Shown: positions 1 through 64,000 of the stretch, piece by piece | How the letters are laid out: every line of letters starts with the position of its first letter | How positions within the stretch are numbered: position 1 is the first letter of the stretch | DNA from: Promethearchaeati archaeon SRVP18_Atabeyarchaeia-1 | Lineage (GTDB): Archaea; Asgardarchaeota; Atabeyarchaeia; Atabeyarchaeales; Atabeyarchaeaceae | NCBI GenBank assembly: GCA_037308085.1 | Contig: CP147779.1 | Coordinates: 2,272,001-2,336,000 of the forward strand | Length of the DNA stretch: 64,000 bases | Reading direction: 5' to 3' | Notes under the pieces: model-generated | Told to the model about the DNA's origin: nothing | Database searches by the model: none | The model's input: only the letters and a program-made list of their open reading frames with translations | Position numbers and translations under genes: made by a program

Positions 1-72
1 TGTTATCAGCATGACCGTAAGTATCGGGGCAATAGCCCCATAGCGCCTTTCACGTTCAGGCAACAAAACCAC
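1..72 (-). CDS. 5' end of a gene running off the window edge (possible membrane protein, rhomboid-like N-terminus)
   Basis: GTG at 72 preceded by AGGA; reads VVLLPERERRYGAIAPILTVMLIT to the edge with no stop; only 24 codons visible. Confidence 0.3.
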   Translation of the reverse strand, partial: MVLLPERERRYGAIAPILTVMLIT

Positions 73-217
73 ATCCTAGCACATCATGCTCTATGAGTTC
101 CAGGTTTTTTTCTCCCCGTACAAGGTCGAGATCCATCCTTGGACAAGCCAGACCGGATCACATAGCCCTATGGAACACGAACCACCGCGATCCGATCGCA
201 ATGCAACTTCATATACA

Positions 218-568
218 TCACAATGACAACAAGTAACTGAAGAGTATCAGGAACGCCGAATAGAATATCAAGAGTCTAGCTCTTCCCTCAGCCTCACGCG
301 CCCTCTTCGTTGAATAGGAGGGTCCGTGGAATGCCTTCTCCGAGACCTTGGTGGCCGAAGGACCAGCGCCAAGCACAAAGAGGCCACCCATGGCTAACCC
401 AACCCCACCTTCAAGTAATGTGATCTCGGATACAAGGGCAAGGACAATCACTGCATCGTTCACAAGGTACGATATGATGAGTATGTTGACCAAGATCAGA
501 ATATTGCATAAAAGCAGTGCCTCCAGTGTCTTTATCAGCAGCTCCTTCGCAATTCGGCGCCGATCCAT
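218..568 (-). CDS. small membrane protein (about 3 TM), unknown function
   Basis: 116 aa with three hydrophobic stretches. Confidence 0.65.
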   Translation of the reverse strand: MDRRRIAKELLIKTLEALLLCNILILVNILIISYLVNDAVIVLALVSEITLLEGGVGLAMGGLFVLGAGPSATKVSEKAFHGPSYSTKRAREAEGRARLLIFYSAFLILFSYLLSL

Positions 569-679
569 GAAGCCCTCACCTACTCAAGTCGTCCCTCACG
601 GTGCACGAAACGCAAGTCCTTGCGTTACCACAAAAGCAGCCCTTCGATCATGACAAGAAACTGCAACCGCATTTCACGC

Positions 680-695
680 AAAAAAAAAGGGGGGA
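680..695 (-). terminator. oligo-T archaeal terminator candidate downstream of the binding-protein gene
   Basis: minus strand reads TCCCCCCTTTTTTTTT about 35 nt after the stop at 731. Confidence 0.5.
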
Positions 696-730
696 GTTGT
701 GTTACGGAGTCTAACCTCACCGTTTCCAGT

Positions 731-2758
731 CTACAACTTGCGGGGTCTGAAGACGTAGAACCCAGCAACGACCACGATGACAGCCAACTCAACAACAGCG
801 ATCAATAGACCATATGAGTCCCAGAATGTCGCAGCAGGTGGTGGTACGAACGAGTATCCGGCCTGCTCAAACTCAGCCTTAGCCAGAAGCAGAGCTACCG
901 AATACGTGTAGTTGCGCGGTATGATGGTAAAGTCGAAGCCATATGTCACTTTCGTGATAGGTGTCGTGATTCCATAGCCGCCGTAGCCTTGCAGAATGTT
1001 CTTGATTATCTGGTCCTTGGGGATCAAGTACTCGATCGCGTGTCTAACATGGTAGGCTGCTGCCTTTGCTTGGGAGGCATCTGACTGACCCAGAGGCGTT
1101 CCTAGACCTGTGCCCCAGATCGGGTTACGCAGGTTGAATCCCATCTCCTGGACACCATAGGCATCATAGGATACCCAGCTTGCCCAAGAGGGGTTCAGCG
1201 AACCCAAAGAGGTCTCAAGGTGGTATTGACTATCAAGCACCTGAACGTTGCCAGCCTCCAGAGCCGATATCGCAGCGGTAATGCCGTTAATGTACACGCA
1301 GTAGTAGTCAGTTATCCTGTAGACGCCCGCAGCTTCAAGCTCTGAAAGTCTAAAGTAGTTGTTGAACTTCTCCAGGTGTGATGTGAATGTGCTTGGGTTG
1401 TAGTCGACCCACTGGTATGGGCCATAACCAAAGGGCCCAACGGCTCCAGTGACAAGCGTTCCGTCCTTCTGGTAGTACGCGTATGTGTCTGTCGTGCCTG
1501 TGTTAAAGGATGTTCCCTGCAAAACAGGTGCATTGGATGGGTTCCAAGTGCTGTAGTCTGGGAAGGTGCTAGCGTTCACGAGCACTGACGCTGGATAGAA
1601 CGATCCTCCAAGGTCATTCCTCGTGAATGCCCAAGCGGCTTGCTCGTCGGCATGGACCTCATAGTAGTTCAGTGGCAGAGACGCTCCTGGGGTTCCCTGC
1701 TCGCCAGCCCAGTAGACACTGTGGTTTCCGTATCCAGCAGCAATGGCTGCAGGAATATTAGCACCACAAATGATCGAGCATATGTAGGAGTAAACGCCCG
1801 AGCCAGCAGATCCAGATGTAGGTGTCATCTGGTATCTCAAGCTGTAGACCCAGTCCCTACCATCGACTTCCTCACCATTTTGGAAGAGGATACCCGGTTT
1901 TATCCAGAAGGTCCAGTTCTTGCCGCCGTTTGTCGACGTGTAGTTTCCGTAAGCCATGTAGGGGTTCAGTGCGAATGACGTGTTGTACATAAACAAGCCT
2001 GCGCCGCCATTTTCACCCCAGATCGGTCCCATAGCAGTCAGGTCGTAGTATGATGTTGTGAGGTAGGGCACGAGACCCTCGCCCCCGCCAGGACCAAAGG
2101 CTCCTGTCTGCGCGATGGCGCAAGTCGTTGTGCCTAGAGTATCGTTCCACTGCTCAACGGCTGGCCATAGTGGGTAGTGCAAGTCATGGAATGGAGCTGA
2201 TTGGAAGCTTGGCTTGAACGCTACGATCTCCTTGGTGTACAAGAGGCAAACGCTCGGGAGCTGATCATAGCAGTAAGCCTCCCATTGATGGATGTAGTTT
2301 AGCTGCTTTGCTGTGTCGAGTTCATGGGTTATGTTGTAGGCCAAGGCATCGTTGTATGAGTCCTCCCAGAGGTAGTAGTTCTGGCCGGCTGGAGCCAACT
2401 GTGTACCGCTGAACAATCCGAAGCACCCAGTTGGTGTCGGACTCATGGCGTAGCCGATGAAGCCGATGTCGAATCCACCATCAGCCCAGCTATAGCCGAC
2501 GACTGATGGGTCAGGAGTCAACATCCTGCTGTAGGCAGTGTCCCATGGGACTATCTGCCTCACGGCAGTAATTCCGAACTGGGCGAAGGCGTTCGCGATC
2601 AGTAAGGCCCAAGCCTGCCTGTTAATGTTCGCGCCTGGAGTCAATAGGTTAACTGTTGGCCAAGCGGGGTATATCTGCCAAGTGGCAGCACCGCTGACTG
2701 GAGTATACAGAACGAATGGGGAAGCAATTCCGGCTATCATGATCGCTGTGAAGAACAA
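731..2758 (-). CDS. peptide/oligopeptide ABC transporter substrate-binding protein (family 5), C-terminal TM anchor; true start probably upstream (CTG 2779 or ATG 2820)
   Basis: motifs WTFWIKPGILFQNGEEVDGRDWVYSL, GPFGYGPYQW, VRHAIEYLIPKDQII; N-terminal hydrophobic signal; C-terminal TM plus RPRK; divergent from the dppBCDF-like operon. Confidence 0.9.
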   Translation of the reverse strand: MFFTAIMIAGIASPFVLYTPVSGAATWQIYPAWPTVNLLTPGANINRQAWALLIANAFAQFGITAVRQIVPWDTAYSRMLTPDPSVVGYSWADGGFDIGFIGYAMSPTPTGCFGLFSGTQLAPAGQNYYLWEDSYNDALAYNITHELDTAKQLNYIHQWEAYCYDQLPSVCLLYTKEIVAFKPSFQSAPFHDLHYPLWPAVEQWNDTLGTTTCAIAQTGAFGPGGGEGLVPYLTTSYYDLTAMGPIWGENGGAGLFMYNTSFALNPYMAYGNYTSTNGGKNWTFWIKPGILFQNGEEVDGRDWVYSLRYQMTPTSGSAGSGVYSYICSIICGANIPAAIAAGYGNHSVYWAGEQGTPGASLPLNYYEVHADEQAAWAFTRNDLGGSFYPASVLVNASTFPDYSTWNPSNAPVLQGTSFNTGTTDTYAYYQKDGTLVTGAVGPFGYGPYQWVDYNPSTFTSHLEKFNNYFRLSELEAAGVYRITDYYCVYINGITAAISALEAGNVQVLDSQYHLETSLGSLNPSWASWVSYDAYGVQEMGFNLRNPIWGTGLGTPLGQSDASQAKAAAYHVRHAIEYLIPKDQIIKNILQGYGGYGITTPITKVTYGFDFTIIPRNYTYSVALLLAKAEFEQAGYSFVPPPAATFWDSYGLLIAVVELAVIVVVAGFYVFRPRKL

Positions 2759-2801
2759 AGCGTAGAACTTCTTTTGCAGTTTTAGTCCACTCCTCGTCTT
2801 T

Positions 2802-2817
2802 TCTCTCTCTCTCTCTC
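2802..2817 (-). repeat. (GA)8 dinucleotide tract directly after an ATG upstream of the binding-protein ORF
   Basis: plus strand (TC)8 at 2802-2817 followed by CAT at 2818-2820. Confidence 0.9.
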
Positions 2818-2855
2818 CATATTCTATTACGGTTGACTGTTAGGTTACCATGTTT

Positions 2856-2867
2856 GGTTATATAACC
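2856..2867 (-). promoter_or_regulatory. TATA box candidate for the binding-protein gene
   Basis: perfect palindrome GGTTATATAACC with purine-rich BRE-like AAAGG upstream on the minus strand. Confidence 0.5.
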
Positions 2868-3206
2868 TTTGCGTGAAATCTGTGACCGGATCTTTGTCGC
2901 ATATCATCCTACGCTAAGGAGCAAACACTCAGTGAAACAGCTACCGACAGGTCACGCGCTGCGCGAAGTAGTGATGAACACGAAGCGAGAGACGCCCAGA
3001 GGAAACTAAACATTTAAATATGTCTTCCTGAAACTCATCATACCAATCATGCCTCACATGCCGTGAGGTATGTGCGCTCATCGAGTCTCTTCTCGCGCAA
3101 AGTCCGTGCCTCGCGCAGACGGAGTATCTAGCAATGTGATCGAGGAATGTTGCGCGGTAGGGACCGGTTGGGCGTTTAGGGCAAACTGGGTCGTGGTGAG
3201 AACCTC

Positions 3207-4181
3207 GTGAGGCTGTGGCAGTATATTGTCAGGCGGATACTCTACCTAATCCCGCTTTTCATAGGTATATCTATCGTAGTATTCATTCTGACAAGGCTCG
3301 CGGGTGACCCTGTTCAGCTAATGACACTGGGAAATCCCCGCATGACTGAAGAACAGAGGCAAATCATGAGGGCGTACTTCGGGCTTCTCGGCAATCCCTT
3401 GGACCAGTACATCCATTGGTTCGTCAACTTTGTCCAGCTTAACTTTGGCTATTCCTTCTGGAACCATGTTAGCGTAAACACCATCATAGGTTGGTATTCT
3501 TGGAACACCATTGAATTGCAGCTAATTGCGCTCCTGTTCTCAATGATGATCGCTATACCCATCGGGATTATGTCAGCGAGGAAGCAGTACTCCAAGACGG
3601 ACCAGGCTGTAACGACTACGGCGCTGCTGGGCGTCTCGGTTCCCGTGTTTGTTCTTGGCTTAGCAGGCATCATGCTATTCGCATTGACGCTCCGATGGCT
3701 ACCATGGGGCGGCGCCTTCACTGCAGCTCCAAATTCGCCGCTGTTTGGCAATATAGCAATCGACCATCTTATCCACTTAGTCATGCCAGCCTTGATCCTA
3801 ACTATGGCAGATCTCGCTACAATCGTCTTGCTTGTCAGATCATCCATGCTTGAAGTCCTGAGGCAGGACTACATAGTCGCCGCGCAGGCAAGCGGGCTGA
3901 GCGATAGGACTGTGATATACAAGCACGCCTTGCGCAATGTGATGATACCGGTTGTCACATACACCGGTTTGTACCTCGGAGGAATGCTAGCGGGCGCCCC
4001 GGTCACTGAAACCGTCTTCAACTGGCCGGGTCTAGGCAGGCTCTACGTTACGGCCGTCCAGAATCTCGACTTCCCGATAATCCAGGCAGTGACAATGATT
4101 ATTACGCTCATGGTCCTGTTTGCAAACCTTGCAACAGATATTCTTTATGCCTATATCGACCCAAGAATCAGGCTGGATTAG
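3207..4181 (+). CDS. dppB: peptide ABC transporter permease (DppB/OppB family)
   Basis: YIVRR start; RSSMLEVLRQDYIVAAQASGL (EAA loop); ETVFNWPGLG; DILYAYIDPRIR. Confidence 0.93.
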   Translation: MRLWQYIVRRILYLIPLFIGISIVVFILTRLAGDPVQLMTLGNPRMTEEQRQIMRAYFGLLGNPLDQYIHWFVNFVQLNFGYSFWNHVSVNTIIGWYSWNTIELQLIALLFSMMIAIPIGIMSARKQYSKTDQAVTTTALLGVSVPVFVLGLAGIMLFALTLRWLPWGGAFTAAPNSPLFGNIAIDHLIHLVMPALILTMADLATIVLLVRSSMLEVLRQDYIVAAQASGLSDRTVIYKHALRNVMIPVVTYTGLYLGGMLAGAPVTETVFNWPGLGRLYVTAVQNLDFPIIQAVTMIITLMVLFANLATDILYAYIDPRIRLD

Positions 4182-4271
4182 TAGTCATGTTTCCTTGGAA
4201 TACTTGCAGTGAGGTCCCAGCACGGGCTATGGTTCGACCGCGTAACCAACTTAGAGGGAGAGATTGGAGAG

Positions 4272-5213
4272 TTGAGTGGTAAGAAACAATCGAGCGCTTC
4301 GCCGCAGAGCGCCAAGAAGAAAGCCAAAGCAGTCAGCATGTGGGGGCTTGCCTGGCAGAGGTTCAAGAGGAATAAGGTTGCGCTAGCTGGGCTGTTCGTA
4401 ATTGGCTACATATTCTTCATGGCAATCTTTGCAGATTTCATAGCACCCTATAAACCAAACGATGTCATAGACATTCTCATCTCAGGACAGAATGGAAAAG
4501 GTCCGACCTGGGCGCATCCCTTCGGAACGACTCTTGGGGGTCAGGATGTATTCAGCGTGATCGTGTACGGAGCAAGATCGGCCTTACTCATTGGCTTCGG
4601 TGCGGCAGCCATCGCGATAGGTGTTGGAGTGCTTATCGGAATTGTCTCTGCCTACTATGGAGGGTGGGTCGACGAACTCCTGATGCGATTCACTGAGATC
4701 TTCCTAGTCATGCCCTTCCTTCTGATCATAATGGTTCTGATGAACGTCTTCAACAAGCTCTTTCCTTCCGGCGTTCCAGTGATTGGTGGGATTGGCCTCA
4801 TCATACTAGTGATCGGCCTCTTCTCGTGGCCAGGAAACGCCAGGCTCATAAGGGGCGAGGTGCTGAGAGTAAGAGAATCAGAGTTCATCGCTGCCTCGAA
4901 GTGTCTGGGGGCCTCCGGCCGCCGCATACTATTTCGGCACATATTGCCCAACGTTCTCTACATAGTCCTCGTTTTGACTACGCTACAGATCGCTGGCGCC
5001 ATCCTGACAGAGGCTGCGCTGAGCTTTCTGGGCTTTGGGGATCCCAATTCGACAACTTGGGGACAGTTGCTTACTGGTGCGACCGATGACTTGACACGTG
5101 GGATATGGTGGACAACCGCCTTTCCAGGCTTGTTCCTTACGTTGCTAGTCTTGGGGTTCAACCTACTCGGAAACGGACTCAGAGATGCACTAGATCCCAG
5201 ACTAAGAGAGTAA
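4272..5213 (+). CDS. dppC: peptide ABC transporter permease (DppC/OppC family); start taken at TTG 4272
   Basis: WQRFKRNK, HPFGT-x2-GQD, RHILPN, FNLLGNGLRDALDPR. Confidence 0.93.
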   Translation: MSGKKQSSASPQSAKKKAKAVSMWGLAWQRFKRNKVALAGLFVIGYIFFMAIFADFIAPYKPNDVIDILISGQNGKGPTWAHPFGTTLGGQDVFSVIVYGARSALLIGFGAAAIAIGVGVLIGIVSAYYGGWVDELLMRFTEIFLVMPFLLIIMVLMNVFNKLFPSGVPVIGGIGLIILVIGLFSWPGNARLIRGEVLRVRESEFIAASKCLGASGRRILFRHILPNVLYIVLVLTTLQIAGAILTEAALSFLGFGDPNSTTWGQLLTGATDDLTRGIWWTTAFPGLFLTLLVLGFNLLGNGLRDALDPRLRE

Positions 5214-5265
5214 ACGATACAGTAGTTAGACGAGCGAACCTCAAACGTGGAGTGTAGAGTTAGTC

Positions 5266-6252
5266 ATGCTAATCCAAACCGACAACCTCAAGACATATTT
5301 CTACACCTGGGCAGGCGTTGTGAAAGCTGTAGATGGAATCACATTCAACATCGGCGAAAGTGAGACGCTAGGCTTTGTCGGCGAATCAGGCTCTGGGAAG
5401 ACAGTGACAGCGCTCTCCATCATGCAATTAGTTCCTAGACCTGGCAAGATTATTGGCGGGAGGATCGACTTCAAAGGAAAAAACCTGCTCGAATACAACG
5501 AACGCCAAATGCAGCGCATCCGAGGGAAGGAGATAGGCTACATATTTCAGGATCCATCTACGTCGCTAAACCCAGTTTTCTCCATCGCCAACCAATTCGT
5601 GGAAGTCATAGTGAAACACCAGCAAGTTAGCAAGAAGGAAGCACTGCATCGGGCAATTGAGCTGCTGAAACTCGTGGAGATACCTGACCCGGACAAAAGG
5701 ATCTGGAACTATCCACACCAGCTGAGCGGCGGTATGAAGCAGAGGGTTGCGGTTGCCAGGGCACTCTCATGCAATCCAAGCCTTCTTCTGGCGGACGAGC
5801 CCACGACCGCCCTCGACGTTACAATACAGGCACAGATACTGGATCTCATGAAGAGACTTCAGCAGAAGCTGGGAATGTCCATTCTTCTTATTACCCACGA
5901 CATGGGAGTTGTGGCTGAGACAACCAAGCGCATAGTTGTGCTCTACGCTGGGCGAGTCTGTGAGGCATCAGATACCGTATCAATATTCAAGAAGCCGATG
6001 CACCCATACACTGTGGCTTTGCTGACCTCCGTACCACACTTAGGTCTCAAGGTTGAGAAACTCGAAGCTATACCTGGAAACATACCGAATCTCATAGACC
6101 CACCGTCAGGCTGCAGATTCCACCCCAGATGTAAGTACGCTGTGCGCAAATGTTCTCAGGAGGTTCCTGAAGCGGTGGAGATCGAGAAGGGTCATTTCTC
6201 CGCGTGCCTGCGCGTCCAAGACAACGAGATTTCCTTGGAGAGCCCATTGTAG
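5266..6252 (+). CDS. dppD: peptide ABC transporter ATP-binding subunit
   Basis: GESGSGKT, YPHQLSGGMKQRV, ADEPTTALDVT, C-terminal GCRFHPRC. Confidence 0.95.
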   Translation: MLIQTDNLKTYFYTWAGVVKAVDGITFNIGESETLGFVGESGSGKTVTALSIMQLVPRPGKIIGGRIDFKGKNLLEYNERQMQRIRGKEIGYIFQDPSTSLNPVFSIANQFVEVIVKHQQVSKKEALHRAIELLKLVEIPDPDKRIWNYPHQLSGGMKQRVAVARALSCNPSLLLADEPTTALDVTIQAQILDLMKRLQQKLGMSILLITHDMGVVAETTKRIVVLYAGRVCEASDTVSIFKKPMHPYTVALLTSVPHLGLKVEKLEAIPGNIPNLIDPPSGCRFHPRCKYAVRKCSQEVPEAVEIEKGHFSACLRVQDNEISLESPL

Positions 6253-6264
6253 GAGGATGGAAAC

Positions 6265-7335
6265 GTGGTCTCACCAGTTGAGTCAACAGAAAAGTCGTCA
6301 GACATGTCCTCAGACAACGTGATACTGAATGTTACCAGTCTACTGAAGTACTATCCAGTCTGGTCGAGAGGCATAATCCTCAAGAGAAGAGTAGGGAATG
6401 TCCACGCTGTCGACAACGTCAGTTTCTCAGTGAAAAAGGGTGAGACATTCGGCCTCGTTGGCGAGAGCGGGTGCGGCAAGACCACGACCGCGAAACTTAT
6501 TCTCCATCTCGAATATCCGGACATGGGTGAGGTCTACTTCGAGGGGAAGAACGTAACCCAGACGATGCTTAAGGGAACTACGGCTGACAGATTAGCGCTG
6601 AGACGAAGAATGCAATACGTGTTCCAGAATCCCTATGCGTCCCTCGATCCTAGGATGACAGTGGCAGACATCATACTTGAACCCATGAGTATTCACCACC
6701 ATCTACCCATGGCAAAGTGGAAGGATAGATTATTCGAGCTAATTCACCTCGTCGGACTGGAAGACTACCACGTTGAGAGGTACCCACACGAGTTTAGTGG
6801 AGGCCAGAGACAGCGAATATGCATCGCTCGTGCACTAGCTGTCGAACCCGATCTCATTGTAACCGATGAACCCGTAGCTTCACTGGATGTCTCTATCAGG
6901 GCTCAAGTTCTCAATCTACTAGAAGACCTTCAGAACAAGTTTGGTCTCACTTATGTTTACATCTCGCACGACTTGAGCACCGTTCGACACGTCAGCGACA
7001 GAGTCGCGGTAATGTACCTTGGCAAGTTTGTTGAGCTTGCTGACGTCACCGCGCTTTACTCTGAGCCACTTCACCCATACACAGAAGCACTAATGTCAGC
7101 TATTCCGGTTCCAGATCCAACTGGCAAGAGTAAGGAGAAGCGAATAATCCTGCGTGGCGAGGTTCCAAGCCCGATAAACCCGCCTGTAGGATGCAGATTC
7201 CACCCGAGATGCAACTACGCGATGGACATCTGCAGGAAAGCTGAGCCCGCACTTGAAGAGGTGAAGACGGATCACTTCGTAGCATGCTTCTTGCACCACA
7301 AGACGAAGGCAAAACCGGTGATCTACGCCAAGTAG
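6265..7335 (+). CDS. dppF: peptide ABC transporter ATP-binding subunit
   Basis: GESGCGKT, RYPHEFSGGQRQR, GEVPSPINPPVGCRFHPRC. Confidence 0.95.
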   Translation: MVSPVESTEKSSDMSSDNVILNVTSLLKYYPVWSRGIILKRRVGNVHAVDNVSFSVKKGETFGLVGESGCGKTTTAKLILHLEYPDMGEVYFEGKNVTQTMLKGTTADRLALRRRMQYVFQNPYASLDPRMTVADIILEPMSIHHHLPMAKWKDRLFELIHLVGLEDYHVERYPHEFSGGQRQRICIARALAVEPDLIVTDEPVASLDVSIRAQVLNLLEDLQNKFGLTYVYISHDLSTVRHVSDRVAVMYLGKFVELADVTALYSEPLHPYTEALMSAIPVPDPTGKSKEKRIILRGEVPSPINPPVGCRFHPRCNYAMDICRKAEPALEEVKTDHFVACFLHHKTKAKPVIYAK

Positions 7336-7549
7336 CTCTGCATCCCACTCCTTGTTTTGTTTCCTGGTTCAAGCCTCAGCAATTGAGGAACTGGCTGGTA
7401 CAGAATTCCTTGTACTTGCCCTGATCGGAATACGCACACTTCTTCCGGCTGCACCTGATAGGATTATCTTTATATGCCGTAGACCATCATGTTTCGTCTA
7501 CCTGAGTTGTTGCGTCTCTTGCAGCGGAAGATTCCCATTGGGACGGGGG

Positions 7550-8350
7550 ATGGCTCATCGATTGCCGGAGGTCCATGCAAGTCAACTCGCAGTGAGTTCT
7601 TCAGGCTTCTTTCCAACTTTAATCGTCTTTTGTCTGGTAATCATCATCCTAATGGCAATCTTCAGGGCTAGAACGGCGAGCAGAATTCGCCGATTGAGGC
7701 AAGCACGCTCTCCCAGTCAAAATAGCGCTTCCTCCGGCTTAGAGGCGACCAGAAGAAGCAGCGACGTACGCGCTTTCATCTATGCGCTCAGAAACCCAGA
7801 TTGGGAGGCAAGAAGTGCAGCTGCCTTGGCCTTGGGCATCTACGGCGATCAATCAGTGGTTCACGTCCTTGTCAACACGTTGCTCACAGACAAGAACGAG
7901 GCAGTTAGGGAGAACGCCGCTCAGTCGCTTAATCGCATCGACCCCGTAAATGCAGTTGACCCTCTAATCAAGGTGATCATGGAGTATGTGCGAGGTGCGG
8001 AAGAATGCACAAAGCTTGCTGTAACTTCGGCTCACATTCTTGGTGAGTCAAATAGCCCCAATGCCCTGAATTGCCTCAGAAATCTGCGCGAATTTCTCGA
8101 CAAGAAGGGTCTCCAACCAGAATCAGAGGGGGTTGCAGCCGCGGTCAACAAGATCCAATCAAGTACGCAAGTGGCTGGCAAGAAATGCTGTGTATGTAAT
8201 CTTCCCTTCAGGAAGGGTGACCGTGTGGTTCGCTGCCCCGCCTGTGGAAACGTCGCGCATAGGGGTCATATGCTTGAATGGCTACATGTGAGGGGTTCTT
8301 GCCCAGTTTGTCAAGCTAGGGTCCAAGCATCGGCACTCCAAGAATCATAG
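7550..8350 (+). CDS. single-pass membrane protein with HEAT-like repeats and a C-terminal RING-type Zn finger
   Basis: TM (FFPTLIVFCLVIIILMAIF); repeats WEARSAAALALG and EAVRENAAQSL; CCVC-x12-CPAC-x4-HRGH-x3-W-x6-CPVC; ATG at 7550 after GGGGG. Confidence 0.8.
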   Translation: MAHRLPEVHASQLAVSSSGFFPTLIVFCLVIIILMAIFRARTASRIRRLRQARSPSQNSASSGLEATRRSSDVRAFIYALRNPDWEARSAAALALGIYGDQSVVHVLVNTLLTDKNEAVRENAAQSLNRIDPVNAVDPLIKVIMEYVRGAEECTKLAVTSAHILGESNSPNALNCLRNLREFLDKKGLQPESEGVAAAVNKIQSSTQVAGKKCCVCNLPFRKGDRVVRCPACGNVAHRGHMLEWLHVRGSCPVCQARVQASALQES

Positions 8351-8478
8351 CAGGAAACGAAGATTGAGCACGAAGGCGCCTATCACACCTACGCCTATCC
8401 TGAACAAGGAGCCGACTTGCGACTGCACTGTGGGCGGTCATGCTTAGCGTATTCTTGATCAAGTGCCGATTAAGCTGC

Positions 8479-8727
8479 TTATTCGACGCGCAAGTCTTTG
8501 AGTACGATGTGTGTGTTCGTCTCTTCTATTCCTTTTATCGGGTCAAGCTTGTCCAGTACTATATCGTGGAGTTCCTCCATTCTGCTGGCTTCAACTTCCA
8601 GCAGGATGTCGTATTCCCCCGTTATTGTGGCAAACCTATGAACAAGTTTTATCCTCTCAATCTGGGATAGGACCGTCTTTAGCATTCTGGGCGTAACTTT
8701 GATGAGAATCACTGCGCGGATGGCCAT
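8479..8727 (-). CDS. stand-alone Lrp/AsnC ligand-binding (RAM) domain protein
   Basis: RAVILIKV...ITGEYDILLEVE...IKGIEETNTHIVL. Confidence 0.88.
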   Translation of the reverse strand: MAIRAVILIKVTPRMLKTVLSQIERIKLVHRFATITGEYDILLEVEASRMEELHDIVLDKLDPIKGIEETNTHIVLKDLRVE

Positions 8728-8849
8728 CCTGCACGAACCTCCTTTCATGGCTGCACATTCTTCTATTTGACCGTAATGGGGCCATGGTCTTTTATCCTAT
8801 TTCCATTAAATGTGGCACTAAGCCAGTCTGGTTAGTCTTTGTTTATCCT

Positions 8850-10154
8850 TCATTTCCTCTTTGGCGTCCTAATCTTCTGCACGAGCTCAACATCCACGTT
8901 TCTGACCCCGTCAATTGCCCTGATCTTCTGTGATACCAAGAGATAGAGGTGGTTCAGGTTGCTCGTTACCGCCTCAGCATAGATGTCACTCTCTTTTCCA
9001 GTTATCGCGTGGATCTCTTGTAGCTCCCGGATTCCCTTCAACTGTGAATACACTTTGCTCTTCTTGGCCAAATCGATCTCCAAGAATATGAATCCCACAA
9101 CCTTGTTGGTGACTTCGTGGAAGTACCTCATGGCGATCGAAGTGACCAGGAATACCGTCGCTATCAGGATATAGTCCATGCGGACTAATTCGCCCAAGAT
9201 GAGTATGCCGACGTATGCTGCAACCAGTGGCGTTATCAGCCCGAGGATCGATGACCACTGGTCGAAAGTCAGAGCTTCTTTTGGCCAGAAAGCCTGAGCC
9301 GCGTACAAGAGAAAGTAAGGCACGAATGTCAACCCGAAGGAGAGGACTAGAATGTCCATGTTTAGCGATGCGGAGAAGAGATTGCTTGAAAGATCATCGA
9401 AAAACCTGTTGCACTGGCTTACGAGCTCAGGTTCCTGGCTAAAGAGAGGGAGACCAAGTACCAGCGGAAAGATCATCAAGCCTGAGAACATGAAGGTTAC
9501 TCCAAGTTTGAGCGTCGATCTTGCCATCCTGTAGTTCCCAACGGAGAAGCGCACGGCTTCCGTCTCCTTCCTCGAAGGAGTGTCCTTGGCAATCAACGCG
9601 ATATAGGCCGTCCAGAAAACGGCGCAGATTGCCACAAACAGAAAGCCGATCGATTTTACCGCGGCGTCGGCCTCCACACGTGCAAGTGAGATGACAAGGA
9701 CCGCGAGAACCAACAATGTCATGTAGATTAGTTTAAGAATGTCTATCTTTTCAGTTCCCTTGGCCCAGTTCCAGAAGGCTAGCAGCACGGGTGTGATGGA
9801 CTCGCTGACCATTGTTGCAATTACAACCCCGACAAGGTTGTAGCTGAAGAAGAACAGGGTGAGGCTGACGGAGAGCATGAAGGCCACAATCACTAGCGAA
9901 AGGAGCTGAGGAACATTTCTTCTTCCGTAGGCTCGGTTTGTGGAAGTCAGATATGCCCCTATTCCCTTCACTTCTGGAGAACGTATCCTCAGCACACCAA
10001 CCAGGAGAAAACATGCAAGCGATGTGTAGAAGAACCTGAAGAGCAGCATCGTGAAGAGGCTGTAGCTCTTCATTGCTTCTACGGCTGGAATCGGGATTAG
10101 TCCCCATAACAGGTTCGTGATTACCACGGCGAAAAGCATTCTACCTAGCGGCAT
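8850..10154 (-). CDS. DMT/EamA-family transporter fused to a C-terminal Lrp/AsnC ligand-binding domain
   Basis: LLWGL start, about 10 TM, ILILGE motif; tail VVGFIFLEI...IHAITGKESDI...IRAIDGVRNV. Confidence 0.8.
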   Translation of the reverse strand: MPLGRMLFAVVITNLLWGLIPIPAVEAMKSYSLFTMLLFRFFYTSLACFLLVGVLRIRSPEVKGIGAYLTSTNRAYGRRNVPQLLSLVIVAFMLSVSLTLFFFSYNLVGVVIATMVSESITPVLLAFWNWAKGTEKIDILKLIYMTLLVLAVLVISLARVEADAAVKSIGFLFVAICAVFWTAYIALIAKDTPSRKETEAVRFSVGNYRMARSTLKLGVTFMFSGLMIFPLVLGLPLFSQEPELVSQCNRFFDDLSSNLFSASLNMDILVLSFGLTFVPYFLLYAAQAFWPKEALTFDQWSSILGLITPLVAAYVGILILGELVRMDYILIATVFLVTSIAMRYFHEVTNKVVGFIFLEIDLAKKSKVYSQLKGIRELQEIHAITGKESDIYAEAVTSNLNHLYLLVSQKIRAIDGVRNVDVELVQKIRTPKRK

Positions 10155-10239
10155 TTCTCCGTCCCCTATTGTCACGCACTGGCTGTAAGTCTACTCGCAG
10201 GCGGTAGACTCTGCTCACCAACATGGACCGGTCGATCCA

Positions 10240-12033
10240 TTACTGCTTCTCTGATCCATATTTCTTCATAAAGTCCGATCTGGTAATAACTCCGAGAAAC
10301 CTCTCTTTTCTGTTTTTCTCAACAACGGGCATTATGTCGGAGCCGTACCTGCGCATCTTCTTCAAAACCTGATCCAATGTCTCATCGGGAGTGACCGAAC
10401 CCATAGTTCTCACCAGACCTTTCGCATACGTCCTCTCGGTGGCGTCTGGTGGCACGCGGATAGCCTCCACGTAGTTCACCACGCCAAGGAGCTGTCCGCT
10501 CTCCACGACTGGAAGCGCGCTATGCCCACTTGAATTCAACATATGAATGACTTTGCTGACAGCGGTATCTGGAGATACGCTGACGAAATTCTTGCTCATT
10601 ACATCCTTGACCTGGATCTCACCGAGGACTTCCGGTCTCGGCTGCTCAGCCAGTTGGTCTAGTCGTATTCCTCTGCGCTCCAATGCGAGCGTGTTGATTG
10701 TGGAGCCACCAAGAAGTTTCCTAGCAGTGATATGCGCGAGCGAGCAAGATAATGTTAGAGGTAGGAGCAAATAGAATATTGTTGGGCTTGAACTCATGTA
10801 CATCTCTGGGATAATGAGAATAGAAGCGATTGGCGTGCCATAGGCACCAGCTAACAACGCCGCAGCACCAACGGAAGCCAAAGCAAAAGGCGCAGGAACA
10901 AGGCTGGGCGCCAACTCGCTGAGGGTAAGACCCACAGCTCCGCCGAACATGCTCCCAACATATAGTGATGGTACCAGTAGACCGCCGCTTGCACCTGAGC
11001 CGAGCGTAAATGATGTGCACAGCATTTTGACGACGCCCAGCAAAAGAGCAAAGGCAATTGGGATCCCGCCAGCCAGTAGAAGCACTATCCCCTCGTAGCC
11101 AACTCCATAGATTCCGTATCCAGTCTCGTCGCCCGCAGAGATGGATTGCATGAAGAAAGGCATTCCAACTAGACCTGTTAGCAGACCGCCAGCGGCGATC
11201 TTTAAGACTTTGTGAACTGATCTACCCTTCTCAAATAGCCCTTCTACGAGATAGAAGTATCTGACCCATATCGCCGAGAGAACTCCAAAGGTCAGCCCAA
11301 AAGCCGCGTACAGTAGAAGCTCAGCCGGCGCAGGGGAGGCGAAGCTTAGCGCTGGGAATGAGATGAAACTCGAGGGGAGTAATCCAGCAACCGCGGTTCC
11401 CAAGACGCAAGCAAGCAGAACTGGAATCGAGTCGGAGAGCCTGTATCTTCTAAGAAGCACCTCTATCGCGAAGATGGCCCCGCCGAGGGGGGCATTAAAA
11501 GTCGCCGCAATGCCTGAAGCGAGTCCACAGACAACGAGCAACTCCACATCCCTATCGGAAAGTCTGAGGGCTTGACCCGCTGTGGAGCCCAAGCTGGCGC
11601 CAATCTGAGCGATGGGTCCTTCCCTTCCTGCGCTGCCCCCGGATCCTATGGTGATGGATGAAACTATGCTGGTAACCGGAGCGACGCGGTATCTCATCCG
11701 TCCCCCACTGAATGACATGCTCTCCATGACTTGTGGGATACCATGTCCTTTTGACTCACGTGTGAGTCTCGTTGTGATTAGGGCGGCCACTGATGCCCCG
11801 AGCGCCGGTAGGATAATTACGGCAAGGTTGTACCCATAGACTTGCAGGGAAATCCTGGGTAGCAACGTGTCAAAGAAGAGGAGGCTGTTTAGGTTGATCA
11901 GTAGTTTGAAGACAACGGCAGCGATGCCGCTAGACAGCCCGACGAGCACAGCTATTAGATTTATCACGAGCCCGTGTGAGCGCATGAATCTCCTGGGAGC
12001 TTGAGGCAATTTACGAGGTGCTGATTTTTCCAT
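10240..12033 (-). CDS. ClC-family chloride channel/antiporter with CBS pair
   Basis: GHGIP, GSAGREGP, FNAPLGG, SGASGGLLVP; C-terminal VKDVMS...CBS repeats. Confidence 0.93.
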   Translation of the reverse strand: MEKSAPRKLPQAPRRFMRSHGLVINLIAVLVGLSSGIAAVVFKLLINLNSLLFFDTLLPRISLQVYGYNLAVIILPALGASVAALITTRLTRESKGHGIPQVMESMSFSGGRMRYRVAPVTSIVSSITIGSGGSAGREGPIAQIGASLGSTAGQALRLSDRDVELLVVCGLASGIAATFNAPLGGAIFAIEVLLRRYRLSDSIPVLLACVLGTAVAGLLPSSFISFPALSFASPAPAELLLYAAFGLTFGVLSAIWVRYFYLVEGLFEKGRSVHKVLKIAAGGLLTGLVGMPFFMQSISAGDETGYGIYGVGYEGIVLLLAGGIPIAFALLLGVVKMLCTSFTLGSGASGGLLVPSLYVGSMFGGAVGLTLSELAPSLVPAPFALASVGAAALLAGAYGTPIASILIIPEMYMSSSPTIFYLLLPLTLSCSLAHITARKLLGGSTINTLALERRGIRLDQLAEQPRPEVLGEIQVKDVMSKNFVSVSPDTAVSKVIHMLNSSGHSALPVVESGQLLGVVNYVEAIRVPPDATERTYAKGLVRTMGSVTPDETLDQVLKKMRRYGSDIMPVVEKNRKERFLGVITRSDFMKKYGSEKQ

Positions 12034-12438
12034 ATCATTTATCGCCTTGCTTGGAGAATAACAAGAGAGGAGACAGGGGCTTCCGCCGCTACCATCTGAT
12101 CATACTCAAAATGTACCTTAGCGGGATCTTGTGCTCACATGCGCAGAGCCCGTGAGACCATTTCAAAACTTTTCATGTCGAGAAATCTCTCCTGTTTCTC
12201 CTCTTATAGAGTTTACGCAAATATGGTAGCAGGAGGTAGGAAGACTATACAGAGAACATGTTTTCCAACTCTATTTCGGAGGTCTCTCGGATTGAGGTGG
12301 GCTAGCTCACCTCTGGCAAGCCCCATAGCTCAGCTGTGCACAGGAAAGCTCAGATGATCCGTTAACCATCTACGATCATGTTTGCCCGGTTGGAAATGTC
12401 GAAAAGCTTATGTAACCCTCTCCTTTACGCACTACACT

Positions 12439-13383
12439 ATGACCTCCGACCGAAAGCAGTCAAAGACGCCGTCCACTCTTATCGACGTTGAGAATTTGAG
12501 CAAGGCCTATGGTAAGCTCCTCGCCGTGAAGGGCATAAGCTTCAAGGTTTACCGCGGGGAATGCTTCGGTCTTCTTGGCCCGAACGGCGCAGGCAAGACC
12601 ACGACGATCAAGATGCTACAGTGTGTTCTTCCAAGAACCTCCGGGAAAATCATAATCGATGGAATGAATGTCGATGAAGATCATCGAGCCATCAAAGCTG
12701 CTATGGGCGTAGCTCCCCAGGAGAATAACTTGGATCCTGATTTTACGACGCTGAAGAACCTAACTGTTTATGCTCGCTACTTCAATATTGCCAAAGAGGA
12801 AGCCGAGAAGAGAGCTAAACGCCTGCTCAGACTGATCGGTCTTGAGAAGAAAAGCAACGTGATCATCGACTCGCTTTCTGGCGGCATGAAAAGAAGGCTG
12901 ATACTTGCGAGGGCATTAATGAATGAGCCTGAGATTTTGATCCTCGATGAACCCACTACTGGGCTTGACCCTCAGACTAAGCGCCTCATATGGGAGCGAG
13001 TGGACCTACTCAGAGACAGCGGAGTTACAATAATACTGGCGACGCAGAACATGGAGGAAGCTACCGAACTGTGTGACAGAATCATAATCATGAATGAAGG
13101 AAGAATCATCGCGGAAGGAAAGCCTCGGAACCTAGTTCATGAGAAGCTGAGCAAATGGGTGTTAAGAGTCGAGCCGGCAGAAGAAGCCGAGAAATACATC
13201 CGCAGGAATATGAGGAGTACCGAGTATCAGACTGAGGGGGACAGATTATTCATCTTCACCAATAACCCCGAAGCTCTACAGGCTGAACTCATGAGCAAGC
13301 TGAAACTGAAAGAGACTGTCATAAGGGAATCCTCGTTGGAGGATCTATTCTTGAAGCTAACAGGAAGAGGAATACAGGAATAG
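12439..13383 (+). CDS. ABC-2 type exporter ATP-binding protein (NodI/DrrA-like)
   Basis: GPNGAGKTT, LSGGMKRRL, LDEPTTGLDP, SLEDLFLKLTGR. Confidence 0.93.
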   Translation: MTSDRKQSKTPSTLIDVENLSKAYGKLLAVKGISFKVYRGECFGLLGPNGAGKTTTIKMLQCVLPRTSGKIIIDGMNVDEDHRAIKAAMGVAPQENNLDPDFTTLKNLTVYARYFNIAKEEAEKRAKRLLRLIGLEKKSNVIIDSLSGGMKRRLILARALMNEPEILILDEPTTGLDPQTKRLIWERVDLLRDSGVTIILATQNMEEATELCDRIIIMNEGRIIAEGKPRNLVHEKLSKWVLRVEPAEEAEKYIRRNMRSTEYQTEGDRLFIFTNNPEALQAELMSKLKLKETVIRESSLEDLFLKLTGRGIQE

Positions 13384-13405
13384 TCCTTGCCCCTAGAGAT
13401 ACTAG

Positions 13406-14275
13406 ATGGAGTGCCATGCTACCTTGAGTGGAAAGATACGAAGCCCTTGGTATACTAACGTAAGCGGCAGATTCTGGAAAGTTTGGAGAAGGGACCTCGA
13501 CGTATACCTGAAGACCTGGAAAGTCAATCTCGTCCCACCACTGATCGAGCCAGTCTTATACCTATTGGCAATGGGCTTTGGGCTTGGTGGTCTAGTCAGA
13601 TCAGAGGGGGTAATCGACAGCTACCTACCGGGAGGACCCGTGAGCTACCTGACGTGGGTCGCGCCCGCCATTGTAGCCATCTCAGTCTTGAACTCTGCTT
13701 TCTTCGAGACCACGTATGGTAGCTTCGTGAGGATGACCTATCAGAAGACTTTCGATGCAATAGTCTCCACACCCCTCTCGCTCGAGGAAGTGATCATTGG
13801 AGAAATGGCTTGGGGAGCGGTCAAAGGGTTGATCTACGGAGGGATCGTCCTAGGGGTCACGGGATTGATCGGACTGGCTGGACTTGGCGTTTTCACTCAG
13901 AGCACTAACTTCGTTTTGCTTCTGCTTGTGCTGCCTTTTAGCCTGCTCTTTGGTCTCCTTTCATCGGCTCTTGGCATGTGCTGTACGGCGCTTGCGCCAA
14001 CTATTGATTCGTTCAATTACGCTACCTTTTTGCTGATAACTCCGATGTTTCTTGTTACTGGAACGTTCTTCCCTATGAACGTCCTGCCGCCAGCTCTGCA
14101 GACCTTTGTTCTCTTGGTTCTTCCGCTGTCCCATGCCACCATAGTGACAAGGCAGCTAATGCTCAACAGTATAGATATCGGTCAGGTGCTTGTAAGCCTC
14201 TCTTGGATAGCTGTTGCCACGGTTGTTCTGGTCCTGCTCGCCATAATCGCGATGAATAGAAAACTCATAAAATAA
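13406..14275 (+). CDS. ABC-2 type permease (NodJ-like)
   Basis: EPVLYLLAMGFGLG, SYLTWVAP, RMTYQKTFDAIVSTPL, PMFLVTGTFFP. Confidence 0.92.
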   Translation: MECHATLSGKIRSPWYTNVSGRFWKVWRRDLDVYLKTWKVNLVPPLIEPVLYLLAMGFGLGGLVRSEGVIDSYLPGGPVSYLTWVAPAIVAISVLNSAFFETTYGSFVRMTYQKTFDAIVSTPLSLEEVIIGEMAWGAVKGLIYGGIVLGVTGLIGLAGLGVFTQSTNFVLLLLVLPFSLLFGLLSSALGMCCTALAPTIDSFNYATFLLITPMFLVTGTFFPMNVLPPALQTFVLLVLPLSHATIVTRQLMLNSIDIGQVLVSLSWIAVATVVLVLLAIIAMNRKLIK

Positions 14276-14479
14276 GAGAACCCGACCAGCTGAATAGGAA
14301 GCTTGTCTAAACACACACTTCTCGCGCACCCCAGAGGCTGAGAGAGCGTTGACCTACCTTAGAAAACTTGATATACTGATTCTCCGATATCGATGAGTGT
14401 GGGGGGTTGGGGATAGTTTTATATATAGTGAAAACGTTTCTACTGTTTATAATTAGGTGTGTTTGGAGAGGAGTAGGCG

Positions 14480-15310
14480 ATGGCTGACTTTCTATTCGGC
14501 TTAGACATCACGTTCTGGCTACTGATTTTCTTCATCACGGTAATACTTGTGGGATTTCTGGCGGCTTCCATAAGGCTCGTAAAAGAATACGAGAGAGCGG
14601 TAATCTTCCGCCTGGGTAGGCTTGTTGGGGCTAAAGGGCCTGGTCTCTTCTTCAGGCTACCTTGGTTGGACAAGTTCATCGTAGTTGATCTTAGAGTCAT
14701 AACTTCCAATGTGCCGAAGCAGAGAGTAATCACCCGGGACAACGTGACCGTAGATGTTGACGCAGTAGTCTACTATCGCGTCCTAGATCCCAGTAAGGCC
14801 ATTGTTAGAGTGATGGACTACGCCGATGCAACTAATCTCCTTGCCCAAACTACGCTCCGAGACACGCTCGGCCAAGTTGAGCTTGACGAGTTGCTTGCAA
14901 AGCGTGATGAGCTGAACAAGAAGATACAAGGCATAATAGATCAAGCTACTGAGACTTGGGGGATCAAAGTGACTGCTGTCTTGATAAGAGATGTTACAAT
15001 ACCACCTGAAATGCAGCGCGCCATAGCTAAGCAGGCAGAAGCGGAACGAGAAAAAAGAGCAAGAATCATAGTCGCTGAGGGAGAACTCCAGGCCTCGAAG
15101 ACGCTCTATGAGGCCGCAAAGAAGTTCCAGGATAACCCGATTGCCATGAGAATACGGGAACTTCAGACTTTGACGGACATCGCAAGGGAGAAAAACATGG
15201 TGATAGTGACGCCAGCCCAAATAGGCACAAACCTCGGAGAGGTAATTGGAGCAGCTACAGCAGTCAGCAGAAAGAGCAAGAGAACCGAAGAGGAAGAGCC
15301 GAAGCAGTAG
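14480..15310 (+). CDS. SPFH/stomatin (slipin) family protein
   Basis: EYERAVIFRLGR, ITRDNVTVDVDAVVYYRV, AQTTLR, QAEAEREKRA. Confidence 0.95.
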   Translation: MADFLFGLDITFWLLIFFITVILVGFLAASIRLVKEYERAVIFRLGRLVGAKGPGLFFRLPWLDKFIVVDLRVITSNVPKQRVITRDNVTVDVDAVVYYRVLDPSKAIVRVMDYADATNLLAQTTLRDTLGQVELDELLAKRDELNKKIQGIIDQATETWGIKVTAVLIRDVTIPPEMQRAIAKQAEAEREKRARIIVAEGELQASKTLYEAAKKFQDNPIAMRIRELQTLTDIAREKNMVIVTPAQIGTNLGEVIGAATAVSRKSKRTEEEEPKQ

Positions 15311-15467
15311 TAGGCTCGCTTGTCCCTTTTTTCCTTTCTTCCTGATAATGAAAGCGCCCAGCACTGACTTGTTTTCCGCGTCACCGTCTTCCGGCTTTGG
15401 TCGCCACGCTGCATGACCAGACTGTGGGCAAAAAGATATTGTAGGAGATGCTGGATATAGGGGCCAC

Positions 15468-15938
15468 GTGATAAGACGGCAGGAAGCGACCTTGGTGGTG
15501 AATCTCAGAACCAAGACAGCTAAGGATCTGGGACTTGAAAGCTTCAAGCAGATTGGCATGGTAAGGAATACGGGCAAGGTTCCAGGCTACTTTGAGAAGA
15601 CCCTGGGTCTTGGGCACTTTGGCTCGGCAGCTGTGACTGCGGAAACCGACGTGGGCAAGATAAGATTGAAGGTATCGCTCGCGCAACTTGGCGAAACCCA
15701 GTTCGAGCTGATTGAACCCCCAGAAGGAGAGACCGTGCACTCTGATTATCCCAAGCAAGGTCGAGAGGGACTGCACCACTTGGGTTTCCATGTTAGTGAT
15801 ATTAAAAAGAAGCTTTGAGAGTTGTAGGCAAAAGGATTAAGGGTTCCGGAAATAGGGACAAGCTTAGGAGTAAAATACGCCAACCTCGACACCACAAGCA
15901 TGTCTGGAGTAGTCTTTGAGTTGCTCAAGTCTGGCTAA
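15468..15938 (+). pseudogene. VOC/glyoxalase-family gene interrupted by two in-frame stops
   Basis: FELIEP...GREGLHHLGF, then TGA 15816-18, GAG TTG, TAG 15825-27; the frame continues AKGLRVPEIGTSLGVKYANLDTTSMSGVVFELLKSG to TAA at 15938. Confidence 0.75.
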
Positions 15939-15983
15939 AACCGATCTTGGTACAGAATAGAGTATAAGAAGAGGTCTCCAGGA

Positions 15984-18668
15984 ATGGAAGATGGCGGTAA
16001 TTTCGGGCATTGGTTCGAAGATGAGTTCGGTTTGCCCGCATACGAGTACACCTGCAATCATGAGGTGGATCCCAGGGCCACCTATTTCACAACTCGCGGG
16101 ATGTCGAAAGATCACTGGCACCAACTTGGAAACGATCGCCTCAACCTCCTTGCGCACAACGACGGATCCGTGGAGGTTCTCGATAGCTCTCGAGGTCTTC
16201 AATGGTTGTGTCGCCGAGACCCTAGGCGCCACGTGCCCGGCGGGGGAATAGTAATAGTCCAAGAGGAGGGGGGAGGCGCCCCTGCGTGGTGCGATCTCTT
16301 CTCCCAAAAGAATTTTGCTAATCAGTATCGGCGCGTCTTTGGCGCTGGGTACTATCGTAAGACGACCAAGAGGAATGGGTTGACGCTCGATCATGCGGTG
16401 TTTCCACCATTCTCGGACGACCCTGTCGTCGTATCTGAACTGAGCATCACGAATGATTCCGATTCGACAAAGAACGTGATGTTGTATGACTATTGGGGCG
16501 CCAACGTCCGGAGTATCAGTTCTGCGCTCATCTACTTTGACGAGAAACGAAGGTACTTCAGCAAGAGCCCCTTCCTCAACGTGTTGGGAAAGTCGCTGAA
16601 GCTTGCCAGCTATGCGTTCCATATGGCGCCAGAACAGGCGAGAGATTCATTCTCCCTTAAGTTCAGGTATGAGGCAAAGTACTCTTCGCATCTTATGGCG
16701 GGCATTCTGAAACCAGTATTCAGGGGGAGGGGGAAACCCTCAAGGAACCAGCCATCTTCCCGTGACTATTACCCGAAAACGATCTTCCTAGCAGCTTTGG
16801 ACAACACGCCGACGAGAATTATCGTGTCTACTAGGGAACTTATCAACCGTACAGGGCAACTCGATCCGCACGAGGAGCCCTTCCTAAGCAAGCTCACGCT
16901 CAGGGATTCTCCATGCATATGTTTAGGGGTCAGCGTAAGACTGAACCCCAAGGAGCAGAAAAGAATGACCTTTGTATTCGGTTACAGCGACGAGCAGGGG
17001 ATCCAAGATCTCTTAGACAAGTATAGATCAAAGCATTCGTCAACTAATGAAACATTACCCCTACTGAAGGAGAGTAGCCAAAAATGGGCGTGCAGTCTCC
17101 TCGAATTCGACTGCAAAGATAATCCGTACAGCTGGGTCGGCAGGGAAGCTAAGTGGCACTCCTACTACCTGAGAAGCGCAACTCTCTTCGATGAGTACTT
17201 CGAGAACCATCTACTTCCACAAGGGGGAGCCTACAACTATCTTCAGGGCCTACAGGGAGTCTCCCGAGACTTCATGCTCTTCACGATCCCAACGACGTAT
17301 ATTGAACCAGCGCTTGCCCGAGAGATGCTGGAATACACAATGCGGCTGATGACCCCAGACGGCAGGCTGCCTTACTGCACATACGGCTTTGGGATGCAGG
17401 GAGGAGCGCTCGTTCACAAGAATCCCTCAGACTTGTCGCTCGCTCTCCTATGGGGTCTCTCCGAGTACCTATTTGCGACGAGGGACTTCGAGTTTCTGAA
17501 GAAGATCATCCCCTTCTATCCCAAACACAAAGGAGCTTCTTCCACCGTGTACGAGCGTATCAAGCTGGCAGTAGACTATCTACTGGACAAGGTTAGACTT
17601 GGCGAGCATGGCCTAGTAAAGGTAGGAGACGGGGACTGGAATGATGGGATCTCAACCATGGTCAAGAGCAGGGGAAGATTCATCAAGAATGGGGAATCAA
17701 TGTACAATACGGCGCTAGCTTTGTATGTCTTGCCTAGAATCTCCCTGCTCCTAGAGAGACAGGGGGACGTGGACTATGCCAACAAGATCGAGACCACCTG
17801 CAGGAGCCTGCTTGAGTCTTGCCTGGCATCTTGGAACAAGAAATGGTTCTATAGAGGCTGGGATGGGTCAGGTAACCCTATTGGAGAAAGGAACTTATAC
17901 CTCGAACCTTTGACGTGGCTCCTCATTTCCGGGACACTACCTAGAAGCTACGCTGATCAGCTTGTGAAGAGCATACACAGCATTCTTGACCTGCCATCCC
18001 CTTTCGGCCAATACCTGGTTTATCCGCCGGTTCCTACGTTGATGAATTACCTGGAGAGAGGTTGGGATGTCAATGGTGGCACATGGTTCGCGATGAACTT
18101 CCTGCTAGCGTGGGGCTACAGCAAGAGCGATCCTGAAAAAGCTTGGAACGCCTTCACGAAGAATTCGATGAAACATCACGCAGAACTTTACCCCGACGTG
18201 TGGTACGGAATCTGGAGCGGGCCAGATGCGTTCAACGCTTCGTACTCTTCTAGACCAGGGGAGACGTATTTCCACCTCGCGACGCCGACAACCGACTTTC
18301 CCGTAATGAACCTCAATCTGCACGCAAACTTTCTTGGAGCATTGATAAAGATGATCGGAATAGAACCCACTATCGACGGACTCACGCTGGCGCCCTCGGT
18401 TCCCTTGAAGGATTTCGAGTTACGGACACCGGTCCTAGAAATAAAGGTGAACGACTATGCAATTGAGGGGTCCTATCAAAGGCACACGGCTGGAGACTTT
18501 GCGTTGCGATTGAAGCTGCCGAGAAGCTGGAAGAAGAGAGAAGTAGAGTGCGAAATAGATGGCGAAAGAACTGCTTTCAATCTCCTTGAGGAACTTGGCA
18601 TTGCCGAAGTTAGCGTCAACTCACTGGCGGAGCGTTTCAAGTTCAAGTTCACATGTCGACCCAGATAA
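15984..18668 (+). CDS. GH94-like (six-hairpin) glycoside phosphorylase/hydrolase
   Basis: 894 aa; GEHGLVKVGDGDWNDG, GESMYNT, NGGTW; N-terminal HQLGNDR beta-sandwich region. Confidence 0.72.
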   Translation: MEDGGNFGHWFEDEFGLPAYEYTCNHEVDPRATYFTTRGMSKDHWHQLGNDRLNLLAHNDGSVEVLDSSRGLQWLCRRDPRRHVPGGGIVIVQEEGGGAPAWCDLFSQKNFANQYRRVFGAGYYRKTTKRNGLTLDHAVFPPFSDDPVVVSELSITNDSDSTKNVMLYDYWGANVRSISSALIYFDEKRRYFSKSPFLNVLGKSLKLASYAFHMAPEQARDSFSLKFRYEAKYSSHLMAGILKPVFRGRGKPSRNQPSSRDYYPKTIFLAALDNTPTRIIVSTRELINRTGQLDPHEEPFLSKLTLRDSPCICLGVSVRLNPKEQKRMTFVFGYSDEQGIQDLLDKYRSKHSSTNETLPLLKESSQKWACSLLEFDCKDNPYSWVGREAKWHSYYLRSATLFDEYFENHLLPQGGAYNYLQGLQGVSRDFMLFTIPTTYIEPALAREMLEYTMRLMTPDGRLPYCTYGFGMQGGALVHKNPSDLSLALLWGLSEYLFATRDFEFLKKIIPFYPKHKGASSTVYERIKLAVDYLLDKVRLGEHGLVKVGDGDWNDGISTMVKSRGRFIKNGESMYNTALALYVLPRISLLLERQGDVDYANKIETTCRSLLESCLASWNKKWFYRGWDGSGNPIGERNLYLEPLTWLLISGTLPRSYADQLVKSIHSILDLPSPFGQYLVYPPVPTLMNYLERGWDVNGGTWFAMNFLLAWGYSKSDPEKAWNAFTKNSMKHHAELYPDVWYGIWSGPDAFNASYSSRPGETYFHLATPTTDFPVMNLNLHANFLGALIKMIGIEPTIDGLTLAPSVPLKDFELRTPVLEIKVNDYAIEGSYQRHTAGDFALRLKLPRSWKKREVECEIDGERTAFNLLEELGIAEVSVNSLAERFKFKFTCRPR

Positions 18669-18701
18669 GCTGAAAAAGAGGTAGACGTGACGACAAGTGG
18701 T

Positions 18702-19196
18702 TCAGGATTGTATCCCAAGCTTCTTTGCCAAATCCTCAGGATCCAGCTTCCAGATTTCGATGATCTTGTCGTTCGTAAGTATCTTCTGAAGCAATTGTCC
18801 AATGTTGCCAAACTTGATGGCATCCGAAAGTTGACCGTCAATCCTCAGCTTGCCGGACATGAACATTGTTGTTCCGTCTATTGCGCCCGTTAGCATAGCC
18901 ATCATGCCTTCAGGGCTGCTTGTCTCCAAAGTCACATCAGGATTCTGGGCATCTCCAAGGCAAGCACTCATCCTTCCGCCAGATATCTTCAAGTAGCAGT
19001 TCTTTGCACCGTGTGCCTTGAACTGAAAAACGCGATCCCAGCCGGACAGTTCGTTCTTGACTTCATCGGATCCGTTCGCTGCGACGGACACTAGTCCGAG
19101 AAGATCATACTCGTTCTTGCCTATCTTCTTCATGAAATCGACTGGTCCAATCTCCTCGGCTTTCTCACTTATTCTTTCAATGACAGACTCGGACAA
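18702..19196 (-). CDS. SCP2 sterol/lipid-binding domain protein
   Basis: PDVTLE...MLTGAIDGTTMFMSGKLRIDGQLSDAIKF. Confidence 0.88.
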   Translation of the reverse strand: MSESVIERISEKAEEIGPVDFMKKIGKNEYDLLGLVSVAANGSDEVKNELSGWDRVFQFKAHGAKNCYLKISGGRMSACLGDAQNPDVTLETSSPEGMMAMLTGAIDGTTMFMSGKLRIDGQLSDAIKFGNIGQLLQKILTNDKIIEIWKLDPEDLAKKLGIQS

Positions 19197-19544
19197 ATCG
19201 ATGCAACTCCCGGTCTGCGTCGCTCCCGGCTTTTTCTTGGATCTATATTCCTTATTCCTTCACTACGTCTGCGAGCTACTTCCCTGACGACTCCGAATGA
19301 CTCTGAAAAGCCCTCACTTATATAGGTAGTTGCGGACCGCCGTTTTAAGCTGTTCTTGTATTCGTAGGCATACATGGGCACGGGCATATGGTTAGCTAAT
19401 ATGACTGTCTATTCGAGGGTAATCGTGTAATACTGTTGGGACGTTTGGGCCATGATGCGGTGAAGACCAAAATCTACTATGCGTATAGCAGGCACGCTGA
19501 CGCACCCCTGCCTACATACTCCTACGCAGATTGAAACCCACGCC

Positions 19545-20333
19545 TCAAATACTATGTTTTTGAGGCACAATCTGCAGGCCCTGTTCACTGGTTATCACGT
19601 ACTCAAGCTCCCTTTCCGGCGTTCGAGTGAATGCCATCTTCTCAATTCGCATCAACCTTTTGAGCACCCCTCTCGCCAAGTTGGTTTCAAGCTTGATTAT
19701 GCCGTCCGCTGCAGCGTTGCACGCGCATAGGACGTTCGCTTCGATAGAACCTGTGTGGGCTACTGCAAGCATCAGATTTCCGTGTCTTCTGGCAGAGTTT
19801 GCAATCATTTGAGCGAGAACGTAGATTGACTTCAGCTCAATGTACGGCGCCATGGAGGAAAATGAGTCGACTACTGAAACTGCTGGAAGTTTGGTAGAGG
19901 CATTCTGCCTGTATGCTTCGATTGTCTTCCTGTTATACTCCTCAAGGAACTTCTTGAGTAGAGCCCTTCTTTCCATGACTCCAGTCTGACCTGGACCCGC
20001 GGAAGCCAAAGAATTGAGGAACGGATGTCCCTCCTGAATGATGAAGTGTTTCGTTTCCATGTAGGGCTTCGCATCGTATCCAAAGCCCTTGAAGTGTTCA
20101 ATTATCCTCTCGGCAGTCTCGTCAAAGCACACGTAGGTTGCAAGGCCGCCTGATACAAGTCTGGACCACACGAATTGAGTGCAGAATGTCGTAGTGCCTG
20201 TTCCTATATCCCCTTGGACGCAGCAGAAAGTTCCTCTGGGGAGTCCTCCACCCAGAATCCTGTCCAATTCGACGATGCCAGAGCGAATCCTCTCGCCTTC
20301 GTCTCCAATTTTGCTCAAGGTTGACACCTTCAT
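19545..20333 (-). CDS. KaiC/RAD55-like RecA-fold ATPase, Walker A lacks Lys
   Basis: SGIVELDRILGGGLPRG, GDIGTGTT, VVDS, ADGIIKL, IEKM. Confidence 0.88.
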   Translation of the reverse strand: MKVSTLSKIGDEGERIRSGIVELDRILGGGLPRGTFCCVQGDIGTGTTTFCTQFVWSRLVSGGLATYVCFDETAERIIEHFKGFGYDAKPYMETKHFIIQEGHPFLNSLASAGPGQTGVMERRALLKKFLEEYNRKTIEAYRQNASTKLPAVSVVDSFSSMAPYIELKSIYVLAQMIANSARRHGNLMLAVAHTGSIEANVLCACNAAADGIIKLETNLARGVLKRLMRIEKMAFTRTPERELEYVITSEQGLQIVPQKHSI

Positions 20334-20468
20334 TTAGTTGCTCCATAAGTGAATGCTACGTCACTTCCAATTAAGAACCGTGACATTTCATTGGTGATGG
20401 GTAGCGCCTGTTGCTCATCCTTTTTGATGAATGCAAGTATTTCTATCAATTAGTGAGAAGGCCGTCCT

Positions 20469-21215
20469 CTATAGGATTTCGATGCCTTCGTCAGTGATTT
20501 CATATTGAAGGATGGGTTCCCTGATCTCTGTGAAACGCATCTTCTCGATTATCATCTCTCTTTGCAGACTGCCTCTAACCCAGTGCATTCTCATTCTGAT
20601 TATTCCGTCAACGTATTGCCTCAAGACCTGTACAAGGTTTCCTTCCAAAGCGCCCTCATGAGCGGTGAAGATCAGGACAAGATTGTTTTCCCTAGCGGAG
20701 TTCTGCGCCGCAAGAATCATTCTGTGGACATCACGAATTCCAATGAAAGGCGAGAGGGATGTTATCGAATCAAGCACAAGGTTGATACCTCTCACATCAT
20801 GCGCCACTTGATCTGAAATACTGAATCTTGTCTCATCGAATATCTTGTCCAGAGGCGGTGCGTCAAATGTTCCTACATCGCTGAAGTCCCGTATCCCCAA
20901 GGCCTCGACCATATAGGCGTAAACATCAAGGAAAAGCAGCTTCTTCTCATCAATCAGGGACCTAATGTCCAGATACTTGAGCGGTTCAAAATGCCTCATG
21001 AAGTGGTCCGGAGGTACGTCTCCCAGGGCAACTACAGTCCTCTTTCCTCGTTGAAGAGACGACACTATAAACTTCTTGCAGAAACTTGTGGTTCCGACGC
21101 CTGGAGGTCCGATGACGGCCGTGATTGATGGTCTAGGCAATCCGCCACCTATCACTTCATCTAGTTTCGGTATTCCTGTGCTCTCCCTCTGCAACATGAG
21201 ATCATACTCCCCCAT
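20469..21215 (-). CDS. KaiC/RAD55-like RecA-fold ATPase, Walker A lacks Lys
   Basis: STGIPKLDEVIGGGLP, GPPGVGTT, VLDS, VDGIIRM, IEKMR. Confidence 0.88.
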   Translation of the reverse strand: MGEYDLMLQRESTGIPKLDEVIGGGLPRPSITAVIGPPGVGTTSFCKKFIVSSLQRGKRTVVALGDVPPDHFMRHFEPLKYLDIRSLIDEKKLLFLDVYAYMVEALGIRDFSDVGTFDAPPLDKIFDETRFSISDQVAHDVRGINLVLDSITSLSPFIGIRDVHRMILAAQNSARENNLVLIFTAHEGALEGNLVQVLRQYVDGIIRMRMHWVRGSLQREMIIEKMRFTEIREPILQYEITDEGIEIL

Positions 21216-21375
21216 CGGACTTATCAGAATGGCAAGGCAACACTCTTAGCCGAAGAAAGTAGCGTGCCCTACCCGCCACCTACTCGAGTCTAAAGGGCAA
21301 CATCAAGTTGTGAATGGAAAGCAATAGGTGCACGACATTAAATACTTTTGTTCAATATCGGGCGAGTTTCGATAA

Positions 21376-21984
21376 TTGGTGGCCGCTGCCGTATTGTGCG
21401 CCCCCCGCCATCAACTTGGTGGCGTCGGACTTCCATGTCTTCATACCCGAATTGTGGAAGTGGAGTGCAACAACGAAAGGTTATATTTCGGGTTAACGCC
21501 ATATATCGATCAAGAGACTCGAATATCGAAGGCAGGGATCTTGATTTTGACAAGCGAGGTTATCGCAACGACGGATTTCCTGAAAGAATTCGAAGCGCGT
21601 TATCCTGATTTACGATTTGACGCAAGCTCCTTGAAGCCGTGGTTCGCGAAAGACAAGAAGCTCTTCCTCGACTGTGGAAAGTCGGAGAGCAAGAATGCAT
21701 GCCTGAAAAAAGTGCTCGCGAGACAGGACCTGGAAGAGTTCTCTGTGCTTTTCATCGTCAAGCAAGAGGATGAGAAGACTGGGAAACCCTTCTACAGCAT
21801 AAATGAATCGAGATTCGTTCGACTTGGCCATGAGAAGCCAGAGGACTTTATCAATAGGTACAACAAGAACCTGAGGGAACCCATGACGCTGAGCATGCAA
21901 CTATTCAACCTCAAGCCAGTGGAACTAGTTGGGTTTAGTTATGTATCTCCGGAGCAAAGAGCCGAGCTACTCAGGAGTATCTGA
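21376..21984 (+). CDS. hypothetical protein (start probably later, near GTG about 21454-21460)
   Basis: globular, charged composition over the last ~170 aa; TATA-like ATTAAATA upstream. Confidence 0.6.
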   Translation: MVAAAVLCAPRHQLGGVGLPCLHTRIVEVECNNERLYFGLTPYIDQETRISKAGILILTSEVIATTDFLKEFEARYPDLRFDASSLKPWFAKDKKLFLDCGKSESKNACLKKVLARQDLEEFSVLFIVKQEDEKTGKPFYSINESRFVRLGHEKPEDFINRYNKNLREPMTLSMQLFNLKPVELVGFSYVSPEQRAELLRSI

Positions 21985-22012
21985 ATAATAGAGCCTCATT
22001 AATTCCGCACAT

Positions 22013-23410
22013 CTAGGGTTTCTGTTGAGGCGTTCTGGTGAGGTCGAAGTAGCCTCTGCCGAACTCCCAGTACTGCTTGTCTTTGTTCCAGTACTTGTAC
22101 AAGCTTTCAGGGATCGCTGCTCCGATGTTTTCAAGGCGATTTGTGACAATTAGGCGATCAGCTCTGTCCCGCAAGCTGCTTTGGATCAGGTAGGATATAG
22201 CTGGAGCAGATTCGGATGGCGCCCTGATCATGAAGATGGCGCCTCTGTCGGTTCTGCTAGCCATGCAGTGCGGGAACTGAGGAAAAACATGGTAGAGGGT
22301 TTCCACGACACGATCATCGCATTCAACGGCAAAGGTAAGAGAGGCCGTTAATCCTAATCCGGCAAACCCGAATGACGGTATGAAGACCCCTGCCCTATTC
22401 AACGAGGTCAACCTCTTTGATATGGTTACTGATGAAAGATTGTAGCCATGCTGTTTCAGAATACTCCTGATCCCAGAGTTCCTCTCTCGTGCATTTCCGT
22501 ACCTGAGGCATGATATTATGAAATCGATCGCGTCGAACTTGATTGGCTTGTCTCCGTACATTGTCTCATTTAGGCGCGGGACGATTCCTTCCTCGCGTTC
22601 TGCGAATCTGAATGAGCCCACCCCGAGGGCATCTTCACTTGGCATCCATCTCTCTCCGTCGAACATCGAAAGATTGCAGGATATCCCGATAGATCTAATC
22701 TCATAAAGTCTGTGATCATCGAAGACCTGATAACTCAGGCTTTTCAGGCCGTCTCTAAACTCTCTTAATGTCCTAGTCTGGCTGGGAACCACAAACGAGG
22801 CCCACATCCACTCTCCTAGCGTGTCTTTGTTGATGGTCAAAGTAAACTCCCTTGAGAGGATAGACCCCTCGAAATCCTCGTTCGGTTTGAAAAAGACTAT
22901 GAAATGCTTCAACTTAAACAAGGGATAGTTCAGGATATTGCCAAAACGAAATTGGATCCTGTCCCTGAGCCGGTAGTAGGCCTCAAAGACACTACTTGTA
23001 GACACAGCGAGCCTACTGGCGAACCAAGTGAAAGTCCTGCTTGGGTTCTCTATGAACTCAACCAAATACCTCCGGTCAGATAGGTTGAGCCTCTTCGTGG
23101 TGAAGAAGCCCCAAGTAAGCACTCTAATGATCTCATGCGGATTTTCGATATGGTACTTCTTCAAGAATTTCATCCTCAGAAGTATCATATCTCTCCTGAC
23201 TGCAGGCGTTTGGAAAGGATCGAAAAGAATCGCCCCCAAGTCTCCCTTCAGCCTTTCCACTTCAGAACTTGAGATTAAGCCATCGCATTTAGCGAAGAAT
23301 AAGGATAACAGGTAGTAGAGCTGCTGCACTTCCTTGTCGCTACACTCAACAAAGAGGTCAGAGTACCGGTGGACTAGTTCTTCTCTACGTCTCTCCAAGG
23401 CTTGAATCAC
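22013..23410 (-). CDS. large transcriptional regulator with tandem Lrp/AsnC-like HTH+RAM modules
   Basis: LNLSDRRYLVEFIENP...FASRLAVSTSSV and FDAIDFII...LSSVTISKRLTSL, each followed by beta/alpha segments. Confidence 0.6.
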   Translation of the reverse strand: MIQALERRREELVHRYSDLFVECSDKEVQQLYYLLSLFFAKCDGLISSSEVERLKGDLGAILFDPFQTPAVRRDMILLRMKFLKKYHIENPHEIIRVLTWGFFTTKRLNLSDRRYLVEFIENPSRTFTWFASRLAVSTSSVFEAYYRLRDRIQFRFGNILNYPLFKLKHFIVFFKPNEDFEGSILSREFTLTINKDTLGEWMWASFVVPSQTRTLREFRDGLKSLSYQVFDDHRLYEIRSIGISCNLSMFDGERWMPSEDALGVGSFRFAEREEGIVPRLNETMYGDKPIKFDAIDFIISCLRYGNARERNSGIRSILKQHGYNLSSVTISKRLTSLNRAGVFIPSFGFAGLGLTASLTFAVECDDRVVETLYHVFPQFPHCMASRTDRGAIFMIRAPSESAPAISYLIQSSLRDRADRLIVTNRLENIGAAIPESLYKYWNKDKQYWEFGRGYFDLTRTPQQKP

Positions 23411-23738
23411 CTTCTTCGAGGAGGACCTACCGACTAGAAGTGTTTTCTTATGGATATAAAACTAGGTATATCGGCTCAATAGGCGACAACCGCTTCTCAA
23501 CCGTCCGCCAAACAAAGCTCATATCGTCTAATACAGCCTATTTTCACCCAAAATAGCTTCTATACTTGCCATCTTAGGATCCATTGTTCCCTAAATCTCC
23601 TTAGCAGCTTCCAATGCCTTCATTCCAGTGCATTTTTGCCGGCTTAAGAATGGGGTCACACATAAACAGATCTCAATAGGAAAAAAAACCTTAGCGGAGG
23701 CATGAGAAGATGGACGGACCAAATGGTGGAATTGTCCC

Positions 23739-24077
23739 ATGGTAGAGAATGCTATGAAGTCTTTTGCATTGGCAGGAACACATGAATTGGATGATAACGG
23801 CGACGTGGTCACTCTCGAAAATGGGCAGATAAAGGACTTCCATCTAATCTCTCCAGAAGCTGATCCTGAGAGAATGCGAGTTGTGGGGGCCCTTGCCGAG
23901 ATGCTCTGTGAACAGATCAAGAAAACCTTCGGCGTAGACAGATTACTGGTGGCTGCTCAGAATCGGGATTTCAAATTGATCATGTTTCCAAGCAAGGATG
24001 GTTTCCTAGTCTGGAAGACGAATCTTGACCTGCAGAGAGTAATGGCGGCCATTGATTCGAACAGAAAGAGTCTGTGA
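23739..24077 (+). CDS. small alpha/beta protein, possibly roadblock/profilin-like fold
   Basis: 112 aa; predicted beta-beta-alpha-beta-beta-beta-alpha pattern. Confidence 0.5.
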   Translation: MVENAMKSFALAGTHELDDNGDVVTLENGQIKDFHLISPEADPERMRVVGALAEMLCEQIKKTFGVDRLLVAAQNRDFKLIMFPSKDGFLVWKTNLDLQRVMAAIDSNRKSL

Positions 24078-24111
24078 AATCCGAATGGGGAAGCAATACT
24101 GGTAAGGTGAT

Positions 24112-24245
24112 GAGACAGCGCGAAGGGGCGAAGGTAGATTTCAGAAACTGGGGGGTTGCCTCACTTGTTGAGGCTAGCTAATTTTGGGGTTAGCTGAGAA
24201 AGAATCGGGTGGCTCCGAAACTCCGCTAAACCTTCCCGCTGTCTC
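24112..24245 (+). ncRNA. candidate structured RNA (long closing stem plus two internal hairpins)
   Basis: GAGACAGCGCGAAGG (24112-26) pairs with CCTTCCCGCTGTCTC (24231-45) at 14 of 15 positions; internal GCCTCA/TGAGGC and AGCTAA/TTAGCT hairpins. Confidence 0.4.
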
Positions 24246-24398
24246 GGAACCTCTTGCTGGCTCTACTTTTTCTTAGCCACCTAGCTCCTCCTGCGTCATG
24301 ATTCTGAAAGGAGCATCAGATTACAGAAGATCAAACATGACATTTATGAAGGTACAAGATTCTCTACAGCTCTTGTGGAAAGAAAGGTGGCGATCAGA

Positions 24399-24698
24399 AT
24401 GACATCTATAACCGAGTTTCAGAGGCTTATGAGGACCCTATACGGGGAGAGAGATTCGGCGCGTGGTCCTCAAGGGACGATGCTTTGGCTCGTCTCAGAA
24501 GTCGGAGAATTCGCTGATGCAATGGTGAAACACAAAACACTTGAATCTCTGAAGGATGAGGCCGCTGACGTGTTAGCCTGGCTCTGCAGCGTATGCAATG
24601 TTCTAGGAATCGACCTTCAGGAATCCGCCACATCAAAGTATGCCAATAAGTCGTGTCCCAAGTGCAGAAGCTCACCGTGCCAGTGCTCATCTGCCTAG
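24399..24698 (+). CDS. MazG-like nucleotide pyrophosphohydrolase
   Basis: LYGERDSARG, WLVSEVGEF, DEAADVLAWL, C-terminal CPKC-x3-PCQC. Confidence 0.9.
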   Translation: MTSITEFQRLMRTLYGERDSARGPQGTMLWLVSEVGEFADAMVKHKTLESLKDEAADVLAWLCSVCNVLGIDLQESATSKYANKSCPKCRSSPCQCSSA

Positions 24699-24885
24699 CC
24701 AAATGCTGCGTCGTCACAGCATTTGCCTGGTCCCCTCATGATTTCGGAATAAGAGAGTTCCATTGTCGCGAGCAAGGAACTCTGCTCTGCAACATGAAAT
24801 CTGCTCTCTTTTCTTATGATGTGGCAAAAAGCTTGGTGTGTAAAGAGGAAGAGTATCTTCTTGTTAACGATGCCCCATGGCACTT

Positions 24886-25470
24886 CTACTTCTCTTCCTC
24901 TGGCGAGTTATTCATCTCTGCTCTTACGAGCAAAGTGAATTTCTCTATGAGATCCGTCGATGTCTGGAGGTTCTTGAGGAGTAGATTCTCTCGCTCCACA
25001 TTCTTGGTTTCTAGTGCGCGCATTAACATATTCATGAGCGCCGTGTTTGACTTGACGTCCTCACTGAGTTCCTTCGTGTTCCTAACAACGGAGCTGAGAA
25101 GATCGGTTGCGCCCTTGACTCGCACATCCAATCCGCTCACCGCGAAGGTCATGTCCTTAATGGACTTGCCGAGAGAGTCGACGGAGTTCTTGATCTCCTT
25201 GAAAGTCAGATTACTAAGGTTCAGTGAGATGTAATCTCCCGATTCCTTCAGGGACTTCACTGCTTGTTGAACTGAGTCCACCATCTCATTGACTCTGATC
25301 GCGGGCGACTCCATTTGCTTCGGGACGCGTTCCTTGAAGAGACTGCTGAGGCTTTCCACCTTCTCCTTCAAGTCCTTTATCGCAAGCGCCAGCACCTCTG
25401 CGGCACTTGGTTTCTCCTTGGATTCATCTTTTCCCATGGATGCGGGCTCAGGCAATGGCATTACACACAC
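24886..25470 (-). CDS. coiled-coil/helical hypothetical protein
   Basis: 194 aa, heptad-rich, no recognisable motif. Confidence 0.7.
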   Translation of the reverse strand: MCVMPLPEPASMGKDESKEKPSAAEVLALAIKDLKEKVESLSSLFKERVPKQMESPAIRVNEMVDSVQQAVKSLKESGDYISLNLSNLTFKEIKNSVDSLGKSIKDMTFAVSGLDVRVKGATDLLSSVVRNTKELSEDVKSNTALMNMLMRALETKNVERENLLLKNLQTSTDLIEKFTLLVRAEMNNSPEEEK

Positions 25471-25650
25471 CTAGCGCAAGGTACCAAAATCGTAGAACTG
25501 AACCGTACTCAGCGCTATTGCTGTTCTCCGGTAGATGCTTCTAAATACTATCTTGATAGCCACACTTATTTATAGGTTTATCAGATACTCTATCAGCGAT
25601 ACCGACGGATCAGCAGAATCGCAGGTGGGTTAGGCTGGAGGGGGAATACC

Positions 25651-25884
25651 GTGGTAATAGCCTACATCATGGGGAAAGTTGAACCTGGAAGCGAGTCTGC
25701 GGTAAGGCATAGGATCTTGAAGCTTGAACATGTAGGGAAAGTCTCCGTTGTCTACGGGGATCTGGATTTTATAGTAGAGGTTGAAGCCAAGGATCTCATA
25801 GATCTGCGAGAGTTAACCGAGTACATTCGGCGAGTGGAGGGCGTTACTAAGACAATAACCTACCTTGTCAGAAAAGAAAGCTAA
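25651..25884 (+). CDS. stand-alone Lrp/AsnC ligand-binding domain protein
   Basis: AYIMGKVEPG...VYGDLDFIVEV...IRRVEGVTKTITY; GGAGG RBS. Confidence 0.9.
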   Translation: MVIAYIMGKVEPGSESAVRHRILKLEHVGKVSVVYGDLDFIVEVEAKDLIDLRELTEYIRRVEGVTKTITYLVRKES

Positions 25885-25891
25885 GCCCATC

Positions 25892-26533
25892 CTACTCTAT
25901 TGAGATCACCACGTCCTCAGGCGCGACCGACTGACCAGCCGACACTTTGACCTCCTTGACTTTGCCGGTATAGGGCGACGTTATTTCGTTGGCCATCTTC
26001 ATGGCTTCGAGGATCAGGACTACTTCTCCTGCCTTTACCGCGTCGCCTTCTTTGACTCTAACGGAGATTATCTTTCCAGGCATAGGGGGTCTTATGATCT
26101 TGCCACCCGTACTTGCCACTCTTGCAGACGGTTTGGGCGCTTGCCCTTCTGCCCCCGCGCCAGCGCCTGCAGTGGTCGCTCTCGCCTCTGAAGCAGATGT
26201 CTGAGTCCCTGCCATGGTGTCAACTCTGATCCGAAAAGGGGCCTCGTTGATTCTCACGTTCAGTGTTTTCCCGTTCTGGACGTTTCTGTCCCCCAGTAAG
26301 ACCTTATACTCTTTCTCATTGACTTTCAGCTTCATTGCTCCGCTGTTCTCGTCCCTTTCAGTGATAGCTACCGAGAACACTTTGCCATCAATGTCCACTG
26401 TCACCGTCGAAGCGTTTGGCTGTAAATTCGGTTGCTTGACATTCACATCGTGCGTCCTGTCGTCGACCGTCATTTTGAATCTCAATGCTTTTTCAGCCTC
26501 CGAAAGTTGACTTGTCCTCTCCACTTCTCTCAT
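25892..26533 (-). CDS. biotin carboxyl carrier protein (1.3S-like)
   Basis: PPMPGKI, biotinylation motif LEAMKMANEI. Confidence 0.93.
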   Translation of the reverse strand: MREVERTSQLSEAEKALRFKMTVDDRTHDVNVKQPNLQPNASTVTVDIDGKVFSVAITERDENSGAMKLKVNEKEYKVLLGDRNVQNGKTLNVRINEAPFRIRVDTMAGTQTSASEARATTAGAGAGAEGQAPKPSARVASTGGKIIRPPMPGKIISVRVKEGDAVKAGEVVLILEAMKMANEITSPYTGKVKEVKVSAGQSVAPEDVVISIE

Positions 26534-28059
26534 AATGTGGTTCTTGATCTTATGAGGTCCTGACGTCCAGCTAGAGCCCAGGGGCTTATGCCAGTTGAAG
26601 ACTTTCTCGCAAGTTTCGGTTCCAGCCCTGAAACTGGGTTCCTATTATTCGTTAGCCGGTCTGCAATTGTCGCCGCGACGGCTGCCAAAGCGTTATCGCT
26701 ACTATTCAGTCCGTTATCTTTCAACTCTCTCATTTCGAAAAACCCTAACGCCACTTGGGGAAACAGTACGAAGGACAGGATGTCTTCCTCGCTCCTAGCC
26801 TTTGCTCCCAGCTCCTTCCGCGCCTTCTCGAATTCCGGCTTGAGCAAGTCAGCGGGTCTACAAGTTATCGGGTCCTCGTTACCGATAACCTTCTTCTTCA
26901 CCTCTTCATCAATTGGTGATGGAGGAGCGCCATAGTACCCCTTGACATACTGCTTCACCTCATTGGGGATAACCTTGTAACGTTCTCCGACGACTACGTT
27001 TAGCACTGCTTGGGTTCCGACTATCTGCGACGTTGGGGTTACAAGAGGAGGATAGCCAAGCTCTCTTCTCACTATAGGAACCTCCTTGAGGACCTCGCCG
27101 AGCTTGCCAAGCGCATTTTGCTCCCTTAGCTGATTGACAAGATTTGTGGTCATGCCGCCAGGTATCTGGTATACGAGCACGTTTGTATCCACGCCAGGTA
27201 GAGTGCTTTCGAACTTCGAGTACTTCTTTCTGATCTCAGCAAAGTAGTCAGCTATCTCATTGAGGAGCGCGAGATCCAAACCGGTGTCTCTGGGAGTGCC
27301 CTTAGCCATGTACACGATTGTCTCAGTTGGGGGTTGAGAAGTGGCCAGCGACATTGAGGATATCGCTGTGTCAATAATGTCGACACCCGCGCCTATTGCC
27401 TCCCAGCATGTTCCGACCGCCATTCCACTTGTGCAGTGAGTGTGCAAGTGGATGGGAAGGTCGATCTCCCTCTTGAGACCCTCGATTAGCGCTCTGGCTT
27501 CTCCAGGAGAGAGAAGACCAGCCATGTCTTTGATGCATATAGTGTCCGCGTCTAGTTCCATGAGCTTCTTCGCGAAGTTGACAAAAAGGTTCACGTCGTG
27601 AACAGGGCTAATAGTATAGGATAGCGCGCCTTCAACCTTTGCTCCAGCCTTCTTAGCCGCCTTCATTGCCTTCTCAAGGTTACGAATGTCGTTGACCGCA
27701 TCGAAAACCCTGAAGACATCTATTCCGTTCTGGGCCGCCTTTGAGACGAATTTCTCCACCACGTCATCTGGATAGTGTCGGTATCCAACTATGTTCTGCC
27801 CACGCAGCAGCATCTGCATCTGAGTGTTCGGCATCGCCTTCCGTAGGCGCCGCAAGCGTTCCCATGGATCTTCATTTAGGAATCTTAGACATGTGTCGAA
27901 GGTTGCTCCGCCCCACATCTCGAGTGACCAGTAGCCTACTTGGTCAAGCTTCTCCGCTACGGGCAACATGTCTTCAGTCCTCATGCGGGTCGCCAGCAGG
28001 GACTGGTGGGCGTCTCTCAGAACAGTGTCAGTTATTCTCAGGGGTGAGCCTGTAGCCAA
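26530..28059 (-). CDS. pyruvate/oxaloacetate carboxyltransferase (transcarboxylase 5S / PycB / OadA family), without a biotinyl domain
   Basis: RDAHQSLLATR, WGGATFD, IKDMAG, HTH metal site, PGGM, LVTPTSQIVG. Confidence 0.93.
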   Translation of the reverse strand: MATGSPLRITDTVLRDAHQSLLATRMRTEDMLPVAEKLDQVGYWSLEMWGGATFDTCLRFLNEDPWERLRRLRKAMPNTQMQMLLRGQNIVGYRHYPDDVVEKFVSKAAQNGIDVFRVFDAVNDIRNLEKAMKAAKKAGAKVEGALSYTISPVHDVNLFVNFAKKLMELDADTICIKDMAGLLSPGEARALIEGLKREIDLPIHLHTHCTSGMAVGTCWEAIGAGVDIIDTAISSMSLATSQPPTETIVYMAKGTPRDTGLDLALLNEIADYFAEIRKKYSKFESTLPGVDTNVLVYQIPGGMTTNLVNQLREQNALGKLGEVLKEVPIVRRELGYPPLVTPTSQIVGTQAVLNVVVGERYKVIPNEVKQYVKGYYGAPPSPIDEEVKKKVIGNEDPITCRPADLLKPEFEKARKELGAKARSEEDILSFVLFPQVALGFFEMRELKDNGLNSSDNALAAVAATIADRLTNNRNPVSGLEPKLARKSSTGISPWALAGRQDLIRSRTTL

Positions 28060-28248
28060 GATGATCCACCTCTAGTAAACAGAAAGACGTTGCGATCCAA
28101 GTCAAACTCATCGGAAGTTCAAGAGAAAGTAGGAGATTACTTGTGTTATTTATATCTTTAGCAGCAGATCAAGTCACATTGATGACGCAGACTTCGTCAA
28201 TTCTCATGCTCTAGCTTAATAAGACAGCTCCAGGAATCACAAATACCT

Positions 28249-28536
28249 ATGAAAGCATACAAATGCTCCCAATGCGGAGGCGAGATGTGTGCCTCGACGG
28301 GGCCGCTTCACCCAATGGAGGCCATTGCCGAAGATATGCTGGAGCAGGGAGTAATCTTCCGGTGTTCTGGCTGCTCTTTGTATTTGACAAGCGCATCTGG
28401 CATCGAATGCCCGACGTGTGGGAGGAAGACGCTGACTGCATCACTCGATGAGAGTCCTAAACGCGGCTCGCCAAATGCGAGGAAAGCAACTGGAGCGGTT
28501 ACATGCCAGTCTTGCGGTTGGCGGCAGAAACTATGA
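28249..28536 (+). CDS. small multi-Zn-ribbon protein
   Basis: four CxxC pairs (CSQC, CSGC, CPTC, CQSC). Confidence 0.7.
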   Translation: MKAYKCSQCGGEMCASTGPLHPMEAIAEDMLEQGVIFRCSGCSLYLTSASGIECPTCGRKTLTASLDESPKRGSPNARKATGAVTCQSCGWRQKL

Positions 28537-28597
28537 TTATTGCGGATGTGAAGCTTCCGGCGTTCCTCGTCCATATTCTGGAGGCAGTGGGGGAGTG

Positions 28598-30151
28598 TCA
28601 AAGAGGTATGTTGCCGTGTTTTCTTGCAGGTCGGCTCGTCCTCTTGTTTACGAGCGTCTCCAGTGCATTGATCAACCTCGGCCTAGTTTCCTTTGGCTCT
28701 ATGACGTCGTCTATGTAACCCCTTTCCGCGGTTATGTAGGGGTTTGCAAATTTCTCGCGGTACTCTTTCACAAGTCGCTCTCTTTCTTTCGCGGGATCTC
28801 CGGCCTTTTCGATTTCCTTTCTGAATATGATGTTGACAGCACCGTCAGGACCCATGACAGCGAGTTCTGCTCCTGGCCAAGCAACATTGTAGTCGGCCCC
28901 CACGTTTTTTGAATTTAGTACGTCAAAGGCTCCACCGTAGGCCTTGCGGGTTATCACTGTAAGTCTTGGCACCGTGGCTTCACAAAACGCGTAAAGCAAC
29001 TTTGATCCGTGCCTGATTATGCCACCGTGTTCTTGAATAGTTCCTGGCAGGAATCCTGGGACATCGACGAAAGTGAGAATGGGTATGTTGAAGCAGTCAC
29101 AGAACCTGACGAATCTTGCACCTTTCGTAGAGGAATCAATGTCCAGCGTTCCAGCGAGGAACTTCGGGTTGTTTCCAACTATTCCGATAGGTCTCCCGCC
29201 GAGCCTGCCAAAACCGATTATAATGTTCTGCGCCCACAATGGTTGAACCTCTAGGAACTCTCCATTATCAACGATATGTCTGACAACATCTCGCATATCG
29301 TACGGCTTGTTGGGGTCAACGGGCACTATGTGATTCAGCTCTTCGTCCACCCTGTTCGGGTCATCACCAGTCTCGACAATTGGTGGATCCTCCATGTTGT
29401 TGGAAGGTATGTAGCTGAGTAGCTTCCTGACTATGTCGAAGCACTCTTCCTCCGAGTTCGCGGAGAAGTGGGCGACTCCACTCTTCTGCATATGCACGGG
29501 AGCTCCCCCCAGCTGCTCCGATGTGACCTCCTCCTTTGTAACCGATTTCACGACATCGGGCCCTGTTATGTGCATGTATGATATCTTGTCCACCATGACT
29601 ATGAAGTCAGTCATCGCCGGTGAATAGACTGCACCACCAGCGCATGGTCCCATAATAGCTGAGATCTGTGGAATCACGCCAGAACTCAGCACATTCCTAT
29701 AGAAGATGTCAGCATAGCCTACTAGACTTGAGACACCCTCCTGTATCCTCGCACCTGCGCCATCATTCAAGCCTATGAGGGGAGCGCCGTTTCTGGCCGC
29801 CAAGTCCATTATTTTGCAGACCTTCTGGGCGAAAGCCTCCCCAAGAGAACCGCCAAAAACGGTGAAATCCTGTGAGAAGATATACACCAGTCTGCCGCTT
29901 ATTCTCCCCCATCCAGTGATGACGGCGTCGCCGAGAGGCCTGTTCTTTTCGGCTCCAAACATCATTGACTGATGTCTGACGAAGGGATCTACTTCTACGA
30001 AGCTTCCCTCGTCCAGTAGCTTCTCGACCCTCTCTCGGGCAGTAAGTTTCCCCGATTCGTGCTGCTTATCGAAGCGCCCTTTTCCCCCGCCAAGTTTACT
30101 TTGTTCCCTCATTTCCTTGAGCTTCTTTATCTTATCCTCCATGGTAGACAT
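28598..30151 (-). CDS. acyl-CoA carboxyltransferase (methylmalonyl-CoA carboxyltransferase 12S / PccB / MmdA family)
   Basis: [52 protein letters not shown]. Confidence 0.96.
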
Positions 30152-30233
30152 CCTGCAACGTCACACCCCAATATGCGAATCTCGACGATCAGAATGAATG
30201 GCAGTCGTACAAACGTGGATATTCAACACCGAC

Positions 30234-31208
30234 CTAGTGAGGTAATTTCTTCACTTTGCCCTTTATATTCTTTCTCGTTTTCGTCGCCAAGTGAATGCAG
30301 TCCCCCGACAGAATGGTGATCTCCTTCGCATTCCTTGTTCTCAGGATCAGGCCACCCCCAGGTGATATTCCTCTTCCAGTTCCCTCGTAAGTTGCCCCTT
30401 CACATTCTAATCTCACATCTGAACCAATGGTTGTGCACAGTCCCTCGTATTCTGACCAAAGCTCTTTGTCTTCTCCCCTTAAGAACAGGTCGTAATGGGT
30501 GTCCATCGTTTTCAGAATGCCGGCTATCAAGTCGTCTATTGATACGTTCTGTCTGACAAGTTTCCTTACTGATGTGGCTTCTGTCTTTAATCCTCGCGGC
30601 AGAGAGTCAGGATCAGTATTGGCGTTTATTCCTATACCAACGACCACGAACAGAGGCGTTTCACCTTGAAAGGTGCCTTCAGCTAGTATGCCGCAGATCT
30701 TCCTCTCCCCGACAAGAACGTCATTAGGCCACTTTAGCACGGCATCAATGGCGTAGAGCGTCCTCAGGGACTTGGCTACGGACAAGCCAGCAAGCAGAGT
30801 TAGCTTCTGAAGGGGGCGAATAGATGGGGGTCTCAATATGACAGACATCCAGACTCCGCCACGAGGAGAAAACCATTCCCTACCAAGTCGCCCTCTCCCA
30901 GCGCTCTGTGAGCCAGCAATTATGACGGTTCCTTCGGCTGCGCCCTCATCTGCCATCTTCTTGGCTTCATCGTTGGTTGATGAGGTCTCATCCAGATAGA
31001 CCATTTCTCCTCCAATGATGCGCGTATGAAGGATTCGCCTTATGTTCTCGACCGATACGTTATCCTTAGCGGAGTTGCGCGCAAGGTTCTTGTCAATTCG
31101 CCTCAACGTGGAATCACACGCCCATCTCAAGACGATTGGTGTTAGGATACATAGATATGACATTGGTTTCTCTGGACCATCGAGAGATGTGGCAATCGCC
31201 TCCTTCAC
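30234..31208 (-). CDS. birA: biotin protein ligase (true start probably later)
   Basis: SSTNDEAK, QSAGRGRLGREWFSP, LKWPNDV, KICGIL, GIGIN. Confidence 0.95.
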   Translation of the reverse strand: MKEAIATSLDGPEKPMSYLCILTPIVLRWACDSTLRRIDKNLARNSAKDNVSVENIRRILHTRIIGGEMVYLDETSSTNDEAKKMADEGAAEGTVIIAGSQSAGRGRLGREWFSPRGGVWMSVILRPPSIRPLQKLTLLAGLSVAKSLRTLYAIDAVLKWPNDVLVGERKICGILAEGTFQGETPLFVVVGIGINANTDPDSLPRGLKTEATSVRKLVRQNVSIDDLIAGILKTMDTHYDLFLRGEDKELWSEYEGLCTTIGSDVRLECEGATYEGTGRGISPGGGLILRTRNAKEITILSGDCIHLATKTRKNIKGKVKKLPH

Positions 31209-31281
31209 AGACAGCCAAACTGCATGAGTGGATCCATTACGGTTCTTATGAAGAACCTGGGAAATTTGCTCTAGATTTTGA

Positions 31282-31686
31282 TTACTTCTTCGGTGTGCTT
31301 AGTTCGAGTAGGACACCATGCATGCTCTTTGGGTGAACGAAGGCTATCTTGTTTCCATCTGCTCCGATCCTTGGCTTCTTATCTATCAGTTCGACTCCTG
31401 ACTTGCTTAGCTTTGCCAACATCTTGTCTATATCATCGACTTCCAGGGATATGTGGTGGATCCCTTCACCCCGCTTGGCAATGAACCGACCTATGGGACC
31501 TTCCGGGTCTGTCGACTCCATGAGCTCTATTCTTGATTCGCCGATCGGGATCATTGCAGATTTCACTTTCTGCTCATCAACTGTCTCAATGCCAGATACT
31601 CTTAGACCAAGAACATCTGAATACAACTTTATTGCCTCATTCATGTTGTTAACGGCGACGCCAATATGACTGATCTTCTTGAACAT
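31282..31686 (-). CDS. mce: methylmalonyl-CoA epimerase
   Basis: ISHIGVAV, EQKV, IELMES, GEGIHHI, FVHPKSMHGVLLEL; mutase nearby. Confidence 0.93.
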   Translation of the reverse strand: MFKKISHIGVAVNNMNEAIKLYSDVLGLRVSGIETVDEQKVKSAMIPIGESRIELMESTDPEGPIGRFIAKRGEGIHHISLEVDDIDKMLAKLSKSGVELIDKKPRIGADGNKIAFVHPKSMHGVLLELSTPKK

Positions 31687-31841
31687 ACACTTCTCGACCT
31701 CCTAGTAGCTTGACGGGGTAAGCACCTTCGGGGTTGAGAGTCCAATAGAAGAGATTTGATATAAGAATCTATTTAGAGTGGAATCATCGGCTTCCAGTTC
31801 GGGAGAATTCCCTATGTGACTGCGCCTTTGGAAGTGCCCAC

Positions 31842-32315
31842 TTAACCTGGGTTGAAGTCAGCACGGGAGTCGAGTTCCGTTCTTCTCAGCATTAATGCAG
31901 ATGTAACCGGGCAAAGCTCTTTGAATTCGGTGGTGTCCCGTATCGGCGCCGGCGCTCTGTTTCGTTTGACTTTATGGAAGCCCAATTGAGCGAAGAACCG
32001 CTCCGCTGAGGTCGTTAGTAGATAGAGTTCTTTTACTCCAACCAGTTCAGCGTTCTCTGTGAGCTCATGAACAAGCGCTTTACCGTAGCCTTTTCCACGA
32101 ATCGACTCCTCGACTACCACCGAGCGAAGGAGACCCACGTTCCCGTATACCTCCAATCCACCTATTCCTATAACCTTGGAATGAGCGTATGCAACAAACA
32201 TTGAACCAGCTTTCTGGGAGATATCTTCGAACGGCAGATTGCTGGATTTGAGTAGCTCCTTAATCATAGGAAGATCCAGCCCAGTCGCCTGCCTTAGCCT
32301 TATTTCAACGCTCAT
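31842..32315 (-). CDS. GNAT acetyltransferase (ArsN2/ArgA-like)
   Basis: LLRSVVV...RGKGYGKALV, LYLLTTSAERFF, EFKELCP. Confidence 0.88.
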   Translation of the reverse strand: MSVEIRLRQATGLDLPMIKELLKSSNLPFEDISQKAGSMFVAYAHSKVIGIGGLEVYGNVGLLRSVVVEESIRGKGYGKALVHELTENAELVGVKELYLLTTSAERFFAQLGFHKVKRNRAPAPIRDTTEFKELCPVTSALMLRRTELDSRADFNPG

Positions 32316-32512
32316 ACCTTGCACGCTCCTTCCGCCAAGATGCCTACGGTGAGAACTTGGACGCAATAGTGTGATCATGGTAGATAAGGGATTTGCTCAA
32401 CAAAGTGAGTGCGGGTCACTTGGGAACAACAATATCCAACGGTAAGCATGTACTGGGAGACAGAACCCTAAAATACACCTTCTCTAGTGCCTATAATGCT
32501 AGAGGAGATCCC

Positions 32513-32950
32513 ATGAAAGCAGAAAAGATGACGGAAACAGAGCTACTCAAGAAATACTTCATGCACGGAATATTCTTCTCGGTTCTAATGGACGTCATAG
32601 CAATCGGATGGGTTGTCCTCCTGGTCTTTCTAGTAGGCTTTGGCTTCTATATCGGTTTGACAATAGGGTTAGCCTTGCTCTTCATCTTCATGGGTGCAGT
32701 AAACGCCTTCGTAACAAGCAACGTCTGGAATGTCCGTATGCACGCAAACTGGGGATCAGACCTTGTGCATGGCTTCTTTCTTTTCCTCGTATTGTTCGTC
32801 ATATCTCTGCCAGCTACAGCCATAGGCAATTTCCTCTTGCCATCCACCAACCCCGCTTCAGTGTTTGTCAAATTCGCTGTTCAGACGATAATTCTGGCAT
32901 TTGTCTACGGCTTTGCGGCCAAGGCAGTGGCCGGCACTTGGATCGAATAA
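32513..32950 (+). CDS. 4-TM membrane protein, unknown function
   Basis: four hydrophobic helices; GAGGAG RBS before ATG 32513. Confidence 0.75.
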   Translation: MKAEKMTETELLKKYFMHGIFFSVLMDVIAIGWVVLLVFLVGFGFYIGLTIGLALLFIFMGAVNAFVTSNVWNVRMHANWGSDLVHGFFLFLVLFVISLPATAIGNFLLPSTNPASVFVKFAVQTIILAFVYGFAAKAVAGTWIE

Positions 32951-33198
32951 GGCAATGCCCCGTTCTCGTACCAGGGGCGTAAGCTGCAGACTAGACCCCT
33001 TAGAGCGACAGATCCCCCCAGACAGGAAGGTTGAGTAAGAAAGAAGACAGTTAATCTTAGTCCCAGCATGTAATTGTGCCAGTTTATTGTCTCTATTGAG
33101 GCACTCGGTTTAGGCAATCCGATGAGCCAGCATGGCAACAGGGCCATGGAGAAACTCCCAGCGCTGGGCATGGCGCGTCTATTCGGAGACCCCACTTT

Positions 33199-34896
33199 TC
33201 AGATTATCTCCGGTGCCCTGTACTCTCCATAGACCTCCCTGAGGGCGTCGCATATTTCTCCATTTGTTGCGCACTTTCTTACCGCTTCAATGATTGCAGG
33301 CATTAGATTTTCGTTGCCCTGCGCCAGTTCCCGTATCTTCTCGAGGGCCTTTTTAGCCTCTTCGTTGTGTCGTTTGGCTTTGAAAGCTTTTAGTCTCTTC
33401 TTCTGTCGTTCCTCCACTTCAGGCTTGACGCGGAGCACCTCCCACGAGAGTTCTTCCTCGATTGCATACTCATTCACGCCGACAATAATGCGGCCCTTGC
33501 TCTCAACTTCCTTCTGGAACCTGTATGCGCTGCTGAGGATCTCCTTCTGCGGATATCCCCTCTCGATGGCCGGAATCATTCCACCCATGTCGTCGATCTT
33601 CTTCATGTAGTCCATTGCCTGACTCTCAATTTCGTTTGTCAAGCTTTCGATGTAGAATGATCCTGCCAGTGGATCAATGGTATTTGTGACTCCGCCTTCG
33701 CTAGCAATTATCTGCTGTGTTCTCAGAGCTATTCTGACTGCTTTTTCAGATGGCAATGCGAGGGCTTCGTCCATAGAGTTGGTATGCAGCGATTGTGTCC
33801 CTCCGAGAACGGATGCCAGCGCTTGAAGTGTTACGCGAACTATGTTGTTCTCCGGTTGCTGCGCCGTGAGGGTCACACCACCCGTCTGTGTGTGGAATCG
33901 GAGCATCATTGACTCGGGGTTCTGTGCCTTAAACCTCTCTTTCATGATCTTAGCCCAAAGCCTTCTCGCGGCTCGGAACTTCGCGACCTCCTCAAGGAGG
34001 TCCATGTGTGATGCGAAGAAGAATGATAATCTCGGCGCGAAAGTGTCAACTTTCAGACCTCGTGATGTGGCGGCATCGACGTAGGCTATTCCATCCGCCA
34101 AGGTGAATGCAACTTCCTGAACCGCTGTCGCGCCAGCTTCGCGAATATGGTAGCCGCTGATGCTTATGGTATTCCATTTTGGCACGTGCTTGAAGCAGTA
34201 ATCAACTATGTCTATTGCGAGTCTCATGGAAGGCTTAGGCGGGAAAATATACGTTCCCCTTGCGATATATTCCTTGAGGACATCGTTCTGAACTGTTCCT
34301 TGAAGAACAGATTCGTCTGCGCCCTGTTTCTCAGCCGTAACTATGTAGAGGGCAAGGATCACGGGAGCCGAGGAATTGATGGTCATGGATGTGCTGACTT
34401 TGCTCAGAGGAATTCCATTGAAAAGGGTCTCCATATCCTCGATGCTGTTTATGGATACGCCTACCTTGCCTACCTCACCGTACGAGAGTTCGTGATCCGA
34501 GTCGTAACCTATCTGGGTTGGAAGGTCAAAAGCCACGCTAAGCCCTGTCTGCCCTTCCTTCAGCAGGTATTTGAATCGCTGGTTTGTCTCCTCAGCCGAC
34601 CCGAAGCCGGCGTATTGCCGCATAGTCCAAAAGCGGCCCCTATACATTGTTGGGTAAACACCTCGGGTTGCCGGGAATTCTCCGGGAAACCCAAGTTCAT
34701 GTATGTAATCGGTGCTCCCGACATCCGAGAGAGTATACAGCCTCTTGACGGGTATGTTCGAGGATGATAGGAACTCTTTCTTGCGCTCAGGCGCTTTCTT
34801 CGTGTACTTTGAGAGGGTTGTCTGCTCCCACTTCTTCCGAGCCGCTTCAGTCTCATCGACTTTCTTCTCGTCGTACAAGTGCATTGTTCCCTCCAA
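33199..34896 (-). CDS. methylmalonyl-CoA mutase, large (substrate-binding) subunit
   Basis: [18 protein letters not shown] (Tyr), [12 protein letters not shown] (Arg), SGYHIREAG; these Tyr/Arg residues match methylmalonyl-CoA rather than isobutyryl-CoA specificity. Confidence 0.95.
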
Positions 34897-34903
34897 GAGA
34901 CTG

Positions 34904-35341
34904 CTATTCTCCTTTCCTGATCCTTTTCCTTAGGTACTCAACGAGGGTGCTCGTTGGTGTCCCTGGCCCAAACACCTCGTCGACGCCCATCTTCTTCAGC
35001 TCTGGGATGTCACTCTTGGGTATGATCCCTCCTCCCCATACCAGCATGTCTCCAGCGCCCTCCTTTCTCAGGAGCTCTATGACCTTCTTGAAGTAGTGTT
35101 TGTGGGTGCCGGAGAGTATGCTTAACCCTATAGCGTCAACGTCTTCTTGAACCGCGGATTTGACGATCTTCTCTGGTGTCTGCCTTATTCCAGTGTAGAT
35201 GACCTCCATTCCCGCGTCTCTGAGAGCGAGGGACACAACCTTGGCTCCCCGATCGTGACCATCCAAACCGGGTTTTGCTATCAGGACTCTAATCTTTGCC
35301 TTATTTGCGCTTTCGGCCATGCTGATCAGCCTCAACGACAA
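34904..35341 (-). CDS. acyl-CoA mutase small, cobalamin-binding subunit
   Basis: [31 protein letters not shown]. Confidence 0.96.
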
Positions 35342-35469
35342 TCATGATCCTATCTTCGCTTCAACTTGCATATCTGAATTTTGGTGGACCAAAGATTTTC
35401 TGGGGAGATGCCGTTGATTTGCCCAGACTCATAAGAGGCAGGCGCTTTGTTTGCAGGGCTAGACTCCCT

Positions 35470-36768
35470 TCAATGACCCAAGTCACCCAATGAGAGTAGC
35501 GGTTCTCCTATTCCCTCTTGATTCTGCCTCTCTTTCTCTATTGCCTTGCGCAGGTTTGTATTCCCGCCATAGTTGAAGATGCCGAGTAATTTGATTGCGT
35601 TCCGATACTCTTCCTCGGCCTGTTTATCATTTCCCGAGAGTCTCATTAGTCGGGCAATGTTTATGTAGCTCATTATATTGTCCCTGAACAGGAGTATTGA
35701 ATTCCTGAACCTCTCAAGCGCGTTCTCTTTGTTTCCCAGATTGAACTCCTTTCCCCCCTGGCAGAAAAGGCGATCTGACAGTCTCTTTAGAACTTCCTCC
35801 GAAAATGATCCTGCCTCTTCTTCTCCAGCAGCTTCTCTGCTCTGCGTAGATTCTCCGGAAAGAGTATCGAGGATAGATTTTCCTTTTGATGAAATGGCTT
35901 TGTATAGTGCCTGTTTCCCCATATCGCGGACGAGTCTGAATGTCTCTTTCTGTTTTCCTGGCATCACTGGCATTGTTTTGAATACTCTGACCATTTTCCC
36001 TGTGAAGCCGGCCTTTTCGATTTCAGTGAAGACTTCGTGCAAGTTGGGGAACCTTTGCAATAGTCCGATGAGACAGAGCGCAACTCGGGGGCTGTAAACT
36101 CCGAGTTCGACTGCAACTTCTGCTGCCTCTATTTCTGTAATATCCCCAAGACTATTGTGTTCGACCATCTTGGAGGTCAAGAAGTCGATCGAATTCTCTA
36201 AATCGAGTGTCTCATTCTCGTTTGAGACGTCGATGGCGCACTCCCTATTAAGATTCTTTCTGAAAGATGCCATAAACTGAAGTGGCCAATATCGCTCTGG
36301 TTTAATAGAAGTGACTCTAAGAGTGGGTCGGTTCTTTTCCACCGTGAATGATTCTTGTCTGATGTTTTCAAAGCCGGTTTTTCTCAAGAGGTCTACAATC
36401 AGGTTTCTCGGAAAGCAAAAAATGTGCCTCATGCCAATAGAGCCCAGTCCGTATATCCACACTAGGAGATCGCTCTTGTCTTTCTCGCCGGCTTTGGTGA
36501 AAAGCCTAAAGGCGGCTTCAATGTCAGGAGTTTCTACTAGGAGGCAGCCGCTTGGCTTCAGAACTCTGAACCATTCGCTTAGCGCGTAAATCGACTTGGC
36601 GAATCCCAGATGCTCGATTACTTGGCATGCATCAATTCTTTCGACACTATTGTCCTGGTACCTGAGGTCTGCTGCGTCCTGTATCTCGTCAGCAACGATG
36701 TCGTCGTATGCATCCACATTGACGTAGCCCTTCTTGTATACCCTGCCACAGCCCAAGTTGATTCTCAT
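35470..36768 (-). CDS. class I SAM-dependent methyltransferase domain plus C-terminal TPR
   Basis: INLGCG, VIEHL, WFRVLKPSG; TPR-like ENALERF...SYINIARL...AEEEYRNAI. Confidence 0.82.
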   Translation of the reverse strand: MRINLGCGRVYKKGYVNVDAYDDIVADEIQDAADLRYQDNSVERIDACQVIEHLGFAKSIYALSEWFRVLKPSGCLLVETPDIEAAFRLFTKAGEKDKSDLLVWIYGLGSIGMRHIFCFPRNLIVDLLRKTGFENIRQESFTVEKNRPTLRVTSIKPERYWPLQFMASFRKNLNRECAIDVSNENETLDLENSIDFLTSKMVEHNSLGDITEIEAAEVAVELGVYSPRVALCLIGLLQRFPNLHEVFTEIEKAGFTGKMVRVFKTMPVMPGKQKETFRLVRDMGKQALYKAISSKGKSILDTLSGESTQSREAAGEEEAGSFSEEVLKRLSDRLFCQGGKEFNLGNKENALERFRNSILLFRDNIMSYINIARLMRLSGNDKQAEEEYRNAIKLLGIFNYGGNTNLRKAIEKERQNQEGIGEPLLSLGDLGH

Positions 36769-36783
36769 GGATCAAGCTATGTC

Positions 36784-37140
36784 TCAGGAACGAAATATCC
36801 TTTTCTTCAAGTCTCTCTTGGTCGTAACACTGTACATCGGCTGTACTCCTCCAGGGGGAATGGGGTGACCGTAAAGGCCAGATGGTTGTGTAGGGGGATT
36901 GCCAGTCAGAAGGAAGAGAAATAGCGCCGCGATGAAGATCTCGACGGGGAAGAAGATGTACCAGTACTTCGTGACCAGAAGCTTCACGCCTGAAGAAGTT
37001 CCTCTCCTGTAAAGCCTTTCAACGTCATTCTTGTCAAGTCCTATAAGGCTGCCCGCAGCATAGATATCAGAAAGATCCGGTTTCTCGGGAGCCGCGTTTT
37101 CCTTCAGCAACTCCTTCATAACTCGCGCATATACACCCAT
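36784..37140 (-). CDS. single-pass membrane protein, candidate radical SAM substrate (paralog B)
   Basis: EKPDLSDIYAAGSLIGLDK; TM; Pro-rich linker with LYG and PMYS; tail YSVTTKRDLKK. Confidence 0.8.
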   Translation of the reverse strand: MGVYARVMKELLKENAAPEKPDLSDIYAAGSLIGLDKNDVERLYRRGTSSGVKLLVTKYWYIFFPVEIFIAALFLFLLTGNPPTQPSGLYGHPIPPGGVQPMYSVTTKRDLKKRIFRS

Positions 37141-37197
37141 TTAGTACCCTCACCTGCTGATTGTTCATACGGATTCGCTTCGCCCTCTTAGCAACTA

Positions 37198-37548
37198 TCA
37201 AGTTAAGAGAGATTTCTTCTTGAGGTCTGCTCTGCTAATAACATTGTACCTTGCGCCAGAGGGGTATACCTGAGACGGATTAGATGGAGGGCTTCCAGAT
37301 AACGCGTACGCAAGCAAAATAGCGAGGGCGGCTACGACGATTATGATCGGCAGGAAAATCCACGGTCGCTTGGCAAGAACGGTTCTCACCCTCGAAGAAG
37401 CAGGTCCCCGGTGGATTCTGGCTATGTCTTCCTTGTCTAGACCTAGTAGGCTCCCAGCGGCACTGATTTCTGCAATGTCGGGTTTTTCAATTGGCTTGGA
37501 ACCCGAAAGGATTTCCCCTAAAATGTGCTTGCTGCTGTTCAAACTCAA
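37198..37548 (-). CDS. single-pass membrane protein, candidate radical SAM substrate (paralog A)
   Basis: EKPDIAEISAAGSLLGLDK; TM; Pro-rich linker; tail YNVISRADLKK; clearly paralogous to 36784-37140. Confidence 0.8.
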   Translation of the reverse strand: MSLNSSKHILGEILSGSKPIEKPDIAEISAAGSLLGLDKEDIARIHRGPASSRVRTVLAKRPWIFLPIIIVVAALAILLAYALSGSPPSNPSQVYPSGARYNVISRADLKKKSLLT

Positions 37549-37581
37549 CCCTCCTCAAACCTAATTGCGGTCAGACCGTAT

Positions 37582-38625
37582 TTAGCCCTTTCTCATGTCC
37601 GACTCTATCCTATAGTAACAGTAGGCATTCTCCCTTCTCTTTGCAGTATTGTACGCCACTGAGAGGCAGCCTCCCCTGCAGATCGCTGCATGGGGACATG
37701 TGCGACAGAAACCAGACAGGGAGGATTCTTTGAACCGCCGGTTGTAGGCGAAGGAATCTGCGTCATTCCAGAGGTTGACAAGTCCCCGCTCCCTGACATT
37801 CCCCTCGATGAAGTCGTCAGGCAATGCGAGGCAGCCCTTTACATTTCCGTTGCTTTGAATGCCTAAGTTTGTGATTCCTGCCTGGCAGCCATTCCAGTCG
37901 CCGACTCCTCGGAATGGTATCACGCTCGAGTAGTAGCCAGAGTCGTGAGCGCCTGCCACTGGCATATCTTTTAAGCTATGCTTCTTTCTCAGCGATGCCA
38001 TGAACAAGCCGACAGAGTAGAATTCCAGTGGGGACAACATGTACTCCTCGCTGAATCTGCCAAAAGGTGATGCCATTTGAATCTGCCAGACAATATCCTT
38101 TTTCAGTATCATGTGCCCGATCTCGGGAAGTTCCCTGAAGTTGAGTTTGTGTACTGCCGTGATAATACTCACTGGTAGCTTCTTGTCCTTTAGTAAGCTA
38201 AGGGCTTTGACAGATTTTGTGAATGATCCCTTCGCACTCCGTATGTGGTCGTGTGTGCCCGGGTTTGAGCCATCAATGCTTATTCCTACTGCGTCCGGTT
38301 CGAGCTTTGATATTTGAGTCGCCATTCTCTCATCGATCATAAGTCCATTCGAGACGATTGAGAGGCTCATCCGCAGCCGCTTAACCTCTTCAGCAATTTC
38401 AAACCAGTCGTCTCGAAGGAAAACCTCTCCGCCAATTAACGCGACTCCTCCACAACCGATCTTCTTAAGGTCGCTACACAGCCTTATCGATTCCTCCGTC
38501 GTCAGTTCATCTGGTCTCGCTTTTCCAGCGGAGGAACCGCAGTGGAGGCATCTCATGTTACACTTCAGGGTTACCTCCCAGACTGCACAAGCAGGAGCGT
38601 ACACGTTCCCTCTCTCCATCTTCAT
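37582..38625 (-). CDS. radical SAM/SPASM peptide or protein maturase, PlpX (splicease)-like
   Basis: AVWEVTLKCNMRCLHCGSSAG; LIGGEVFLRDDW; WQIQ; SPASM GCQAG...KGCLALP...FCRTC-x5-CRGGC...NAYC. Confidence 0.9.
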   Translation of the reverse strand: MKMERGNVYAPACAVWEVTLKCNMRCLHCGSSAGKARPDELTTEESIRLCSDLKKIGCGGVALIGGEVFLRDDWFEIAEEVKRLRMSLSIVSNGLMIDERMATQISKLEPDAVGISIDGSNPGTHDHIRSAKGSFTKSVKALSLLKDKKLPVSIITAVHKLNFRELPEIGHMILKKDIVWQIQMASPFGRFSEEYMLSPLEFYSVGLFMASLRKKHSLKDMPVAGAHDSGYYSSVIPFRGVGDWNGCQAGITNLGIQSNGNVKGCLALPDDFIEGNVRERGLVNLWNDADSFAYNRRFKESSLSGFCRTCPHAAICRGGCLSVAYNTAKRRENAYCYYRIESDMRKG

Positions 38626-38789
38626 GAATCTGAAACAAGCAGACGGTACCTTATCTCCTTTTTGGGGAACAGAGATCTGAGCGACTCTGTCTCTTACTTG
38701 GAGAAAGAGATATAGATAGATATTTGTCGTGTACGTGAGCATATCTATACTGGCGTTCCGGATTGTGGGATCTCGAGGTGACGGGTTGA

Positions 38790-39233
38790 ATGTTGTGGGT
38801 CACTAGGAAGCAGCCTCATGTCGATCGGTGCGCCTCAGCATGGCTCATCAGAAGGTGGATCGATAAGGAGGCGGAGTTCGAGTTCATCTCAAGGGATGAG
38901 CCAATACCGAAGGGCTCGATCGCTTTTACGCTGCCGAAGGCCGAGATTAAGCCAGTCGAGGGCAAGACGACGACGTTCGACGCTCTGGCGAAGAGATACG
39001 GCGTTCAGGATGCGGTTGCCCTGAAGGTGGGCACCTTCATACACGATTTCGAAGTAGACGCCGAGGAGAACCCGAGTAGAGTCAGGTTTAAGGAGACCCT
39101 CGGGCTATGCTACGTACTTAAAGGTCTAGAGAAGGTATCCAGAACCGATCATGAAACGATCGAGAAAGCAATGGCCGTTGTAGATGCTTTCTTCGCTTCA
39201 TTGAAAGAGGCACTGTCATCTGAATCCCCGTGA
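38790..39233 (+). CDS. ChrB-domain (chromate resistance family) protein
   Basis: WVTRKQPHVDRCASAWLIRRWIDKEAEF. Confidence 0.85.
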   Translation: MLWVTRKQPHVDRCASAWLIRRWIDKEAEFEFISRDEPIPKGSIAFTLPKAEIKPVEGKTTTFDALAKRYGVQDAVALKVGTFIHDFEVDAEENPSRVRFKETLGLCYVLKGLEKVSRTDHETIEKAMAVVDAFFASLKEALSSESP

Positions 39234-39242
39234 ACTTGGTGA

Positions 39243-39869
39243 GTGGATTTGATACTTGGCATATGTGGAAGCCCCAGGAAAAAGGCAACGGACTATGTCC
39301 TCAGGGAAACTCTCAAGATGGTTGAAGCGGCGGGTCACGAAACGGAGTTCTTTGGAGTTCTGGGCAGGAATATGTCGCCTTGCCTGCACTGCGACTACTG
39401 CCTTAAGAATAAGAAATGCAAAGTCGAGGACGACATGCAACATCTCTATCCTCTCCTGAGAACCGCCCAGGGAATTATCATCGCAACTCCAGTCTACATG
39501 GGAGGAGTCAGCGCGCAGACGAAGATTGCTATGGACAGATGCAGAGCGCTATTTGCCGCGGACAGAGACGTTCTCAGAGGGAAGGTTGGCATGGCGATTG
39601 CTGTGGGTGGTGATCGTGTGGGAGGACAAGAGTTGGCAATACAGCAGATAATGACATTCTACATTATCAATGGGGTGACTCCTATAAGCGGAGGCTCTTT
39701 TGGAGCCAACCTCGGTGCGACATTTTGGTCGAAAGACACGCTCGACGGAGTCAAGGAAGATGAGGAGGGTTTTAGAACTCTGAAGAAGACAGTTAAGAAA
39801 TTCACAAGTGCACTGAGCGAACCAAGCGCAAGGAAGGATGCCGCAGTTCGGACAATCCCTTCAACTTGA
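39243..39869 (+). CDS. iron-sulfur flavoprotein (flavodoxin family)
   Basis: GSPRK, CLHCDYC-x5-C, ATPVY, GGDRVGGQE. Confidence 0.92.
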   Translation: MDLILGICGSPRKKATDYVLRETLKMVEAAGHETEFFGVLGRNMSPCLHCDYCLKNKKCKVEDDMQHLYPLLRTAQGIIIATPVYMGGVSAQTKIAMDRCRALFAADRDVLRGKVGMAIAVGGDRVGGQELAIQQIMTFYIINGVTPISGGSFGANLGATFWSKDTLDGVKEDEEGFRTLKKTVKKFTSALSEPSARKDAAVRTIPST

Positions 39870-39903
39870 GGTGAGATTAGGAGTGAATGAGGGGAAGAAA
39901 CGC

Positions 39904-40461
39904 ATGGATAGGAGAAAGGTGGCTTGGGGCATCACGGGGAGCGGGGAGAAACTACCTGAGACCGTGAATGTCATGAAGGTGGTCAAGCAGGAGTTCGAGG
40001 ACAGAGTTGATCTGCGAGTCTACGCGTCAAAAGCTGGTGATCAGGTTCTTAAGTACTATAAGTTGACTCAATACGTGGAGGGCAACTTCGGGAGAGTCTG
40101 GGTCGAGATCAACTCTAACTCGCCTTTTCTCGCCGGGCAGCTGCAGTCGGGCAAGTTCGAGTTTCTGGTGATCGCTCCCACGACCTCTAACACCGTGGCG
40201 AAGATTGCAGTGGGATTGGGGGACAGCATGCTCTCCAACTCAGCCATCATGAGCCTCAAAGCCTCGGTTCCTGTCTACTTGATGCCTTCGGATCAGTTAG
40301 AAGGGACTTTGAGTACTATACTCCCCAGCGGAAAAAGCCTACTACTGAAGATAAGAAAGGAAGATGCGGATAACGTTAGAAAACTGGCGGCAATGGAAAG
40401 CATGCACATACTTGAGAAGCCCGAAGACATTCTGCATGTCTTTAGAAGACACTTTGGCTGA
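39904..40461 (+). CDS. afpA: archaeoflavoprotein AfpA family
   Basis: VAWGITGSG, NSNSPFLAG, APTTSNTVAKI, PSD, LKIRKED. Confidence 0.85.
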   Translation: MDRRKVAWGITGSGEKLPETVNVMKVVKQEFEDRVDLRVYASKAGDQVLKYYKLTQYVEGNFGRVWVEINSNSPFLAGQLQSGKFEFLVIAPTTSNTVAKIAVGLGDSMLSNSAIMSLKASVPVYLMPSDQLEGTLSTILPSGKSLLLKIRKEDADNVRKLAAMESMHILEKPEDILHVFRRHFG

Positions 40462-40479
40462 TGGGTGAACCGTTGGACG

Positions 40480-41181
40480 CTAATTGGTTTTCCGCTTCAG
40501 CTTCTCTTTGGTCAGTCTTCTATTGTCCTCAGCCAGTTTGAATGCGGGATCCATCTTCAGCGCGTTGTCATAGCACCGTATTGCCTCACTGAGATCACCG
40601 AGTTCGTCAAAGGCAACACCCATATTGTACCAAGCGTTGCTGTCTTGAGGCTCTATTTTGAGGGATTCATAGAGACTACTCGTTGCCTCTTTGAACCTGC
40701 CTAGCTTGTTGAGGAGCAGACCCCTGTCACGCCAGGCGTCGGCATTCTTTGGCTGCATTCTAGTCGCTTGGTCTAAACTTTCCATCGCTTGATCATACCA
40801 GCCAAGGCTAAACAGGGCACTGCCTTTGCCGTACAATGCTTTATCGTCTTTCGGGTTTGCTTTGAGCATGTGGTCGTAACACTCTAGTGCTTCGTTGAAG
40901 GAGCCACGCATAGCAAAGGCGACACCTTTGTTGTACCATGCGTCCTTGTTTTCCGGTTCTATTCTCAGCACTTGGTTGAAGCTGGCTATGGCTTCTTTCG
41001 TCATGCCAAGCTTCATGAGAGCAAGGCCTCTATGGTGCCAAGTGGTCGCGTCCACCGCCCTCAATTTGAGAGATCTGTCGAAGCATTCCAAGGCTTCTTT
41101 GAACCTGCCGAGTTTGCTGAACTCTATGCCATTCTTAAGCCACTCGGTAGCCTCTTTCTCCTGTCTGGACGATTCTGGCAA
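40480..41181 (-). CDS. TPR repeat protein (about 6 repeats)
   Basis: repeated AWYNKG/EAL..YD motifs; GGAGG before TTG 41181. Confidence 0.9.
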   Translation of the reverse strand: MPESSRQEKEATEWLKNGIEFSKLGRFKEALECFDRSLKLRAVDATTWHHRGLALMKLGMTKEAIASFNQVLRIEPENKDAWYNKGVAFAMRGSFNEALECYDHMLKANPKDDKALYGKGSALFSLGWYDQAMESLDQATRMQPKNADAWRDRGLLLNKLGRFKEATSSLYESLKIEPQDSNAWYNMGVAFDELGDLSEAIRCYDNALKMDPAFKLAEDNRRLTKEKLKRKTN

Positions 41182-41272
41182 GAATGCGCCTCCTGTAATT
41201 CGAGATCTTGTTGGGGTTCGCACTATCTCTGTATTGATGCCGTCGGCGAAGAGAATATTAATTAGTAGAGAA

Positions 41273-41800
41273 TCAGTCCTTAGTCTTGCGGGCTTTCTTA
41301 ATGCCTTCCCCCTGGTACCTTCCATTGTAGGCTGAACTCGCTTCCATCGCGTCTGTGACGACAAATTGGAACCAGCGCTCATTTTCCGCAATTCTCAGTT
41401 CCTTTATCGGTATGTAGACCGTCTGCACTCCGATGCCTTCGTAGCCGGGGTCGAAGACCGCCGTCTCAGACTTTATGACTCCAAGCCGGTTCAATGTGCT
41501 TCTCGGAAAGGAGAGCCCTATTGCATTGATCGGTATCCTGACGGCAACGTTGAGGCGAGCCTCATATACGCCTCGTTTGAGTGAGTACAACCCGTTCTGC
41601 GGCTTGCATGAGATTTTCGGCATATCCAGTTCTCTGCGCTCACCATCAAGTGTGGCGGTAGCATTGTCTTCTATTCGATCAACATTTGAGACCCCAATGT
41701 CGACTCCACAAGGGTTTATCTTTATTCCTTGCAGGCGATCCCTGTTCGCCTCTACCACCTTCAGAACCTCTTTGTAGATCCTTTGACCTGACCAGAACAT
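41273..41800 (-). CDS. trimeric dUTPase/dCTP deaminase family protein
   Basis: PCGVDI, PRSTLNRLG, AVFDPGYEG, YNGRYQGE. Confidence 0.88.
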   Translation of the reverse strand: MFWSGQRIYKEVLKVVEANRDRLQGIKINPCGVDIGVSNVDRIEDNATATLDGERRELDMPKISCKPQNGLYSLKRGVYEARLNVAVRIPINAIGLSFPRSTLNRLGVIKSETAVFDPGYEGIGVQTVYIPIKELRIAENERWFQFVVTDAMEASSAYNGRYQGEGIKKARKTKD

Positions 41801-41954
41801 TTGTAAGCATCTCCGTAGTATTCGCGGAAACTTTTCTGGGATATGTATTAACTTGATTACAGATAAATCCTTAGAAGGTATACTTTAATATGCCAAATAT
41901 AATCTATGGAGCGTAGATAAGACTCAGCATCATGAAGCTGGGGGTGCGGACTAA

Positions 41955-42896
41955 TTGGGTTTTACTGCCAGTTTGACGATCAAGGACTTAGATGTTCATG
42001 TGACATTTCCATGGGGAATCAGTATTGTAAGCAATATGGCTTTCCCTGACATGGTGCAAGGGGACGACAAATACCTCAACGCCATGAAGATAATCGGAGA
42101 GGATCCGTTCTTTGACGGAATCGAAATCCCGAAGCCTTCCGACCATCTATGGGATAAGATTGAGGACATGCTTGAAGAACAAGACAAGGTTGCGATTCTG
42201 GGTGCTCAGACCGAGGTCATCACCCACGGGCTGAATATCAGCGCGCTGGGAGAAGAGGAACGCAAGAAGGCGGTTGAAGGACTAGGCAAGATAATCGAGG
42301 ATGCCGGGGGTCATGGCATCTGGATAGTCGCTCTGTGCTCTGGTCCTGACCCTGGACCAAGCAATAGAAAAGAGTCGACAGGCAAGCTTGTCGAATCTCT
42401 CAACGAGCTTTGCCAAAAAGCGGAGGACTGCGGAGTCAACCTTCTTCTGGAAACCTTCGACAGAACCATGGATAAGAAGCTGTTGATAGGACCGATGGAC
42501 GAAGCCATCAAGGTAGTATCGGAAGTCAGGGAGAACCACGATGATCTTGGCTTAATGTGGGATCTCAGCCACGGCCCACTCCTAAATGAGAAACCGGAAG
42601 TCCTAAGGAAAACCGGTGAACTACTCGAACACGTACACATAGGCTGCTCTAAGAAGGTGGATAATGGGGGGCTACTCGACCATCACCCCGGCTTCTACAG
42701 CAAGAACTCCATCAACAATGAAGATGACGTTGCGGACCTGCTTGAAGAACTCCAAGCCATAGACTACTTTGGGTTCGTGGGTTTTGAAGTCAAGCCTCAG
42801 GAGTTTCAATCAAGCAGAGAAGTAATAAGCACCGCCAAGAGTGTTTTGGTCGAAGCTTTTGAGAAAACAGTCCCAAGAATATTCGCAAAAAGATGA
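41955..42896 (+). CDS. sugar phosphate isomerase/epimerase (xylose-isomerase-like TIM barrel)
   Basis: LLLETFD, WDLSH, EHVHIG, DHHP, GFEVKP. Confidence 0.85.
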   Translation: MGFTASLTIKDLDVHVTFPWGISIVSNMAFPDMVQGDDKYLNAMKIIGEDPFFDGIEIPKPSDHLWDKIEDMLEEQDKVAILGAQTEVITHGLNISALGEEERKKAVEGLGKIIEDAGGHGIWIVALCSGPDPGPSNRKESTGKLVESLNELCQKAEDCGVNLLLETFDRTMDKKLLIGPMDEAIKVVSEVRENHDDLGLMWDLSHGPLLNEKPEVLRKTGELLEHVHIGCSKKVDNGGLLDHHPGFYSKNSINNEDDVADLLEELQAIDYFGFVGFEVKPQEFQSSREVISTAKSVLVEAFEKTVPRIFAKR

Positions 42897-42971
42897 ACTT
42901 ACCGGTGACTGATCAGGCAACTTGTGGCGCCTTTTTCGACCTTAAGAGATGACTGGAGAAGTGAGGTCTAA

Positions 42972-43856
42972 ATGAAAGTTGAAGGATGTGTTACCCCGGT
43001 GGTCACCCCGTTTGACTCTGAGGAGGAAGTAGATGAAGAGTCCCTCAAGGAGATAGTTGACTATTTGGTGGATGGAGGAGCCAGCGGCCTATTCGCTGCT
43101 GGAACCGCGGGAGCATTCTATTTGATGACCCCTGAAGAACGGAAACGGGTAACGAGCATCGTGGTAGAGAAGTCGAACGGAAGAGTCCCAGTCTACGCCG
43201 GAACAGGTGGGATAACCGTCAGAGAAAACTTGGACATCGCAAAGCATGCTAAGGACGTTGGCGCTGATGCTGCAGTAATACTTACACCTTACTACGTTAA
43301 GGTCGAAGATGAGGAGCTCTTTCAATACTTTACGACCTTCGCCAATGCCGTTGACATGGAAGTCATACTCTACAATAATCCATCAAGAGCGGGGAACAAC
43401 ATATCACCAGCGCTGCTTGAGCGAATTGTCAACGAGAACAGCAATGTAATTGCCCTCAAAGACAGTAGCGGAGACCTTGCTCAGTACGGCGAGTACGTGA
43501 TGAGGATGAAGGATAAGATCTCCTTGGTGAGTGGCAAGGACGAGCTAATGCTGGCATCCTTAGCTATGGGCGGGAACGGAGTTGTAAGCGCTGTAAGCAA
43601 CATCGTTCCTGAACTCGTATCACAGATCTTTGCTTCGTTCGAGAGGGGTGACATAAGGAAAGCTCAGGAAATACAGAGCAAGTGCTCCACACTGAAGAAG
43701 TCCTTCGGTGGAGCAGCTTACCCAGCACCAATCCTTGCGGCTCTAGATCTCCTAGGAATGAGGGCTGGCAGACCAAGATCGCCAGTGCTGCCCTTGAAAA
43801 ATGAACAAAAAGAAAATATCAGGCAGGCGCTGAAGAGCATCGGAAAGCTACATTGA
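42972..43856 (+). CDS. DHDPS/aldolase family (DapA-like) lyase
   Basis: VTPF, GTAG, TPYY, LYNNPSRAG, Schiff-base KDSSGD; adjacent sugar isomerase suggests a keto-deoxy-sugar aldolase role. Confidence 0.88.
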   Translation: MKVEGCVTPVVTPFDSEEEVDEESLKEIVDYLVDGGASGLFAAGTAGAFYLMTPEERKRVTSIVVEKSNGRVPVYAGTGGITVRENLDIAKHAKDVGADAAVILTPYYVKVEDEELFQYFTTFANAVDMEVILYNNPSRAGNNISPALLERIVNENSNVIALKDSSGDLAQYGEYVMRMKDKISLVSGKDELMLASLAMGGNGVVSAVSNIVPELVSQIFASFERGDIRKAQEIQSKCSTLKKSFGGAAYPAPILAALDLLGMRAGRPRSPVLPLKNEQKENIRQALKSIGKLH

Positions 43857-44037
43857 GAGCCCACAATGCGATCGGGTTAAGAGAGCTTCTTCAGGAAGCT
43901 AAGCAACGACCTGCGAAACTGATCCGTTGCGTCAAACCGGATGCCGTGCTCATTATCTGGCGAGAGCATCAAGAATTCAGAGTTCTGCGCATCAATTGCG
44001 TTCTTGGTGGTGTGCGCCATCCCTAGTCACGCGCGCG

Positions 44038-44799
44038 TCAGGATTCCAGCGATGAAGGCAAGGACGCTCCTCTTGCTGGTATCACATTTATTCCTTTTTC
44101 AGTGATTACCATGGGACTTGTCTTGGACTCATGAAGAGTTCCTCTCATCTTGACCACTGTAAGTCCTCGTTCAAACTTTCCACCGTGCCTTATCTGTTCC
44201 AGAAAGATCACGCCATCAGATATGAACTCCTCCACGTCATAGCGGCTTATCTGCCCCTTCCCGCGCCCCTCCGATATCAGGAGGGTTGTGCAACCGAGTT
44301 CTTTCAACGTGGCGATCAGCCGGTGGATGGCGTGCCGTATCGCGCCAGGTTCTTCGATGACGAGTTCAAGCCCAGGTATTGAGTCGAGTACTGCCCTCTT
44401 AGCATTCGTCGTTTTCTGGAGTTGGCTTATAGCCAACAGTAGAGTGTTCATGTTCAGGAGGCGGGTGACTTCGTCTCTGCCAGCATATGGAACCCTCGAC
44501 TTGGGCGAAGCAATATCTATTATCCCCAGTTTGCCATCTTTCTCCAGCTTCTCCAGATCCCACCCAAAACCTTTCATATCAGCTCTGACTGCTGAAGGTG
44601 ACTCTTCAGTTGTAATAAGAATACCATTCTCTCCGAACTTAGTGACACCTTCGACCAAGAATTGGATGCCCAAAATACTCTTTCCCGTGCCACATCCTCC
44701 AGTGACCAGAATGCACCTTCCTCTTGGAAACCCCCCGTGCAGGAGTTCATCGAGTTGCCCGATTCCAGAAGAAACCAAATTGCCTACCGGTTCACTCAT
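44038..44799 (-). CDS. KaiC-like ATPase, intact motifs
   Basis: SSGIGQLDELLHGGFPRG, GGCGTGKS, TEE, VEEFISDG, VKMRGT. Confidence 0.92.
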   Translation of the reverse strand: MSEPVGNLVSSGIGQLDELLHGGFPRGRCILVTGGCGTGKSILGIQFLVEGVTKFGENGILITTEESPSAVRADMKGFGWDLEKLEKDGKLGIIDIASPKSRVPYAGRDEVTRLLNMNTLLLAISQLQKTTNAKRAVLDSIPGLELVIEEPGAIRHAIHRLIATLKELGCTTLLISEGRGKGQISRYDVEEFISDGVIFLEQIRHGGKFERGLTVVKMRGTLHESKTSPMVITEKGINVIPARGASLPSSLES

Positions 44800-45152
44800 T
44801 GCTCGCACCTTCTGCCATAACACCTAATACTCGAAGCCCAGCGCCAAGGGAATACTCTCCTGACGCAGGCGAGTCCAGAATCTGTCAAAGAGCTCCTTTT
44901 TTCTGATTCTCCGCTGAAAGACATAATGGGGCAATCCCATATTTAAGCTGTGAATCGTTTTCAACGCCTCTCCTCCTAGCAACGAGGAGCCGGCGCGAAT
45001 ATTATTCGAAACCAGCCAGTTGCTGTTCCACACCTCGATTCCCATCATCTGGCGTATCCCACATATTTTGGCTTTCTTTCCTCATTTCATGTCAAGTTGC
45101 GCCATCGTTATTCTACTCGGTCGCCCTGTACTCGTCTCAGACTTATCGTGTT

Positions 45153-45869
45153 TCACTCCGTAGCCGGTTGTGAGAGCCCCTCTGTTCGCTGGATCTCGAA
45201 CAACAGATCACGCAAACTTGTAGAAGAGTAAGGTAGATTCAGACTGGTAGCGACAAGATTCAGACGGTCTAACAATACTTTCAGATTATGGGCTAGCGGG
45301 ATATCCAGCGCTTCGATAGTTTTCAGATCCATTTCGACAACCGGTTTCATCGCACCAACTATTTTCATGATCAAGTTATCTTGCTCTGATATAAGTGTAC
45401 CTTCCTGGGCGCTTTGCCCGCTATCTAGGTCCAGCAGCCTGCATGTCTCCGCAAAGATCTCCTTCGCGAAAGAATCATCAGGATTACAGCTATCTGCAAG
45501 TTTCGCGTTGAAGCCTGCTAAGAAATCTACTATCTCGTCGATCTTGTCAGACACTAGTTTTGGCGCTCTTATACTAAAGAAGACAATGAATGAATAGTAC
45601 CCGAGAGCCGGTAGGCTCCCAAGGGTTCCGAAGCCTATGGCCTCTATTTCGTCCATTGTTATCACTATGCCGGCTGTCTTTCCCTTCGTTGTGTTGAGTT
45701 GTATCATGGACTGCATTGCCAGCTGATTGGCTTGCGCCTCAGCGAGGAAACCTGCAGGGTACCTTGTTATAGGCGTCGGCCCAGATGAGAGGTCGAACCT
45801 GGAAATGAATACCCCTTTGACATATCTTGATGGGATCATGTTGGACGAGCTTGCTGCCAATTCCCTCAT
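45153..45869 (-). CDS. longin/uDENN-like protein
   Basis: N-terminal VFISRFDLSSGPTPITRYP, of the F-D/H-x3-GP-x4-YP type; paralog of 45969-46580. Confidence 0.6.
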   Translation of the reverse strand: MRELAASSSNMIPSRYVKGVFISRFDLSSGPTPITRYPAGFLAEAQANQLAMQSMIQLNTTKGKTAGIVITMDEIEAIGFGTLGSLPALGYYSFIVFFSIRAPKLVSDKIDEIVDFLAGFNAKLADSCNPDDSFAKEIFAETCRLLDLDSGQSAQEGTLISEQDNLIMKIVGAMKPVVEMDLKTIEALDIPLAHNLKVLLDRLNLVATSLNLPYSSTSLRDLLFEIQRTEGLSQPATE

Positions 45870-45968
45870 AACCTCTCATTTTTCATTGTGCATAATTCAT
45901 AACTGCCGTGAGCTTCTCTATCTTCCGAACGCGGGATTCTGCGTGGATCACTTTTCCCCTCGGCATTG

Positions 45969-46580
45969 TCAGTACTTTAGTTGAGCCTTTGACTCCTGAA
46001 GCACGGTTAGGAGCTGGGCGATTCGAGCCTTAGTCCCAGGCGCCACAAGTTCCAGTCTATTAAGATGTCCAGACTCAATGAAGGAGCTGATTGCAAGTAT
46101 CGTTTTGTCAGCAACCGCTTCTAACTTGTCACCGGGTTCGTTAAGAGCTTCCTCTTCATGAGACTTCTCGCAAACCCTTCGCACTCCTTCGAATAGCCTA
46201 AGTGCGGCATCTCCAGGGTGTCGCCTCACATTCTGCAACTCGCTTATTATGAGGCTTCTAATAAGGGGATACGTCTCCCAGATCATCGATTTAGCTTCTT
46301 CCCCAAACATCACTATTATCCCGGTAGCACCTTCAACGCTACTCCCCTCGGTCCCAACCACACCAACTTTGCCTATTTGGGAAAAAGACATAATTGAGCA
46401 GAGAGCCTCTTTCTTCCCTGTTGAGAGTAGCAACATGGCGTCCTCGGCGACATCCTTTAGCCCTTCGCCCGCGATGAATCCCTGTGGGTAGATAAAAGCC
46501 GGAGCTGGGCCCAGGAGCATGTCAAATCTGGTCACAATCACTCCCTCGAAAAGTAATCGCTCTGGTGACCTGCGCGACAA
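45969..46580 (-). CDS. longin/uDENN-like protein
   Basis: VIVTRFDMLLGPAPAFIYP. Confidence 0.6.
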   Translation of the reverse strand: MSRRSPERLLFEGVIVTRFDMLLGPAPAFIYPQGFIAGEGLKDVAEDAMLLLSTGKKEALCSIMSFSQIGKVGVVGTEGSSVEGATGIIVMFGEEAKSMIWETYPLIRSLIISELQNVRRHPGDAALRLFEGVRRVCEKSHEEEALNEPGDKLEAVADKTILAISSFIESGHLNRLELVAPGTKARIAQLLTVLQESKAQLKY

Positions 46581-47005
46581 TCTGGTTAACCCCCATTACC
46601 CCATCGTGCGTGCACTGCTCGAACACCGTGTTCAGCTAGTAGAGTAGTTGAAGTTCCTTTTATTTTCTTCTTACTTATCTTCTACACAGAATTGTCTCTC
46701 CGGGCTCCCTCGATGGTTAAGCGCTGACACCGAGACTCAACCATAGAACACCACATCCGCGATAGCCCTTTTCTCGCCTCGACTAGAGAAATTGGAGTCT
46801 GGCAAACAAGCTCTGGCCTGACTTGGGTCGGGAAAGGCACATCAAGCGCTAGGATGACTATGCGCATTATTAAGTTCATTTGCCTATGAACATTGTGAGC
46901 ATCGAAAGCGAGGTACGTTGATAGACTGTGCCCTGCAGAAATGACAACATTTATGATGCAGTGCGTGGTTAGCAGAAACTGACATGAGGGGGTGTTCTTC
47001 TGTAA

Positions 47006-47539
47006 ATGCCCATAATCAAAATTCTGATAATGGGTCTGCCAGCGTCCGGCAAGACAACTTTCGTCAAGCATGTCTTTGAAGGAAAGGAATTGAACGATCT
47101 GAAGGACTACATTCCGACATATGGCGTGAATATAGCATTGTATAACTACAAGGGCTCGGAGGACATTAAGATCTCAACCTTCGATTGTGGTGGTCAGACA
47201 AGTTTTATCGACACCTATTTGACTGATCAATGGGTTCCCAGACTCTTCGCGGAAGTCTCGGCTCTTTTCTTCGTGGTAGATTCGTCATCGAAGAAGACTC
47301 TCAAGGATGCCAACAAGCTTTTCCACAAGTACCTTGAGAACGTATACAAGTATTCTGAAGACGTAGTGATCCATGTACTGGCATCAAAATGGGACAAACA
47401 TACCATCACAAGAGATGAACTCAAGGAAGCATTCTCGGATCTCGACGTTCGTCCCATATCCGTCGTCGACGGTTCAGCCAGACAGGTTACGCAGGCGATA
47501 ATGGACAGGCTAATCAGCGAAAGGAAGACGAAAAAGTGA
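47006..47539 (+). CDS. small GTPase, RagA/Gtr1-like G domain
   Basis: G1 GLPASGKT, G2 PTYG, G3 DCGGQ followed by FIDTYLTDQ...LFAEV, G4 SKWD, G5-like ISVVD. Confidence 0.88.
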   Translation: MPIIKILIMGLPASGKTTFVKHVFEGKELNDLKDYIPTYGVNIALYNYKGSEDIKISTFDCGGQTSFIDTYLTDQWVPRLFAEVSALFFVVDSSSKKTLKDANKLFHKYLENVYKYSEDVVIHVLASKWDKHTITRDELKEAFSDLDVRPISVVDGSARQVTQAIMDRLISERKTKK

Positions 47540-47609
47540 CTCCCCTGCTTCTCCCATCTGCCAGCAATCATCGCTACGAGCAGGACTAGCAGGCTCTTGA
47601 CCTCCGCAA

Positions 47610-48362
47610 TTACCTTCGTCCCACCGTGAGCCTGCCAGTTCCACCGTTCCTCGATACTGGAATCCATTTGGACTCGAAGTTGGTCCTTCTCATCTTGGAT
47701 ATGCAGATCTCCTTGCTTATGAAGCCCTGTTGCTCTGCGTTTCTGAAGAGTATGACGGAATCGAGCAACTGCTGAAGAGAGGCCACAGTCTGCACGTCAT
47801 GCATTCCCTCCGTCAATATGAAGATCGAGGTTGAGTTTGACTCCTTGAGCTTGGCAACCATCACGGAAGCTAGTTGATAGACAGACTGGGGAGCCGCATT
47901 CATGAGCAATGACGACAGAATATCGACTGAAACCCTTATCCGCCTACCCCCTATCTTTTCGGTCGCTGTCGATACCGCGGCCGCTACGTGATTCAAATCC
48001 ATTGATGATCTTACAACCTTATCAATCACCTGAGGATAGGGAACATCAGTTGTCCGCCAACTGTAGCAATCAACGAACATTAGGCTGGACCTCTGCTCCT
48101 GCGTCAACTCGTCAAAGTCGAGGCCCACTTCCTGCCAACTCTCCTTGACTTCGTCAACAGATTCGTTTGAGAGAACCATCACTCCACCTTCACCAGCCCT
48201 CAACCCATCGGCTATGAATTGCAGGCAGAAAATGTGTTTCCAGCTTCCTGGAGGCCCGTACAGAAGAGTCGATGAACCCTGAGGTATTCCCCCCTCGATC
48301 AATGCATCAAGTCCTTCTATTCCTGAACTCATTCTTCTGCTCATTTCTCGCAGCTCCTCCAA
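47610..48362 (-). CDS. KaiC/RAD55-like protein with degenerate Walker A
   Basis: SSGIEGLDALIEGGIP, GPPGSWKH, VDCYSW, ISKMR. Confidence 0.88.
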   Translation of the reverse strand: MEELREMSRRMSSGIEGLDALIEGGIPQGSSTLLYGPPGSWKHIFCLQFIADGLRAGEGGVMVLSNESVDEVKESWQEVGLDFDELTQEQRSSLMFVDCYSWRTTDVPYPQVIDKVVRSSMDLNHVAAAVSTATEKIGGRRIRVSVDILSSLLMNAAPQSVYQLASVMVAKLKESNSTSIFILTEGMHDVQTVASLQQLLDSVILFRNAEQQGFISKEICISKMRRTNFESKWIPVSRNGGTGRLTVGRR

Positions 48363-48372
48363 GAGTTCCCTG

Positions 48373-48990
48373 CTAATGCTCCCATTCGTGTCCTGTCATT
48401 TCCAAGTTGTACCTAAACTCGCAGCATGAATCACCTTTCGCGGTGCACTTCGATTCGACGAAGCCCACCTTTCTTCCTAGGGAATGCTCCAAGGCACCCG
48501 CAATTACTCCTCCAGTAAAATAGCAGATACTCACTCCTATGTCCATAATCCCGCAACAGTCGGCACACTCTTCGACCTGATAAACCAACAGCTTGCCTTT
48601 CTCGAATTCAGTCAACGTCAAGAGACCGGTGCCAGTCGATTTGAATCCTGTCTGTAGCGCAGAGTACCCGGTTGAGAGTCTTGCCTCCTTGAGATTCTCA
48701 GCTTCAGCAAAATCACGGTAACCTGGGAGTTTCTGAAGCATTGGCATGCCTCCTTCTGTAAGTCCAATCCCAGTCTGCCTTCCAGCCTCGAAAAGCACGT
48801 GACCCATAGACTCAGCCAAGACCAGGGCTGCAAGCACTGGCCTCTGGTAAGTCAGTAGGTCAACTGAATCCCCAAGTTTCTCTCGGATCCTATCCTTGTA
48901 TCCTGGCGTGTGAAGCATTCTCTCAAGTTGCGCTTTCGTGAGTTCTCTAATGATCTCCTTCTCTCTCACAACACGTGCTCTCGTCGACAT
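48373..48990 (-). CDS. V4R-domain protein
   Basis: EECADC...ICYFTGGVIAG...ESKCTAKGDSCCEF. Confidence 0.88.
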   Translation of the reverse strand: MSTRARVVREKEIIRELTKAQLERMLHTPGYKDRIREKLGDSVDLLTYQRPVLAALVLAESMGHVLFEAGRQTGIGLTEGGMPMLQKLPGYRDFAEAENLKEARLSTGYSALQTGFKSTGTGLLTLTEFEKGKLLVYQVEECADCCGIMDIGVSICYFTGGVIAGALEHSLGRKVGFVESKCTAKGDSCCEFRYNLEMTGHEWEH

Positions 48991-49040
48991 CTCTTAACTT
49001 TCTCCTCGCGCTCTCCTTTATTTCTTTCTTCATTGACAGA

Positions 49041-49634
49041 CTATACTGTATATCTGAATTCACAGTTTGGGTCACCTTTTGCGCAACACTTCGATTCAAC
49101 AAATCCTACTTTTCTGCCAAGAACGCCTTCTAGAGTGCCAGCGATATTTCCACCAAGGAAGTAACATACACTCTGTCCCAAGTCTCCGACTCCATAGCAT
49201 ATGGCACACTCTTCAACCTGAACCACAATCAGCTTGTTCTTCTCAAATTCGCTTAACGTTAGGAGACCCTGGCGAGTTGTTTCTGCAAAAATCTGAAGAG
49301 TCGTAAACTCATCTGAAAGCCTAGCCTCCTCCAAGTTATTGGCATCAGCAATGCTACGAAAACCCGGTTGTTTCCGTACCTCGGGCCACATTTCCTCGAG
49401 CATGTAGGTTGCGGGTCTCCTGCCTGCCTCAAAAAGGATTGGTCCCATAGACCTGCTGAGAGACAAGGCACCAAGCATGCGTTCCTGGTAGGATAATAGG
49501 TCAACCGAGTCCCCAAGTTTTTCACGAATTCCGATCTTGCTAGGTGAACTTAGCAATTTCTCAAACTGCATTCTTGCCATGGCCTTGAGGACCTTCTCGG
49601 CGATCGTGAGCAGACAACCTCCCCCAATAATCAA
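49041..49634 (-). CDS. V4R-domain protein
   Basis: EECAIC...VCYFLGGNIAG...ESKCCAKGDPNCEF. Confidence 0.88.
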   Translation of the reverse strand: MIIGGGCLLTIAEKVLKAMARMQFEKLLSSPSKIGIREKLGDSVDLLSYQERMLGALSLSRSMGPILFEAGRRPATYMLEEMWPEVRKQPGFRSIADANNLEEARLSDEFTTLQIFAETTRQGLLTLSEFEKNKLIVVQVEECAICYGVGDLGQSVCYFLGGNIAGTLEGVLGRKVGFVESKCCAKGDPNCEFRYTV

Positions 49635-49663
49635 TCCAATCGATTAGCTATTAGCGTTGTATT

Positions 49664-50245
49664 TCATGAAATGCTACACCTGAATTCACAATAGGAATCT
49701 CCTTTAGCTTGGCATAGTGATTCGACGAAGCCGACGTTTTTTCCAATTACGACCTCCATTGCGCCAGCGAGCTGACCTCCGAGATAGTAACATACGCTTT
49801 CTCCGAGGTTAGGGAGCCCAGTGCAGGACACACATTCTTCAACTTGGAAAATGAGGAGTTTCCCTTTTTCGTATCTGACCATGTTTATAATCCCCGTACC
49901 AGTCATCTGATACATTGCTTGAACAATCGACCACTCAGTAGAGCGTTGGGCTTCCTGCAGCGTACTAGACTTATTGATACTCTGATAGTTTGGCAGCTTC
50001 TGTATCATGGATAGGGATTTCGTGGAGAGAGCCCTTCCAACTTTCTTTCCAGCTTCTGCTAGTACCGGTCCCATGGATTTGCTTAGAGCGAGTACTCCTA
50101 TCACGCGTTCTTGGTATGCCCACATGTCTATGAAATTGCCGAGCCTTTTGCGGAGCCTAGCGTTGACCTTTGGGTTCTCTATCAGTCTTTCAAACTGCCT
50201 TTCAGCTAACGCATCTAGAATATCGTCCGCTTTCAATTGAACCAC
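49664..50245 (-). CDS. V4R-domain protein
   Basis: EECVSC...VCYYLGGQLAG...ESLCQAKGDSYCEF. Confidence 0.88.
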   Translation of the reverse strand: MVQLKADDILDALAERQFERLIENPKVNARLRKRLGNFIDMWAYQERVIGVLALSKSMGPVLAEAGKKVGRALSTKSLSMIQKLPNYQSINKSSTLQEAQRSTEWSIVQAMYQMTGTGIINMVRYEKGKLLIFQVEECVSCTGLPNLGESVCYYLGGQLAGAMEVVIGKNVGFVESLCQAKGDSYCEFRCSIS

Positions 50246-50281
50246 GTCACTCCTTCCATGTTTTGATGTCCTTCCCTACTT

Positions 50282-50866
50282 CTAGCTTTCCCTAATCAAT
50301 CTGTTTAGATTCTCGATTTCCCTTCTATACTTGGTCCGCAGTTCTGGATCGTCTGCAAGATGTCCCCTGTTCTCGGCAGCTTTATTGATTAGATTAGTGA
50401 GTGAATCCTTCCGAGTCGTGAGTTCCGACGCGAGGAGTTTCGTTAGTCTCTGGCCCAGTCTTATGGGCGTCCTCACCGCGTCTTGGGTTTTGACTGGGGC
50501 GTAAGGTGGCTCACTGCTCTTCTGCGAGATAGGATCATCTTCACAAATCGCGGAATTTGGGAACTTGTCCATGTCGTTTTCAGCGAATGCATTCCTCACG
50601 TTCTCATGGAACCCCGAAGTACTATCCTCGTCGTGAGAAGCATCGACCAAAGCCGCGAAGATCAGTGATGGAGATTCGTTGAAGGCAGACTTTGAGGTTC
50701 CTGATGCCATGATTCTTATGTCAACGCCGCGAATCTCTTTCATGAACGCGATCATCGCCTTGAGGAGACCACTAACAAGGTAGCAGTTCACAAGTGTCGT
50801 CCTGAAACCCTCATGGTAGATGCAGATTCCATTCTTCTCTGAGACAACGCATGGTCCATGGGTCAT
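50282..50866 (-). CDS. longin-domain protein (possibly decaying)
   Basis: KNGICIYH...LVSGLLKAMIAFMKEI...LIFAALVD longin pattern. Confidence 0.62.
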   Translation of the reverse strand: MTHGPCVVSEKNGICIYHEGFRTTLVNCYLVSGLLKAMIAFMKEIRGVDIRIMASGTSKSAFNESPSLIFAALVDASHDEDSTSGFHENVRNAFAENDMDKFPNSAICEDDPISQKSSEPPYAPVKTQDAVRTPIRLGQRLTKLLASELTTRKDSLTNLINKAAENRGHLADDPELRTKYRREIENLNRLIRES

Positions 50867-51197
50867 ATATTATCACGACACAGTGATCTTAGCGATCATA
50901 CAGCAATCGCGATTTACCCCCCCAAGACTTCCTTACCCATGCAAAGTGGCCCGGTGCCGAGGGAAAACTACAGGAAGTAGCATCTACCTGGTAACAATAG
51001 GCAGAAGCAACGATAAAAACGTTGCGAGGTCATTGTGAGATCCACAATCTCCCCCATGATATTGTGGGATAAGCAGCATAGTTCACCTGCCCTTTTATCG
51101 GAATTGGTAGCATGGATGCTGCTTGGGCCCTCATCTTCGTACTTGAGGCTGGTGGGCGCAAAGCATGGACCAATAACGAGGAAGGGATTAAGAGGTA

Positions 51198-51480
51198 ATG
51201 AACAAACCGAAATACGGTGAGAAGGTCTCCACCGGGATTCCTGGGCTGGACGAACTCATCGAAGGCGGGTTCACGGAGACCGCCGAAGGGTCGTCAGATC
51301 TCAGCGGGCCTGGCGTCGAGAAATTTCTAGCCACTGGCATAGTTTCTCCAACATTAGAATCTAGGGGCAATGAACTCCAGAAAGATCGCAATACGGAAGA
51401 TGAGAGCGGTCACGCACAGCTTGAAGGAATTTGAGCTGTTCATCACTGAACTGGGGATTGCCGTTATGCCAATTCAAGGA
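51198..51480 (+). pseudogene. internally deleted, frameshifted KaiC-like remnant
   Basis: KVSTGIPGLDELIEGGF joined almost directly to GVEKFLATGIV; C-terminal RKIAIRKMRAVTHSLKEFELFITELGI lies in another frame. Confidence 0.8.
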
Positions 51481-51693
51481 ATTACATTAATCATCCTTTT
51501 CATGGATCTTCTTCAGGGGTTCTCTGCCAAACGTGAAGAGGTTGCCGATATCGGTCGAGTTGCGACAGTCGCACGAGGACCGGAGATTCATGCGCCGAAT
51601 AAGAATAGACCTTTAGTCGACTGCGACCACTATGGTAATTAGTGCCGTGGGCAATGGAGTCGTCTCACTAGCAGGCAGGAGCATCTGGCTAGG

Positions 51694-52509
51694 ATGATAA
51701 AAGCGGTTTGGATCCTATTGGACATCGGCCCGTGCCTGTACAGGTACGCTGCAGAGAAGCGATTCCAGGAGACAGATGAGAATCTCTTCTCAGGTTTCTT
51801 TGTTGCTTTGGAGACCTTCGCAAAAAGCATTGGCAGCGAGGAAGTCTTGAGAGTCGAACTGAGAGACTTGGCTCTTTGGTTCATGAAGGAAGCCAACGTC
51901 GTCTTCGTTGTGGCATCCGACAGAAGCGAGGATATGACTGAGATTCTGTTGAAGGTCAGTCGAGTGTTCAGTGAGGCTGCTCCAGATCTCCGTGCCCCTT
52001 TCTATAATCCACTTATCTCATCTGATGTGGCGGCACTCGAACAGAGGATTGATTCCAAAATCAGGGAGGTAATTCTATCACCAGTACCACCAGTTGGGGG
52101 GCTTGCCGAACAACTTGCCAAGGTAAAGGATGCGGTGACTTCGGCACTGCGCAAACCTCGCCCAGCCAAGCAGTCTGTCATAGCTGTGCAGGCTATCAGG
52201 CCAATTGAGGAGACAATTCCAGAACCCACTGAACCCAAGACAACTCAGCAACATGTTAGAGTGACGGGGGAGATGATTCCGAAACTGGAAAGGCCCCTAA
52301 CAGATGTTCTTAGAGAGAGGGAAAGACTCGTCAAGCGCTTCGGGGTTGCAGCGGTAGACATATTACATCATGCTGATGGCAAAATGACAGTGAGCGAAAT
52401 AGTAGCGGCGTCGAAGGCAGAGAAGAGTACGATTGAGGACGTTCTGAGTTTTGCTCAGAAGTTGGGGATTGTTGAATTCAAACAGAAAAAGCAGTATGCA
52501 AGCCCCTGA
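51694..52509 (+). CDS. longin domain plus C-terminal winged-helix protein
   Basis: MIKAVWILLDIGPCLY...DENLFSGFFVALETFAKSIG; tail ILHHADGKMTVSEIV...LGIVEF. Confidence 0.75.
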   Translation: MIKAVWILLDIGPCLYRYAAEKRFQETDENLFSGFFVALETFAKSIGSEEVLRVELRDLALWFMKEANVVFVVASDRSEDMTEILLKVSRVFSEAAPDLRAPFYNPLISSDVAALEQRIDSKIREVILSPVPPVGGLAEQLAKVKDAVTSALRKPRPAKQSVIAVQAIRPIEETIPEPTEPKTTQQHVRVTGEMIPKLERPLTDVLRERERLVKRFGVAAVDILHHADGKMTVSEIVAASKAEKSTIEDVLSFAQKLGIVEFKQKKQYASP

Positions 52510-52930
52510 GAGAACGAGCCCAGGGTTTTTTGCCCAGCCTTATGATCTTACGAGTCATGCTTGGCGTCGTTACTTCTAGTCCACAGAGTTATACAAGCTG
52601 CAGGCCTTGCCAGCACCTTTGTTGGGAGAGGGCACTGCTAGTAGCAGTCTAAACTCTGAGATCAGGTTGCCGAGGTCATCAACTGAAGGAATCCGAAAGC
52701 GGGGAGGGGCATGAAGAGGTCATACATTGGGGTCTTCAGAGTTCTCACGAGAGTCTTCCCTTGGGTTTGGGACGGACTAGAAATAGAGGGTTCGGATCCT
52801 GGGCACTTTGCTCGGAACCTGTGGGAACCCTTTTCATTCATCTTACTTCAGCCATCGACTCGGATCCAGAGCACTTAAGCGAGTTCCTGTAACTCTTCCC
52901 TTTTTCTTGATTTTCTTGGACTTCTATGTC

Positions 52931-53914
52931 TCATGCCTTCCATTTCTTTATGGTTACCCTTGTTCCTCTGCCGACCTCAGTTTCGATGCTGAACTCATCC
53001 ATGAGACGCTTCGCGCCACCAAGCCCTATTCCCAGACCCCTCTTGGTGCTGAAACCACCTTCGAGGGCCTTCTCAACATCTGCGATCCCAGGTCCGCTAT
53101 CGTCTGCAATTATCACGATGCCCACTCTGTCACCCTCCTCAATGGGTTTAATGGCTATCCTACCGGCTCCATGAGCATGAGCCACGATGTTCTTTGCGAG
53201 TTCAGAAGTCGAGATTGCAATCTTGCTTTGGTCGGCTTCCGAGAAGCCTAGTTTCTTCGCCAGGTCCTCCGCTTTCTCAGCCGCGGTCATTGCACGGGCA
53301 TCACTTGAGGCATCCACCCCTTCAACAATGGATCCGAATTCCTCCTCGTTCTCAACCGCGATGGCTATGGTGGCATCATCGTTTCTATTCCCCCATTCGT
53401 CCAGGATTCTTTCAGCAACGAATTGTGGTTGTTCGTAGGCCAGGGGATAATCGGATAAACTAAACCGCCCGGAAACCCCATCTGAATAAAGAACTACCGC
53501 TCTGAGTGTGTCGTATGTGTATCCGAATTTCATAATCTTCCTAGCATTTACTCCGAGTATACCATCTAGCGAGGTAGGATGCATCGGGGGCTCGGCAACT
53601 ATTGATACATCGACATTCCCAATGCCACAAAAAATGAGTCGGTGTGCAGTTCTATCAATCCTTACTGCCCCTGCGACCACGCCTCTCGTCCCACGTAAAT
53701 GGGTATGAAGACTTGAAACGATCTGTTCGACGTCTCTCGTGTGATTCTCTAACACATATTGTCTTGCCTTAGTAGACGCAACCGCTGCTTCTTCCCCGTG
53801 ACCGAGTCCGTCTATTACGACGAGAAGCGTCTGCCCATTCCATTCCTTTACGAGATAATCGTCACCATTTGTATTCTGGTCTAATGCCGGTCTGGATGCA
53901 ATACCTAATTTCAA
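52931..53914 (-). CDS. RsbX-like PP2C phosphatase fused to a C-terminal RsbT-like kinase
   Basis: NGD, IDGLGHG, YSDG, DDAT; then SELAKNI, DSGPGI, GFST..GLGIGLGGAKRLMDEF. Confidence 0.9.
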   Translation of the reverse strand: MKLGIASRPALDQNTNGDDYLVKEWNGQTLLVVIDGLGHGEEAAVASTKARQYVLENHTRDVEQIVSSLHTHLRGTRGVVAGAVRIDRTAHRLIFCGIGNVDVSIVAEPPMHPTSLDGILGVNARKIMKFGYTYDTLRAVVLYSDGVSGRFSLSDYPLAYEQPQFVAERILDEWGNRNDDATIAIAVENEEEFGSIVEGVDASSDARAMTAAEKAEDLAKKLGFSEADQSKIAISTSELAKNIVAHAHGAGRIAIKPIEEGDRVGIVIIADDSGPGIADVEKALEGGFSTKRGLGIGLGGAKRLMDEFSIETEVGRGTRVTIKKWKA

Positions 53915-54117
53915 GCGTTCTTCACACCCACTACGAGTTTCCTGCCGTCGGACGAGCTCATTCCTAAACTGTCACCTGTATTGTTGCCTGCTTACGAGAA
54001 TGGGTTCTGGATTCCATACCTCAAGTCCATGATCCCTGTCAATTATCTTTTACCGGGGTGAAGAGGAGATCTCTCGGCTTCCGAGCTCGAAGGAAGTTAT
54101 CTCCAGCTCTCCCTACT

Positions 54118-55074
54118 CTATTGTTTCTTGCTCAGCCTCAGCCCGAGTTTCTCGTACGCGTATTCTAGTCCTTCTCGCAACGTCCTGCGTGTCACGATGC
54201 CCTGCAGTTCCACACCGAGCTCCACTAGCGTAGCTGCCACATCCGGCCTAACCCCCGCGATGATCATCTCTGAGCCCATCAACCTCACGGCTTGGATCGT
54301 GCGCAGAATATGATTGGCTGCCTTCGTGTCAATCGCTGCGATGCCGCTAATATCCATAATGACGATCTCACTCTTAGCTCGTACAATGTACTCCAAGACA
54401 GATTCAGTGAACTGCCTCGCACGAGCAGAATCAAGAATACCTATCAGCGGCAGCATCACAATGCTCTCCCAGACCTCAACGATAGGAGTAGAGAGTCTTC
54501 TGATCATCTCGTCCCTTTCCTTGAGTTCATCCATGTTCCTTTTGGCTTTAATCTCCATCCGATTGCGCATTAACGCTTCGACGATGCTCACGGAGAGGGT
54601 CTCCACAGCCCCCTGATCAGTGGGATCATAGCCTGACTCCTTGTTGGCCAAAGCAATCATACCGATCGTCTTACCAGCATATTTCAACGGGACGCCCAGG
54701 AAAGAGGCTATCGGTGGATGCCCTTTAGGAGTTCCAACCCAATCGGGGTGTGTCGAAGGGTCATTGGTTATCATAGATCTCTCATCTTTCAGTACTCTCC
54801 CCCAGATCCCCCGGATCTCCAAGTTCCTAAGCAACCTCGCGGCTTCCGATCCCGGCATCCTACACTCAGCCCAACCTGGGTCACTCAAAGCAATACAGTC
54901 ATAACGACCAACTTGATTCACTTCACCTATGAAACCGAACTTGCTACCGGTCAAGCTCTCGGCAACGGCAAGGCAGGTCTTGCAGAGTTGCTCTTCTGTT
55001 TCACATGTCAACGTTTCCCTGAGAATCCTGTTTACCCCCTCCAGAATGTCGCTCCTATCAATGTCTTTTCTCAC
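54118..55074 (-). CDS. RsbR paralog: GAF sensor plus STAS
   Basis: GAF (FGFIGEV, PKGHPPIASFLGVPL, GMIALAN); STAS (LSTPIVEVW, PLIGILDSARA, DISGIAAIDT). Confidence 0.9.
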   Translation of the reverse strand: MRKDIDRSDILEGVNRILRETLTCETEEQLCKTCLAVAESLTGSKFGFIGEVNQVGRYDCIALSDPGWAECRMPGSEAARLLRNLEIRGIWGRVLKDERSMITNDPSTHPDWVGTPKGHPPIASFLGVPLKYAGKTIGMIALANKESGYDPTDQGAVETLSVSIVEALMRNRMEIKAKRNMDELKERDEMIRRLSTPIVEVWESIVMLPLIGILDSARARQFTESVLEYIVRAKSEIVIMDISGIAAIDTKAANHILRTIQAVRLMGSEMIIAGVRPDVAATLVELGVELQGIVTRRTLREGLEYAYEKLGLRLSKKQ

Positions 55075-55204
55075 CTCTTTCTCACCACCCTAGTTCTATC
55101 AGAAATCCGGTCTGAGAAACAATCCAAGCTTCTTTCCATAATCAGATCACGTTGCCACAAAACCGCGACAGAAGTCTGGGAGCAGTATGAAATCCGAAGC
55201 ACCC

Positions 55205-55609
55205 TCATAACCACTTTCTTATCGTTACTTCAGTACCTTCTCCGACCTTGGTCTTGATGTCGAACTCATTCATTAGTTTCTTGCTGCCTGAGAGGCCCAT
55301 GCCCAGCCCTCTGCTTGTGCTGTGACCCCCTTTCAGGGCCGATTCGAGATCTCTTATACCAGGTCCGTGATCCTCGACAACAATCTCTATTCCACGTCTT
55401 CCTTGTCTGTCGACCGGTCTGATCGTCACCATCCCCTTGCCTGCGTACTGGAAGGCGTTTCTGGCAAGCTCGGATACTGCGGTTGCTATCCTCGTTTGGT
55501 CCATGTAGTTGAACCCCATGGCTTCCGCTATCGCCTTCGCCTTGACTCTAGCTATCACTATATCAGCCTCGCTCGTGACTTCTAAGGCCACAATCGACAC
55601 CTGCACCAT
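55205..55609 (-). CDS. rsbT: stressosome switch kinase RsbT
   Basis: DIVIAR, DQTRIATAVSELARN, DHGPGI, GLGMGLSGSKKLMNEF. Confidence 0.93.
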   Translation of the reverse strand: MVQVSIVALEVTSEADIVIARVKAKAIAEAMGFNYMDQTRIATAVSELARNAFQYAGKGMVTIRPVDRQGRRGIEIVVEDHGPGIRDLESALKGGHSTSRGLGMGLSGSKKLMNEFDIKTKVGEGTEVTIRKWL

Positions 55610-55611
55610 AG

Positions 55612-55986
55612 TTACGGTCTCCCTGCCTGACGAAGGATCTCCATACCTTTCTCAAGATCTCTCGCTGTGTGAACTTTTTCTAGCGAGAACCCCATTTCCA
55701 CCAGCGTCATCGCAACGTCGGGTCTTAGACCGGTAATTACAACTTGGGCGCCCATTATATTCGCAGCTGTCGCGATCTCACCTATTTGTCGCACAAGGAA
55801 GCTGTCCACAATATCTATCGCGCTCACGTCGAGGACAAGCCCTTTCGCCTTCGTTTCGACGATTCTCTGAAGTATTTCATCTTTGTACTTCACAGCCAGT
55901 CTGTCATGGAGCGGCACCTGCGGAGAGGTGATTAGAAATTCTCCTGACTTCAAGATTGGAATGGTAACTTTCTCCAAACCTATCAT
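55612..55986 (-). CDS. rsbS: stressosome scaffold RsbS (STAS)
   Basis: IPILK, LDVSAIDIVDSF (phospho-Ser), GLRPDVAMTLVEMG. Confidence 0.92.
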   Translation of the reverse strand: MIGLEKVTIPILKSGEFLITSPQVPLHDRLAVKYKDEILQRIVETKAKGLVLDVSAIDIVDSFLVRQIGEIATAANIMGAQVVITGLRPDVAMTLVEMGFSLEKVHTARDLEKGMEILRQAGRP

Positions 55987-56828
55987 CTCGCACTAGTCCT
56001 AGTCAGTTTCAATCCCAGCTTCGCGTATGCATACTCAAGCCCATCTCTCAACGTGCTACGCGAAACGATGCCCGATAAGTCGATGCCAAGCGTCACGAGA
56101 GTTACTGCGACATCAGGTCTAATACCAGTAACCACGACCTCTGAACCCATTAGTCTCACAGCTTGTATTGTCCGAAGGATGTGACTGGCCACCTTTGTAT
56201 CGATCGCGGTGATGCCACTGATGTCCATGACGACGACTTCTGTCTTTGATCGCATTATGTTCTCCAGAATCAACTCAGTGAGCTGCTTTGCACGAGAAGA
56301 ATCAAGAATCCCTATCAGAGGTACCATCGCGATGCCTTCCCAAGCGCTGACGATAGGTATGAGCAGTCTCAGGCCCATCTCTTGTTGCTTGATGACGGAT
56401 TCCTTTTCGGTGACGAATGCGGAGGCTACAATGTTCAGGATTTTGCGTGCCACTGGCTCGTAGACGGCAATAACCGCACTGCACGTTTCTGGGTCTTTAT
56501 AGTTATTTTCAAAGATGAACCGACCGTACAGGTCTCTCAGAATCAGGAAGCCTGCGATTATCTGCTCAACCGTCATCGATGCCAGAACTCCTTTCTTAGC
56601 AACATTCGCTGCATATCTTTGGGCTGATTCGTATGATCCAGTCTTCAAGCACAATAGGCATTCGTTGTAGATCGCTCTCGACTCCTCCTCTATCTCCCTG
56701 GGGGAGAGGGACACGAGTAGACCAGATTGTCGCATTTCATTGATCCACCGCGACCTGATCTCGTCTGCATTCTGCTCCAGCAGATTACTTAAAGTCCTTA
56801 CAAGTTCCTGGCTATTCTTCTTCGACAT
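55983..56828 (-). CDS. rsbR: stressosome protein RsbR (helical N-domain plus STAS)
   Basis: helical N-terminus (IRSRWINEM); PLIGILDSSRA, DISGITAIDTKVA. Confidence 0.9.
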   Translation of the reverse strand: MSKKNSQELVRTLSNLLEQNADEIRSRWINEMRQSGLLVSLSPREIEEESRAIYNECLLCLKTGSYESAQRYAANVAKKGVLASMTVEQIIAGFLILRDLYGRFIFENNYKDPETCSAVIAVYEPVARKILNIVASAFVTEKESVIKQQEMGLRLLIPIVSAWEGIAMVPLIGILDSSRAKQLTELILENIMRSKTEVVVMDISGITAIDTKVASHILRTIQAVRLMGSEVVVTGIRPDVAVTLVTLGIDLSGIVSRSTLRDGLEYAYAKLGLKLTRTSAR

Positions 56829-56980
56829 CCCACTCTCATCTCCATAGTCATTTGCGTCATAATCACTTTAGAACCTTTTACATTCCTTTCTGCGTGGAAA
56901 GAAATCCTTGAAAACCTGAATAATATAGGCAATTTCTCCACTCCTGCTCCATCTGTGCCTAGAACAAGCCTGGTTGTCCT

Positions 56981-57544
56981 TCATAGTCTGATCACCTCAT
57001 CGCAGAATTGTCTTACCGTCGAGAGGACATTCCCTTCAACTGAACCCTCAACCGCGAAAATCGCACCGTCAAACCCGAGAACCCTAAGACGGCCAACCAG
57101 GAAGTGAAGGAAATGAAGCAGCGCGCCCGAGCTATTGTAGACTAATAGAGTTGAGAGTGAGTCGATTAATAGCCATGAGTCATCTCTCTTGCAGTTTAGT
57201 AGTTCGACAGCCTTCTCGAAAGCCATCTGCGTGGCTGACAACTCAGAGGGTGATGCTACGTTGAGGCTACCTTTCACCTCACTAGACCCGACACTCTTCG
57301 ACACGAGATCTATGACGTAGGTTTTCTCAGTCTCAAGAGACTCTCTTAGGTCAAACCCGTAGACCCTCAGCTTTTCGACAAGATCCTTTGTCGACCTATT
57401 TGAGGAGACGTAGATCCCTTTATCATCCTGCCTATACCTTAAGAAGTCTGCCACAATCTTCATCGGGTTCTCACTGACAGGAACCTCCAGTAGCACGACG
57501 GACTTGGGCACAACGCGTTTAAGCCTGTCCTCAAGTTTCACCAT
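56981..57544 (-). CDS. inactivated KaiC/RecA-fold protein
   Basis: no Walker A; LLIDSLSTLLVYN, FLHFL, QFCDEVIRL. Confidence 0.75.
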   Translation of the reverse strand: MVKLEDRLKRVVPKSVVLLEVPVSENPMKIVADFLRYRQDDKGIYVSSNRSTKDLVEKLRVYGFDLRESLETEKTYVIDLVSKSVGSSEVKGSLNVASPSELSATQMAFEKAVELLNCKRDDSWLLIDSLSTLLVYNSSGALLHFLHFLVGRLRVLGFDGAIFAVEGSVEGNVLSTVRQFCDEVIRL

Positions 57545-57563
57545 TTGAATATCGTACCTCGTG

Positions 57564-57881
57564 TCAAATCATTGATCTCTTCTTAATCTCCTCAATAGCG
57601 GTTTGCAACTCCATATCCTTGAGAAGAGCGTAATCCACATTTAGCTTATCACACAATGTCTTCAGAACCAGTCCGTCTATGACTTTGGCCCCCAGCTTGA
57701 AGATGTCTTTGATCGCTGTGGCAAAGTCTTCAAGCCTTTTCGGGATCTGGTCCTTCCTAAGTGAGAGGGCGGCCGCCAGGTAAGTGTACAGGAGCGATCT
57801 AGTACTCTCACCCAAATTCAACATCGCATCGTCTATTGAACTGAGCAGGAGTTCCTCAAAGCTATTTGGTTCGCTACTCAA
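57564..57881 (-). CDS. small helical protein of the type often found next to archaeal KaiC/sensor genes
   Basis: LLSSIDDAMLNLGES...IPKRLEDFATAIKDIFKLGAKVI. Confidence 0.7.
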   Translation of the reverse strand: MSSEPNSFEELLLSSIDDAMLNLGESTRSLLYTYLAAALSLRKDQIPKRLEDFATAIKDIFKLGAKVIDGLVLKTLCDKLNVDYALLKDMELQTAIEEIKKRSMI

Positions 57882-57935
57882 CTAGCTACCTCCCTACGTT
57901 CGCTGCTTGAAGATACGATAGATTAAACCAGATTA

Positions 57936-58664
57936 TCATCTACTGGCAGCGGGAATTGAGGACACGCTTATGCCTTCGGACGTGATATAGAAGTCGTGGC
58001 AATCCAATGAATGGTCGACGCCACGCATCTTTGGAATGTAGATCCTTCTCCTAACCTTGTTTTCCTCCAAACTCGATTCGAGGATGATTAGTCCGTCAGC
58101 TAGGAATTCCTCAAATCCCATTCCTATCTCCCTCTTGCCCCAGGGAATCTCCAAGATGAGGAGGGTTGTGCACCCAGTATTCGAAAGCAACTTGCTCATC
58201 ATTGAGATGAAGCTGCGGGCCTCAGACCTTGTGTGGACATAAGTCATGATAGCGGAGAGGCTGTCGACCACGAGTCGCTTGGCACCAAGTTCCGTGATGG
58301 AAGAGATCAGCTCTGCGAGGTTCGCTTCGACGCCTCTGTCGCTTGCCGACTGTACAAGGTCTAGAACGCTGAGCTTTCCTCCTTGCCCCAGCTTGTCCAG
58401 ATCCCAGCCAAGTCTGAGCATATCTCGCTTGAGCTTGGCGGCGCTCTCAACAAAGGATGCATAGATCCCCGGCTCATTCAGCAGCGATACACCGTTATAA
58501 ATGAACTGCATACCAAGAGTACTTTTCCCGGCGCCAGGCTGACCCGCTACCAGAATCACGTCTCCCTCATTGAAGCCACCGTCAATTATCCTATCCAGGG
58601 AAGGGATCCCCGAAGACAACACGTTTCTTCTCAATCTCAATATCCCCCTGCATGATCGTCCCAC
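57936..58664 (-). CDS. KaiC-like ATPase, intact Walker A
   Basis: SSGIPSLDRIIDGGF, GQPGAGKS, RLVVDS, EEFLADG, KMRG. Confidence 0.92.
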   Translation of the reverse strand: MGRSCRGILRLRRNVLSSGIPSLDRIIDGGFNEGDVILVAGQPGAGKSTLGMQFIYNGVSLLNEPGIYASFVESAAKLKRDMLRLGWDLDKLGQGGKLSVLDLVQSASDRGVEANLAELISSITELGAKRLVVDSLSAIMTYVHTRSEARSFISMMSKLLSNTGCTTLLILEIPWGKREIGMGFEEFLADGLIILESSLEENKVRRRIYIPKMRGVDHSLDCHDFYITSEGISVSSIPAASR

Positions 58665-58886
58665 CTTAATGGATACGGAAATGATTACCGCTGAACCTTA
58701 AAAGGATTTGACCGAGCACCGCATTACCGATGCTCCCTGGTGCGAGATTCGCATCGCACGTCCCCCCTCCCCCTCGGAGCGTTTGGTGTTGAGTCTTTCA
58801 CATCCCGCTTCACCGATGCGCTCCACAACATTTCCGACGGAGTTGCTTGGATATCATAAAAAGGGAGTGAACTCACTTCCATAGAC

Positions 58887-61800
58887 TCACTTTTCAGATT
58901 TCTTTGGAGCCGTTTGCGGCTTGGCAGATTCCTTTAGGTCATAGGATGATCCCAGCAGAGCTGGTGTTAGTATCTTCTCAAATAGCTCGATGTAGGGCTC
59001 CCCTATGCTCACGAGACCAACAAGCTCAGTGTCCTTTTGCGCCATCGGTGCGAAAAGTATCTCTTCAGAGTCCTTTGAACACCCGTAGCACGATAGATCT
59101 GCAGATGCTCTGAGGCTAACGTTTCCCATCTTAGCTATCTCTGCCAGTGTCTGCATCTCCTTTTCGTCACCTTTTGTTTCTCCAACGACCAGTGTTACTC
59201 TCGTCGCCTTCTTGACTTTGGGGATTTCTTCCAAGGGTGCCTCTGACACTGTTGGAAGCATGATCATTATGTGGCTCTTCGTCCGCTTTATCATATCCTG
59301 TACGTGTGACATCAGTGCCACTTTCGTCACCACAGGCCAACTCTTCTCGCCTCCAAACATCGGGCTCTTCTCAAGTTCCATCCAGGCGCTTTGGAGGACC
59401 CATTCAACGCTGGCGGATGTCTTCCTCAGCTTATCGATGCTCTCACTGAGGTTCGCCAGAGACTTCCTAGTCTCCTCTTTAAGTAGCGCTTCATTTTTGT
59501 CTATGTAGCCGATGAGAGTCGAGTCAGTGTTGGTCATGGAGTTCTCGAATCTGGTTTGGTGGGTCAGCATAGTCTCTTGGAGGTTCTTTTCGTTTACCAT
59601 TGATATCTCTCTGTATCTTTCGTAGGACCTCGATAGGAGGTATCCACATGTGCCAGCAGCACCAAATGCCTCTTGCTCGTAGTCCTGCAGGTGCGATGAG
59701 ATCACTCTTTGGAACCTCTCCTTTGCGCCGGCAGCTTCTGACTTGAACTCTCCAAGTGAAGTATTTGTCAGCTTGGTCAATGACGTGCAAATTGTAGATG
59801 TGGTGTCGACCATTGTGTTGATCTGTTTGTTTGAGACATCATTGAGTTCTTTCACAGTTTTGCCCGTGAGCTGCTCAATTTGTCCGGAGAGGTTCTCTTT
59901 CGACTCTGAGACTCTAGTCGTGGATGCTTCCACGAGGTTCTTGATTTCCTCCATTGCCTGTCCACTGAAGCTGGTAAGATCCCTCTGTAAAGCTGCAGCC
60001 AAGTTGTCGAACTCACCCGTGACGGCCGCCATCGCTCCCCGAATAGAGTTGGTCGTAGTCTCAGTAATCTCCTTACTCGTGGCGAAAGTAGAGCTAACCA
60101 GTTTGTTGACGTTAGATTGAATTAATGATCTTGCTCCATCAGAGTTCTTCGATGTCTGCACAACAAGCTGCTGCAGATTGGACTTGCCCCGTTGGATGTG
60201 CCCATCCAGCTGGTCGAGGTGCTTGGCCAGAGCCGCTTCTAGGGAAGCATGCGTTTCTGCGGCTAGATCACTAATTTCCTTTGTATGCAAAGCGTGTTGA
60301 GCATTCGCGCTTTCAATCAGCTGCTTCTGGATCCTAGTCAGAGACGCAATCTGTTTTGCATAAAGGTCAGCCAAAGCCTTTCTTGCAATCTCGCTCTCGC
60401 CAGCGTACTGCTTCGCTGAAACATCAATCATGTCCAGCACCAGATTCTCGAAGCTCCCGACCGATGAAGAGTAATCTGCAAATCTTGGCAGCAGGCTTGC
60501 TGCGACCACTTCACCCTTCTGTAGCTCGAGTCTTGCGTTCTTGATATTTGTGGATGGTGCCGCAACGACATCCGTTTGGATCCCTGTGATTTCTTCCTCG
60601 AAAGAACGGTGCGCAGTCGCAACTTCCTCCTTCAAGTATTTCCTCAATTCGTCAGTCACTCTCTTCTCAAAACCTTTCAGCACCTCCCTGACCTCTGAAG
60701 TAATGGAGGTCTTTCTTGCGGCTCCTGGTGACTTCTTGGTTGAAACTCTTGCGGGGTTCTCAGCGATTGGGATTGAAGGAACCGATGCAAGAATTCTTTC
60801 AACTATGCCATTCATCTCCTTCTCTAGGGCTGGGAAGTAGGAGGAAACTTTGCTCTCTGCTTTCTGAGACAGTCCTGACAACAGGGCGTCATTCTTCTTA
60901 CCCAGTGCGATGCTCATCTTCTGCAGATTCCTCTCAATGTCAGATACAACGGTTCCCAAGGCGTTGTTGCAGCCGGGGATTATTGTCGAGAGAATCGACT
61001 CTAGAAATGATGTTGTCAGCTGACATGATGAGATATGCGACGTAATGGTGCCGCTTAAGGTGCCTTTTATCGCTGAAGCAGCTCCAGTCAGATTGGCAAG
61101 TCCGCTTGAGTATACTTCTTCAACCCTCGCTCTTAGTTCCTCGAAAGAGGGCTTTGTTTTCGCAGCGACAGACTCAACCATCGTTTGAGCTGTCGAGCTG
61201 ATCTTGTCACCTTCGCGGATTGCGCTATTCACTAATATATCCAAGCTTCTGGAGACGAGCTGAGCTGATTCATTTACATCTGCCTTGTACATGAACCACC
61301 ATTTGCCAACAGATGTTGCGGTCTTCTCCTTGAATTCTGCTAGAAGTCTAGTCAGTTCTGCCGTGAAACTCTTCGTCGTCTCGTCAACTGAGGACTTCAA
61401 CTTGCTTAGGTTGGAGGAAGCCGACTTCATGAAACGATCTGTCACTTCTCTGATGTTGGACTGAACTTCCAGTGACTTCTCGCCAAAGGTTTTTCTCTGA
61501 TTCTCCAACGTTTCGGAACTCCGTGCCTTAACAGCAACTATAGTGGCTCTCTCTTTTTCCTCAAGTTTGCCCTGAATTGAGGCGATCTCGTTCTCAAGGA
61601 GAGTTAGGTTTTCTCTGCTCTGTGTTTTGTACTCTTGTAGGTCCGTGTTCACTGTCCCTAGGAACGTCTGAACCCCACCCTTGTAGCTCTCAAGGAAAGA
61701 CGAAGTCACGTCTGTTGCTTCCTTCAGATAATTCTTGGCAGCCGTATCGAACTTTGTCGTGACGTTGCCTATTCCTGAAGCCAGCTCCGCCTCTGCTTCA

Positions 61801-62375
61801 TTTGATTTCGCCTTATGCGTGTCGACGTGCTTCTTAATTGCGTCCGTAATCATGTTCTTCGTAACTTCGGTTTCCTGCTTGAGTTTCTCCAGCATCTCAG
61901 CGATGCTCTTCGAAGAGTTCTGCTCGTATAGCTCTATTTCACCTTTTGTTTGACCCACGCTTGATCTTGCAGTTTGCAGGGCCTCTTTCTTCCACTCCTC
62001 GCAGTTCTGGCTAACAGCTGCCAAGGTGGAATCAATAGTGCTTGTTGTGTTCGCCCCTATGTTCTTGGCAATCTTCTGAAAGTCCTTAAGAAAAGCCACG
62101 AACCCCGCATAAGGAGGTATGGCTGCATATCGGTCGACCACACTGGGGATCCGCCTGATCAACCGCTCATTTTCTAACTCAACCATCGCTTTCGATGTCA
62201 ACACGAAACCCAAACCACTCTTAGTTGAGATCTCTCCGGCTGTCATAGGACCGATGCTGAGAAGAACCCTGAGCGCATCTGTCGCCGGGTCGGAGATGCC
62301 CATTGCTTCCTTCAAGATCTGATTAAATAACACGCCTTCTTCTCCAACAGTCTTTGCCTGCGTCTCCTTTGCCAT
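58887..62375 (-). CDS. TrmB-like wHTH, ~900-aa helical/coiled-coil region and C-terminal TrmB effector (PLD-like) domain
   Basis: LLSIGPMTAGEISTKSG...YAAIPP; long heptad region; tail MIKRTKSHIMIMLP...KDSEEILFAP. Confidence 0.8.
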   Translation of the reverse strand: MAKETQAKTVGEEGVLFNQILKEAMGISDPATDALRVLLSIGPMTAGEISTKSGLGFVLTSKAMVELENERLIRRIPSVVDRYAAIPPYAGFVAFLKDFQKIAKNIGANTTSTIDSTLAAVSQNCEEWKKEALQTARSSVGQTKGEIELYEQNSSKSIAEMLEKLKQETEVTKNMITDAIKKHVDTHKAKSNEAEAELASGIGNVTTKFDTAAKNYLKEATDVTSSFLESYKGGVQTFLGTVNTDLQEYKTQSRENLTLLENEIASIQGKLEEKERATIVAVKARSSETLENQRKTFGEKSLEVQSNIREVTDRFMKSASSNLSKLKSSVDETTKSFTAELTRLLAEFKEKTATSVGKWWFMYKADVNESAQLVSRSLDILVNSAIREGDKISSTAQTMVESVAAKTKPSFEELRARVEEVYSSGLANLTGAASAIKGTLSGTITSHISSCQLTTSFLESILSTIIPGCNNALGTVVSDIERNLQKMSIALGKKNDALLSGLSQKAESKVSSYFPALEKEMNGIVERILASVPSIPIAENPARVSTKKSPGAARKTSITSEVREVLKGFEKRVTDELRKYLKEEVATAHRSFEEEITGIQTDVVAAPSTNIKNARLELQKGEVVAASLLPRFADYSSSVGSFENLVLDMIDVSAKQYAGESEIARKALADLYAKQIASLTRIQKQLIESANAQHALHTKEISDLAAETHASLEAALAKHLDQLDGHIQRGKSNLQQLVVQTSKNSDGARSLIQSNVNKLVSSTFATSKEITETTTNSIRGAMAAVTGEFDNLAAALQRDLTSFSGQAMEEIKNLVEASTTRVSESKENLSGQIEQLTGKTVKELNDVSNKQINTMVDTTSTICTSLTKLTNTSLGEFKSEAAGAKERFQRVISSHLQDYEQEAFGAAGTCGYLLSRSYERYREISMVNEKNLQETMLTHQTRFENSMTNTDSTLIGYIDKNEALLKEETRKSLANLSESIDKLRKTSASVEWVLQSAWMELEKSPMFGGEKSWPVVTKVALMSHVQDMIKRTKSHIMIMLPTVSEAPLEEIPKVKKATRVTLVVGETKGDEKEMQTLAEIAKMGNVSLRASADLSCYGCSKDSEEILFAPMAQKDTELVGLVSIGEPYIELFEKILTPALLGSSYDLKESAKPQTAPKKSEK

Positions 62376-62440
62376 CCTATCATTCCACTCCTTAAGATGA
62401 CTCTTTTAGATTATTCACGAAAATGCGAATCATTGCTCAA

Positions 62441-63301
62441 TTATGAATCCGACTTCCGGAGCTTCCTAAACTCCGTCAGGAATTCCCTGTTCAGCTCCAT
62501 AAGTTTGGAGGGGACGCCAGATGATGGCGAGCTAGGAACCCTCAAGATCTTCTCCCTCACAGCCGGGGCTTCAAAGGCATTCGATGCTTCTGGCACTGGG
62601 GTCGGTCCCATTTCTACAGCGGCGGATCTTCTCCCGACTATGCCCGCATTAGTCTTCGACTGAGATGACTTCGCAGAGGAAAGCACGCTCTTCAGCTCAT
62701 CTATCATCGCTCTTCTTGTATCCGACGGACCGCCCGGCTGGCCGAATTCCCTTCTTGGACCTCTCGGTGCCGTAGTTGCGGGTTGTCCAAGGTTCGTTGC
62801 TCGCTGAGAGTCTGCTTCATGCTCAGCGCTTACTCTGCCTGGAGCCCTGGAGTCAACAGTCTTAGGTTGTGCAACTGCTTCGCTCAGCTCATTCATCATT
62901 TTCAGTCTCGCGGGAGGCTCGGAGAATGTGGGGAACTCTTGATGCCACTTTGACTGCCTCTGCTCAATCACAGACAGTTTCTCAACGTACACGTCCCTGA
63001 GTCTTTCGTAGACTTTCGGGCCGACTATTCCCTCTTTCTTAGCTTTTTCGAGTGAGTTCAACGCTGCTTCAGCTGCTGCTTTTTCCACACCTAGCTTGAA
63101 GGCCTCCTCCCACCATGGGTCAGTCGGAAGCCCGATTGTGCTTCTGCTCCTCGTAGTAGGATGAGTTGAGCCTCTGGCTCCCATTTTCTCTCGCCGTTTT
63201 ACCCTGCCTTTCCCGTCTTTCTTCTTTCCCAACTGCACCAGCCTCAGTCTTTTGCTTCGAAGGACTCGTGACAAGGACATACTCGGTGATTGAATGGACA
63301 A
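62441..63301 (-). CDS. hypothetical protein: helical hairpin plus low-complexity linker with short amphipathic helices (start uncertain, possibly 63184)
   Basis: ALNSLEKAKKEGIVGPKVYERLRDVY; DTRRAMIDELKSVL; LMELNREFLTEFRKLRK. Confidence 0.65.
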   Translation of the reverse strand: MSIQSPSMSLSRVLRSKRLRLVQLGKKKDGKGRVKRREKMGARGSTHPTTRSRSTIGLPTDPWWEEAFKLGVEKAAAEAALNSLEKAKKEGIVGPKVYERLRDVYVEKLSVIEQRQSKWHQEFPTFSEPPARLKMMNELSEAVAQPKTVDSRAPGRVSAEHEADSQRATNLGQPATTAPRGPRREFGQPGGPSDTRRAMIDELKSVLSSAKSSQSKTNAGIVGRRSAAVEMGPTPVPEASNAFEAPAVREKILRVPSSPSSGVPSKLMELNREFLTEFRKLRKSDS

Positions 63302-63533
63302 GCTATCGAGACCGGACAGGATGATGTGATGAATGGGCTACGGTATCACTGCCAGCCTTGCTTGGATCGGACCCCCTTGCCAATCTTCGCAGAGATCTTC
63401 GTAACCTGTCCGGTGGACACTAATCAATTTCGAGTATAACTTATATAGATGTTTCTGGCATGTTGTATCTTACCCAACAATTCCTCGCCTTTTTTTGCGA
63501 GAGCCGCAAAAGCAGGGGGATGTGTAACCTACA

Positions 63534-63953
63534 ATGTCTCAAGATGTGACATTTGCTAAGATGGTAAAGCTCTCTGATGAGCCGATAGTTCTGCCAAGCA
63601 TGTTTCAAAAGGTCTTGGGGGAAAACAAACATGCGCTAATGATCCTCGCGGTCTCCACCAAGACAATCCGGTTGATTCCCACGGCAAGCCCAGAAGTGGT
63701 GAAGGTTGGTATTGAGATCAAGCAGTTGACCCCAGAATACCTCAAGAATATGAGTGAAGCATTCGTTAAGCATGACCTGAAGGTTGTTTACTCTACTGGA
63801 TTCTGCTACAAGGGTGAAAAGTGCATTTACGAAGCATACTTTGATCCTACAGAGATCAAGATGGACGACGACAAGCTCAGGGAGATAATTCAGTCACTGG
63901 AGGGCACTACGAGGATCGAAGTCACAAGGATCAATACAGAATCTTCTTCCTAG
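63534..63953 (+). CDS. hypothetical protein, possible ACT-like C-terminal domain
   Basis: 139 aa; TATA-like CTTATATA upstream; YSTGFC...CIYEAYF. Confidence 0.75.
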   Translation: MSQDVTFAKMVKLSDEPIVLPSMFQKVLGENKHALMILAVSTKTIRLIPTASPEVVKVGIEIKQLTPEYLKNMSEAFVKHDLKVVYSTGFCYKGEKCIYEAYFDPTEIKMDDDKLREIIQSLEGTTRIEVTRINTESSS

Positions 63954-64000
63954 TCAGGAATCAGAGACTGGAGCTTAATCAATCACTTGTGAAGCGTGGT

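Follow-up and report, generated by a model that had tools for sequence, protein, structure and literature searches.

A Radical SAM/SPASM Enzyme Sister to the Tyramine Spliceases in a Candidate Maturation Cassette for Small Membrane-Anchored Proteins of an Asgard Archaeon

A radical SAM/SPASM enzyme encoded by Promethearchaeati archaeon SRVP18_Atabeyarchaeia-1 falls, by its sequence, in a sister clade of the tyramine spliceases and sits in what may well be a cassette of three components that matures small membrane-anchored proteins, a proposal that we judge to be evenly balanced between right and wrong. The most likely reading of the cassette is splicease-like, Tyr-directed maturation of surface-displayed proteins. 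The parts of this reading differ in strength. The enzyme probably modifies the Tyr-containing core of the small proteins, tyramine excision is a plausible chemistry that falls just short of an even chance, and a role for the product as a surface protease inhibitor is a tentative suggestion. The cassette lies in a stretch of 64,000 nucleotides of contig CP147779.1, referred to here as the window.

Gene Cassette and Its Distribution

Four co-oriented genes on the minus strand make up the locus. The radical SAM/SPASM maturase gene (37582..38625; 347 aa from the ATG of MKMERG) is followed by the genes for small protein A (37198..37548; 116 aa), a candidate substrate, and its paralog small protein B (36784..37140; 118 aa), and then by a gene for a methyltransferase-TPR protein (35470..36768; 432 aa). 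The gaps between them in the open reading frame listing (33, 57, and 15 nt) are exactly those reported in a first-pass annotation of the window. An alternative, longer open reading frame for the maturase extends to 38742. A TATA-like AT-rich stretch was read by eye at 38700..38722 on the minus strand, ∼75–95 nt upstream of the ATG at 38625, and an AGGAG-like stretch lies nearer to that ATG. The two stretches are possibly an archaeal promoter and ribosome-binding site, and they favor the shorter start. Counts from a scan for sigma-70 promoters and terminators, which does not cover archaeal promoters, were near chance. A genome search found the maturase in single copy and A and B, which are 44% identical (E value 1.9e-19), as the sole two copies of their family. 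The host shares its GTDB phylum with a Thorarchaeota genome and is therefore an Asgard archaeon, as had been supposed from the window.

The first-pass annotation had proposed a check on whether this neighborhood is conserved, and its members do recur together. Among the 79 species-level loci, the maturase gene is adjoined by homologs of the small proteins in 61, where one to five copies stand in tandem and almost always share its strand, and a methyltransferase homolog is present on the same strand in 52, which bears out the methyltransferase as a conserved third component. The loci belong to Asgard archaea, Thermoplasmatota, Elusimicrobiota, and Syntrophus-like bacteria, all of which look like anaerobes, and the maturase family occurs in about a quarter of the sampled Asgard genomes. 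Only these three gene families recur, with no recurrent peptidase or transporter among the neighborhoods examined. A and B gave no Pfam or NCBIfam match, including none to a Nif11 or NHLP leader. Both results agree with the earlier statement that no PlpY/RRE partner, Nif11 leader, or peptidase is in view. The absence of PlpY is no obstacle, because in binary spliceases a leader helix is reported to take its place (PMC11414181).

The closest relative, with a maturase 71% identical, has the same four-gene order in the same place beside a ChrB_C gene. The idea that the cassette had moved relative to two other loci (L001 and L004) was dropped, as the nearest relatives of the window locus (L135 and L136) also have it beside ChrB_C. 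Since L135 and L136 keep the cassette in that position, it is more likely that L001 and L004 carry a second, methyltransferase-less cassette.

The methyltransferase-TPR protein gave a Pfam match to Methyltransf_11 and weak TPR matches. It joins a class I SAM methyltransferase domain (approximately residues 1–170) to a C-terminal domain that is all-helical and TPR-like; the AF2 model has a pLDDT of 90.2, and homologs keep equal length and architecture. A fold search with this model returned generic class I methyltransferases only, at TM-scores of ∼0.2–0.45, and a PDB sequence search returned only TPR and weak methyltransferase matches. Because the fold matches are generic, no methyl acceptor can be proposed.

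The Enzyme and Its Relation to the Spliceases

Pfam recognizes Radical_SAM (3.4e-25) and SPASM (4.7e-07) domains in the maturase and no extra N-terminal domain. Its cysteines make up a CX3CX2C motif and a complete seven-Cys SPASM set, with C22, C26, C29, C247, C265, C307, C310, C316, C320, and C336 invariant or nearly so in the family alignment. The motif blocks quoted in the first-pass annotation are present, and several of them are shared with spliceases. WExTL, HCGS (after the cluster motif), and WQIQ are common to the family and to cyanobacterial TIGR04103-type enzymes and are absent from Ahb/NirJ-like outgroups. Ten positions, among them E17, L20, G30, S31, W180, Q181, and Q183, reach at least 85% conservation both in the family and in the TIGR04103-type clade, and each is found in no more than one of the six outgroup rows.

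The top NCBIfam match is TIGR04103, at 230.7 bits against a cutoff of 725, where true cyanobacterial members score 805–862 bits. The second is TIGR03913 at 211.9 bits (213.3 in the genome search), also below its cutoff of 591.75. TIGR03913, the "GDL motif peptide-associated radical SAM/SPASM maturase" (rad_SAM_trio), is a close relative of TIGR04103; cyanobacterial splicease-tier proteins score 375–452 bits against it, and it is the best match for some family members. Below these come WgkB (151.8 bits), MftC (145.5 bits; cutoff 265), and PqqE (84.6 bits; cutoff 381.35). Four other family members repeated the ranking with splicease models first. A PDB search gave SkfB, PqqE, and SuiB as the best sequence relatives and no solved complex of like kind.

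In the tree, the family forms a single clade of 88 rows (SH-aLRT 96) adjoining the cyanobacterial TIGR04103-type clade of 22 rows (SH-aLRT 100), beside it and not nested within it. The node joining the two has an SH-aLRT of 70 over a thin outgroup made up of Ahb/NirJ-like proteins only, with MftC, PqqE, WgkB, RhaX, and TIGR03913 not among the rows. TIGR03913 is missing because no member above the cutoff was found in the genomes searched, namely five carrier genomes and 251 genomes from the same phylum as the Syntrophus-carrying genome (G002). The description of the maturase as PlpX-like therefore stands in part: the nearest curated families are indeed splicease models, and yet with a score below cutoff and a position in a sister clade, the enzyme is no member of the PlpX family. 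The same tree answers the concern that the maturase might cluster with Ahb/NirJ enzymes. No such grouping was seen, and the Ahb/NirJ-like proteins from loci L113–L118 of other carrier genomes fall outside the family. An Ahb/NirJ identity was rejected on this tree position together with scores below cutoff (AhbD, 141.7 bits against 500; NirJ, 138.3 against 515).

A sister position leaves room for a different reaction. Many positions are invariant in each clade and differ between the two (N93/G, I155/N, T157/Q, H227/N, S233/G, and L266/P, for example), and the chemistry of the family may for this reason differ from that of the spliceases. The same cassette and substrates could then serve another Tyr-directed radical chemistry, either a C–C or C–O cross-link, as with PqqE, MftC, and cyclophane-forming maturases, or a β-carbon modification, with the methyltransferase capping the product. 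We consider this alternative unlikely while giving it real weight. In its favor, the family stands apart in the tree and has invariant residues of its own in the active site, and the Tyr-acting MftC and PqqE do appear among the NCBIfam matches; the splicease models, however, score 60–80 bits above all cross-linking families.

Small Proteins and Their Invariant Tyrosine

A and B each have one strongly hydrophobic 19-residue stretch, with Lys and Arg only on its N-terminal side, and this, along with their shared identity, upholds the view of them as two paralogous single-TM proteins of 116–118 aa. In A (all positions on the minus strand), alignment and the modeled complex interface give a leader helix at residues ∼27–49 (37402–37470), hydropathy and charge give a TM segment at residues ∼62–85 (37294–37365), and alignment gives a core at residues 94–110 (37219–37269). 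The leader motif is AAGSLxGLDxxD, and leader residues G32 and G36 of A are conserved at 90% or more in the family alignment. Small proteins across the family follow the same plan: a leader helix comes first, a TM or lipobox segment may or may not follow, and the core contains a single invariant Tyr. Thermoplasmatota members are short, TM-less peptides of 57–67 aa found with twin radical SAM genes, and precursors from Syntrophus, Smithella, Nitrospira, and delta-proteobacteria have a Kunitz/BPTI domain between anchor and core. Only 24 proteins, every one named "hypothetical protein", were returned by a profile search with the small-protein alignment, and an ESM Atlas look-up of A gave no usable match.

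Over 126 cores, the consensus reads TYPPGT-x-Y-G-T-[IV]-S-x-K-D-F with the Tyr invariant. By alignment, this residue is Y101 in A, preceded by Arg (RYN; codon 37246–37248, minus strand), and Y103 in B (PMYSV, thus MYS; codon 36832–36834, minus strand). The first-pass annotation had chosen a different residue of B as the key site, Y90 of L89-Y90-G91 (codon 36871–36873, minus strand), which lies inside a Pro-rich insertion. Y90 aligns instead with a second, partly conserved Tyr six residues upstream of the invariant one, present in 66 of the 126 cores. The X-Tyr-Gly target given at the same time also does not describe the invariant sites in this window, which read RYN and MYS, even though X-Y-G is the commonest form in the family and A-type orthologs in the nearest relatives have RYG. 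After the invariant Tyr comes Gly in 54 of 126 cores (43%), Ser in 28, and Ala in 11.

Several of these features bear on whether tyramine excision or another Tyr-directed reaction is at work. A residue other than Gly at +1 in 57% of cores, and at both invariant sites here, speaks for the other chemistry, and the Tyr at −6 could be the partner in a cross-link. On the other side, the only residue with a side chain that is conserved at a fixed spacing from the Tyr is the Thr/Ser at +2, and some members have Gly or Ala even there. Diversity is highest at the position preceding the Tyr, the very residue that a splicease turns into a new β-amino acid. Paralogs from one locus differ there in 95% of pairs, compared with 13–56% for other positions, and typical sets within a locus combine a basic, an aliphatic, and an aromatic residue. 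In a shuffle test of this within-locus difference, the mean was 0.83 and the observed value was reached in 3 of 5000 shuffles, with related loci counted and hence not independent.

Modeled Complex and Proposed Mechanism

The first-pass annotation had named the small TM proteins as substrates of the maturase, and to their conservation as same-strand neighbors the complex model adds predicted docking of A. The model of the enzyme with A reached an ipSAE of 0.85, on the program's own confidence scale, against 0.02 for the best control. Among solved complexes, 58 of 80 attained the ipSAE mark used, as did 2 of 110 mismatched pairs. Contact agreement between runs was at least 78%, and the partner pLDDT was at least 66. 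The modeled interface on A covers residues 17–49 (leader helix) and 100–110 (core), with the TM segment outside it; the leader helix lies on enzyme helix 200–218, and the Tyr core lies in the enzyme barrel. The reading of the small proteins as unrelated neighbors was rejected on this predicted docking together with their adjacency in 61 of 79 loci.

The following sequence of events is proposed. The enzyme would bind the cytoplasmic N-terminal leader helix of A and B, as the model has it for A, and then thread the C-terminal core into its barrel. There it would attack the invariant Tyr (Y101 of A, Y103 of B), and the likeliest reaction, by homology, is that of its nearest relatives. The methyltransferase-TPR protein would add a methyl group somewhere on the product. 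The protein would be inserted N-in/C-out, which would show the modified tail outside the cell on a Pro-rich stalk. Modification would have to precede membrane insertion, because core and leader are on opposite sides of the membrane afterward, and this requirement counts against the scheme. The ketoamides of spliceotides are inhibitors of Ser and Cys proteases (PMC11626197), and the displayed tail may likewise act as a protease-directed ketoamide warhead with its specificity set by the residue before the Tyr. Taken this far, the suggestion is that a cassette found in both prokaryotic domains puts backbone ketoamide warheads on membrane-anchored surface proteins, with basic, aliphatic, and aromatic paralog side chains covering different protease specificities. 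In the bacterial forms, the leader would also serve as the n-region of a lipoprotein signal peptide and would therefore be taken off by the normal export machinery. We offer this reading as a speculative extension that we would not yet call probable.

The modified tail might instead give rise to a diffusible, conserved product (a peptide-derived redox cofactor or a signal, comparable to PQQ or mycofactocin), which we hold to be very improbable. The core is conserved over two domains of life to a degree unusual for a RiPP, the short, TM-less Thermoplasmatota forms with their twin radical SAM genes would fit such a precursor, and so would the anaerobic look of all carriers. However, the neighborhoods hold no recurrent peptidase or transporter, and a single cofactor would not tolerate systematic paralog differences beside the reactive Tyr. 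Membrane anchors, lipobox-like signals, and Kunitz fusions also point to an extracytoplasmic protein product. Archaea possess lipid-modifying radical SAM enzymes, and A and B might be membrane tethers or regulators for a radical SAM enzyme and methyltransferase acting on a lipid or cofactor, a very improbable arrangement given that many Thermoplasmatota members lack the TM segment and retain the leader and Tyr core, that the model puts the Tyr core and not the TM segment into the barrel, and that the nearest families are peptide maturases.

Comparison with Known Systems

The type I spliceotide systems (PlpX/PcpX, PlpY, and Nif11/NHLP-type PlpA; TIGR04103, IPR026482) likewise have a radical SAM/SPASM enzyme with WExTL, HCGS, and WQIQ, a target Tyr in a Pro-rich C-terminal core, and several precursor copies beside the enzyme. 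Unlike them, the cassette has no PlpY/RRE gene and no Nif11/NHLP leader, its precursors have a TM anchor between leader and core with a +1 residue that is often not Gly, and it has a conserved methyltransferase-TPR partner and hosts among archaea and anaerobic bacteria. The type II systems of Rheinheimera (RhaX/RhaA, RcsX, and RasX; PMC11414181, PMC11626197) share its two-component logic without a Y protein. In type II models, the precursor leader docks as an α-helix with the Tyr site placed in the active center, the layout predicted here for the enzyme with A; this comparison is by published description and model layout. Rha-type precursors are soluble with LYG or MYG sites, whereas A and B are TM-anchored, and the methyltransferase partner of the cassette is absent from descriptions of Rha-type systems (PMC11414181, PMC11626197). 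MftC (mycofactocin) and PqqE (PQQ) resemble the cassette in their radical SAM/SPASM fold and in acting with a small precursor, encoded by an adjacent gene, that has a conserved Tyr near its C-terminus. In contrast to the cassette, they need the RRE proteins MftB and PqqD and release a cofactor, and their precursors show neither membrane anchor nor paralog diversification.

Our literature search found no report of this cassette being tested; the survey of Scott et al. 2022 (Chem), with hits that reviews place in 189 bacterial genera, might include the clade. Tyramine splicing is described with 27 confirmed enzyme–substrate pairs and 189 bacterial genera (PMC10849128). In another paper, a single sentence on both spliceotide and graspetide surveys refers to bacterial as well as archaeal genomes.

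Implications

Tyramine splicing has so far been a bacterial natural-product reaction, and an Asgard sister family would, if true, change this picture: either backbone editing would reach archaea and proteins, or new Tyr-directed radical chemistry would come to light. In the first case, splicease-type backbone editing would be seen for the first time in archaea and on membrane proteins. A single-enzyme system that works with a leader helix only would be of interest to protein engineering. The paralog pattern and the Kunitz fusions lead to a concrete functional hypothesis of surface protease inhibition, and the physiological role would then lie in surface protease control or defense and not in a secreted natural product. 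If the proposal is true, the cassette would point to a surface feature so far unrecognized in Asgard archaea and in many uncultured anaerobes.

Cassette Layout and Conservation

The cassette comprises four minus-strand genes, and the first-pass annotation of them as co-oriented genes separated by short gaps (33, 57, and 15 nt) is borne out by the ORF list and Pfam. The radical SAM (rSAM)/SPASM gene (37582-38625) encodes 347 aa when started at the MKMERG ATG, with Pfam matches to Radical_SAM (3.4e-25) and SPASM (4.7e-07). Next come the candidate substrates, small protein A (37198-37548; 116 aa) and small protein B (36784-37140; 118 aa), which have no Pfam match, and then a methyltransferase with a TPR-like tail (MT-TPR; 35470-36768; 432 aa) that matches Methyltransf_11 and, weakly, TPR models. 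An alternative longer rSAM ORF extends to 38742; we took 38625 as the start because homologs are ∼345 aa and a TATA-like AT-rich stretch falls within the extension. A and B are 44% identical (E 1.9e-19) and have no other relatives in the genome, where the rSAM gene is also single-copy. On one flank lies a split methylmalonyl-CoA mutase (B12-binding subunit and mutase; 33199-35341), and on the other lie divergent ChrB_C, FMN_red, and Flavoprotein genes (38790-40461). A separate 303-aa protein with many TPR-like repeats (40480-41391) is encoded 1.7 kb away, also on the minus strand.

The rSAM enzyme has 2378 database relatives, with matches in at least 581 species-representative genomes. Archaeal carriers include Thor-, Prometh- (Loki), Hermod-, Hel-, and Hodarchaeota, Thermoplasmatota, Undin-, and Nanohalarchaeota, and bacterial carriers include Elusimicrobiota, Chloroflexota, Syntrophus/Smithella, Nitrospiraceae, and Gastranaerophilales. 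To find small-protein relatives, we started an HMM from A, B, and seven neighbors of close homologs and iterated it on the ORFs of loci around rSAM relatives (L numbers below). Small-protein relatives adjoin the rSAM gene in 61 of 79 species-level loci, as one to five tandem copies nearly all on its strand, and tblastn placed a same-strand methyltransferase homolog in 52 loci; both partners occur in 42, with contig ends interrupting many of the 79. The neighborhood conservation that the first-pass annotation had proposed to check is therefore found. Clustering of all neighboring ORFs returned just three recurrent families (rSAM, small proteins, and methyltransferase) and no recurrent peptidase, transporter, or RRE gene. 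In the nearest relative (L135, rSAM 71% identical), gene order and position are the same as in the window: divergent Flavoprotein, FMN_red, ChrB_C, then rSAM, two small proteins, and MT-TPR. The ChrB_C side is syntenic in both L135 and L136.

Within the phylum of the window, the enzyme occurs in 72 of 301 sampled genomes and in 20 of the 90 high-quality ones. The Thorarchaeota SMTZ1-45 locus is among the hits, which places the window in an Asgard archaeon. The enzyme is missing from a closed genome of the same family, and in a same-genus genome its gene is split into two overlapping pieces (G328:C101:23089-24118; query residues 1-165 and 158-344), likely a frameshift or assembly error. The cassette is thus accessory and patchy. 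Variants were also seen. Two metagenome relatives (L001:4581-6410 and L004:5084-7417; rSAM 65-68% identical) probably represent a second cassette type in which precursors flank the enzyme on either side. It lies near mutase and acetyltransferase genes rather than ChrB_C, and the flanks examined hold no methyltransferase. Thermoplasmatota loci L119 (G005:C1:1031500-1037500), L012, L014, L018, L029, and L042 hold two tandem rSAM paralogs from separate sub-clades, along with two to four short TM-less precursors (57-67 aa) and a methyltransferase. One closed Thermoplasmatales genome has three rSAM genes of the family.

A Splicease-like Enzyme outside the Curated Families

The best NCBIfam matches of the rSAM enzyme are TIGR04103 (PlpX-type "nif11-class maturase 3"; 230.7 bits) and TIGR03913 (211.9 bits), followed by WgkB (151.8), MftC (145.5), AhbD (141.7), and NirJ (138.3); all scores are far below cut-off. 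The same two models lead for four other family members. TIGR04103 scores were surveyed in 301 sampled genomes of the GTDB phylum that contains the Gastranaerophilales carrier G001, which we take to be Cyanobacteriota. They fall into tiers of >800 bits (true members), ∼600, ∼440, and ∼230, the last including a member of the window's rSAM family. Against TIGR03913, proteins of the middle tiers reach 375-452 bits, which indicates that the two models cover one broader group. In a quick IQ-TREE analysis (LG+G4; 117 sequences), the window's family formed a single clade (88 rows, SH-aLRT 96) and the cyanobacterial tiers a second (22 rows, SH-aLRT 100). These are sisters, with a support of only 70, relative to an outgroup of Ahb/NirJ-like rSAMs from carrier genomes that did not include MftC, PqqE, or WgkB. 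An Ahb/NirJ identity, under which the splicease proposal would have fallen, is rejected, as the enzyme does not cluster with these proteins. Both clades, unlike the outgroups, conserve ten positions, including E17 and L20 (WExTL), G30 and S31 (in the HCGS that immediately follows the cluster motif), and W180, Q181, and Q183 (WQIQ). Clade-invariant positions that differ between the two include N93/G, I155/N, T157/Q, and H227/N. Scores, tree, and positions together describe an enzyme that is splicease-like in sequence yet outside the curated splicease families. Adjoining rSAMs of intermediate TIGR04103 tiers (427 and 605 bits) are proteins (L112:2767-3117 and L107:2747-3211) that combine an N-terminal zinc ribbon (CxxC...CxxC) with Pro-rich Y-G sites (CYGAPPP; QPVYGAP twice) and a segment that is either TM or lipobox-like, so the bacterial splicease clade may have membrane-anchored candidate precursors too.

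Leader, Anchor, and Core of the Small Proteins

The small proteins share an N-terminal helix motif, ∼[IL]-G-x-x-L-G-L-x-x-x-E-[IV], in which G32 and G36 of A are kept at ≥90% in the family alignment. A and B each have one 19-residue hydrophobic stretch, preceded within 15 residues by four (A) or two (B) Lys/Arg and followed by none in the next 15; because the basic residues are only N-terminal, an N-in/C-out topology is predicted. The middle region is variable: a TM helix in Asgard archaea, missing in many Thermoplasmatota (peptides of 57-67 aa), and in Elusimicrobiota a hydrophobic segment ending in lipobox-like L-A-A-C or L-V-G-C. In Elusimicrobiota precursors L079:6564-6881, L062:3541-3858, L065:2450-2752, and L053:6096-6428 (core PGYPCGTRY[YF]TVS), this segment directly follows the leader helix, so the leader may also act as a lipoprotein signal-peptide n-region that is lost on export.

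The C-terminal core has the consensus T-Y-P-P-G-T-x-Y-G-T-[IV]-S-x-K-D-F. The invariant Tyr of this core corresponds to Y101 (ARYNV) in A and to Y103 (PMYSV) in B, and a second Tyr at −6 is found in 66 of 126 cores. The LYG site of B at which excision had been proposed (L89-Y90-G91) aligns with this partly conserved −6 Tyr, displaced in B by a Pro-rich insertion, and not with Y103. At +1 to the invariant Tyr, the 126 cores most often have Gly (54), followed by Ser (28), Ala (11), Thr (9), and Tyr/Phe (9); the nearest relatives have RYG in the A-type protein and LYS or MYA in the B-type. Some precursors carry more than one core per chain: L036:3606-3863 holds three KAGT-x-YGT-[VI]-S repeats, L042:3288-3668 is a fused double leader-core unit, and the Myxococcales locus L087:6079-6387 repeats PPPYAPGT[RK]YGLVQRTNL. 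In Hodarchaeota, Undinarchaeota, Nanohalarchaeota, and one Thermoplasmata locus, the variants are longer (L048:2544-3996, L081:2067-3990, L028:3184-3929, and L044:3618-3992), with two hydrophobic segments and a shorter core of the Y-G-V-[FY]-[ST]-K type; they are present in as many as five tandem copies.

Modeling of the enzyme with A, from alignments of both in three runs, gave an ipSAE of 0.85 (median of 0.88, 0.85, and 0.82) against 0.02 for the best control. In calibration, 58 of 80 solved complexes reach this mark, as do 2 of 110 mismatched pairs; these counts are only rough here because custom alignments were used. At least 78% of contacts agree among runs, with partner pLDDT no lower than 66. 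On A, the confidently modeled interface covers the leader helix (residues 17-49) and the stretch RYNVISRADLK (100-110), with the TM segment outside. The modeled leader packs on enzyme helix 200-218. Further enzyme contacts (13, 15, 60, 62, 89-91, 111-114, 151-155, and 177-181) surround the active site in the model, being on barrel strands that bear the GGE, N93/G94, S116/D118, and WQIQ motifs. Recall of a similar solved complex is an unlikely source of this result, since the nearest solved sequence relatives are SkfB, PqqE, and SuiB. The model supports the predicted binding of A by the rSAM enzyme.

The methyltransferase homologs retain a length of ∼430 aa. The AF2 model (pLDDT 90.2, pTM 0.87) has a Rossmann-type methyltransferase domain from the first residues and then an all-helical repeat domain; in Elusimicrobiota the tblastn match is limited to the methyltransferase domain. 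The GCG of motif I is invariant, as are acidic residues of the kind found in SAM-binding motifs. A fold search returned generic class I methyltransferases only, with no methyl acceptor indicated. Our guess is that the helical domain probably binds the precursor.

Relation to Spliceotide Systems and Possible Function

In AlphaFold models of the binary splicease RhaX and its precursor RhaA, the leader α-helix fills the PlpY site of type I systems and the XYG site is in the active center (PMC11414181). The model of the rSAM enzyme with A has the same leader-helix/core layout, and the missing PlpY/RRE gene is no obstacle given that the RhaA leader helix takes the PlpY site. By analogy, the cassette may work like a binary spliceotide system. 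In contrast to known systems, the rSAM belongs to neither TIGR04103 nor TIGR03913, the XYG rule is kept only in part, and the Nif11/NHLP leader and RRE are absent. Also new are the anchor (TM or lipobox) that separates leader from core, the conserved methyltransferase-TPR partner, the occurrence in archaea, and a core that is strongly conserved across domains yet varies in a programmed way at one position. Open papers portray spliceases as bacterial: one review puts them in 189 bacterial genera, with 27 enzyme-substrate pairs confirmed (PMC10849128), and one sentence on spliceotide and graspetide surveys jointly names bacterial and archaeal genomes (PMC11626197). Earlier mention of the clade is possible in the Scott et al. 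2022 survey. Overall, the PlpX-like splicease reading stands for the likeness to spliceases and the conserved cassette and fails for PlpX-family membership and the LYG site. We have high confidence in a real, conserved three-part maturation cassette predicted to act on the invariant Tyr core, and rate tyramine excision, the chemistry predicted from homology, at slightly below even odds.

The varied position is the residue before the invariant Tyr, the one that spliceases convert into an α-keto-β-amino acid. Among 63 core pairs from 30 loci with at least two cores, it differs in 95% of within-locus paralog pairs, compared with 13-56% for other core positions (13% at +1). With identical-set loci removed, the observed value was 0.952 versus a shuffled mean of 0.826, and 3 of 5000 shuffles reached it, a count that overstates significance because related loci are not independent. 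The usual within-locus set is basic, aliphatic, and aromatic; the Arg of A and the Met of B fit this pattern, and the window's nearest relatives follow it with R+L and R+M. A Kunitz/BPTI domain, an extracytoplasmic serine-protease-inhibitor fold, lies between anchor and core in Syntrophus, Nitrospiraceae, and delta-proteobacterial MAG precursors (1e-13, 5.6e-15, and 8.4e-04). Pfam detects it in L063:3577-4005, L067:3601-4005 (below gathering score), and L071:3469-4008, and the Smithellaceae precursor L069:3601-4005 has the same Cys-rich stretch by eye only. The core of these precursors is of the YPVSKYGGVSIRDF type, after the signal/anchor segment.

Spliceotide ketoamides are reported to inhibit Ser and Cys proteases, and the unspliced peptides to be inactive (PMC11626197). 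Taken with the diversity before the Tyr, the Kunitz fusions, and the predicted N-in/C-out topology, this suggests warheads that are displayed at the surface and directed at proteases, each paralog having its own P1-like side chain. The core would then have to be modified in the cytoplasm, ahead of membrane insertion or export. In Elusimicrobiota, the leader would be removed along with the lipoprotein signal peptide, from which the lack of a dedicated peptidase would follow. With lower confidence than for the cassette or its chemistry, the candidate product is a protease inhibitor at the cell surface.

Follow-up and report, generated by a model that had tools for sequence, protein, structure and literature searches.

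A stressosome-type gene set that shares a conserved operon with KaiC-family ATPases, next to KaiC-linked modules of eukaryote-like parts, in an Asgard archaeon

The closed genome of the soil Asgard archaeon SRVP18_Atabeyarchaeia-1 (G000; 2.81 Mb) contains an island of signaling-type genes at positions 44038-58664 of the window, the 64,000-nucleotide stretch of DNA that was analyzed. The island comprises four KaiC-family genes and one KaiC pseudogene, three V4R genes, four longin-fold genes, one Gtr1/RagA-Arf-like GTPase, a small helical protein, and a stressosome set of two RsbR-type genes, RsbS, RsbT, and a PP2C-RsbT fusion (Table 1). This gene content, proposed earlier in a first-pass annotation, was borne out by Pfam matches, by structure for the longins, and by relatives for the pseudogene. 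Four of the five KaiC-fold genes in that proposal stand as genes; the fifth is a remnant corresponding to just the N-terminal ~25 and C-terminal ~70 residues of a KaiC that relatives keep intact at this position. The accompanying tally of 17 genes or remnants was wrong, as its own list sums to 19 items. ORF g02 had neither a Pfam match nor a tblastn match in relatives.

Table 1. Features of the island and the gene upstream of it (window positions)
Feature	Coordinates	Strand	Evidence
KaiC-family ATPase g01, last gene of lgB-lgA-KaiC operon	44038..44823	-	Pfam KaiC E 1.5e-71
ORF g02, 74 aa	44824..45048	-	Unsupported
lgA, GP-motif longin-fold protein, lgB paralogue	45153..45869	-	Alignment with lgB
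lgB, GP-motif longin plus helical tail	45969..46580	-	AF2 pLDDT 85
Small GTPase, Gtr1/RagA-Arf-like, 177 aa	47006..47539	+	Pfam Gtr1_RagA 4e-22, Arf 2.7e-17
Inactivated KaiC-like g06, last gene of lgC-V4R operon	47610..48362	-	Pfam KaiC 5e-33, DUF7504, MEDS
Three tandem V4R paralogues	48373-48990, 49041-49634, 49664-50245	-	Pfam V4R 5e-12 to 2.5e-14
lgC, longin-like domain at N terminus, first gene of V4R operon	50282..50866	-	Atlas structure matches
KaiC pseudogene remnant	51192..51483 (approximate)	+	tblastn with intact divergent KaiC of L021, L022, G002, E about 1e-19
lgD, longin-like N terminus plus C-terminal winged helix	51694..52509	+	Atlas structure matches
PP2C (RsbX-like) fused to second RsbT-like kinase domain	52931..53914	-	Pfam SpoIIE 3.4e-6, HATPase_c_2 8e-11
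GAF-STAS, second RsbR-type sensor	54118..55074	-	Pfam GAF_2 7.6e-24, STAS 1.5e-14
RsbT switch kinase	55205..55609	-	Pfam HATPase_c_2 1.5e-13
RsbS, single STAS domain	55612..55986	-	Pfam STAS 3e-10
RsbR, helical N-domain plus STAS	55983..56828	-	Pfam STAS 7e-13
Inactivated KaiC (DUF7504) g17	56981..57544	-	Pfam KaiC/DUF7504; P-loop absent
g18, five-helix adaptor of PH0832 fold, 105 aa	57564..57881	-	AF2 pLDDT 89
KaiC-family ATPase g19, first gene of stressosome operon	57936..58664	-	Pfam KaiC 1.4e-60
g20, 1162 aa, TrmB-type winged helix plus long coiled coil	58887..62375	-	Pfam TrmB 5.5e-4, Apolipoprotein-like repeats

With the GTPase and lgD encoded on the plus strand, the island is five transcription units rather than one. 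The locus was compared with the sister genome Atabeyarchaeia-2 (G002), a same-genus draft that is 94% complete (G001), contigs of metagenomic relatives (L020, L021, and L022), and Bathyarchaeia-type contigs (L013, L015, L017/L025, and L026). Four conserved blocks emerged, each pairing a KaiC-family ATPase with a module: (i) KaiC, a PH0832-like adaptor, inactive KaiC, and the stressosome; (ii) a longin, three V4R genes, and inactive KaiC; (iii) a GP-motif longin pair followed by KaiC; and (iv) a KaiC-GTPase pair just outside the island. Every conserved operon neighboring the stressosome also has a KaiC-family gene, and only the first block is conserved beyond the family, recurring in Bathyarchaeia. 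Five intact KaiC-family genes lie within 22 kb here versus about 0.2 expected from the 25 KaiC-family matches genome-wide, although paralogues are not independent. The best reading is that the stretch joins several KaiC-centered archaeal signaling modules and is not one linear pathway.

The minus-strand stressosome operon (52931-58664), which is probably the functional core of the stretch and is counted as nine genes, runs from g19, g18, and g17 through RsbR, RsbS, RsbT, and GAF-STAS to the PP2C fusion. Walker A of g19 is intact (GQPGAGKS). The predicted g18 structure aligned with 2p9x (VIA Z 14.0; rmsd 2.1 A over 97 residues), and a g18 homologue had a weak NitrOD5 match; this small helical protein, already listed in the first-pass annotation, is real and conserved. 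Among the 83 homologues found for g17, those in Atabeyarchaeia-2, the same-genus draft, L013, L015, L017, and L020-22 lie directly upstream of RsbR or of a PAS-RsbT fusion. RsbR keeps its I-D-T position and has a weak RsbRD_N match (E 0.013), RsbS keeps V-D-S, and the N, G1, and G2 boxes of RsbT all aligned intact. The C terminus of the PP2C fusion is 49-50% identical to RsbT; in Bathyarchaeia each part of the fusion has its own gene. GAF-STAS is missing from Atabeyarchaeia-2, and the L020 copy is 87% identical. Upstream of the operon and beyond the island, g20 adjoins the KaiC triad (g19, g18, and g17) in L021 and L022 but not in Atabeyarchaeia-2.

The order KaiC, g18, inactive KaiC, RsbR, RsbS, RsbT, and PP2C is kept in Atabeyarchaeia-2 with gaps of 0-160 bp, and the KaiC-to-PP2C order is also kept in L020 and L022. 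The same KaiC-rsb order was found in L013, L015, L017/L025, and L026, where g17 identity is only 47-62%. The proposed link between KaiC and stressosome is conserved across Atabeyarchaeia-2, metagenomic relatives, and Bathyarchaeia. In a census of species-representative genomes that covered the 79 best RsbT loci, RsbT had KaiC-family neighbors at all four Atabeyarchaeia/Bathyarchaeia loci, at none of five Methanoperedens/Alkanophaga loci, and at none of ~70 bacterial loci. No KaiC was present within about 8 kb of four other Asgard stressosome loci (L126-L128 and L130) or of the five Methanoperedens/Alkanophaga stressosome loci, and thus the coupling is lineage-specific. The part downstream of the triad varies. 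In the same-genus draft and L021, a PAS-RsbT fusion comes next after inactive KaiC, and the vicinity lacks STAS genes; no STAS match was found anywhere in the draft, which at 94% completeness does not prove absence. L022 combines the PAS-RsbT fusion with a complete rsb set. The Bathyarchaeia locus L024, which lies close to a GAF-PAS histidine kinase, has inactive KaiC only.

Identities along the stressosome operon are mosaic. The g19 of the source genome is closest to those of L021 and L022 (81-82%) and only 63% identical to that of Atabeyarchaeia-2, whereas its RsbR, RsbS, RsbT, and PP2C fusion are closest to those of Atabeyarchaeia-2 (87-94%) and only 61-76% identical to those of L022. Therefore, the rsb cassette has been re-joined with another KaiC triad. 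The operon moves as a single unit, with GFO_IDH and PIG-L genes on either side of it in Atabeyarchaeia-2, L020, and the same-genus draft and g20/lgD next to it in the source genome, L021, and L022. These mosaic identities also fit another explanation, in which the modules are functionally independent and have come together only through recombination promoted by paralogous KaiC genes or in a rearrangement-prone region. The differing arrangement among close relatives, the KaiC pseudogene within the island, and the three TnpB/IS605-type genes that fill the equivalent region in the same-genus draft fit this explanation, which is quite possible for the island as a whole. It does not account for the KaiC triad and rsb genes staying together across Asgard and Bathyarchaeia, or for differing RsbT-bearing sensors at the same spot after inactive KaiC, and overall we consider it somewhat unlikely.

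The first-pass annotation had suggested a single hybrid stress or nutrient pathway: once released, RsbT might signal by way of KaiC and V4R proteins to a Rag-like switch, here taken as the GTPase with its longin regulators. All of the parts lie within 15 kb in the source genome, and the island order is kept in L021 and, as far as its contig reaches, in L022. KaiC-GTPase operon pairs are kept in the source genome, Atabeyarchaeia-2, L021, and L022; Asgard has clusters in which a longin is fused to V4R or to a GTPase; and in one further Asgard genome (G309) only 4.4 kb separates KaiC genes and a stressosome. However, Atabeyarchaeia-2 places the blocks at five sites up to 690 kb apart (rsb block, 2.284 Mb; GTPase, 2.116 Mb; GP-longin block, 2.066 Mb; longin-V4R block, 1.59 Mb; lgD, 2.635 Mb), which is the unlinking that the annotation itself had named as refuting the pathway. 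The rsb block is also apart from V4R and GTPase genes in the same-genus draft and L020, no V4R, longin, or GTPase gene lies within 7-8 kb of the Bathyarchaeia KaiC-rsb operons, and the L021 island has no GTPase inside. A C-terminal roadblock domain is the defining feature of Rag proteins, and the GTPase lacks one. A route from the stressosome to the GTPase is thus unsupported, and the hybrid pathway appears improbable. These results point to the KaiC proteins, rather than a Rag-like switch, as the shared partner of the modules.

The four longin-like proteins had no Pfam longin match, and their earlier identification was supported by structure: a predicted model for lgB, Atlas matches for lgC and lgD, and paralogy for lgA. 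AF2 predicted a beta-beta-alpha-beta-beta-beta-alpha longin topology for lgB, with best Foldseek PDB matches to Loki longin 8yqg, DENND1, SMCR8/C9orf72, FLCN-FNIP2, GATOR1, and Lst4, and with G24-P25 at the start of beta2, where the GP motif is defined (PMC12290439). In the lgA-lgB alignment G-V...F-D...G-P was invariant, and no invariant arginine was seen; the family has only 23 representative clusters. In Atlas structure comparisons, lgC matched Asgard Fuz_longin_1 clusters (TM by row 0.72) as well as clusters of longin-V4R and longin-GTPase fusions; its Atabeyarchaeia-2 orthologue is 49% identical. In the same comparisons, lgD matched Asgard Fuz_longin_1 and Sybindin clusters (TM by row 0.75-0.82) as well as clusters that bear TrmB/HTH_47, and it has weak TrmB/HTH matches at residues 220-266. 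The lgB-lgA-KaiC order, ending in g01 with an intact Walker A (GGCGTGKS), is kept in Atabeyarchaeia-2 (71% identity) and L021 (89%), as is the lgC-V4R-g06 operon, with four and two V4R copies, respectively; Walker A of g06 is degenerate (GPPGSWKH). In Atabeyarchaeia-2 the GTPase orthologue is flanked by the same DHDPS and g20.

Three V4R (Bet3/TRAPPC3-related) paralogues with a sybindin-like longin mirror TRAPP core composition (PMC10933270), lgA and lgB bear the GP motif specific to GAP-type longins, and the GTPase adjoins lgB-lgA in the source genome and the same-genus draft. These genes might accordingly form a proto-TRAPP exchange factor and a proto-FLCN/GATOR1 GAP acting on membranes, unrelated to the stressosome. 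We judge this improbable. KaiC rather than the GTPase is the partner that lgB-lgA has kept in Atabeyarchaeia-2 and L021, and the lgA-lgB alignment showed no invariant arginine. This V4R subtype occurred only in Atabeyarchaeia among 301 Asgard genomes. V4R is fused to KaiC and to TrmB in the source genome and to thioredoxin in other Asgard, and its Zn/Cys site is conserved, with a cluster of invariant Cys residues; a ligand or redox sensor fits both features better. On the best reading, the longin-V4R, GP-longin, and KaiC-GTPase operons follow one common design, as KaiC-linked modules in parallel, and lie beside the stressosome operon in some Atabeyarchaeia only.

Stressosomes usually signal through RsbU/sigma-B, histidine kinases, or c-di-GMP enzymes, and archaea are not known to have sigma factors. 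A profile search of the closed genome gave zero HisKA, Response_reg, and GGDEF matches, and all three STAS, the only PP2C/SpoIIE, and both HATPase_c_2 matches fall in the island, with no further STAS, PP2C, or RsbT/W-type kinase beyond it. The absence of a conventional output, noted earlier for the window, thus holds throughout the closed genome. On the best reading, which we regard as about as likely as not, the stressosome plugs into the KaiC triad and the stretch is a set of KaiC-centered modules. By analogy with bacterial stressosomes, a scaffold of RsbR, GAF-RsbR, and RsbS would hold RsbT, which on a signal would phosphorylate the conserved STAS Ser/Thr positions and then be released. Judging by conserved gene linkage, free RsbT may act on the triad, which would stand in for RsbU, or KaiC could instead act upstream of the stressosome. 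The PP2C-RsbT2 fusion, docked via its RsbT-like domain, would reset the scaffold. The triad would then be a constant socket into which interchangeable RsbT-bearing sensors (RsbRST, PAS-RsbT, or both) plug.

At this locus, genes for a bacterial-type stress-sensing complex share a conserved operon with KaiC-family ATPases and lie next to three other KaiC-linked modules of eukaryote-like parts. As with the TRAPP core and prokaryotic V4R proteins (Podar 2008; PMC10933270), a longin protein is encoded together with several V4R paralogues related to Bet3, and their Cys cluster is similar to the Zn site in Thor-TRAPPC3 (PMC10933270) and PoxR. Unlike TRAPP, the operon ends in inactive KaiC and V4R has no conserved link to a GTPase. 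Like the FLCN-FNIP, GATOR1 (NPRL2/3), and C9orf72-SMCR8 GAPs for Rag/Arf GTPases, the group that includes the best structural matches, lgA and lgB are paralogous longins side by side with a GP motif before beta2 and, in two genomes, an adjacent Gtr1/RagA-Arf-like GTPase. In contrast to those GAPs, they have no DENN-type C-terminal domain and no identified invariant arginine finger, the GTPase lacks a roadblock domain, and it is a KaiC ATPase that shares their conserved operon.

The stressosome genes resemble the Bacillus subtilis/Listeria system (RsbR-RsbS-RsbT and RsbX, with output through RsbU, RsbV/W, and sigma-B) in having rsbR-rsbS-rsbT followed by PP2C, in the retained phospho-acceptor positions and kinase boxes, and in several RsbR paralogues with differing sensor domains. 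They differ in lacking RsbU, RsbV, RsbW, and a sigma factor, in the fusion of PP2C to a second RsbT-like domain, and in an operon that starts with KaiC, a helical adaptor, and inactive KaiC. PP2C followed by a second RsbT-like kinase was common in bacterial loci of the RsbT census. Other archaeal RsbRST copies feed histidine kinases. Vibrio vulnificus RsbRST has a two-component output (PMC9237108 and PMC10014275), and the cassette here appears similarly re-used with a non-sigma output; unlike in such modules, HisKA, REC, and GGDEF matches are missing altogether from the closed genome and the only conserved neighbors are KaiC-family proteins. A search of the available papers found none that relevantly combined stressosome, archaea, and KaiC. 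KaiC-like ATPases have been described as archaeal signal-transduction hubs (Makarova, Galperin, and Koonin 2017, via PMC5847659). As far as that secondary account goes, the locus shares with these hubs active and inactivated single-domain KaiC paralogues, varied input modules, small "Death domain-like" adaptors, and bacterial components grafted onto an archaeal KaiC framework.

The gene content proposed for the island in the first-pass annotation was confirmed by Pfam matches, motifs, and structure, with small corrections to count and strand. The content was read from Pfam scans and from the open reading frames, which resolved five transcription units (Table). One ORF had no support and overlapped the start of the GTPase gene; it was taken as spurious.

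Locations of features in the source genome Atabeyarchaeia-1 (G000), its sister Atabeyarchaeia-2 (G002), a same-genus draft (G001), and other loci (L). Positions without a sequence name are those of the window; lgA to lgD are longin-like proteins.
Feature	Location	Strand	Content
Island	44038-58664		Five transcription units (TU)
TU-a		minus	lgB, lgA, 74-aa ORF, KaiC g01
TU-b		plus	177-aa Gtr1/RagA-Arf-like GTPase
TU-c		minus	lgC, three V4R, degenerate KaiC g06; gaps of 10-50 bp
TU-d		plus	lgD
TU-e		minus	KaiC g19, g18, P-loop-less KaiC g17, RsbR, RsbS, RsbT, GAF-STAS, PP2C-RsbT2
KaiC pseudogene	between lgC and lgD
Spurious ORF	46682-47071	minus
Further KaiC-family matches	19557-21182 (G000:2291557-2293182)	minus	Two, adjacent; one open frame with internal TAG
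g20 and g21	58887-63301	minus	Conserved pair in G002, L021, L022
KaiC-GTPase pair	G000:2337242-2338713 (L009:1242-2713)		KaiC (268 aa), then Gtr1/RagA-Arf-like GTPase (179 aa); just past the window end
KaiC-V4R fusion	G000:C1:1784247-1785500 (L117:1247-2500)	minus	417 aa; KaiC-family domain (residues 6-238), C-terminal V4R
TrmB-V4R fusion	G000:C1:1170207-1171553 (L119:1207-2553)	minus	448 aa; TrmB winged helix, V4R at C terminus
Thioredoxin-V4R proteins	L107:793-2424; L106:1105-2607; L110:1093-2688		500-543 aa; N-terminal thioredoxin, two V4R; other Asgard families
RsbT-like/PP2C frames	L126:10042-10980; L127:9146-10102; L128:10214-11170; L130:3138-4124		RsbT-like domain first, PP2C second, one ~340-aa frame
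TnpB/IS605-type genes	L005 (G001:C220) 1738-3075; 6992-8056; 11507-12829		Between g01 KaiC and PAS-RsbT gene
Island parts in G002	1.59 Mb		KaiC(-)//lgC-V4R x4-g06
	2.066 Mb		lgB-lgA-KaiC(g01)
	2.116 Mb		GTPase orthologue, alone between DHDPS and g20
	2.284 Mb		KaiC-g18-g17-RsbR-S-T-PP2C/RsbT2
	2.635 Mb		lgD

RsbS and the two RsbR-type proteins, like RsbT and the PP2C, retain their acceptor or catalytic motifs. The two RsbR-type proteins match STAS in Pfam (E 7e-13 and 1.5e-14), and both carry the I-D-T motif. RsbS (124 aa) is a single STAS domain (Pfam E 3e-10) with the V-D-S phospho-acceptor motif, and RsbT, a GHKL Ser/Thr kinase encoded after rsbS, matches HATPase_c_2 (Pfam E 1.5e-13) with intact N, G1, and G2 boxes (invariant N51, D80-G82-G84, and G101-G103-G105 in alignment A1). 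The RsbX-type PP2C encoded downstream matches SpoIIE (E 3.4e-6) over residues 27-151 of the PP2C-RsbT2 fusion. The domain order in other Asgard families (L126-L128, L130) is opposite to that of the Atabeyarchaeia fusion, and in Bathyarchaeia the PP2C and the second RsbT-like kinase are separate genes.

The earlier claim that a conventional stressosome output is missing proved true across the closed 2,808,651-bp source genome. The island contains all three of its STAS matches, its sole SpoIIE/PP2C match, and both HATPase_c_2 matches; no further match to these families that could represent an RsbU/V/W-sigma B-type output was found in the whole genome. Searches for HisKA, Response_reg, and GGDEF, which were positive in control genomes, gave zero matches in the closed 2.81-Mb genome. 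This archaeon appears to be without any two-component or c-di-GMP signaling, yet it has 25 KaiC-family matches. With conventional outputs excluded in the closed genome, the conserved KaiC triad, comprised of the active KaiC g19, the small helical adaptor g18, and the inactivated KaiC g17, is left as the candidate.

The proposal that the island is one unit, in which released RsbT signals through KaiC and V4R proteins to a Rag-like switch, was not supported by comparison with relatives, in some of which the blocks are unlinked. In Atabeyarchaeia-2 the parts are scattered over five places, and DHDPS and g20 (a TrmB/coiled-coil protein), the neighbors of its GTPase gene, bracket the whole island in Atabeyarchaeia-1. 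In the draft G001, lgB, lgA, and the GTPase gene lie together on one contig, and on a second contig 13 kb of unrelated cargo, including three TnpB-type genes, separates g01 and g17. These genes suggest that the site between the g01 KaiC and PAS-RsbT genes may have been remodeled by transposons. One metagenomic relative (L020) has the rsb block by itself. Another (L021) has the order of the source genome (g21, g20, g19, g18, g17, PAS-RsbT, lgD, KaiC, lgC, two V4R, g06, lgB, lgA, g01), without the internal GTPase gene and without STAS genes, and a third (L022) has the same order up to the contig end. The sub-blocks are intact in every relative compared. Therefore, linkage of the whole island is common to some relatives, at approximately genus-to-family distance; others either lost it or never acquired it.

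The sole block conserved more widely is the KaiC-stressosome block. The order KaiC, small protein, inactive KaiC, RsbR, RsbS, RsbT, and PP2C, with or without a second RsbT-like gene, was found at three Bathyarchaeia-type loci (L013, L015, L017), and the same KaiC-rsb order was found in species-representative Bathyarchaeia genomes (L024-L026); g17 homologues in the Bathyarchaeia-type loci are 47-62% identical. Among the best 79 RsbT loci of the species-representative collection, KaiC-family neighbors were found at only one Atabeyarchaeia and three Bathyarchaeia loci, and at none of five Methanoperedens/Alkanophaga loci and none of ~70 bacterial loci. RsbT is present in seven other genomes among 400 Asgard genomes. 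At one of the five loci with enough sequence (G309), two double-domain KaiC genes lie 4.4 kb away; the other four have no KaiC gene within about 9 kb of RsbT. Other g17 homologues are paired with KaiC at rsb-free loci, beside TrmB, receiver, and che genes, which indicates that the KaiC pair is probably older and more general than the stressosome, one of its partners. TrmB-type genes occur near the KaiC pair at seven loci (L012, L013, L015, L018, L019, L021, L022). A role as output regulator was weighed for g20 (1,162 aa), a TrmB-type winged-helix protein whose very long coiled coil contains apolipoprotein-like repeats, but was dropped because the g20 gene is not adjacent to the operon in G002, L020, and L017. 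The neighbor of g20, g21 (286 aa), belongs to no family.

Within the KaiC-stressosome operon the parts have been exchanged. In G001 and L021 a PAS-RsbT fusion without STAS genes directly follows the inactive KaiC gene, with zero STAS matches anywhere in G001, a 94% draft; L022 has the PAS-RsbT fusion plus the full rsb set. The operon occupies two genomic sites, one with GFO_IDH/PIG-L flanks (G002, L020, G001) and one with g20/lgD flanks (G000, L021, L022). The g19 protein of the source genome is 81-82% identical to those of L021 and L022 versus 63% for G002, whereas its RsbR, RsbS, RsbT, and PP2C fusion are 61-76% identical to those of L022 versus 87-94% for G002. These discordant identities indicate that the rsb cassette of the source genome was probably re-joined to a different KaiC triad. 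We argue from the sensor exchange, the translocation as a unit, and the mosaic identities that KaiC-stressosome coupling is under selection rather than inherited by chance.

Active and inactivated KaiC paralogues share operons. The single-domain g01 and g19 proteins match KaiC in Pfam (E 1.5e-71 and 1.4e-60) with Walker A/B intact and the G-x-x-G-x-G-K-S motif present; g17 is without a P-loop (DUF7504), and the Walker A of g06 reads GPPGSWKH. The fold predicted for g18 is confident (pLDDT 89), and its only strong structural match is PH0832 of Pyrococcus (Z 14.0; runner-up, 6.6). Matches to pyrin/death-fold structures are weak (Z 4.9), as is a NitrOD5 match of one g18 homologue (E 0.033); Galperin et al. 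(PMC5847659) assigned NitrOD5 to the "Death domain-like" family that the KaiC-hub paper describes. With tblastn, g18 homologues were found beside the RsbT-containing versions (L013, L015, L017, L020-L022, G002) and none were found in the che-linked L012, L018, and L019, a small sample.

Gene content, motif integrity, the conserved operon, and the missing classical outputs are the firm parts of a possible mechanism. By analogy with bacterial stressosomes, RsbR and RsbS would form a scaffold from which captured RsbT is released and which the PP2C would reset. Gene linkage suggests that released RsbT, or PAS-RsbT, may act on the KaiC/g18/inactive-KaiC triad and that the second RsbT-like domain may dock the phosphatase onto the scaffold.

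Every neighboring conserved operon likewise pairs its module with a KaiC-family gene. The longin assignment of lgA to lgD rests on structure. In an AF2 model searched with Foldseek, lgB has a longin fold in which beta2 begins with a GP motif, as in GAP longins of the FLCN/NPRL2/SMCR8 type. G24-P25 is invariant in the lgA/lgB alignment (A3), at a position that fits the GP-motif definition of PMC12290439; as a candidate for the catalytic arginine finger of such GAPs, the alignment has no invariant Arg, just R/K immediately before an F-D motif. Distant lgA/lgB homologues (P0095, P0097) are on short contigs of 1.4 and 2.8 kb. The lgB-lgA-KaiC g01 operon is present in G000, G002, and L021, and the conserved partner of the GP-longin pair is KaiC; the GTPase gene adjoins the pair only in G000 and G001. 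The island GTPase matches Gtr1_RagA (Pfam E 4e-22) and, nearly equally, the Arf model (E 2.7e-17). Its closest homologue outside the family (G029) has 308 aa and no KaiC or longin neighbor by tblastn. The second GTPase, just past the window end, is 60% identical to the island GTPase; G002, L021, and L022 also have it paired with KaiC, and in the latter two a thioredoxin gene adjoins the pair.

The lgC-V4R-g06 operon is accompanied by a divergent intact KaiC gene in G002, L021, and L022 and by a pseudogene in the source genome. The match of lgC to longin clusters (TM 0.5-0.72) comes from a low-confidence Atlas model, and BLASTP found no mutual similarity between lgC and lgD. One possibility is that the V4R proteins form a TRAPP-like exchange factor with lgC. 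However, V4R domains are fused to KaiC, TrmB, and thioredoxin domains, and the island V4R proteins retain a Cys cluster that is Zn-binding in Thor-TRAPPC3 and PoxR (PMC10933270). These features favor V4R as a putative ligand or redox sensor feeding KaiC. The KaiC-V4R protein is a fusion-level link between two families that are co-operonic in the island, and the TrmB-V4R fusion suggests that V4R there may be the sensor of a transcription regulator. A scan of metagenome contigs with V4R alignment A9 found two short contigs only.

Archaeal stressosome cassettes and stressosomes with nonsigma outputs are already known, and KaiC-like ATPases were proposed earlier as archaeal hubs. The conserved KaiC-adaptor-inactive-KaiC-RsbRST operon was not found described in the literature searched, the key 2017 KaiC-hub paper aside. 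For a stressosome without sigma factors, the conserved KaiC triad is a candidate output that can be tested with four small soluble proteins and, if true, would bridge two systems hitherto treated separately, the stressosome of bacteria and the KaiC hub of archaea. In Asgard archaea, trafficking is the usual role given to the "eukaryotic signature" longins, V4R/TRAPPC3-like proteins, and Rag/Arf-like GTPases. In MK-D1 such genes are generally outside operons, which leaves no way to match partners (PMC10933270). The longin, V4R, and GTPase genes of Atabeyarchaeia each share a conserved operon with a KaiC-family ATPase gene, which provides concrete candidate partners and suggests that the proteins may have a signaling rather than a membrane role. 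The main interest is a testable KaiC output and the placement of these Asgard proteins in KaiC operons.

It is conceivable, though we consider it improbable, that the whole island is one network in which the stressosome, Cys-cluster V4R proteins, a GAP-like GP-longin pair, and Rag/Arf-like GTPases all feed mixed KaiC/inactive-KaiC oligomers. Rag/GATOR/TRAPP-type signaling of nutrients and stress would then have an archaeal forerunner in this network, with KaiC ATPases in the role later taken by TOR-type kinases. PMC12962969 makes no mention of Rag, folliculin, NPRL2, GATOR, V4R, or KaiC. TRAPP-like complexes combine Bet3-family subunits with sybindin/sedlin-type longins; the three V4R proteins encoded with lgC may be a comparable set. 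The island GTPase resembles Rag GTPases in its Gtr1/RagA-type G domain, but at 177 aa it stops at the end of that domain and, unlike them, lacks the C-terminal roadblock domain of Rag heterodimerization.

Follow-up and report, generated by a model that had tools for sequence, protein, structure and literature searches.

Whether the Gly-Pro (GP) motif longins of Asgard archaea, which resemble the eukaryotic folliculin, GATOR1 and C9orf72 GAPs, partner with Arf-related or with Rag/Gtr GTPases is a question that has been raised (PMC12290439). The 64,000-nucleotide stretch of Asgard DNA analysed here (the window) contains a locus in which this question takes a concrete form: a cloneable trio, made up of a pair of short longins and one Rag-like GTPase of 177 aa and accompanied by a KaiC-like ATPase, that can be tested in vitro. 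The first-pass annotation had described the trio as a RagA/Gtr1-like GTPase divergently paired with two NPRL2/DENN-like paralogs, and had read it as a possible proto-Rag/GATOR module.

Organization of the locus

Inspection of the open reading frames and of the sequence confirmed the earlier description of all three genes, of their motifs and of their divergent arrangement. The features of the locus are as follows.

44038-44823, minus strand: KaiC-like ATPase, 261 aa (Pfam KaiC 1.5e-71; intact Walker A, GGCGTGKS)
45153-45869, minus strand: paralog B, 238 aa
45969-46580, minus strand: paralog A, 203 aa, TTG start
46581-47005: divergent spacer between paralog A and the GTPase gene, 425 bp
46682-47071, minus strand: open reading frame of 129 aa within the A/GTPase spacer
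47006-47539, plus strand: GTPase, open reading frame of 177 aa
47610-48362, minus strand: KaiC/DUF7504-like protein, 250 aa (Pfam KaiC 5.2e-33, DUF7504 8e-13)

As read from the sequence, a GGGGGT-type ribosome-binding sequence precedes the start of both the GTPase gene and paralog A, and an A/T-rich box lies further upstream of each of these two genes flanking the 425-bp spacer. An Rfam search over 43800-48500 returned no RNA families. Downstream, the KaiC-like ATPase gene follows B on the same strand after a gap of 329 bp. On the other side, the KaiC/DUF7504-like gene, whose product has a degenerate Walker A (GPPGSWKH), is convergent with the GTPase gene, with 70 bp between the two stops; it is the final gene of a longin-like/V4R (x3)/KaiC operon and occupies the same position in two further loci (L001 and L004). 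The 2.8-Mb genome encodes only two GTPases of this family and one A/B pair, and their adjacency is therefore unlikely to be due to chance.

The GTPase is Rag/Gtr-like and lacks a roadblock domain

Pfam assigned the GTPase to Gtr1_RagA (E 4e-22, 79 bits) ahead of Arf (2.7e-17, 63 bits) and Ras (24 bits). Consistently, a profile of the GTPase family searched against the PDB scored highest with Gtr1 (63 bits) and RagA (62), followed by Arl1 (46) and Arf1 (34.5). The sequence contains the motifs IIKILIMGLPASGKT and DCGGQTSFIDTYLTDQ...LFAEVSALFFVVD, with SKWD at G4 and SVVD at G5, and the catalytic Gln of the switch II motif DCGGQ is kept. Invariant positions in the family alignment include G10, G15, K16, D60-Q64 and K128-D130. 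DCGGQ followed by F..Y...Q...F..V is shared with RagA/Gtr1 and with the Asgard RagGtr proteins (10.1101/2024.02.28.582541; PMC10933270), and in the alignment the G4 motif is non-canonical in the GTPase (SKWD) as it is in Gtr1 (hKmD). What sets the protein apart from Rag/Gtr is an Arf-like P-loop (GLPASGKT) and a length of 177 aa, which holds a G domain and no roadblock domain.

Supporting the assignment, a tree built from archaeal rows only placed the GTPase family as sister to three Asgard Gtr1_RagA proteins of ~300-310 aa (support 87/86) and apart from Ras-type GTPases (support 100/99); at the base of the Rag+Arf clade, the branching of the Arf-like rows and of a single long Rag-like row was not resolved. 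The Arf-like (97-110 bits with Arf) and Ras-like GTPases that the genome also encodes are separate from the window GTPase. Pfam, the PDB profile scores and this archaeal-only tree thus agree with the earlier description of the protein as Rag/Gtr-like.

The absence of the C-terminal roadblock domain, which had also been noted from the sequence, was borne out by Pfam and by the end of the protein at residue 177. Because the Gtr1_RagA match spans model positions 1-135 of 232, the protein stops short of the region that forms the roadblock in Rags, and with this domain absent a canonical Rag heterodimer via roadblock is impossible. This also sets the locus apart from the eukaryotic longin GAP complexes. 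A search of the genome for a Gtr1_RagA open reading frame of ~310 aa found none. Whole-genome searches indicated that the nearest relatives outside the GTPase's own family are Rag-like proteins of ~300-330 aa in other Asgard GTDB families; the alignment query for longer homologues (336-2000 aa) gave none at 1e-8, which is weak evidence.

Paralogs A and B have predicted longin folds

BLASTP aligned A and B with 31% identity over 102 aa (E 3e-11), and by sequence the two are real paralogs. The AF2 model of A (pLDDT 89.3) shows a longin domain at about residues 11-118, with the order beta-beta-alpha-beta-beta-beta-alpha, followed by a four-helix C-terminal bundle. The model of B (pLDDT 81.7) has the same topology of longin plus helical bundle. 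For both proteins the best structural match was 8yqg, the longin domain of a Lokiarchaeota Roadblock-Longin protein. By VIA, A matched 8yqg (Z 15.4), Lst4 (13.3), C9orf72-SMCR8 (11.7), FLCN (11.3) and GATOR1 (about 11), and B matched 8yqg (14.6), 8dhb_I (12.2), Lst4 (11.7), C9orf72-SMCR8 (11.4) and GATOR1 (11.3). The top eukaryotic matches by VIA and Foldseek, FLCN/FNIP/Lst4, C9orf72-SMCR8 and NPRL2/3 at Z 10-13, uphold the proposal that A and B are longin-like. SNARE, TRAPP and DENND1 longins ranked lower (Z 8-9.8), with DENND1A/B (8.5-9.7) under the FLCN/NPRL class. The best chains lean towards A as the FLCN/NPRL2 counterpart and B as that of FNIP/NPRL3, but the Z differences are below 1 and amount to a tie; we rejected this assignment. 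In the Atlas, the best structural neighbour of A was a cluster of 341-aa archaeal GTP-binding proteins, and its neighbours were Asgard clusters, some with members assigned to the NPR2, C9orf72 and Folliculin families.

At the level of sequence, similarity to the eukaryotic longin GAPs is in the noise. Pfam returned no match for A or B, including DENN, Folliculin and NPR2, and over 30 A/B family members it gave noise only (Afi1, E 0.073). An A2 profile searched against the PDB retrieved mostly designed helical bundles, because the C-terminal helices were matched, and NPRL2 appeared only at E 0.29. One distant relative, L035, scored 20.6 bits with Folliculin, below the cut-off of 23.3. hhalign detected no similarity between the A/B family and the longin-like proteins encoded at 50282-50866 and 51694-52509. 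The label DENN-like holds in part: the longin, which corresponds to uDENN, is there, but the tripartite uDENN-cDENN-dDENN module is absent from A and B. In the models and in Pfam, the longin is followed by a bundle of four or five helices and by no DENN or other GATOR1/FLCN C-terminal domain, and neither TINI nor a DEPDC5-like component was found.

The GP hairpin is conserved and the arginine finger is missing

In GAP-type longins, a GP motif at the beta1-beta2 hairpin is reported to be a specific feature that is also seen in Asgard longins, whereas TRAPP and DENND longins lack it (PMC12290439). As the first reading had proposed, both paralogs carry this hairpin. In A it reads RFDMLLGPAPAFIYP (F19-D20-x3-G24-P25), with G24-P25 opening strand 2 (E24-31); in B it reads RFDLSSGPTPITRYP (F25-D26-x3-G30-P31), with strand 2 at E30-37. 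An alignment of 30 sequences showed that it is kept in all three subgroups of the A/B family. The aromatic-Asp-x3-Gly-Pro spacing is that of C9orf72, in which W33-D34/G38-P39 contacts Arf; Arf1 GAP activity is almost completely lost in the C9orf72 W33G/D34K double mutant.

Known catalytic arginine fingers are NPRL2 R78, FLCN R164 and SMCR8 R147. The position of NPRL2 R78 falls in the beta4-beta5 loop, at about residues 79-84 of A; this mapping is approximate, since it was taken from the VIA ranges alone (model 10-141 against NPRL2 6-144). The loop sequence is GSSVEG in A and PAL in B. Neither contains Arg or Lys, the alignment shows no conserved R/K column there, and the arginine finger suggested for a GATOR-type module is thus missing at the approximate mapped position. 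Conserved Arg/Lys residues are located elsewhere (R18, K56/K57, R119 and R128 in A; K62/K64 in B), and an Arg near the finger position occurs in a few distant family members only. A GP hairpin can therefore occur without an arginine finger, which implies that holding a GTPase is separable from catalysing its hydrolysis in the ancestry of longin regulators.

The A-B pair is most steadily linked to a KaiC-like ATPase

Most of the examined genomes that carry the family contain the A-then-B tandem, which was seen in every locus examined. Among these loci, a GTPase gene adjoins the pair in the GTDB family of the window only; it is divergent in the window, L004 and L005 and convergent in G023/L024. 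At the L001 locus, about 16 kb separates the GTPase from the pair, and the slot between KaiC/DUF7504 and A is empty. The distance is greater in G012 (GTPases at 40-48 kb). The GTDB families f5, f7 and f14 also have no Rag-like gene beside the pair; in G006 the two share a contig but lie about 700 kb apart. G007, which is 96% complete, has the longins and no Gtr1_RagA match at E 1e-5.

The order A-B-KaiC is present at five loci of the window's GTDB family (the window, L004, L005, L001 and L023). Moreover, a locus from a different GTDB family, f7 (L025), reads KaiC-KaiC-A-B and has no GTPase within about 6 kb. Of all genes near the A-B pair, the KaiC-like ATPase gene is thus the best conserved, and its linkage is wider than that of the GTPase. 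This recurrent linkage suggests an input pathway without a counterpart in eukaryotic systems. The gene for the second Rag-like paralog also comes immediately behind a KaiC gene.

Fusions of related longins to Ras-family GTPases occur in two further Asgard GTDB families (L032, 405 aa; L036, 346 aa), and in G029 a Ras-type GTPase is 1 kb from an A/B family member. As the fused or neighbouring GTPases of these other lineages are Ras-type rather than Rag-type, client specificity is not fixed. Distant members on L006-L009 are on contigs too short for gene context.

Relation to known longin systems

A set of 15 Asgard "Folliculin/SMCR8-type" GP-motif longins has already been published (Traffic 2025, PMC12290439). 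Like A and B, they are archaeal longins with Gly-Pro at the beta1-beta2 hairpin. They are said to keep the arginine finger, which A and B lack at the mapped position; A and B further differ in forming a stand-alone tandem, in which each protein ends in a helical bundle, and in their linkage to KaiC and to a Rag-like GTPase that has no roadblock.

Among eukaryotic systems, C9orf72-SMCR8, FLCN-FNIP (Lst7-Lst4) and NPRL2-NPRL3 are, like A and B, paralogous longins encoded together and bearing the GP hairpin, and the client family of such GAPs (Rag or Arf) is next door to A-B. However, A-B is without the arginine finger, DENN, the TINI/C-terminal domains and a DEPDC5 or WDR41 partner. A possible prokaryotic analogy is the bacterial MglA-MglB system, in which a Ras-like small GTPase is under the control of a finger-less dimeric GAP from the roadblock/longin superfamily (PMC10933270), and MglB matched the B model at Z 7.7-7.8 by VIA. 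MglB is nonetheless a roadblock homodimer with another order of strands and helices, whereas A-B would consist of two diverged GP-hairpin longins, and the GTPase is Rag-like, not MglA-like.

A proposed role for the A-B pair

Based on these findings, we tentatively favour, at a little under an even chance, a reading in which A-B is a finger-less longin platform for small GTPases that is wired to KaiC signalling and might act as a GAP or as a GEF. In this reading, A and B are diverged duplicates of a GP-motif longin protein specific to Asgard archaea, consisting of a longin and a helical bundle. The two may pair via their longin sheets, and the resulting heterodimeric platform would hold a small GTPase. 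The kept tandem order of A and B, together with GTPases adjacent or fused in some lineages, argues indirectly for such pairing and binding. In the lineage of the window, the client would most likely be the neighbouring Rag/Gtr-like GTPase, which has lost the roadblock domain used for dimerisation. From their C9orf72 spacing, both A and B appear to resemble the GTPase-holding subunit of eukaryotic longin GAPs, and they seem unlike the arginine-finger subunits SMCR8, FLCN and NPRL2. Because of this unlikeness to the finger subunit, any effect on the nucleotide cycle would not be exerted by an inserted arginine; it might come instead from positioning of the GTPase (as in MglB), from nucleotide exchange or from scaffolding. 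KaiC-like ATPases may be wired to the pair, probably as the source of the input signal. A complex prediction for A, B, the GTPase and GTP, in which each protein chain was given as an alignment, reached 0.17 and 0.14, below the mark of 0.32; made with no controls, it speaks neither for nor against binding.

The conserved KaiC linkage also lends itself to another explanation, in which A and B serve primarily as accessory or output subunits of KaiC-like ATPases within an archaeal signalling system centred on KaiC, and the neighbouring GTPase was inserted recently, in this lineage only, and does not interact with them directly. The GTPase-free locus of f7 and the empty slot in L001 fit this explanation, as does the A-B-KaiC order at the five loci of the window's own family, and the genome has about 17 KaiC-like genes for its one A/B pair. 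We nevertheless consider it unlikely. Longins of the A/B family are fused or adjacent to small GTPases in other lineages, and it would be difficult to account for a longin fold bearing a C9orf72-like GTPase-contact motif if no GTPase were involved. Linkage to KaiC also extends to the Rag-like paralogs, and this favours a three-way system over one that excludes the GTPase. Less probable still is that A-B is a dedicated longin-type GEF for the GTPase, like TRAPP, Mon1-Ccz1 or DENN, and not a GAP. The majority of longin and roadblock platforms are GEFs (PMC10933270), the missing arginine finger fits such a role, and TRAPP, Mon1-Ccz1 and DENND longins are among the structural matches (Z 7.7-9.7), but the best of those matches and the GP motif, which TRAPP and DENND lack (PMC12290439), indicate the GAP class.

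The reading closest to the original one, that A-B is a GATOR1/FLCN-type heterodimeric GAP inserting an arginine finger into the adjacent Rag-like GTPase, is in our judgement quite improbable. It draws on the longin class and GP motif that A and B share with eukaryotic GAP longins, on the adjacency of the genes, and on a Rag-like GTPase whose DCGGQ motif retains its catalytic Gln; that Asgard GP-longins might act as GAPs has also been put forward as a possibility (PMC12290439). Against it, a conserved arginine at the finger position is absent from both paralog groups, no DENN, TINI or DEPDC5-like component accompanies them, and linkage to the GTPase is lineage-restricted. The term proto-Rag/GATOR module is therefore overstated for a pair that lacks both the finger arginine and DENN and has KaiC as its steadier neighbour.

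The finger-less platform that we favour can be extended, very speculatively and with a small likelihood, to a minimal prokaryotic Rag switch. Here, the roadblock-less GTPase would be held and controlled by a finger-less, C9orf72-like GP-longin heterodimer, whose activity would in turn depend on the phosphorylation or ATPase state of the flanking KaiC-like proteins, and the nearby operon encoding longin and V4R (Bet3-fold) proteins could supply an opposing TRAPP-like exchange factor. If true, such a switch would represent a complete on/off cycle that predates the eukaryotic Rag-GATOR1/FLCN and TRAPP systems.

Gene organization of the locus

The window spans positions 2,272,001–2,336,000 of a single-contig genome of 2.8 Mb with an estimated completeness of 96.9%. 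The three ORFs described in the first-pass annotation were all found where it had placed them, and every motif it quoted for the GTPase, A and B is present.

45153–45869, minus strand: paralog B, 238 aa
45969–46580, minus strand: paralog A, 203 aa
47006–47539, plus strand: small GTPase, 177 aa

A and B share 31% identity across 102 aa (E 3e-11), which bears out their proposed paralogy. The divergent GTPase and A are separated by a 425-bp spacer, with GGGGGT-type ribosome-binding sequences upstream of both starts. A 129-aa ORF (46682–47071, minus strand) that lies within this spacer and overlaps the GTPase start is probably spurious.

A Rag/Gtr-like GTPase of 177 residues

The top Pfam match of the GTPase was Gtr1_RagA (4e-22, 79 bits), followed by Arf (2.7e-17, 63 bits). 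The Rag-over-Arf margin was larger when the family profile (33 members) was compared with PDB sequences (Gtr1, 63 bits; RagA, 62; Arl1, 46; Arf1, 34.5) than in Pfam. Alignment with Gtr1 revealed a common DCGGQ..F..Y...Q...F..V..L block and a non-canonical G4 motif, SKWD in the window GTPase and hKmD in Gtr1. Invariant residues of the family include the P-loop Gly/Lys, D60-C-G-G-Q64 and K128-W-D130; thus, judged from its sequence, the GTPase looks catalytically competent.

The closest named homologues, at 64% identity, are labelled Candidatus Njordarchaeota; both the genome set at phylum level and the neighbours in the Atlas belong to Asgard (Promethearchaeota). In a search of 301 genomes of the phylum, close relatives (E < 1e-90) were confined to the GTDB family of the window, each genome carrying two or three. 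Ranking next (1e-39 to 1e-52) were ORFs of 299–331 aa with Gtr1_RagA scores of 86–96 bits, two of which reach model position 214 of 232, in the C-terminal region. Rag-like ORFs of this length are present in other Asgard GTDB families, and none was found in the window's genome. In a maximum-likelihood tree of archaeal sequences only, the short GTPases form a single clade (99/100) that is sister to three long Rag-like proteins (87/86); Ras-type GTPases split from it (100/99), and the genome's own Arf-like GTPases, on long branches, are basal and unresolved within the Rag+Arf clade. Pfam, the PDB profile ranking and this tree therefore agree on the Rag/Gtr-like assignment made at first pass. The suggested absence of a C-terminal roadblock domain also holds, as the protein has only 177 residues and its Gtr1_RagA match covers model positions 1–135 of 232. 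These data point to a Rag/Gtr-family G domain that lost its roadblock domain. By Asgard standards, the small-GTPase complement of the genome is modest: two are Rag-like, two Arf-like, of which one carries an N-terminal extension of 120 aa, and at least eight belong to the Ras family.

Structural models place A and B among FLCN/NPRL2/C9orf72-class longins

Neither A nor B has a Pfam match. Their family is small: searches of 5.8 billion and 1.84 billion proteins returned 14 clusters and 23 representatives, respectively. Its members sort into three groups, one containing A, one containing B and one more distant from both, and R/K-F-D-x2-L-G-P-x-P-x3-[YF]-P-x2-F is common to all. In the AlphaFold models (pLDDT 89.3 for A and 81.7 for B), a β-β-α-β-β-β-α arrangement is followed by four or five helices; each protein is thus modeled as a longin domain with a helical bundle behind it.

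VIA-align Z scores of the A and B models
Lokiarchaeota longin 8yqg: A 15.4, B 14.6
Lst4 longin: A 13.3, B 11.7
C9orf72–SMCR8: A 11.7, B 11.4
FLCN–FNIP2 complex chains: A 11.3, B 12.2
GATOR1 NPRL2/3: A about 11, B about 11

Scores were lower for SNARE, TRAPP and DENND1 longins (8–9.8) and for roadblock proteins (about 7.5–8), and Foldseek gave the same ranking. Among eukaryotic longins, both methods favor the FLCN/NPRL2/C9orf72 class, supporting the longin-like fold predicted earlier; the accompanying label "DENN-like" fits only the longin (uDENN) portion, as the DENN domain is absent from A and B. In the ESM Atlas, A adjoins Asgard clusters with the NPR2 family in 19% of members, and its structural neighbors are C9orf72, a Heimdall Folliculin-like cluster, Avl9, NPR2 and SMCR8. 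A distant 280-aa relative of the A/B family (L035:1499–2341, minus strand, genome G209) has a sub-threshold Pfam Folliculin match (E 4.3e-4, 20.6 bits, cut-off 23.3), the sole sequence-level bridge found here to a eukaryotic GAP-longin family.

The GP hairpin is retained without a conserved arginine finger

A Gly-Pro at the β1–β2 hairpin marks C9orf72, SMCR8, FLCN and NPRL2, and is missing in FNIP2, NPRL3, adaptins, TRAPP subunits and DENND proteins; with the arginine finger, it is also found in Asgard longins, whose partner, ArfR or Rag/Gtr GTPases, was explicitly left open (PMC12290439, Traffic 2025). The motif is G24-P25 in A and G30-P31 in B, at the exact start of strand 2 in both models. 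The preceding F-D yields aromatic-Asp-x3-Gly-Pro, the spacing of C9orf72 W33-D34/G38-P39. W33 and D34 of C9orf72 touch Arf1, and the W33G/D34K double mutation almost completely abolished GAP activity.

The published finger of NPRL2 is Arg78. Approximate mapping via the VIA-align ranges (A 10–141, NPRL2 6–144) puts its equivalent at about residues 79–84 of A, in the β4–β5 loop adjoining the GP hairpin; FLCN Arg164 presumably occupies the equivalent loop, in agreement with this position. In A this loop has the sequence GSSVEG and in B it is PAL, and the A-group and B-group alignments contain no conserved Arg/Lys column there; an Arg close by was seen only in a few distant family members. Basic residues are conserved at other positions, namely R18 of strand 1, K56/K57 of A and K62/K64 of B in the α1–β3 loop and, within the helices of A, R119, R128 and R186. 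Owing to this distribution, A and B both resemble the GTPase-holding, C9orf72-type partner and not the catalytic one, and the missing Arg/Lys argues against a GATOR1-like arginine-finger GAP.

Genomic association with KaiC-like ATPases and small GTPases

Gene layout around the A–B pair
Window: KaiC ← B ← A, GTPase →, ← KaiC/DUF7504 ← three V4R ← longin-like
L004 (A 72% identical): as in the window
L005: as in the window, ending at the contig end
L024 (genome G023, same genus, 33.5-kb contig): GTPase convergent with B, at the pair's opposite end
L001: GTPase slot empty; family GTPase ~16 kb off, behind another KaiC
G012 (closed genome, window's GTDB family): GTPases 40–48 kb off
G006 (GTDB family f7): KaiC-KaiC-A-B; 310-aa Rag-like gene ~700 kb off

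In all the loci examined, and in most of the genomes, A precedes B in tandem. This tandem has a KaiC-like gene at its flank in six of eight loci, representing two GTDB families, and the GTPase adjoins it in four, every one from the window's own family. Genome G007 (96% complete) has no Gtr1_RagA match at 1e-5, though longins are present. As the genome carries a single A/B pair, ~17 KaiC-like genes and two GTPases of the Rag-like type, both adjacencies are unlikely to have arisen by chance here.

In other Asgard GTDB families, an N-terminal domain matching the A/B profile is fused to a GTPase of the Ras family at the C terminus (163–172 bits for Pfam Ras).

L032:900–2117, minus strand: longin–Ras fusion, 405 aa (genome G296)
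L036:888–1928, minus strand: longin–Ras fusion, 346 aa (genome G287)

Similarly, in G029 (L026; G029:C9:478000–494000), three dispersed A/B family genes lie inside 6 kb, and a Ras-family GTPase of 171 aa (201 bits for Pfam Ras) begins 1 kb past the third. These GTPases are Ras-type. Association with small GTPases is thus a general trait of the longin family, with a GTPase type that varies.

The proto-Rag/GATOR module proposed at first pass is thus sustained in its pairing of a Rag-like GTPase with FLCN/NPRL2/C9orf72-class longins; it falls short in that A–B is probably not a finger-type GAP, the DENN domain is absent, and the GTPase linkage is lineage-restricted. As the best reading, held tentatively, A and B may pair as longins lacking the finger, and this heterodimer would hold a small GTPase and be wired to KaiC-like ATPases. 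Its main rival, which we consider less likely, is that the A–B pair serves KaiC, with the GTPase as a local addition. In favor of the rival, the KaiC neighbor spans two families and the Rag-like neighbor one; against it, longin–GTPase links recur in other lineages with Ras-type proteins. The locus is of note for GP longins missing the finger and a Rag without a roadblock domain.

Neighboring KaiC, V4R and Rag-like genes

In an operon at window positions 47610–50866, the gene for a 194-aa protein is accompanied by genes for three V4R paralogs and for a KaiC/DUF7504 protein whose Walker A is degenerate (GPPGSWKH); the operon is kept in L001 (two V4R copies) and L004 (four copies). The 194-aa protein and a 271-aa protein (51694–52509) showed no sequence similarity to A/B, and gave Atlas leads (0.88–0.94, no alignment) to Asgard Fuz/Mon1/HPS1-type first longin clusters and TRAPP sybindin folds. 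About 1–2.7 kb past the window end (L022:2995–4713, equal to G000:C1:2336995–2338713), a KaiC gene (268 aa) is preceded by a small thioredoxin/glutaredoxin-like protein (102 aa) and followed immediately by the second Rag-like paralog (179 aa; 64.5 bits for Gtr1_RagA), with a convergent TPR protein downstream; this thioredoxin-KaiC-GTPase-TPR order recurs in locus L003.
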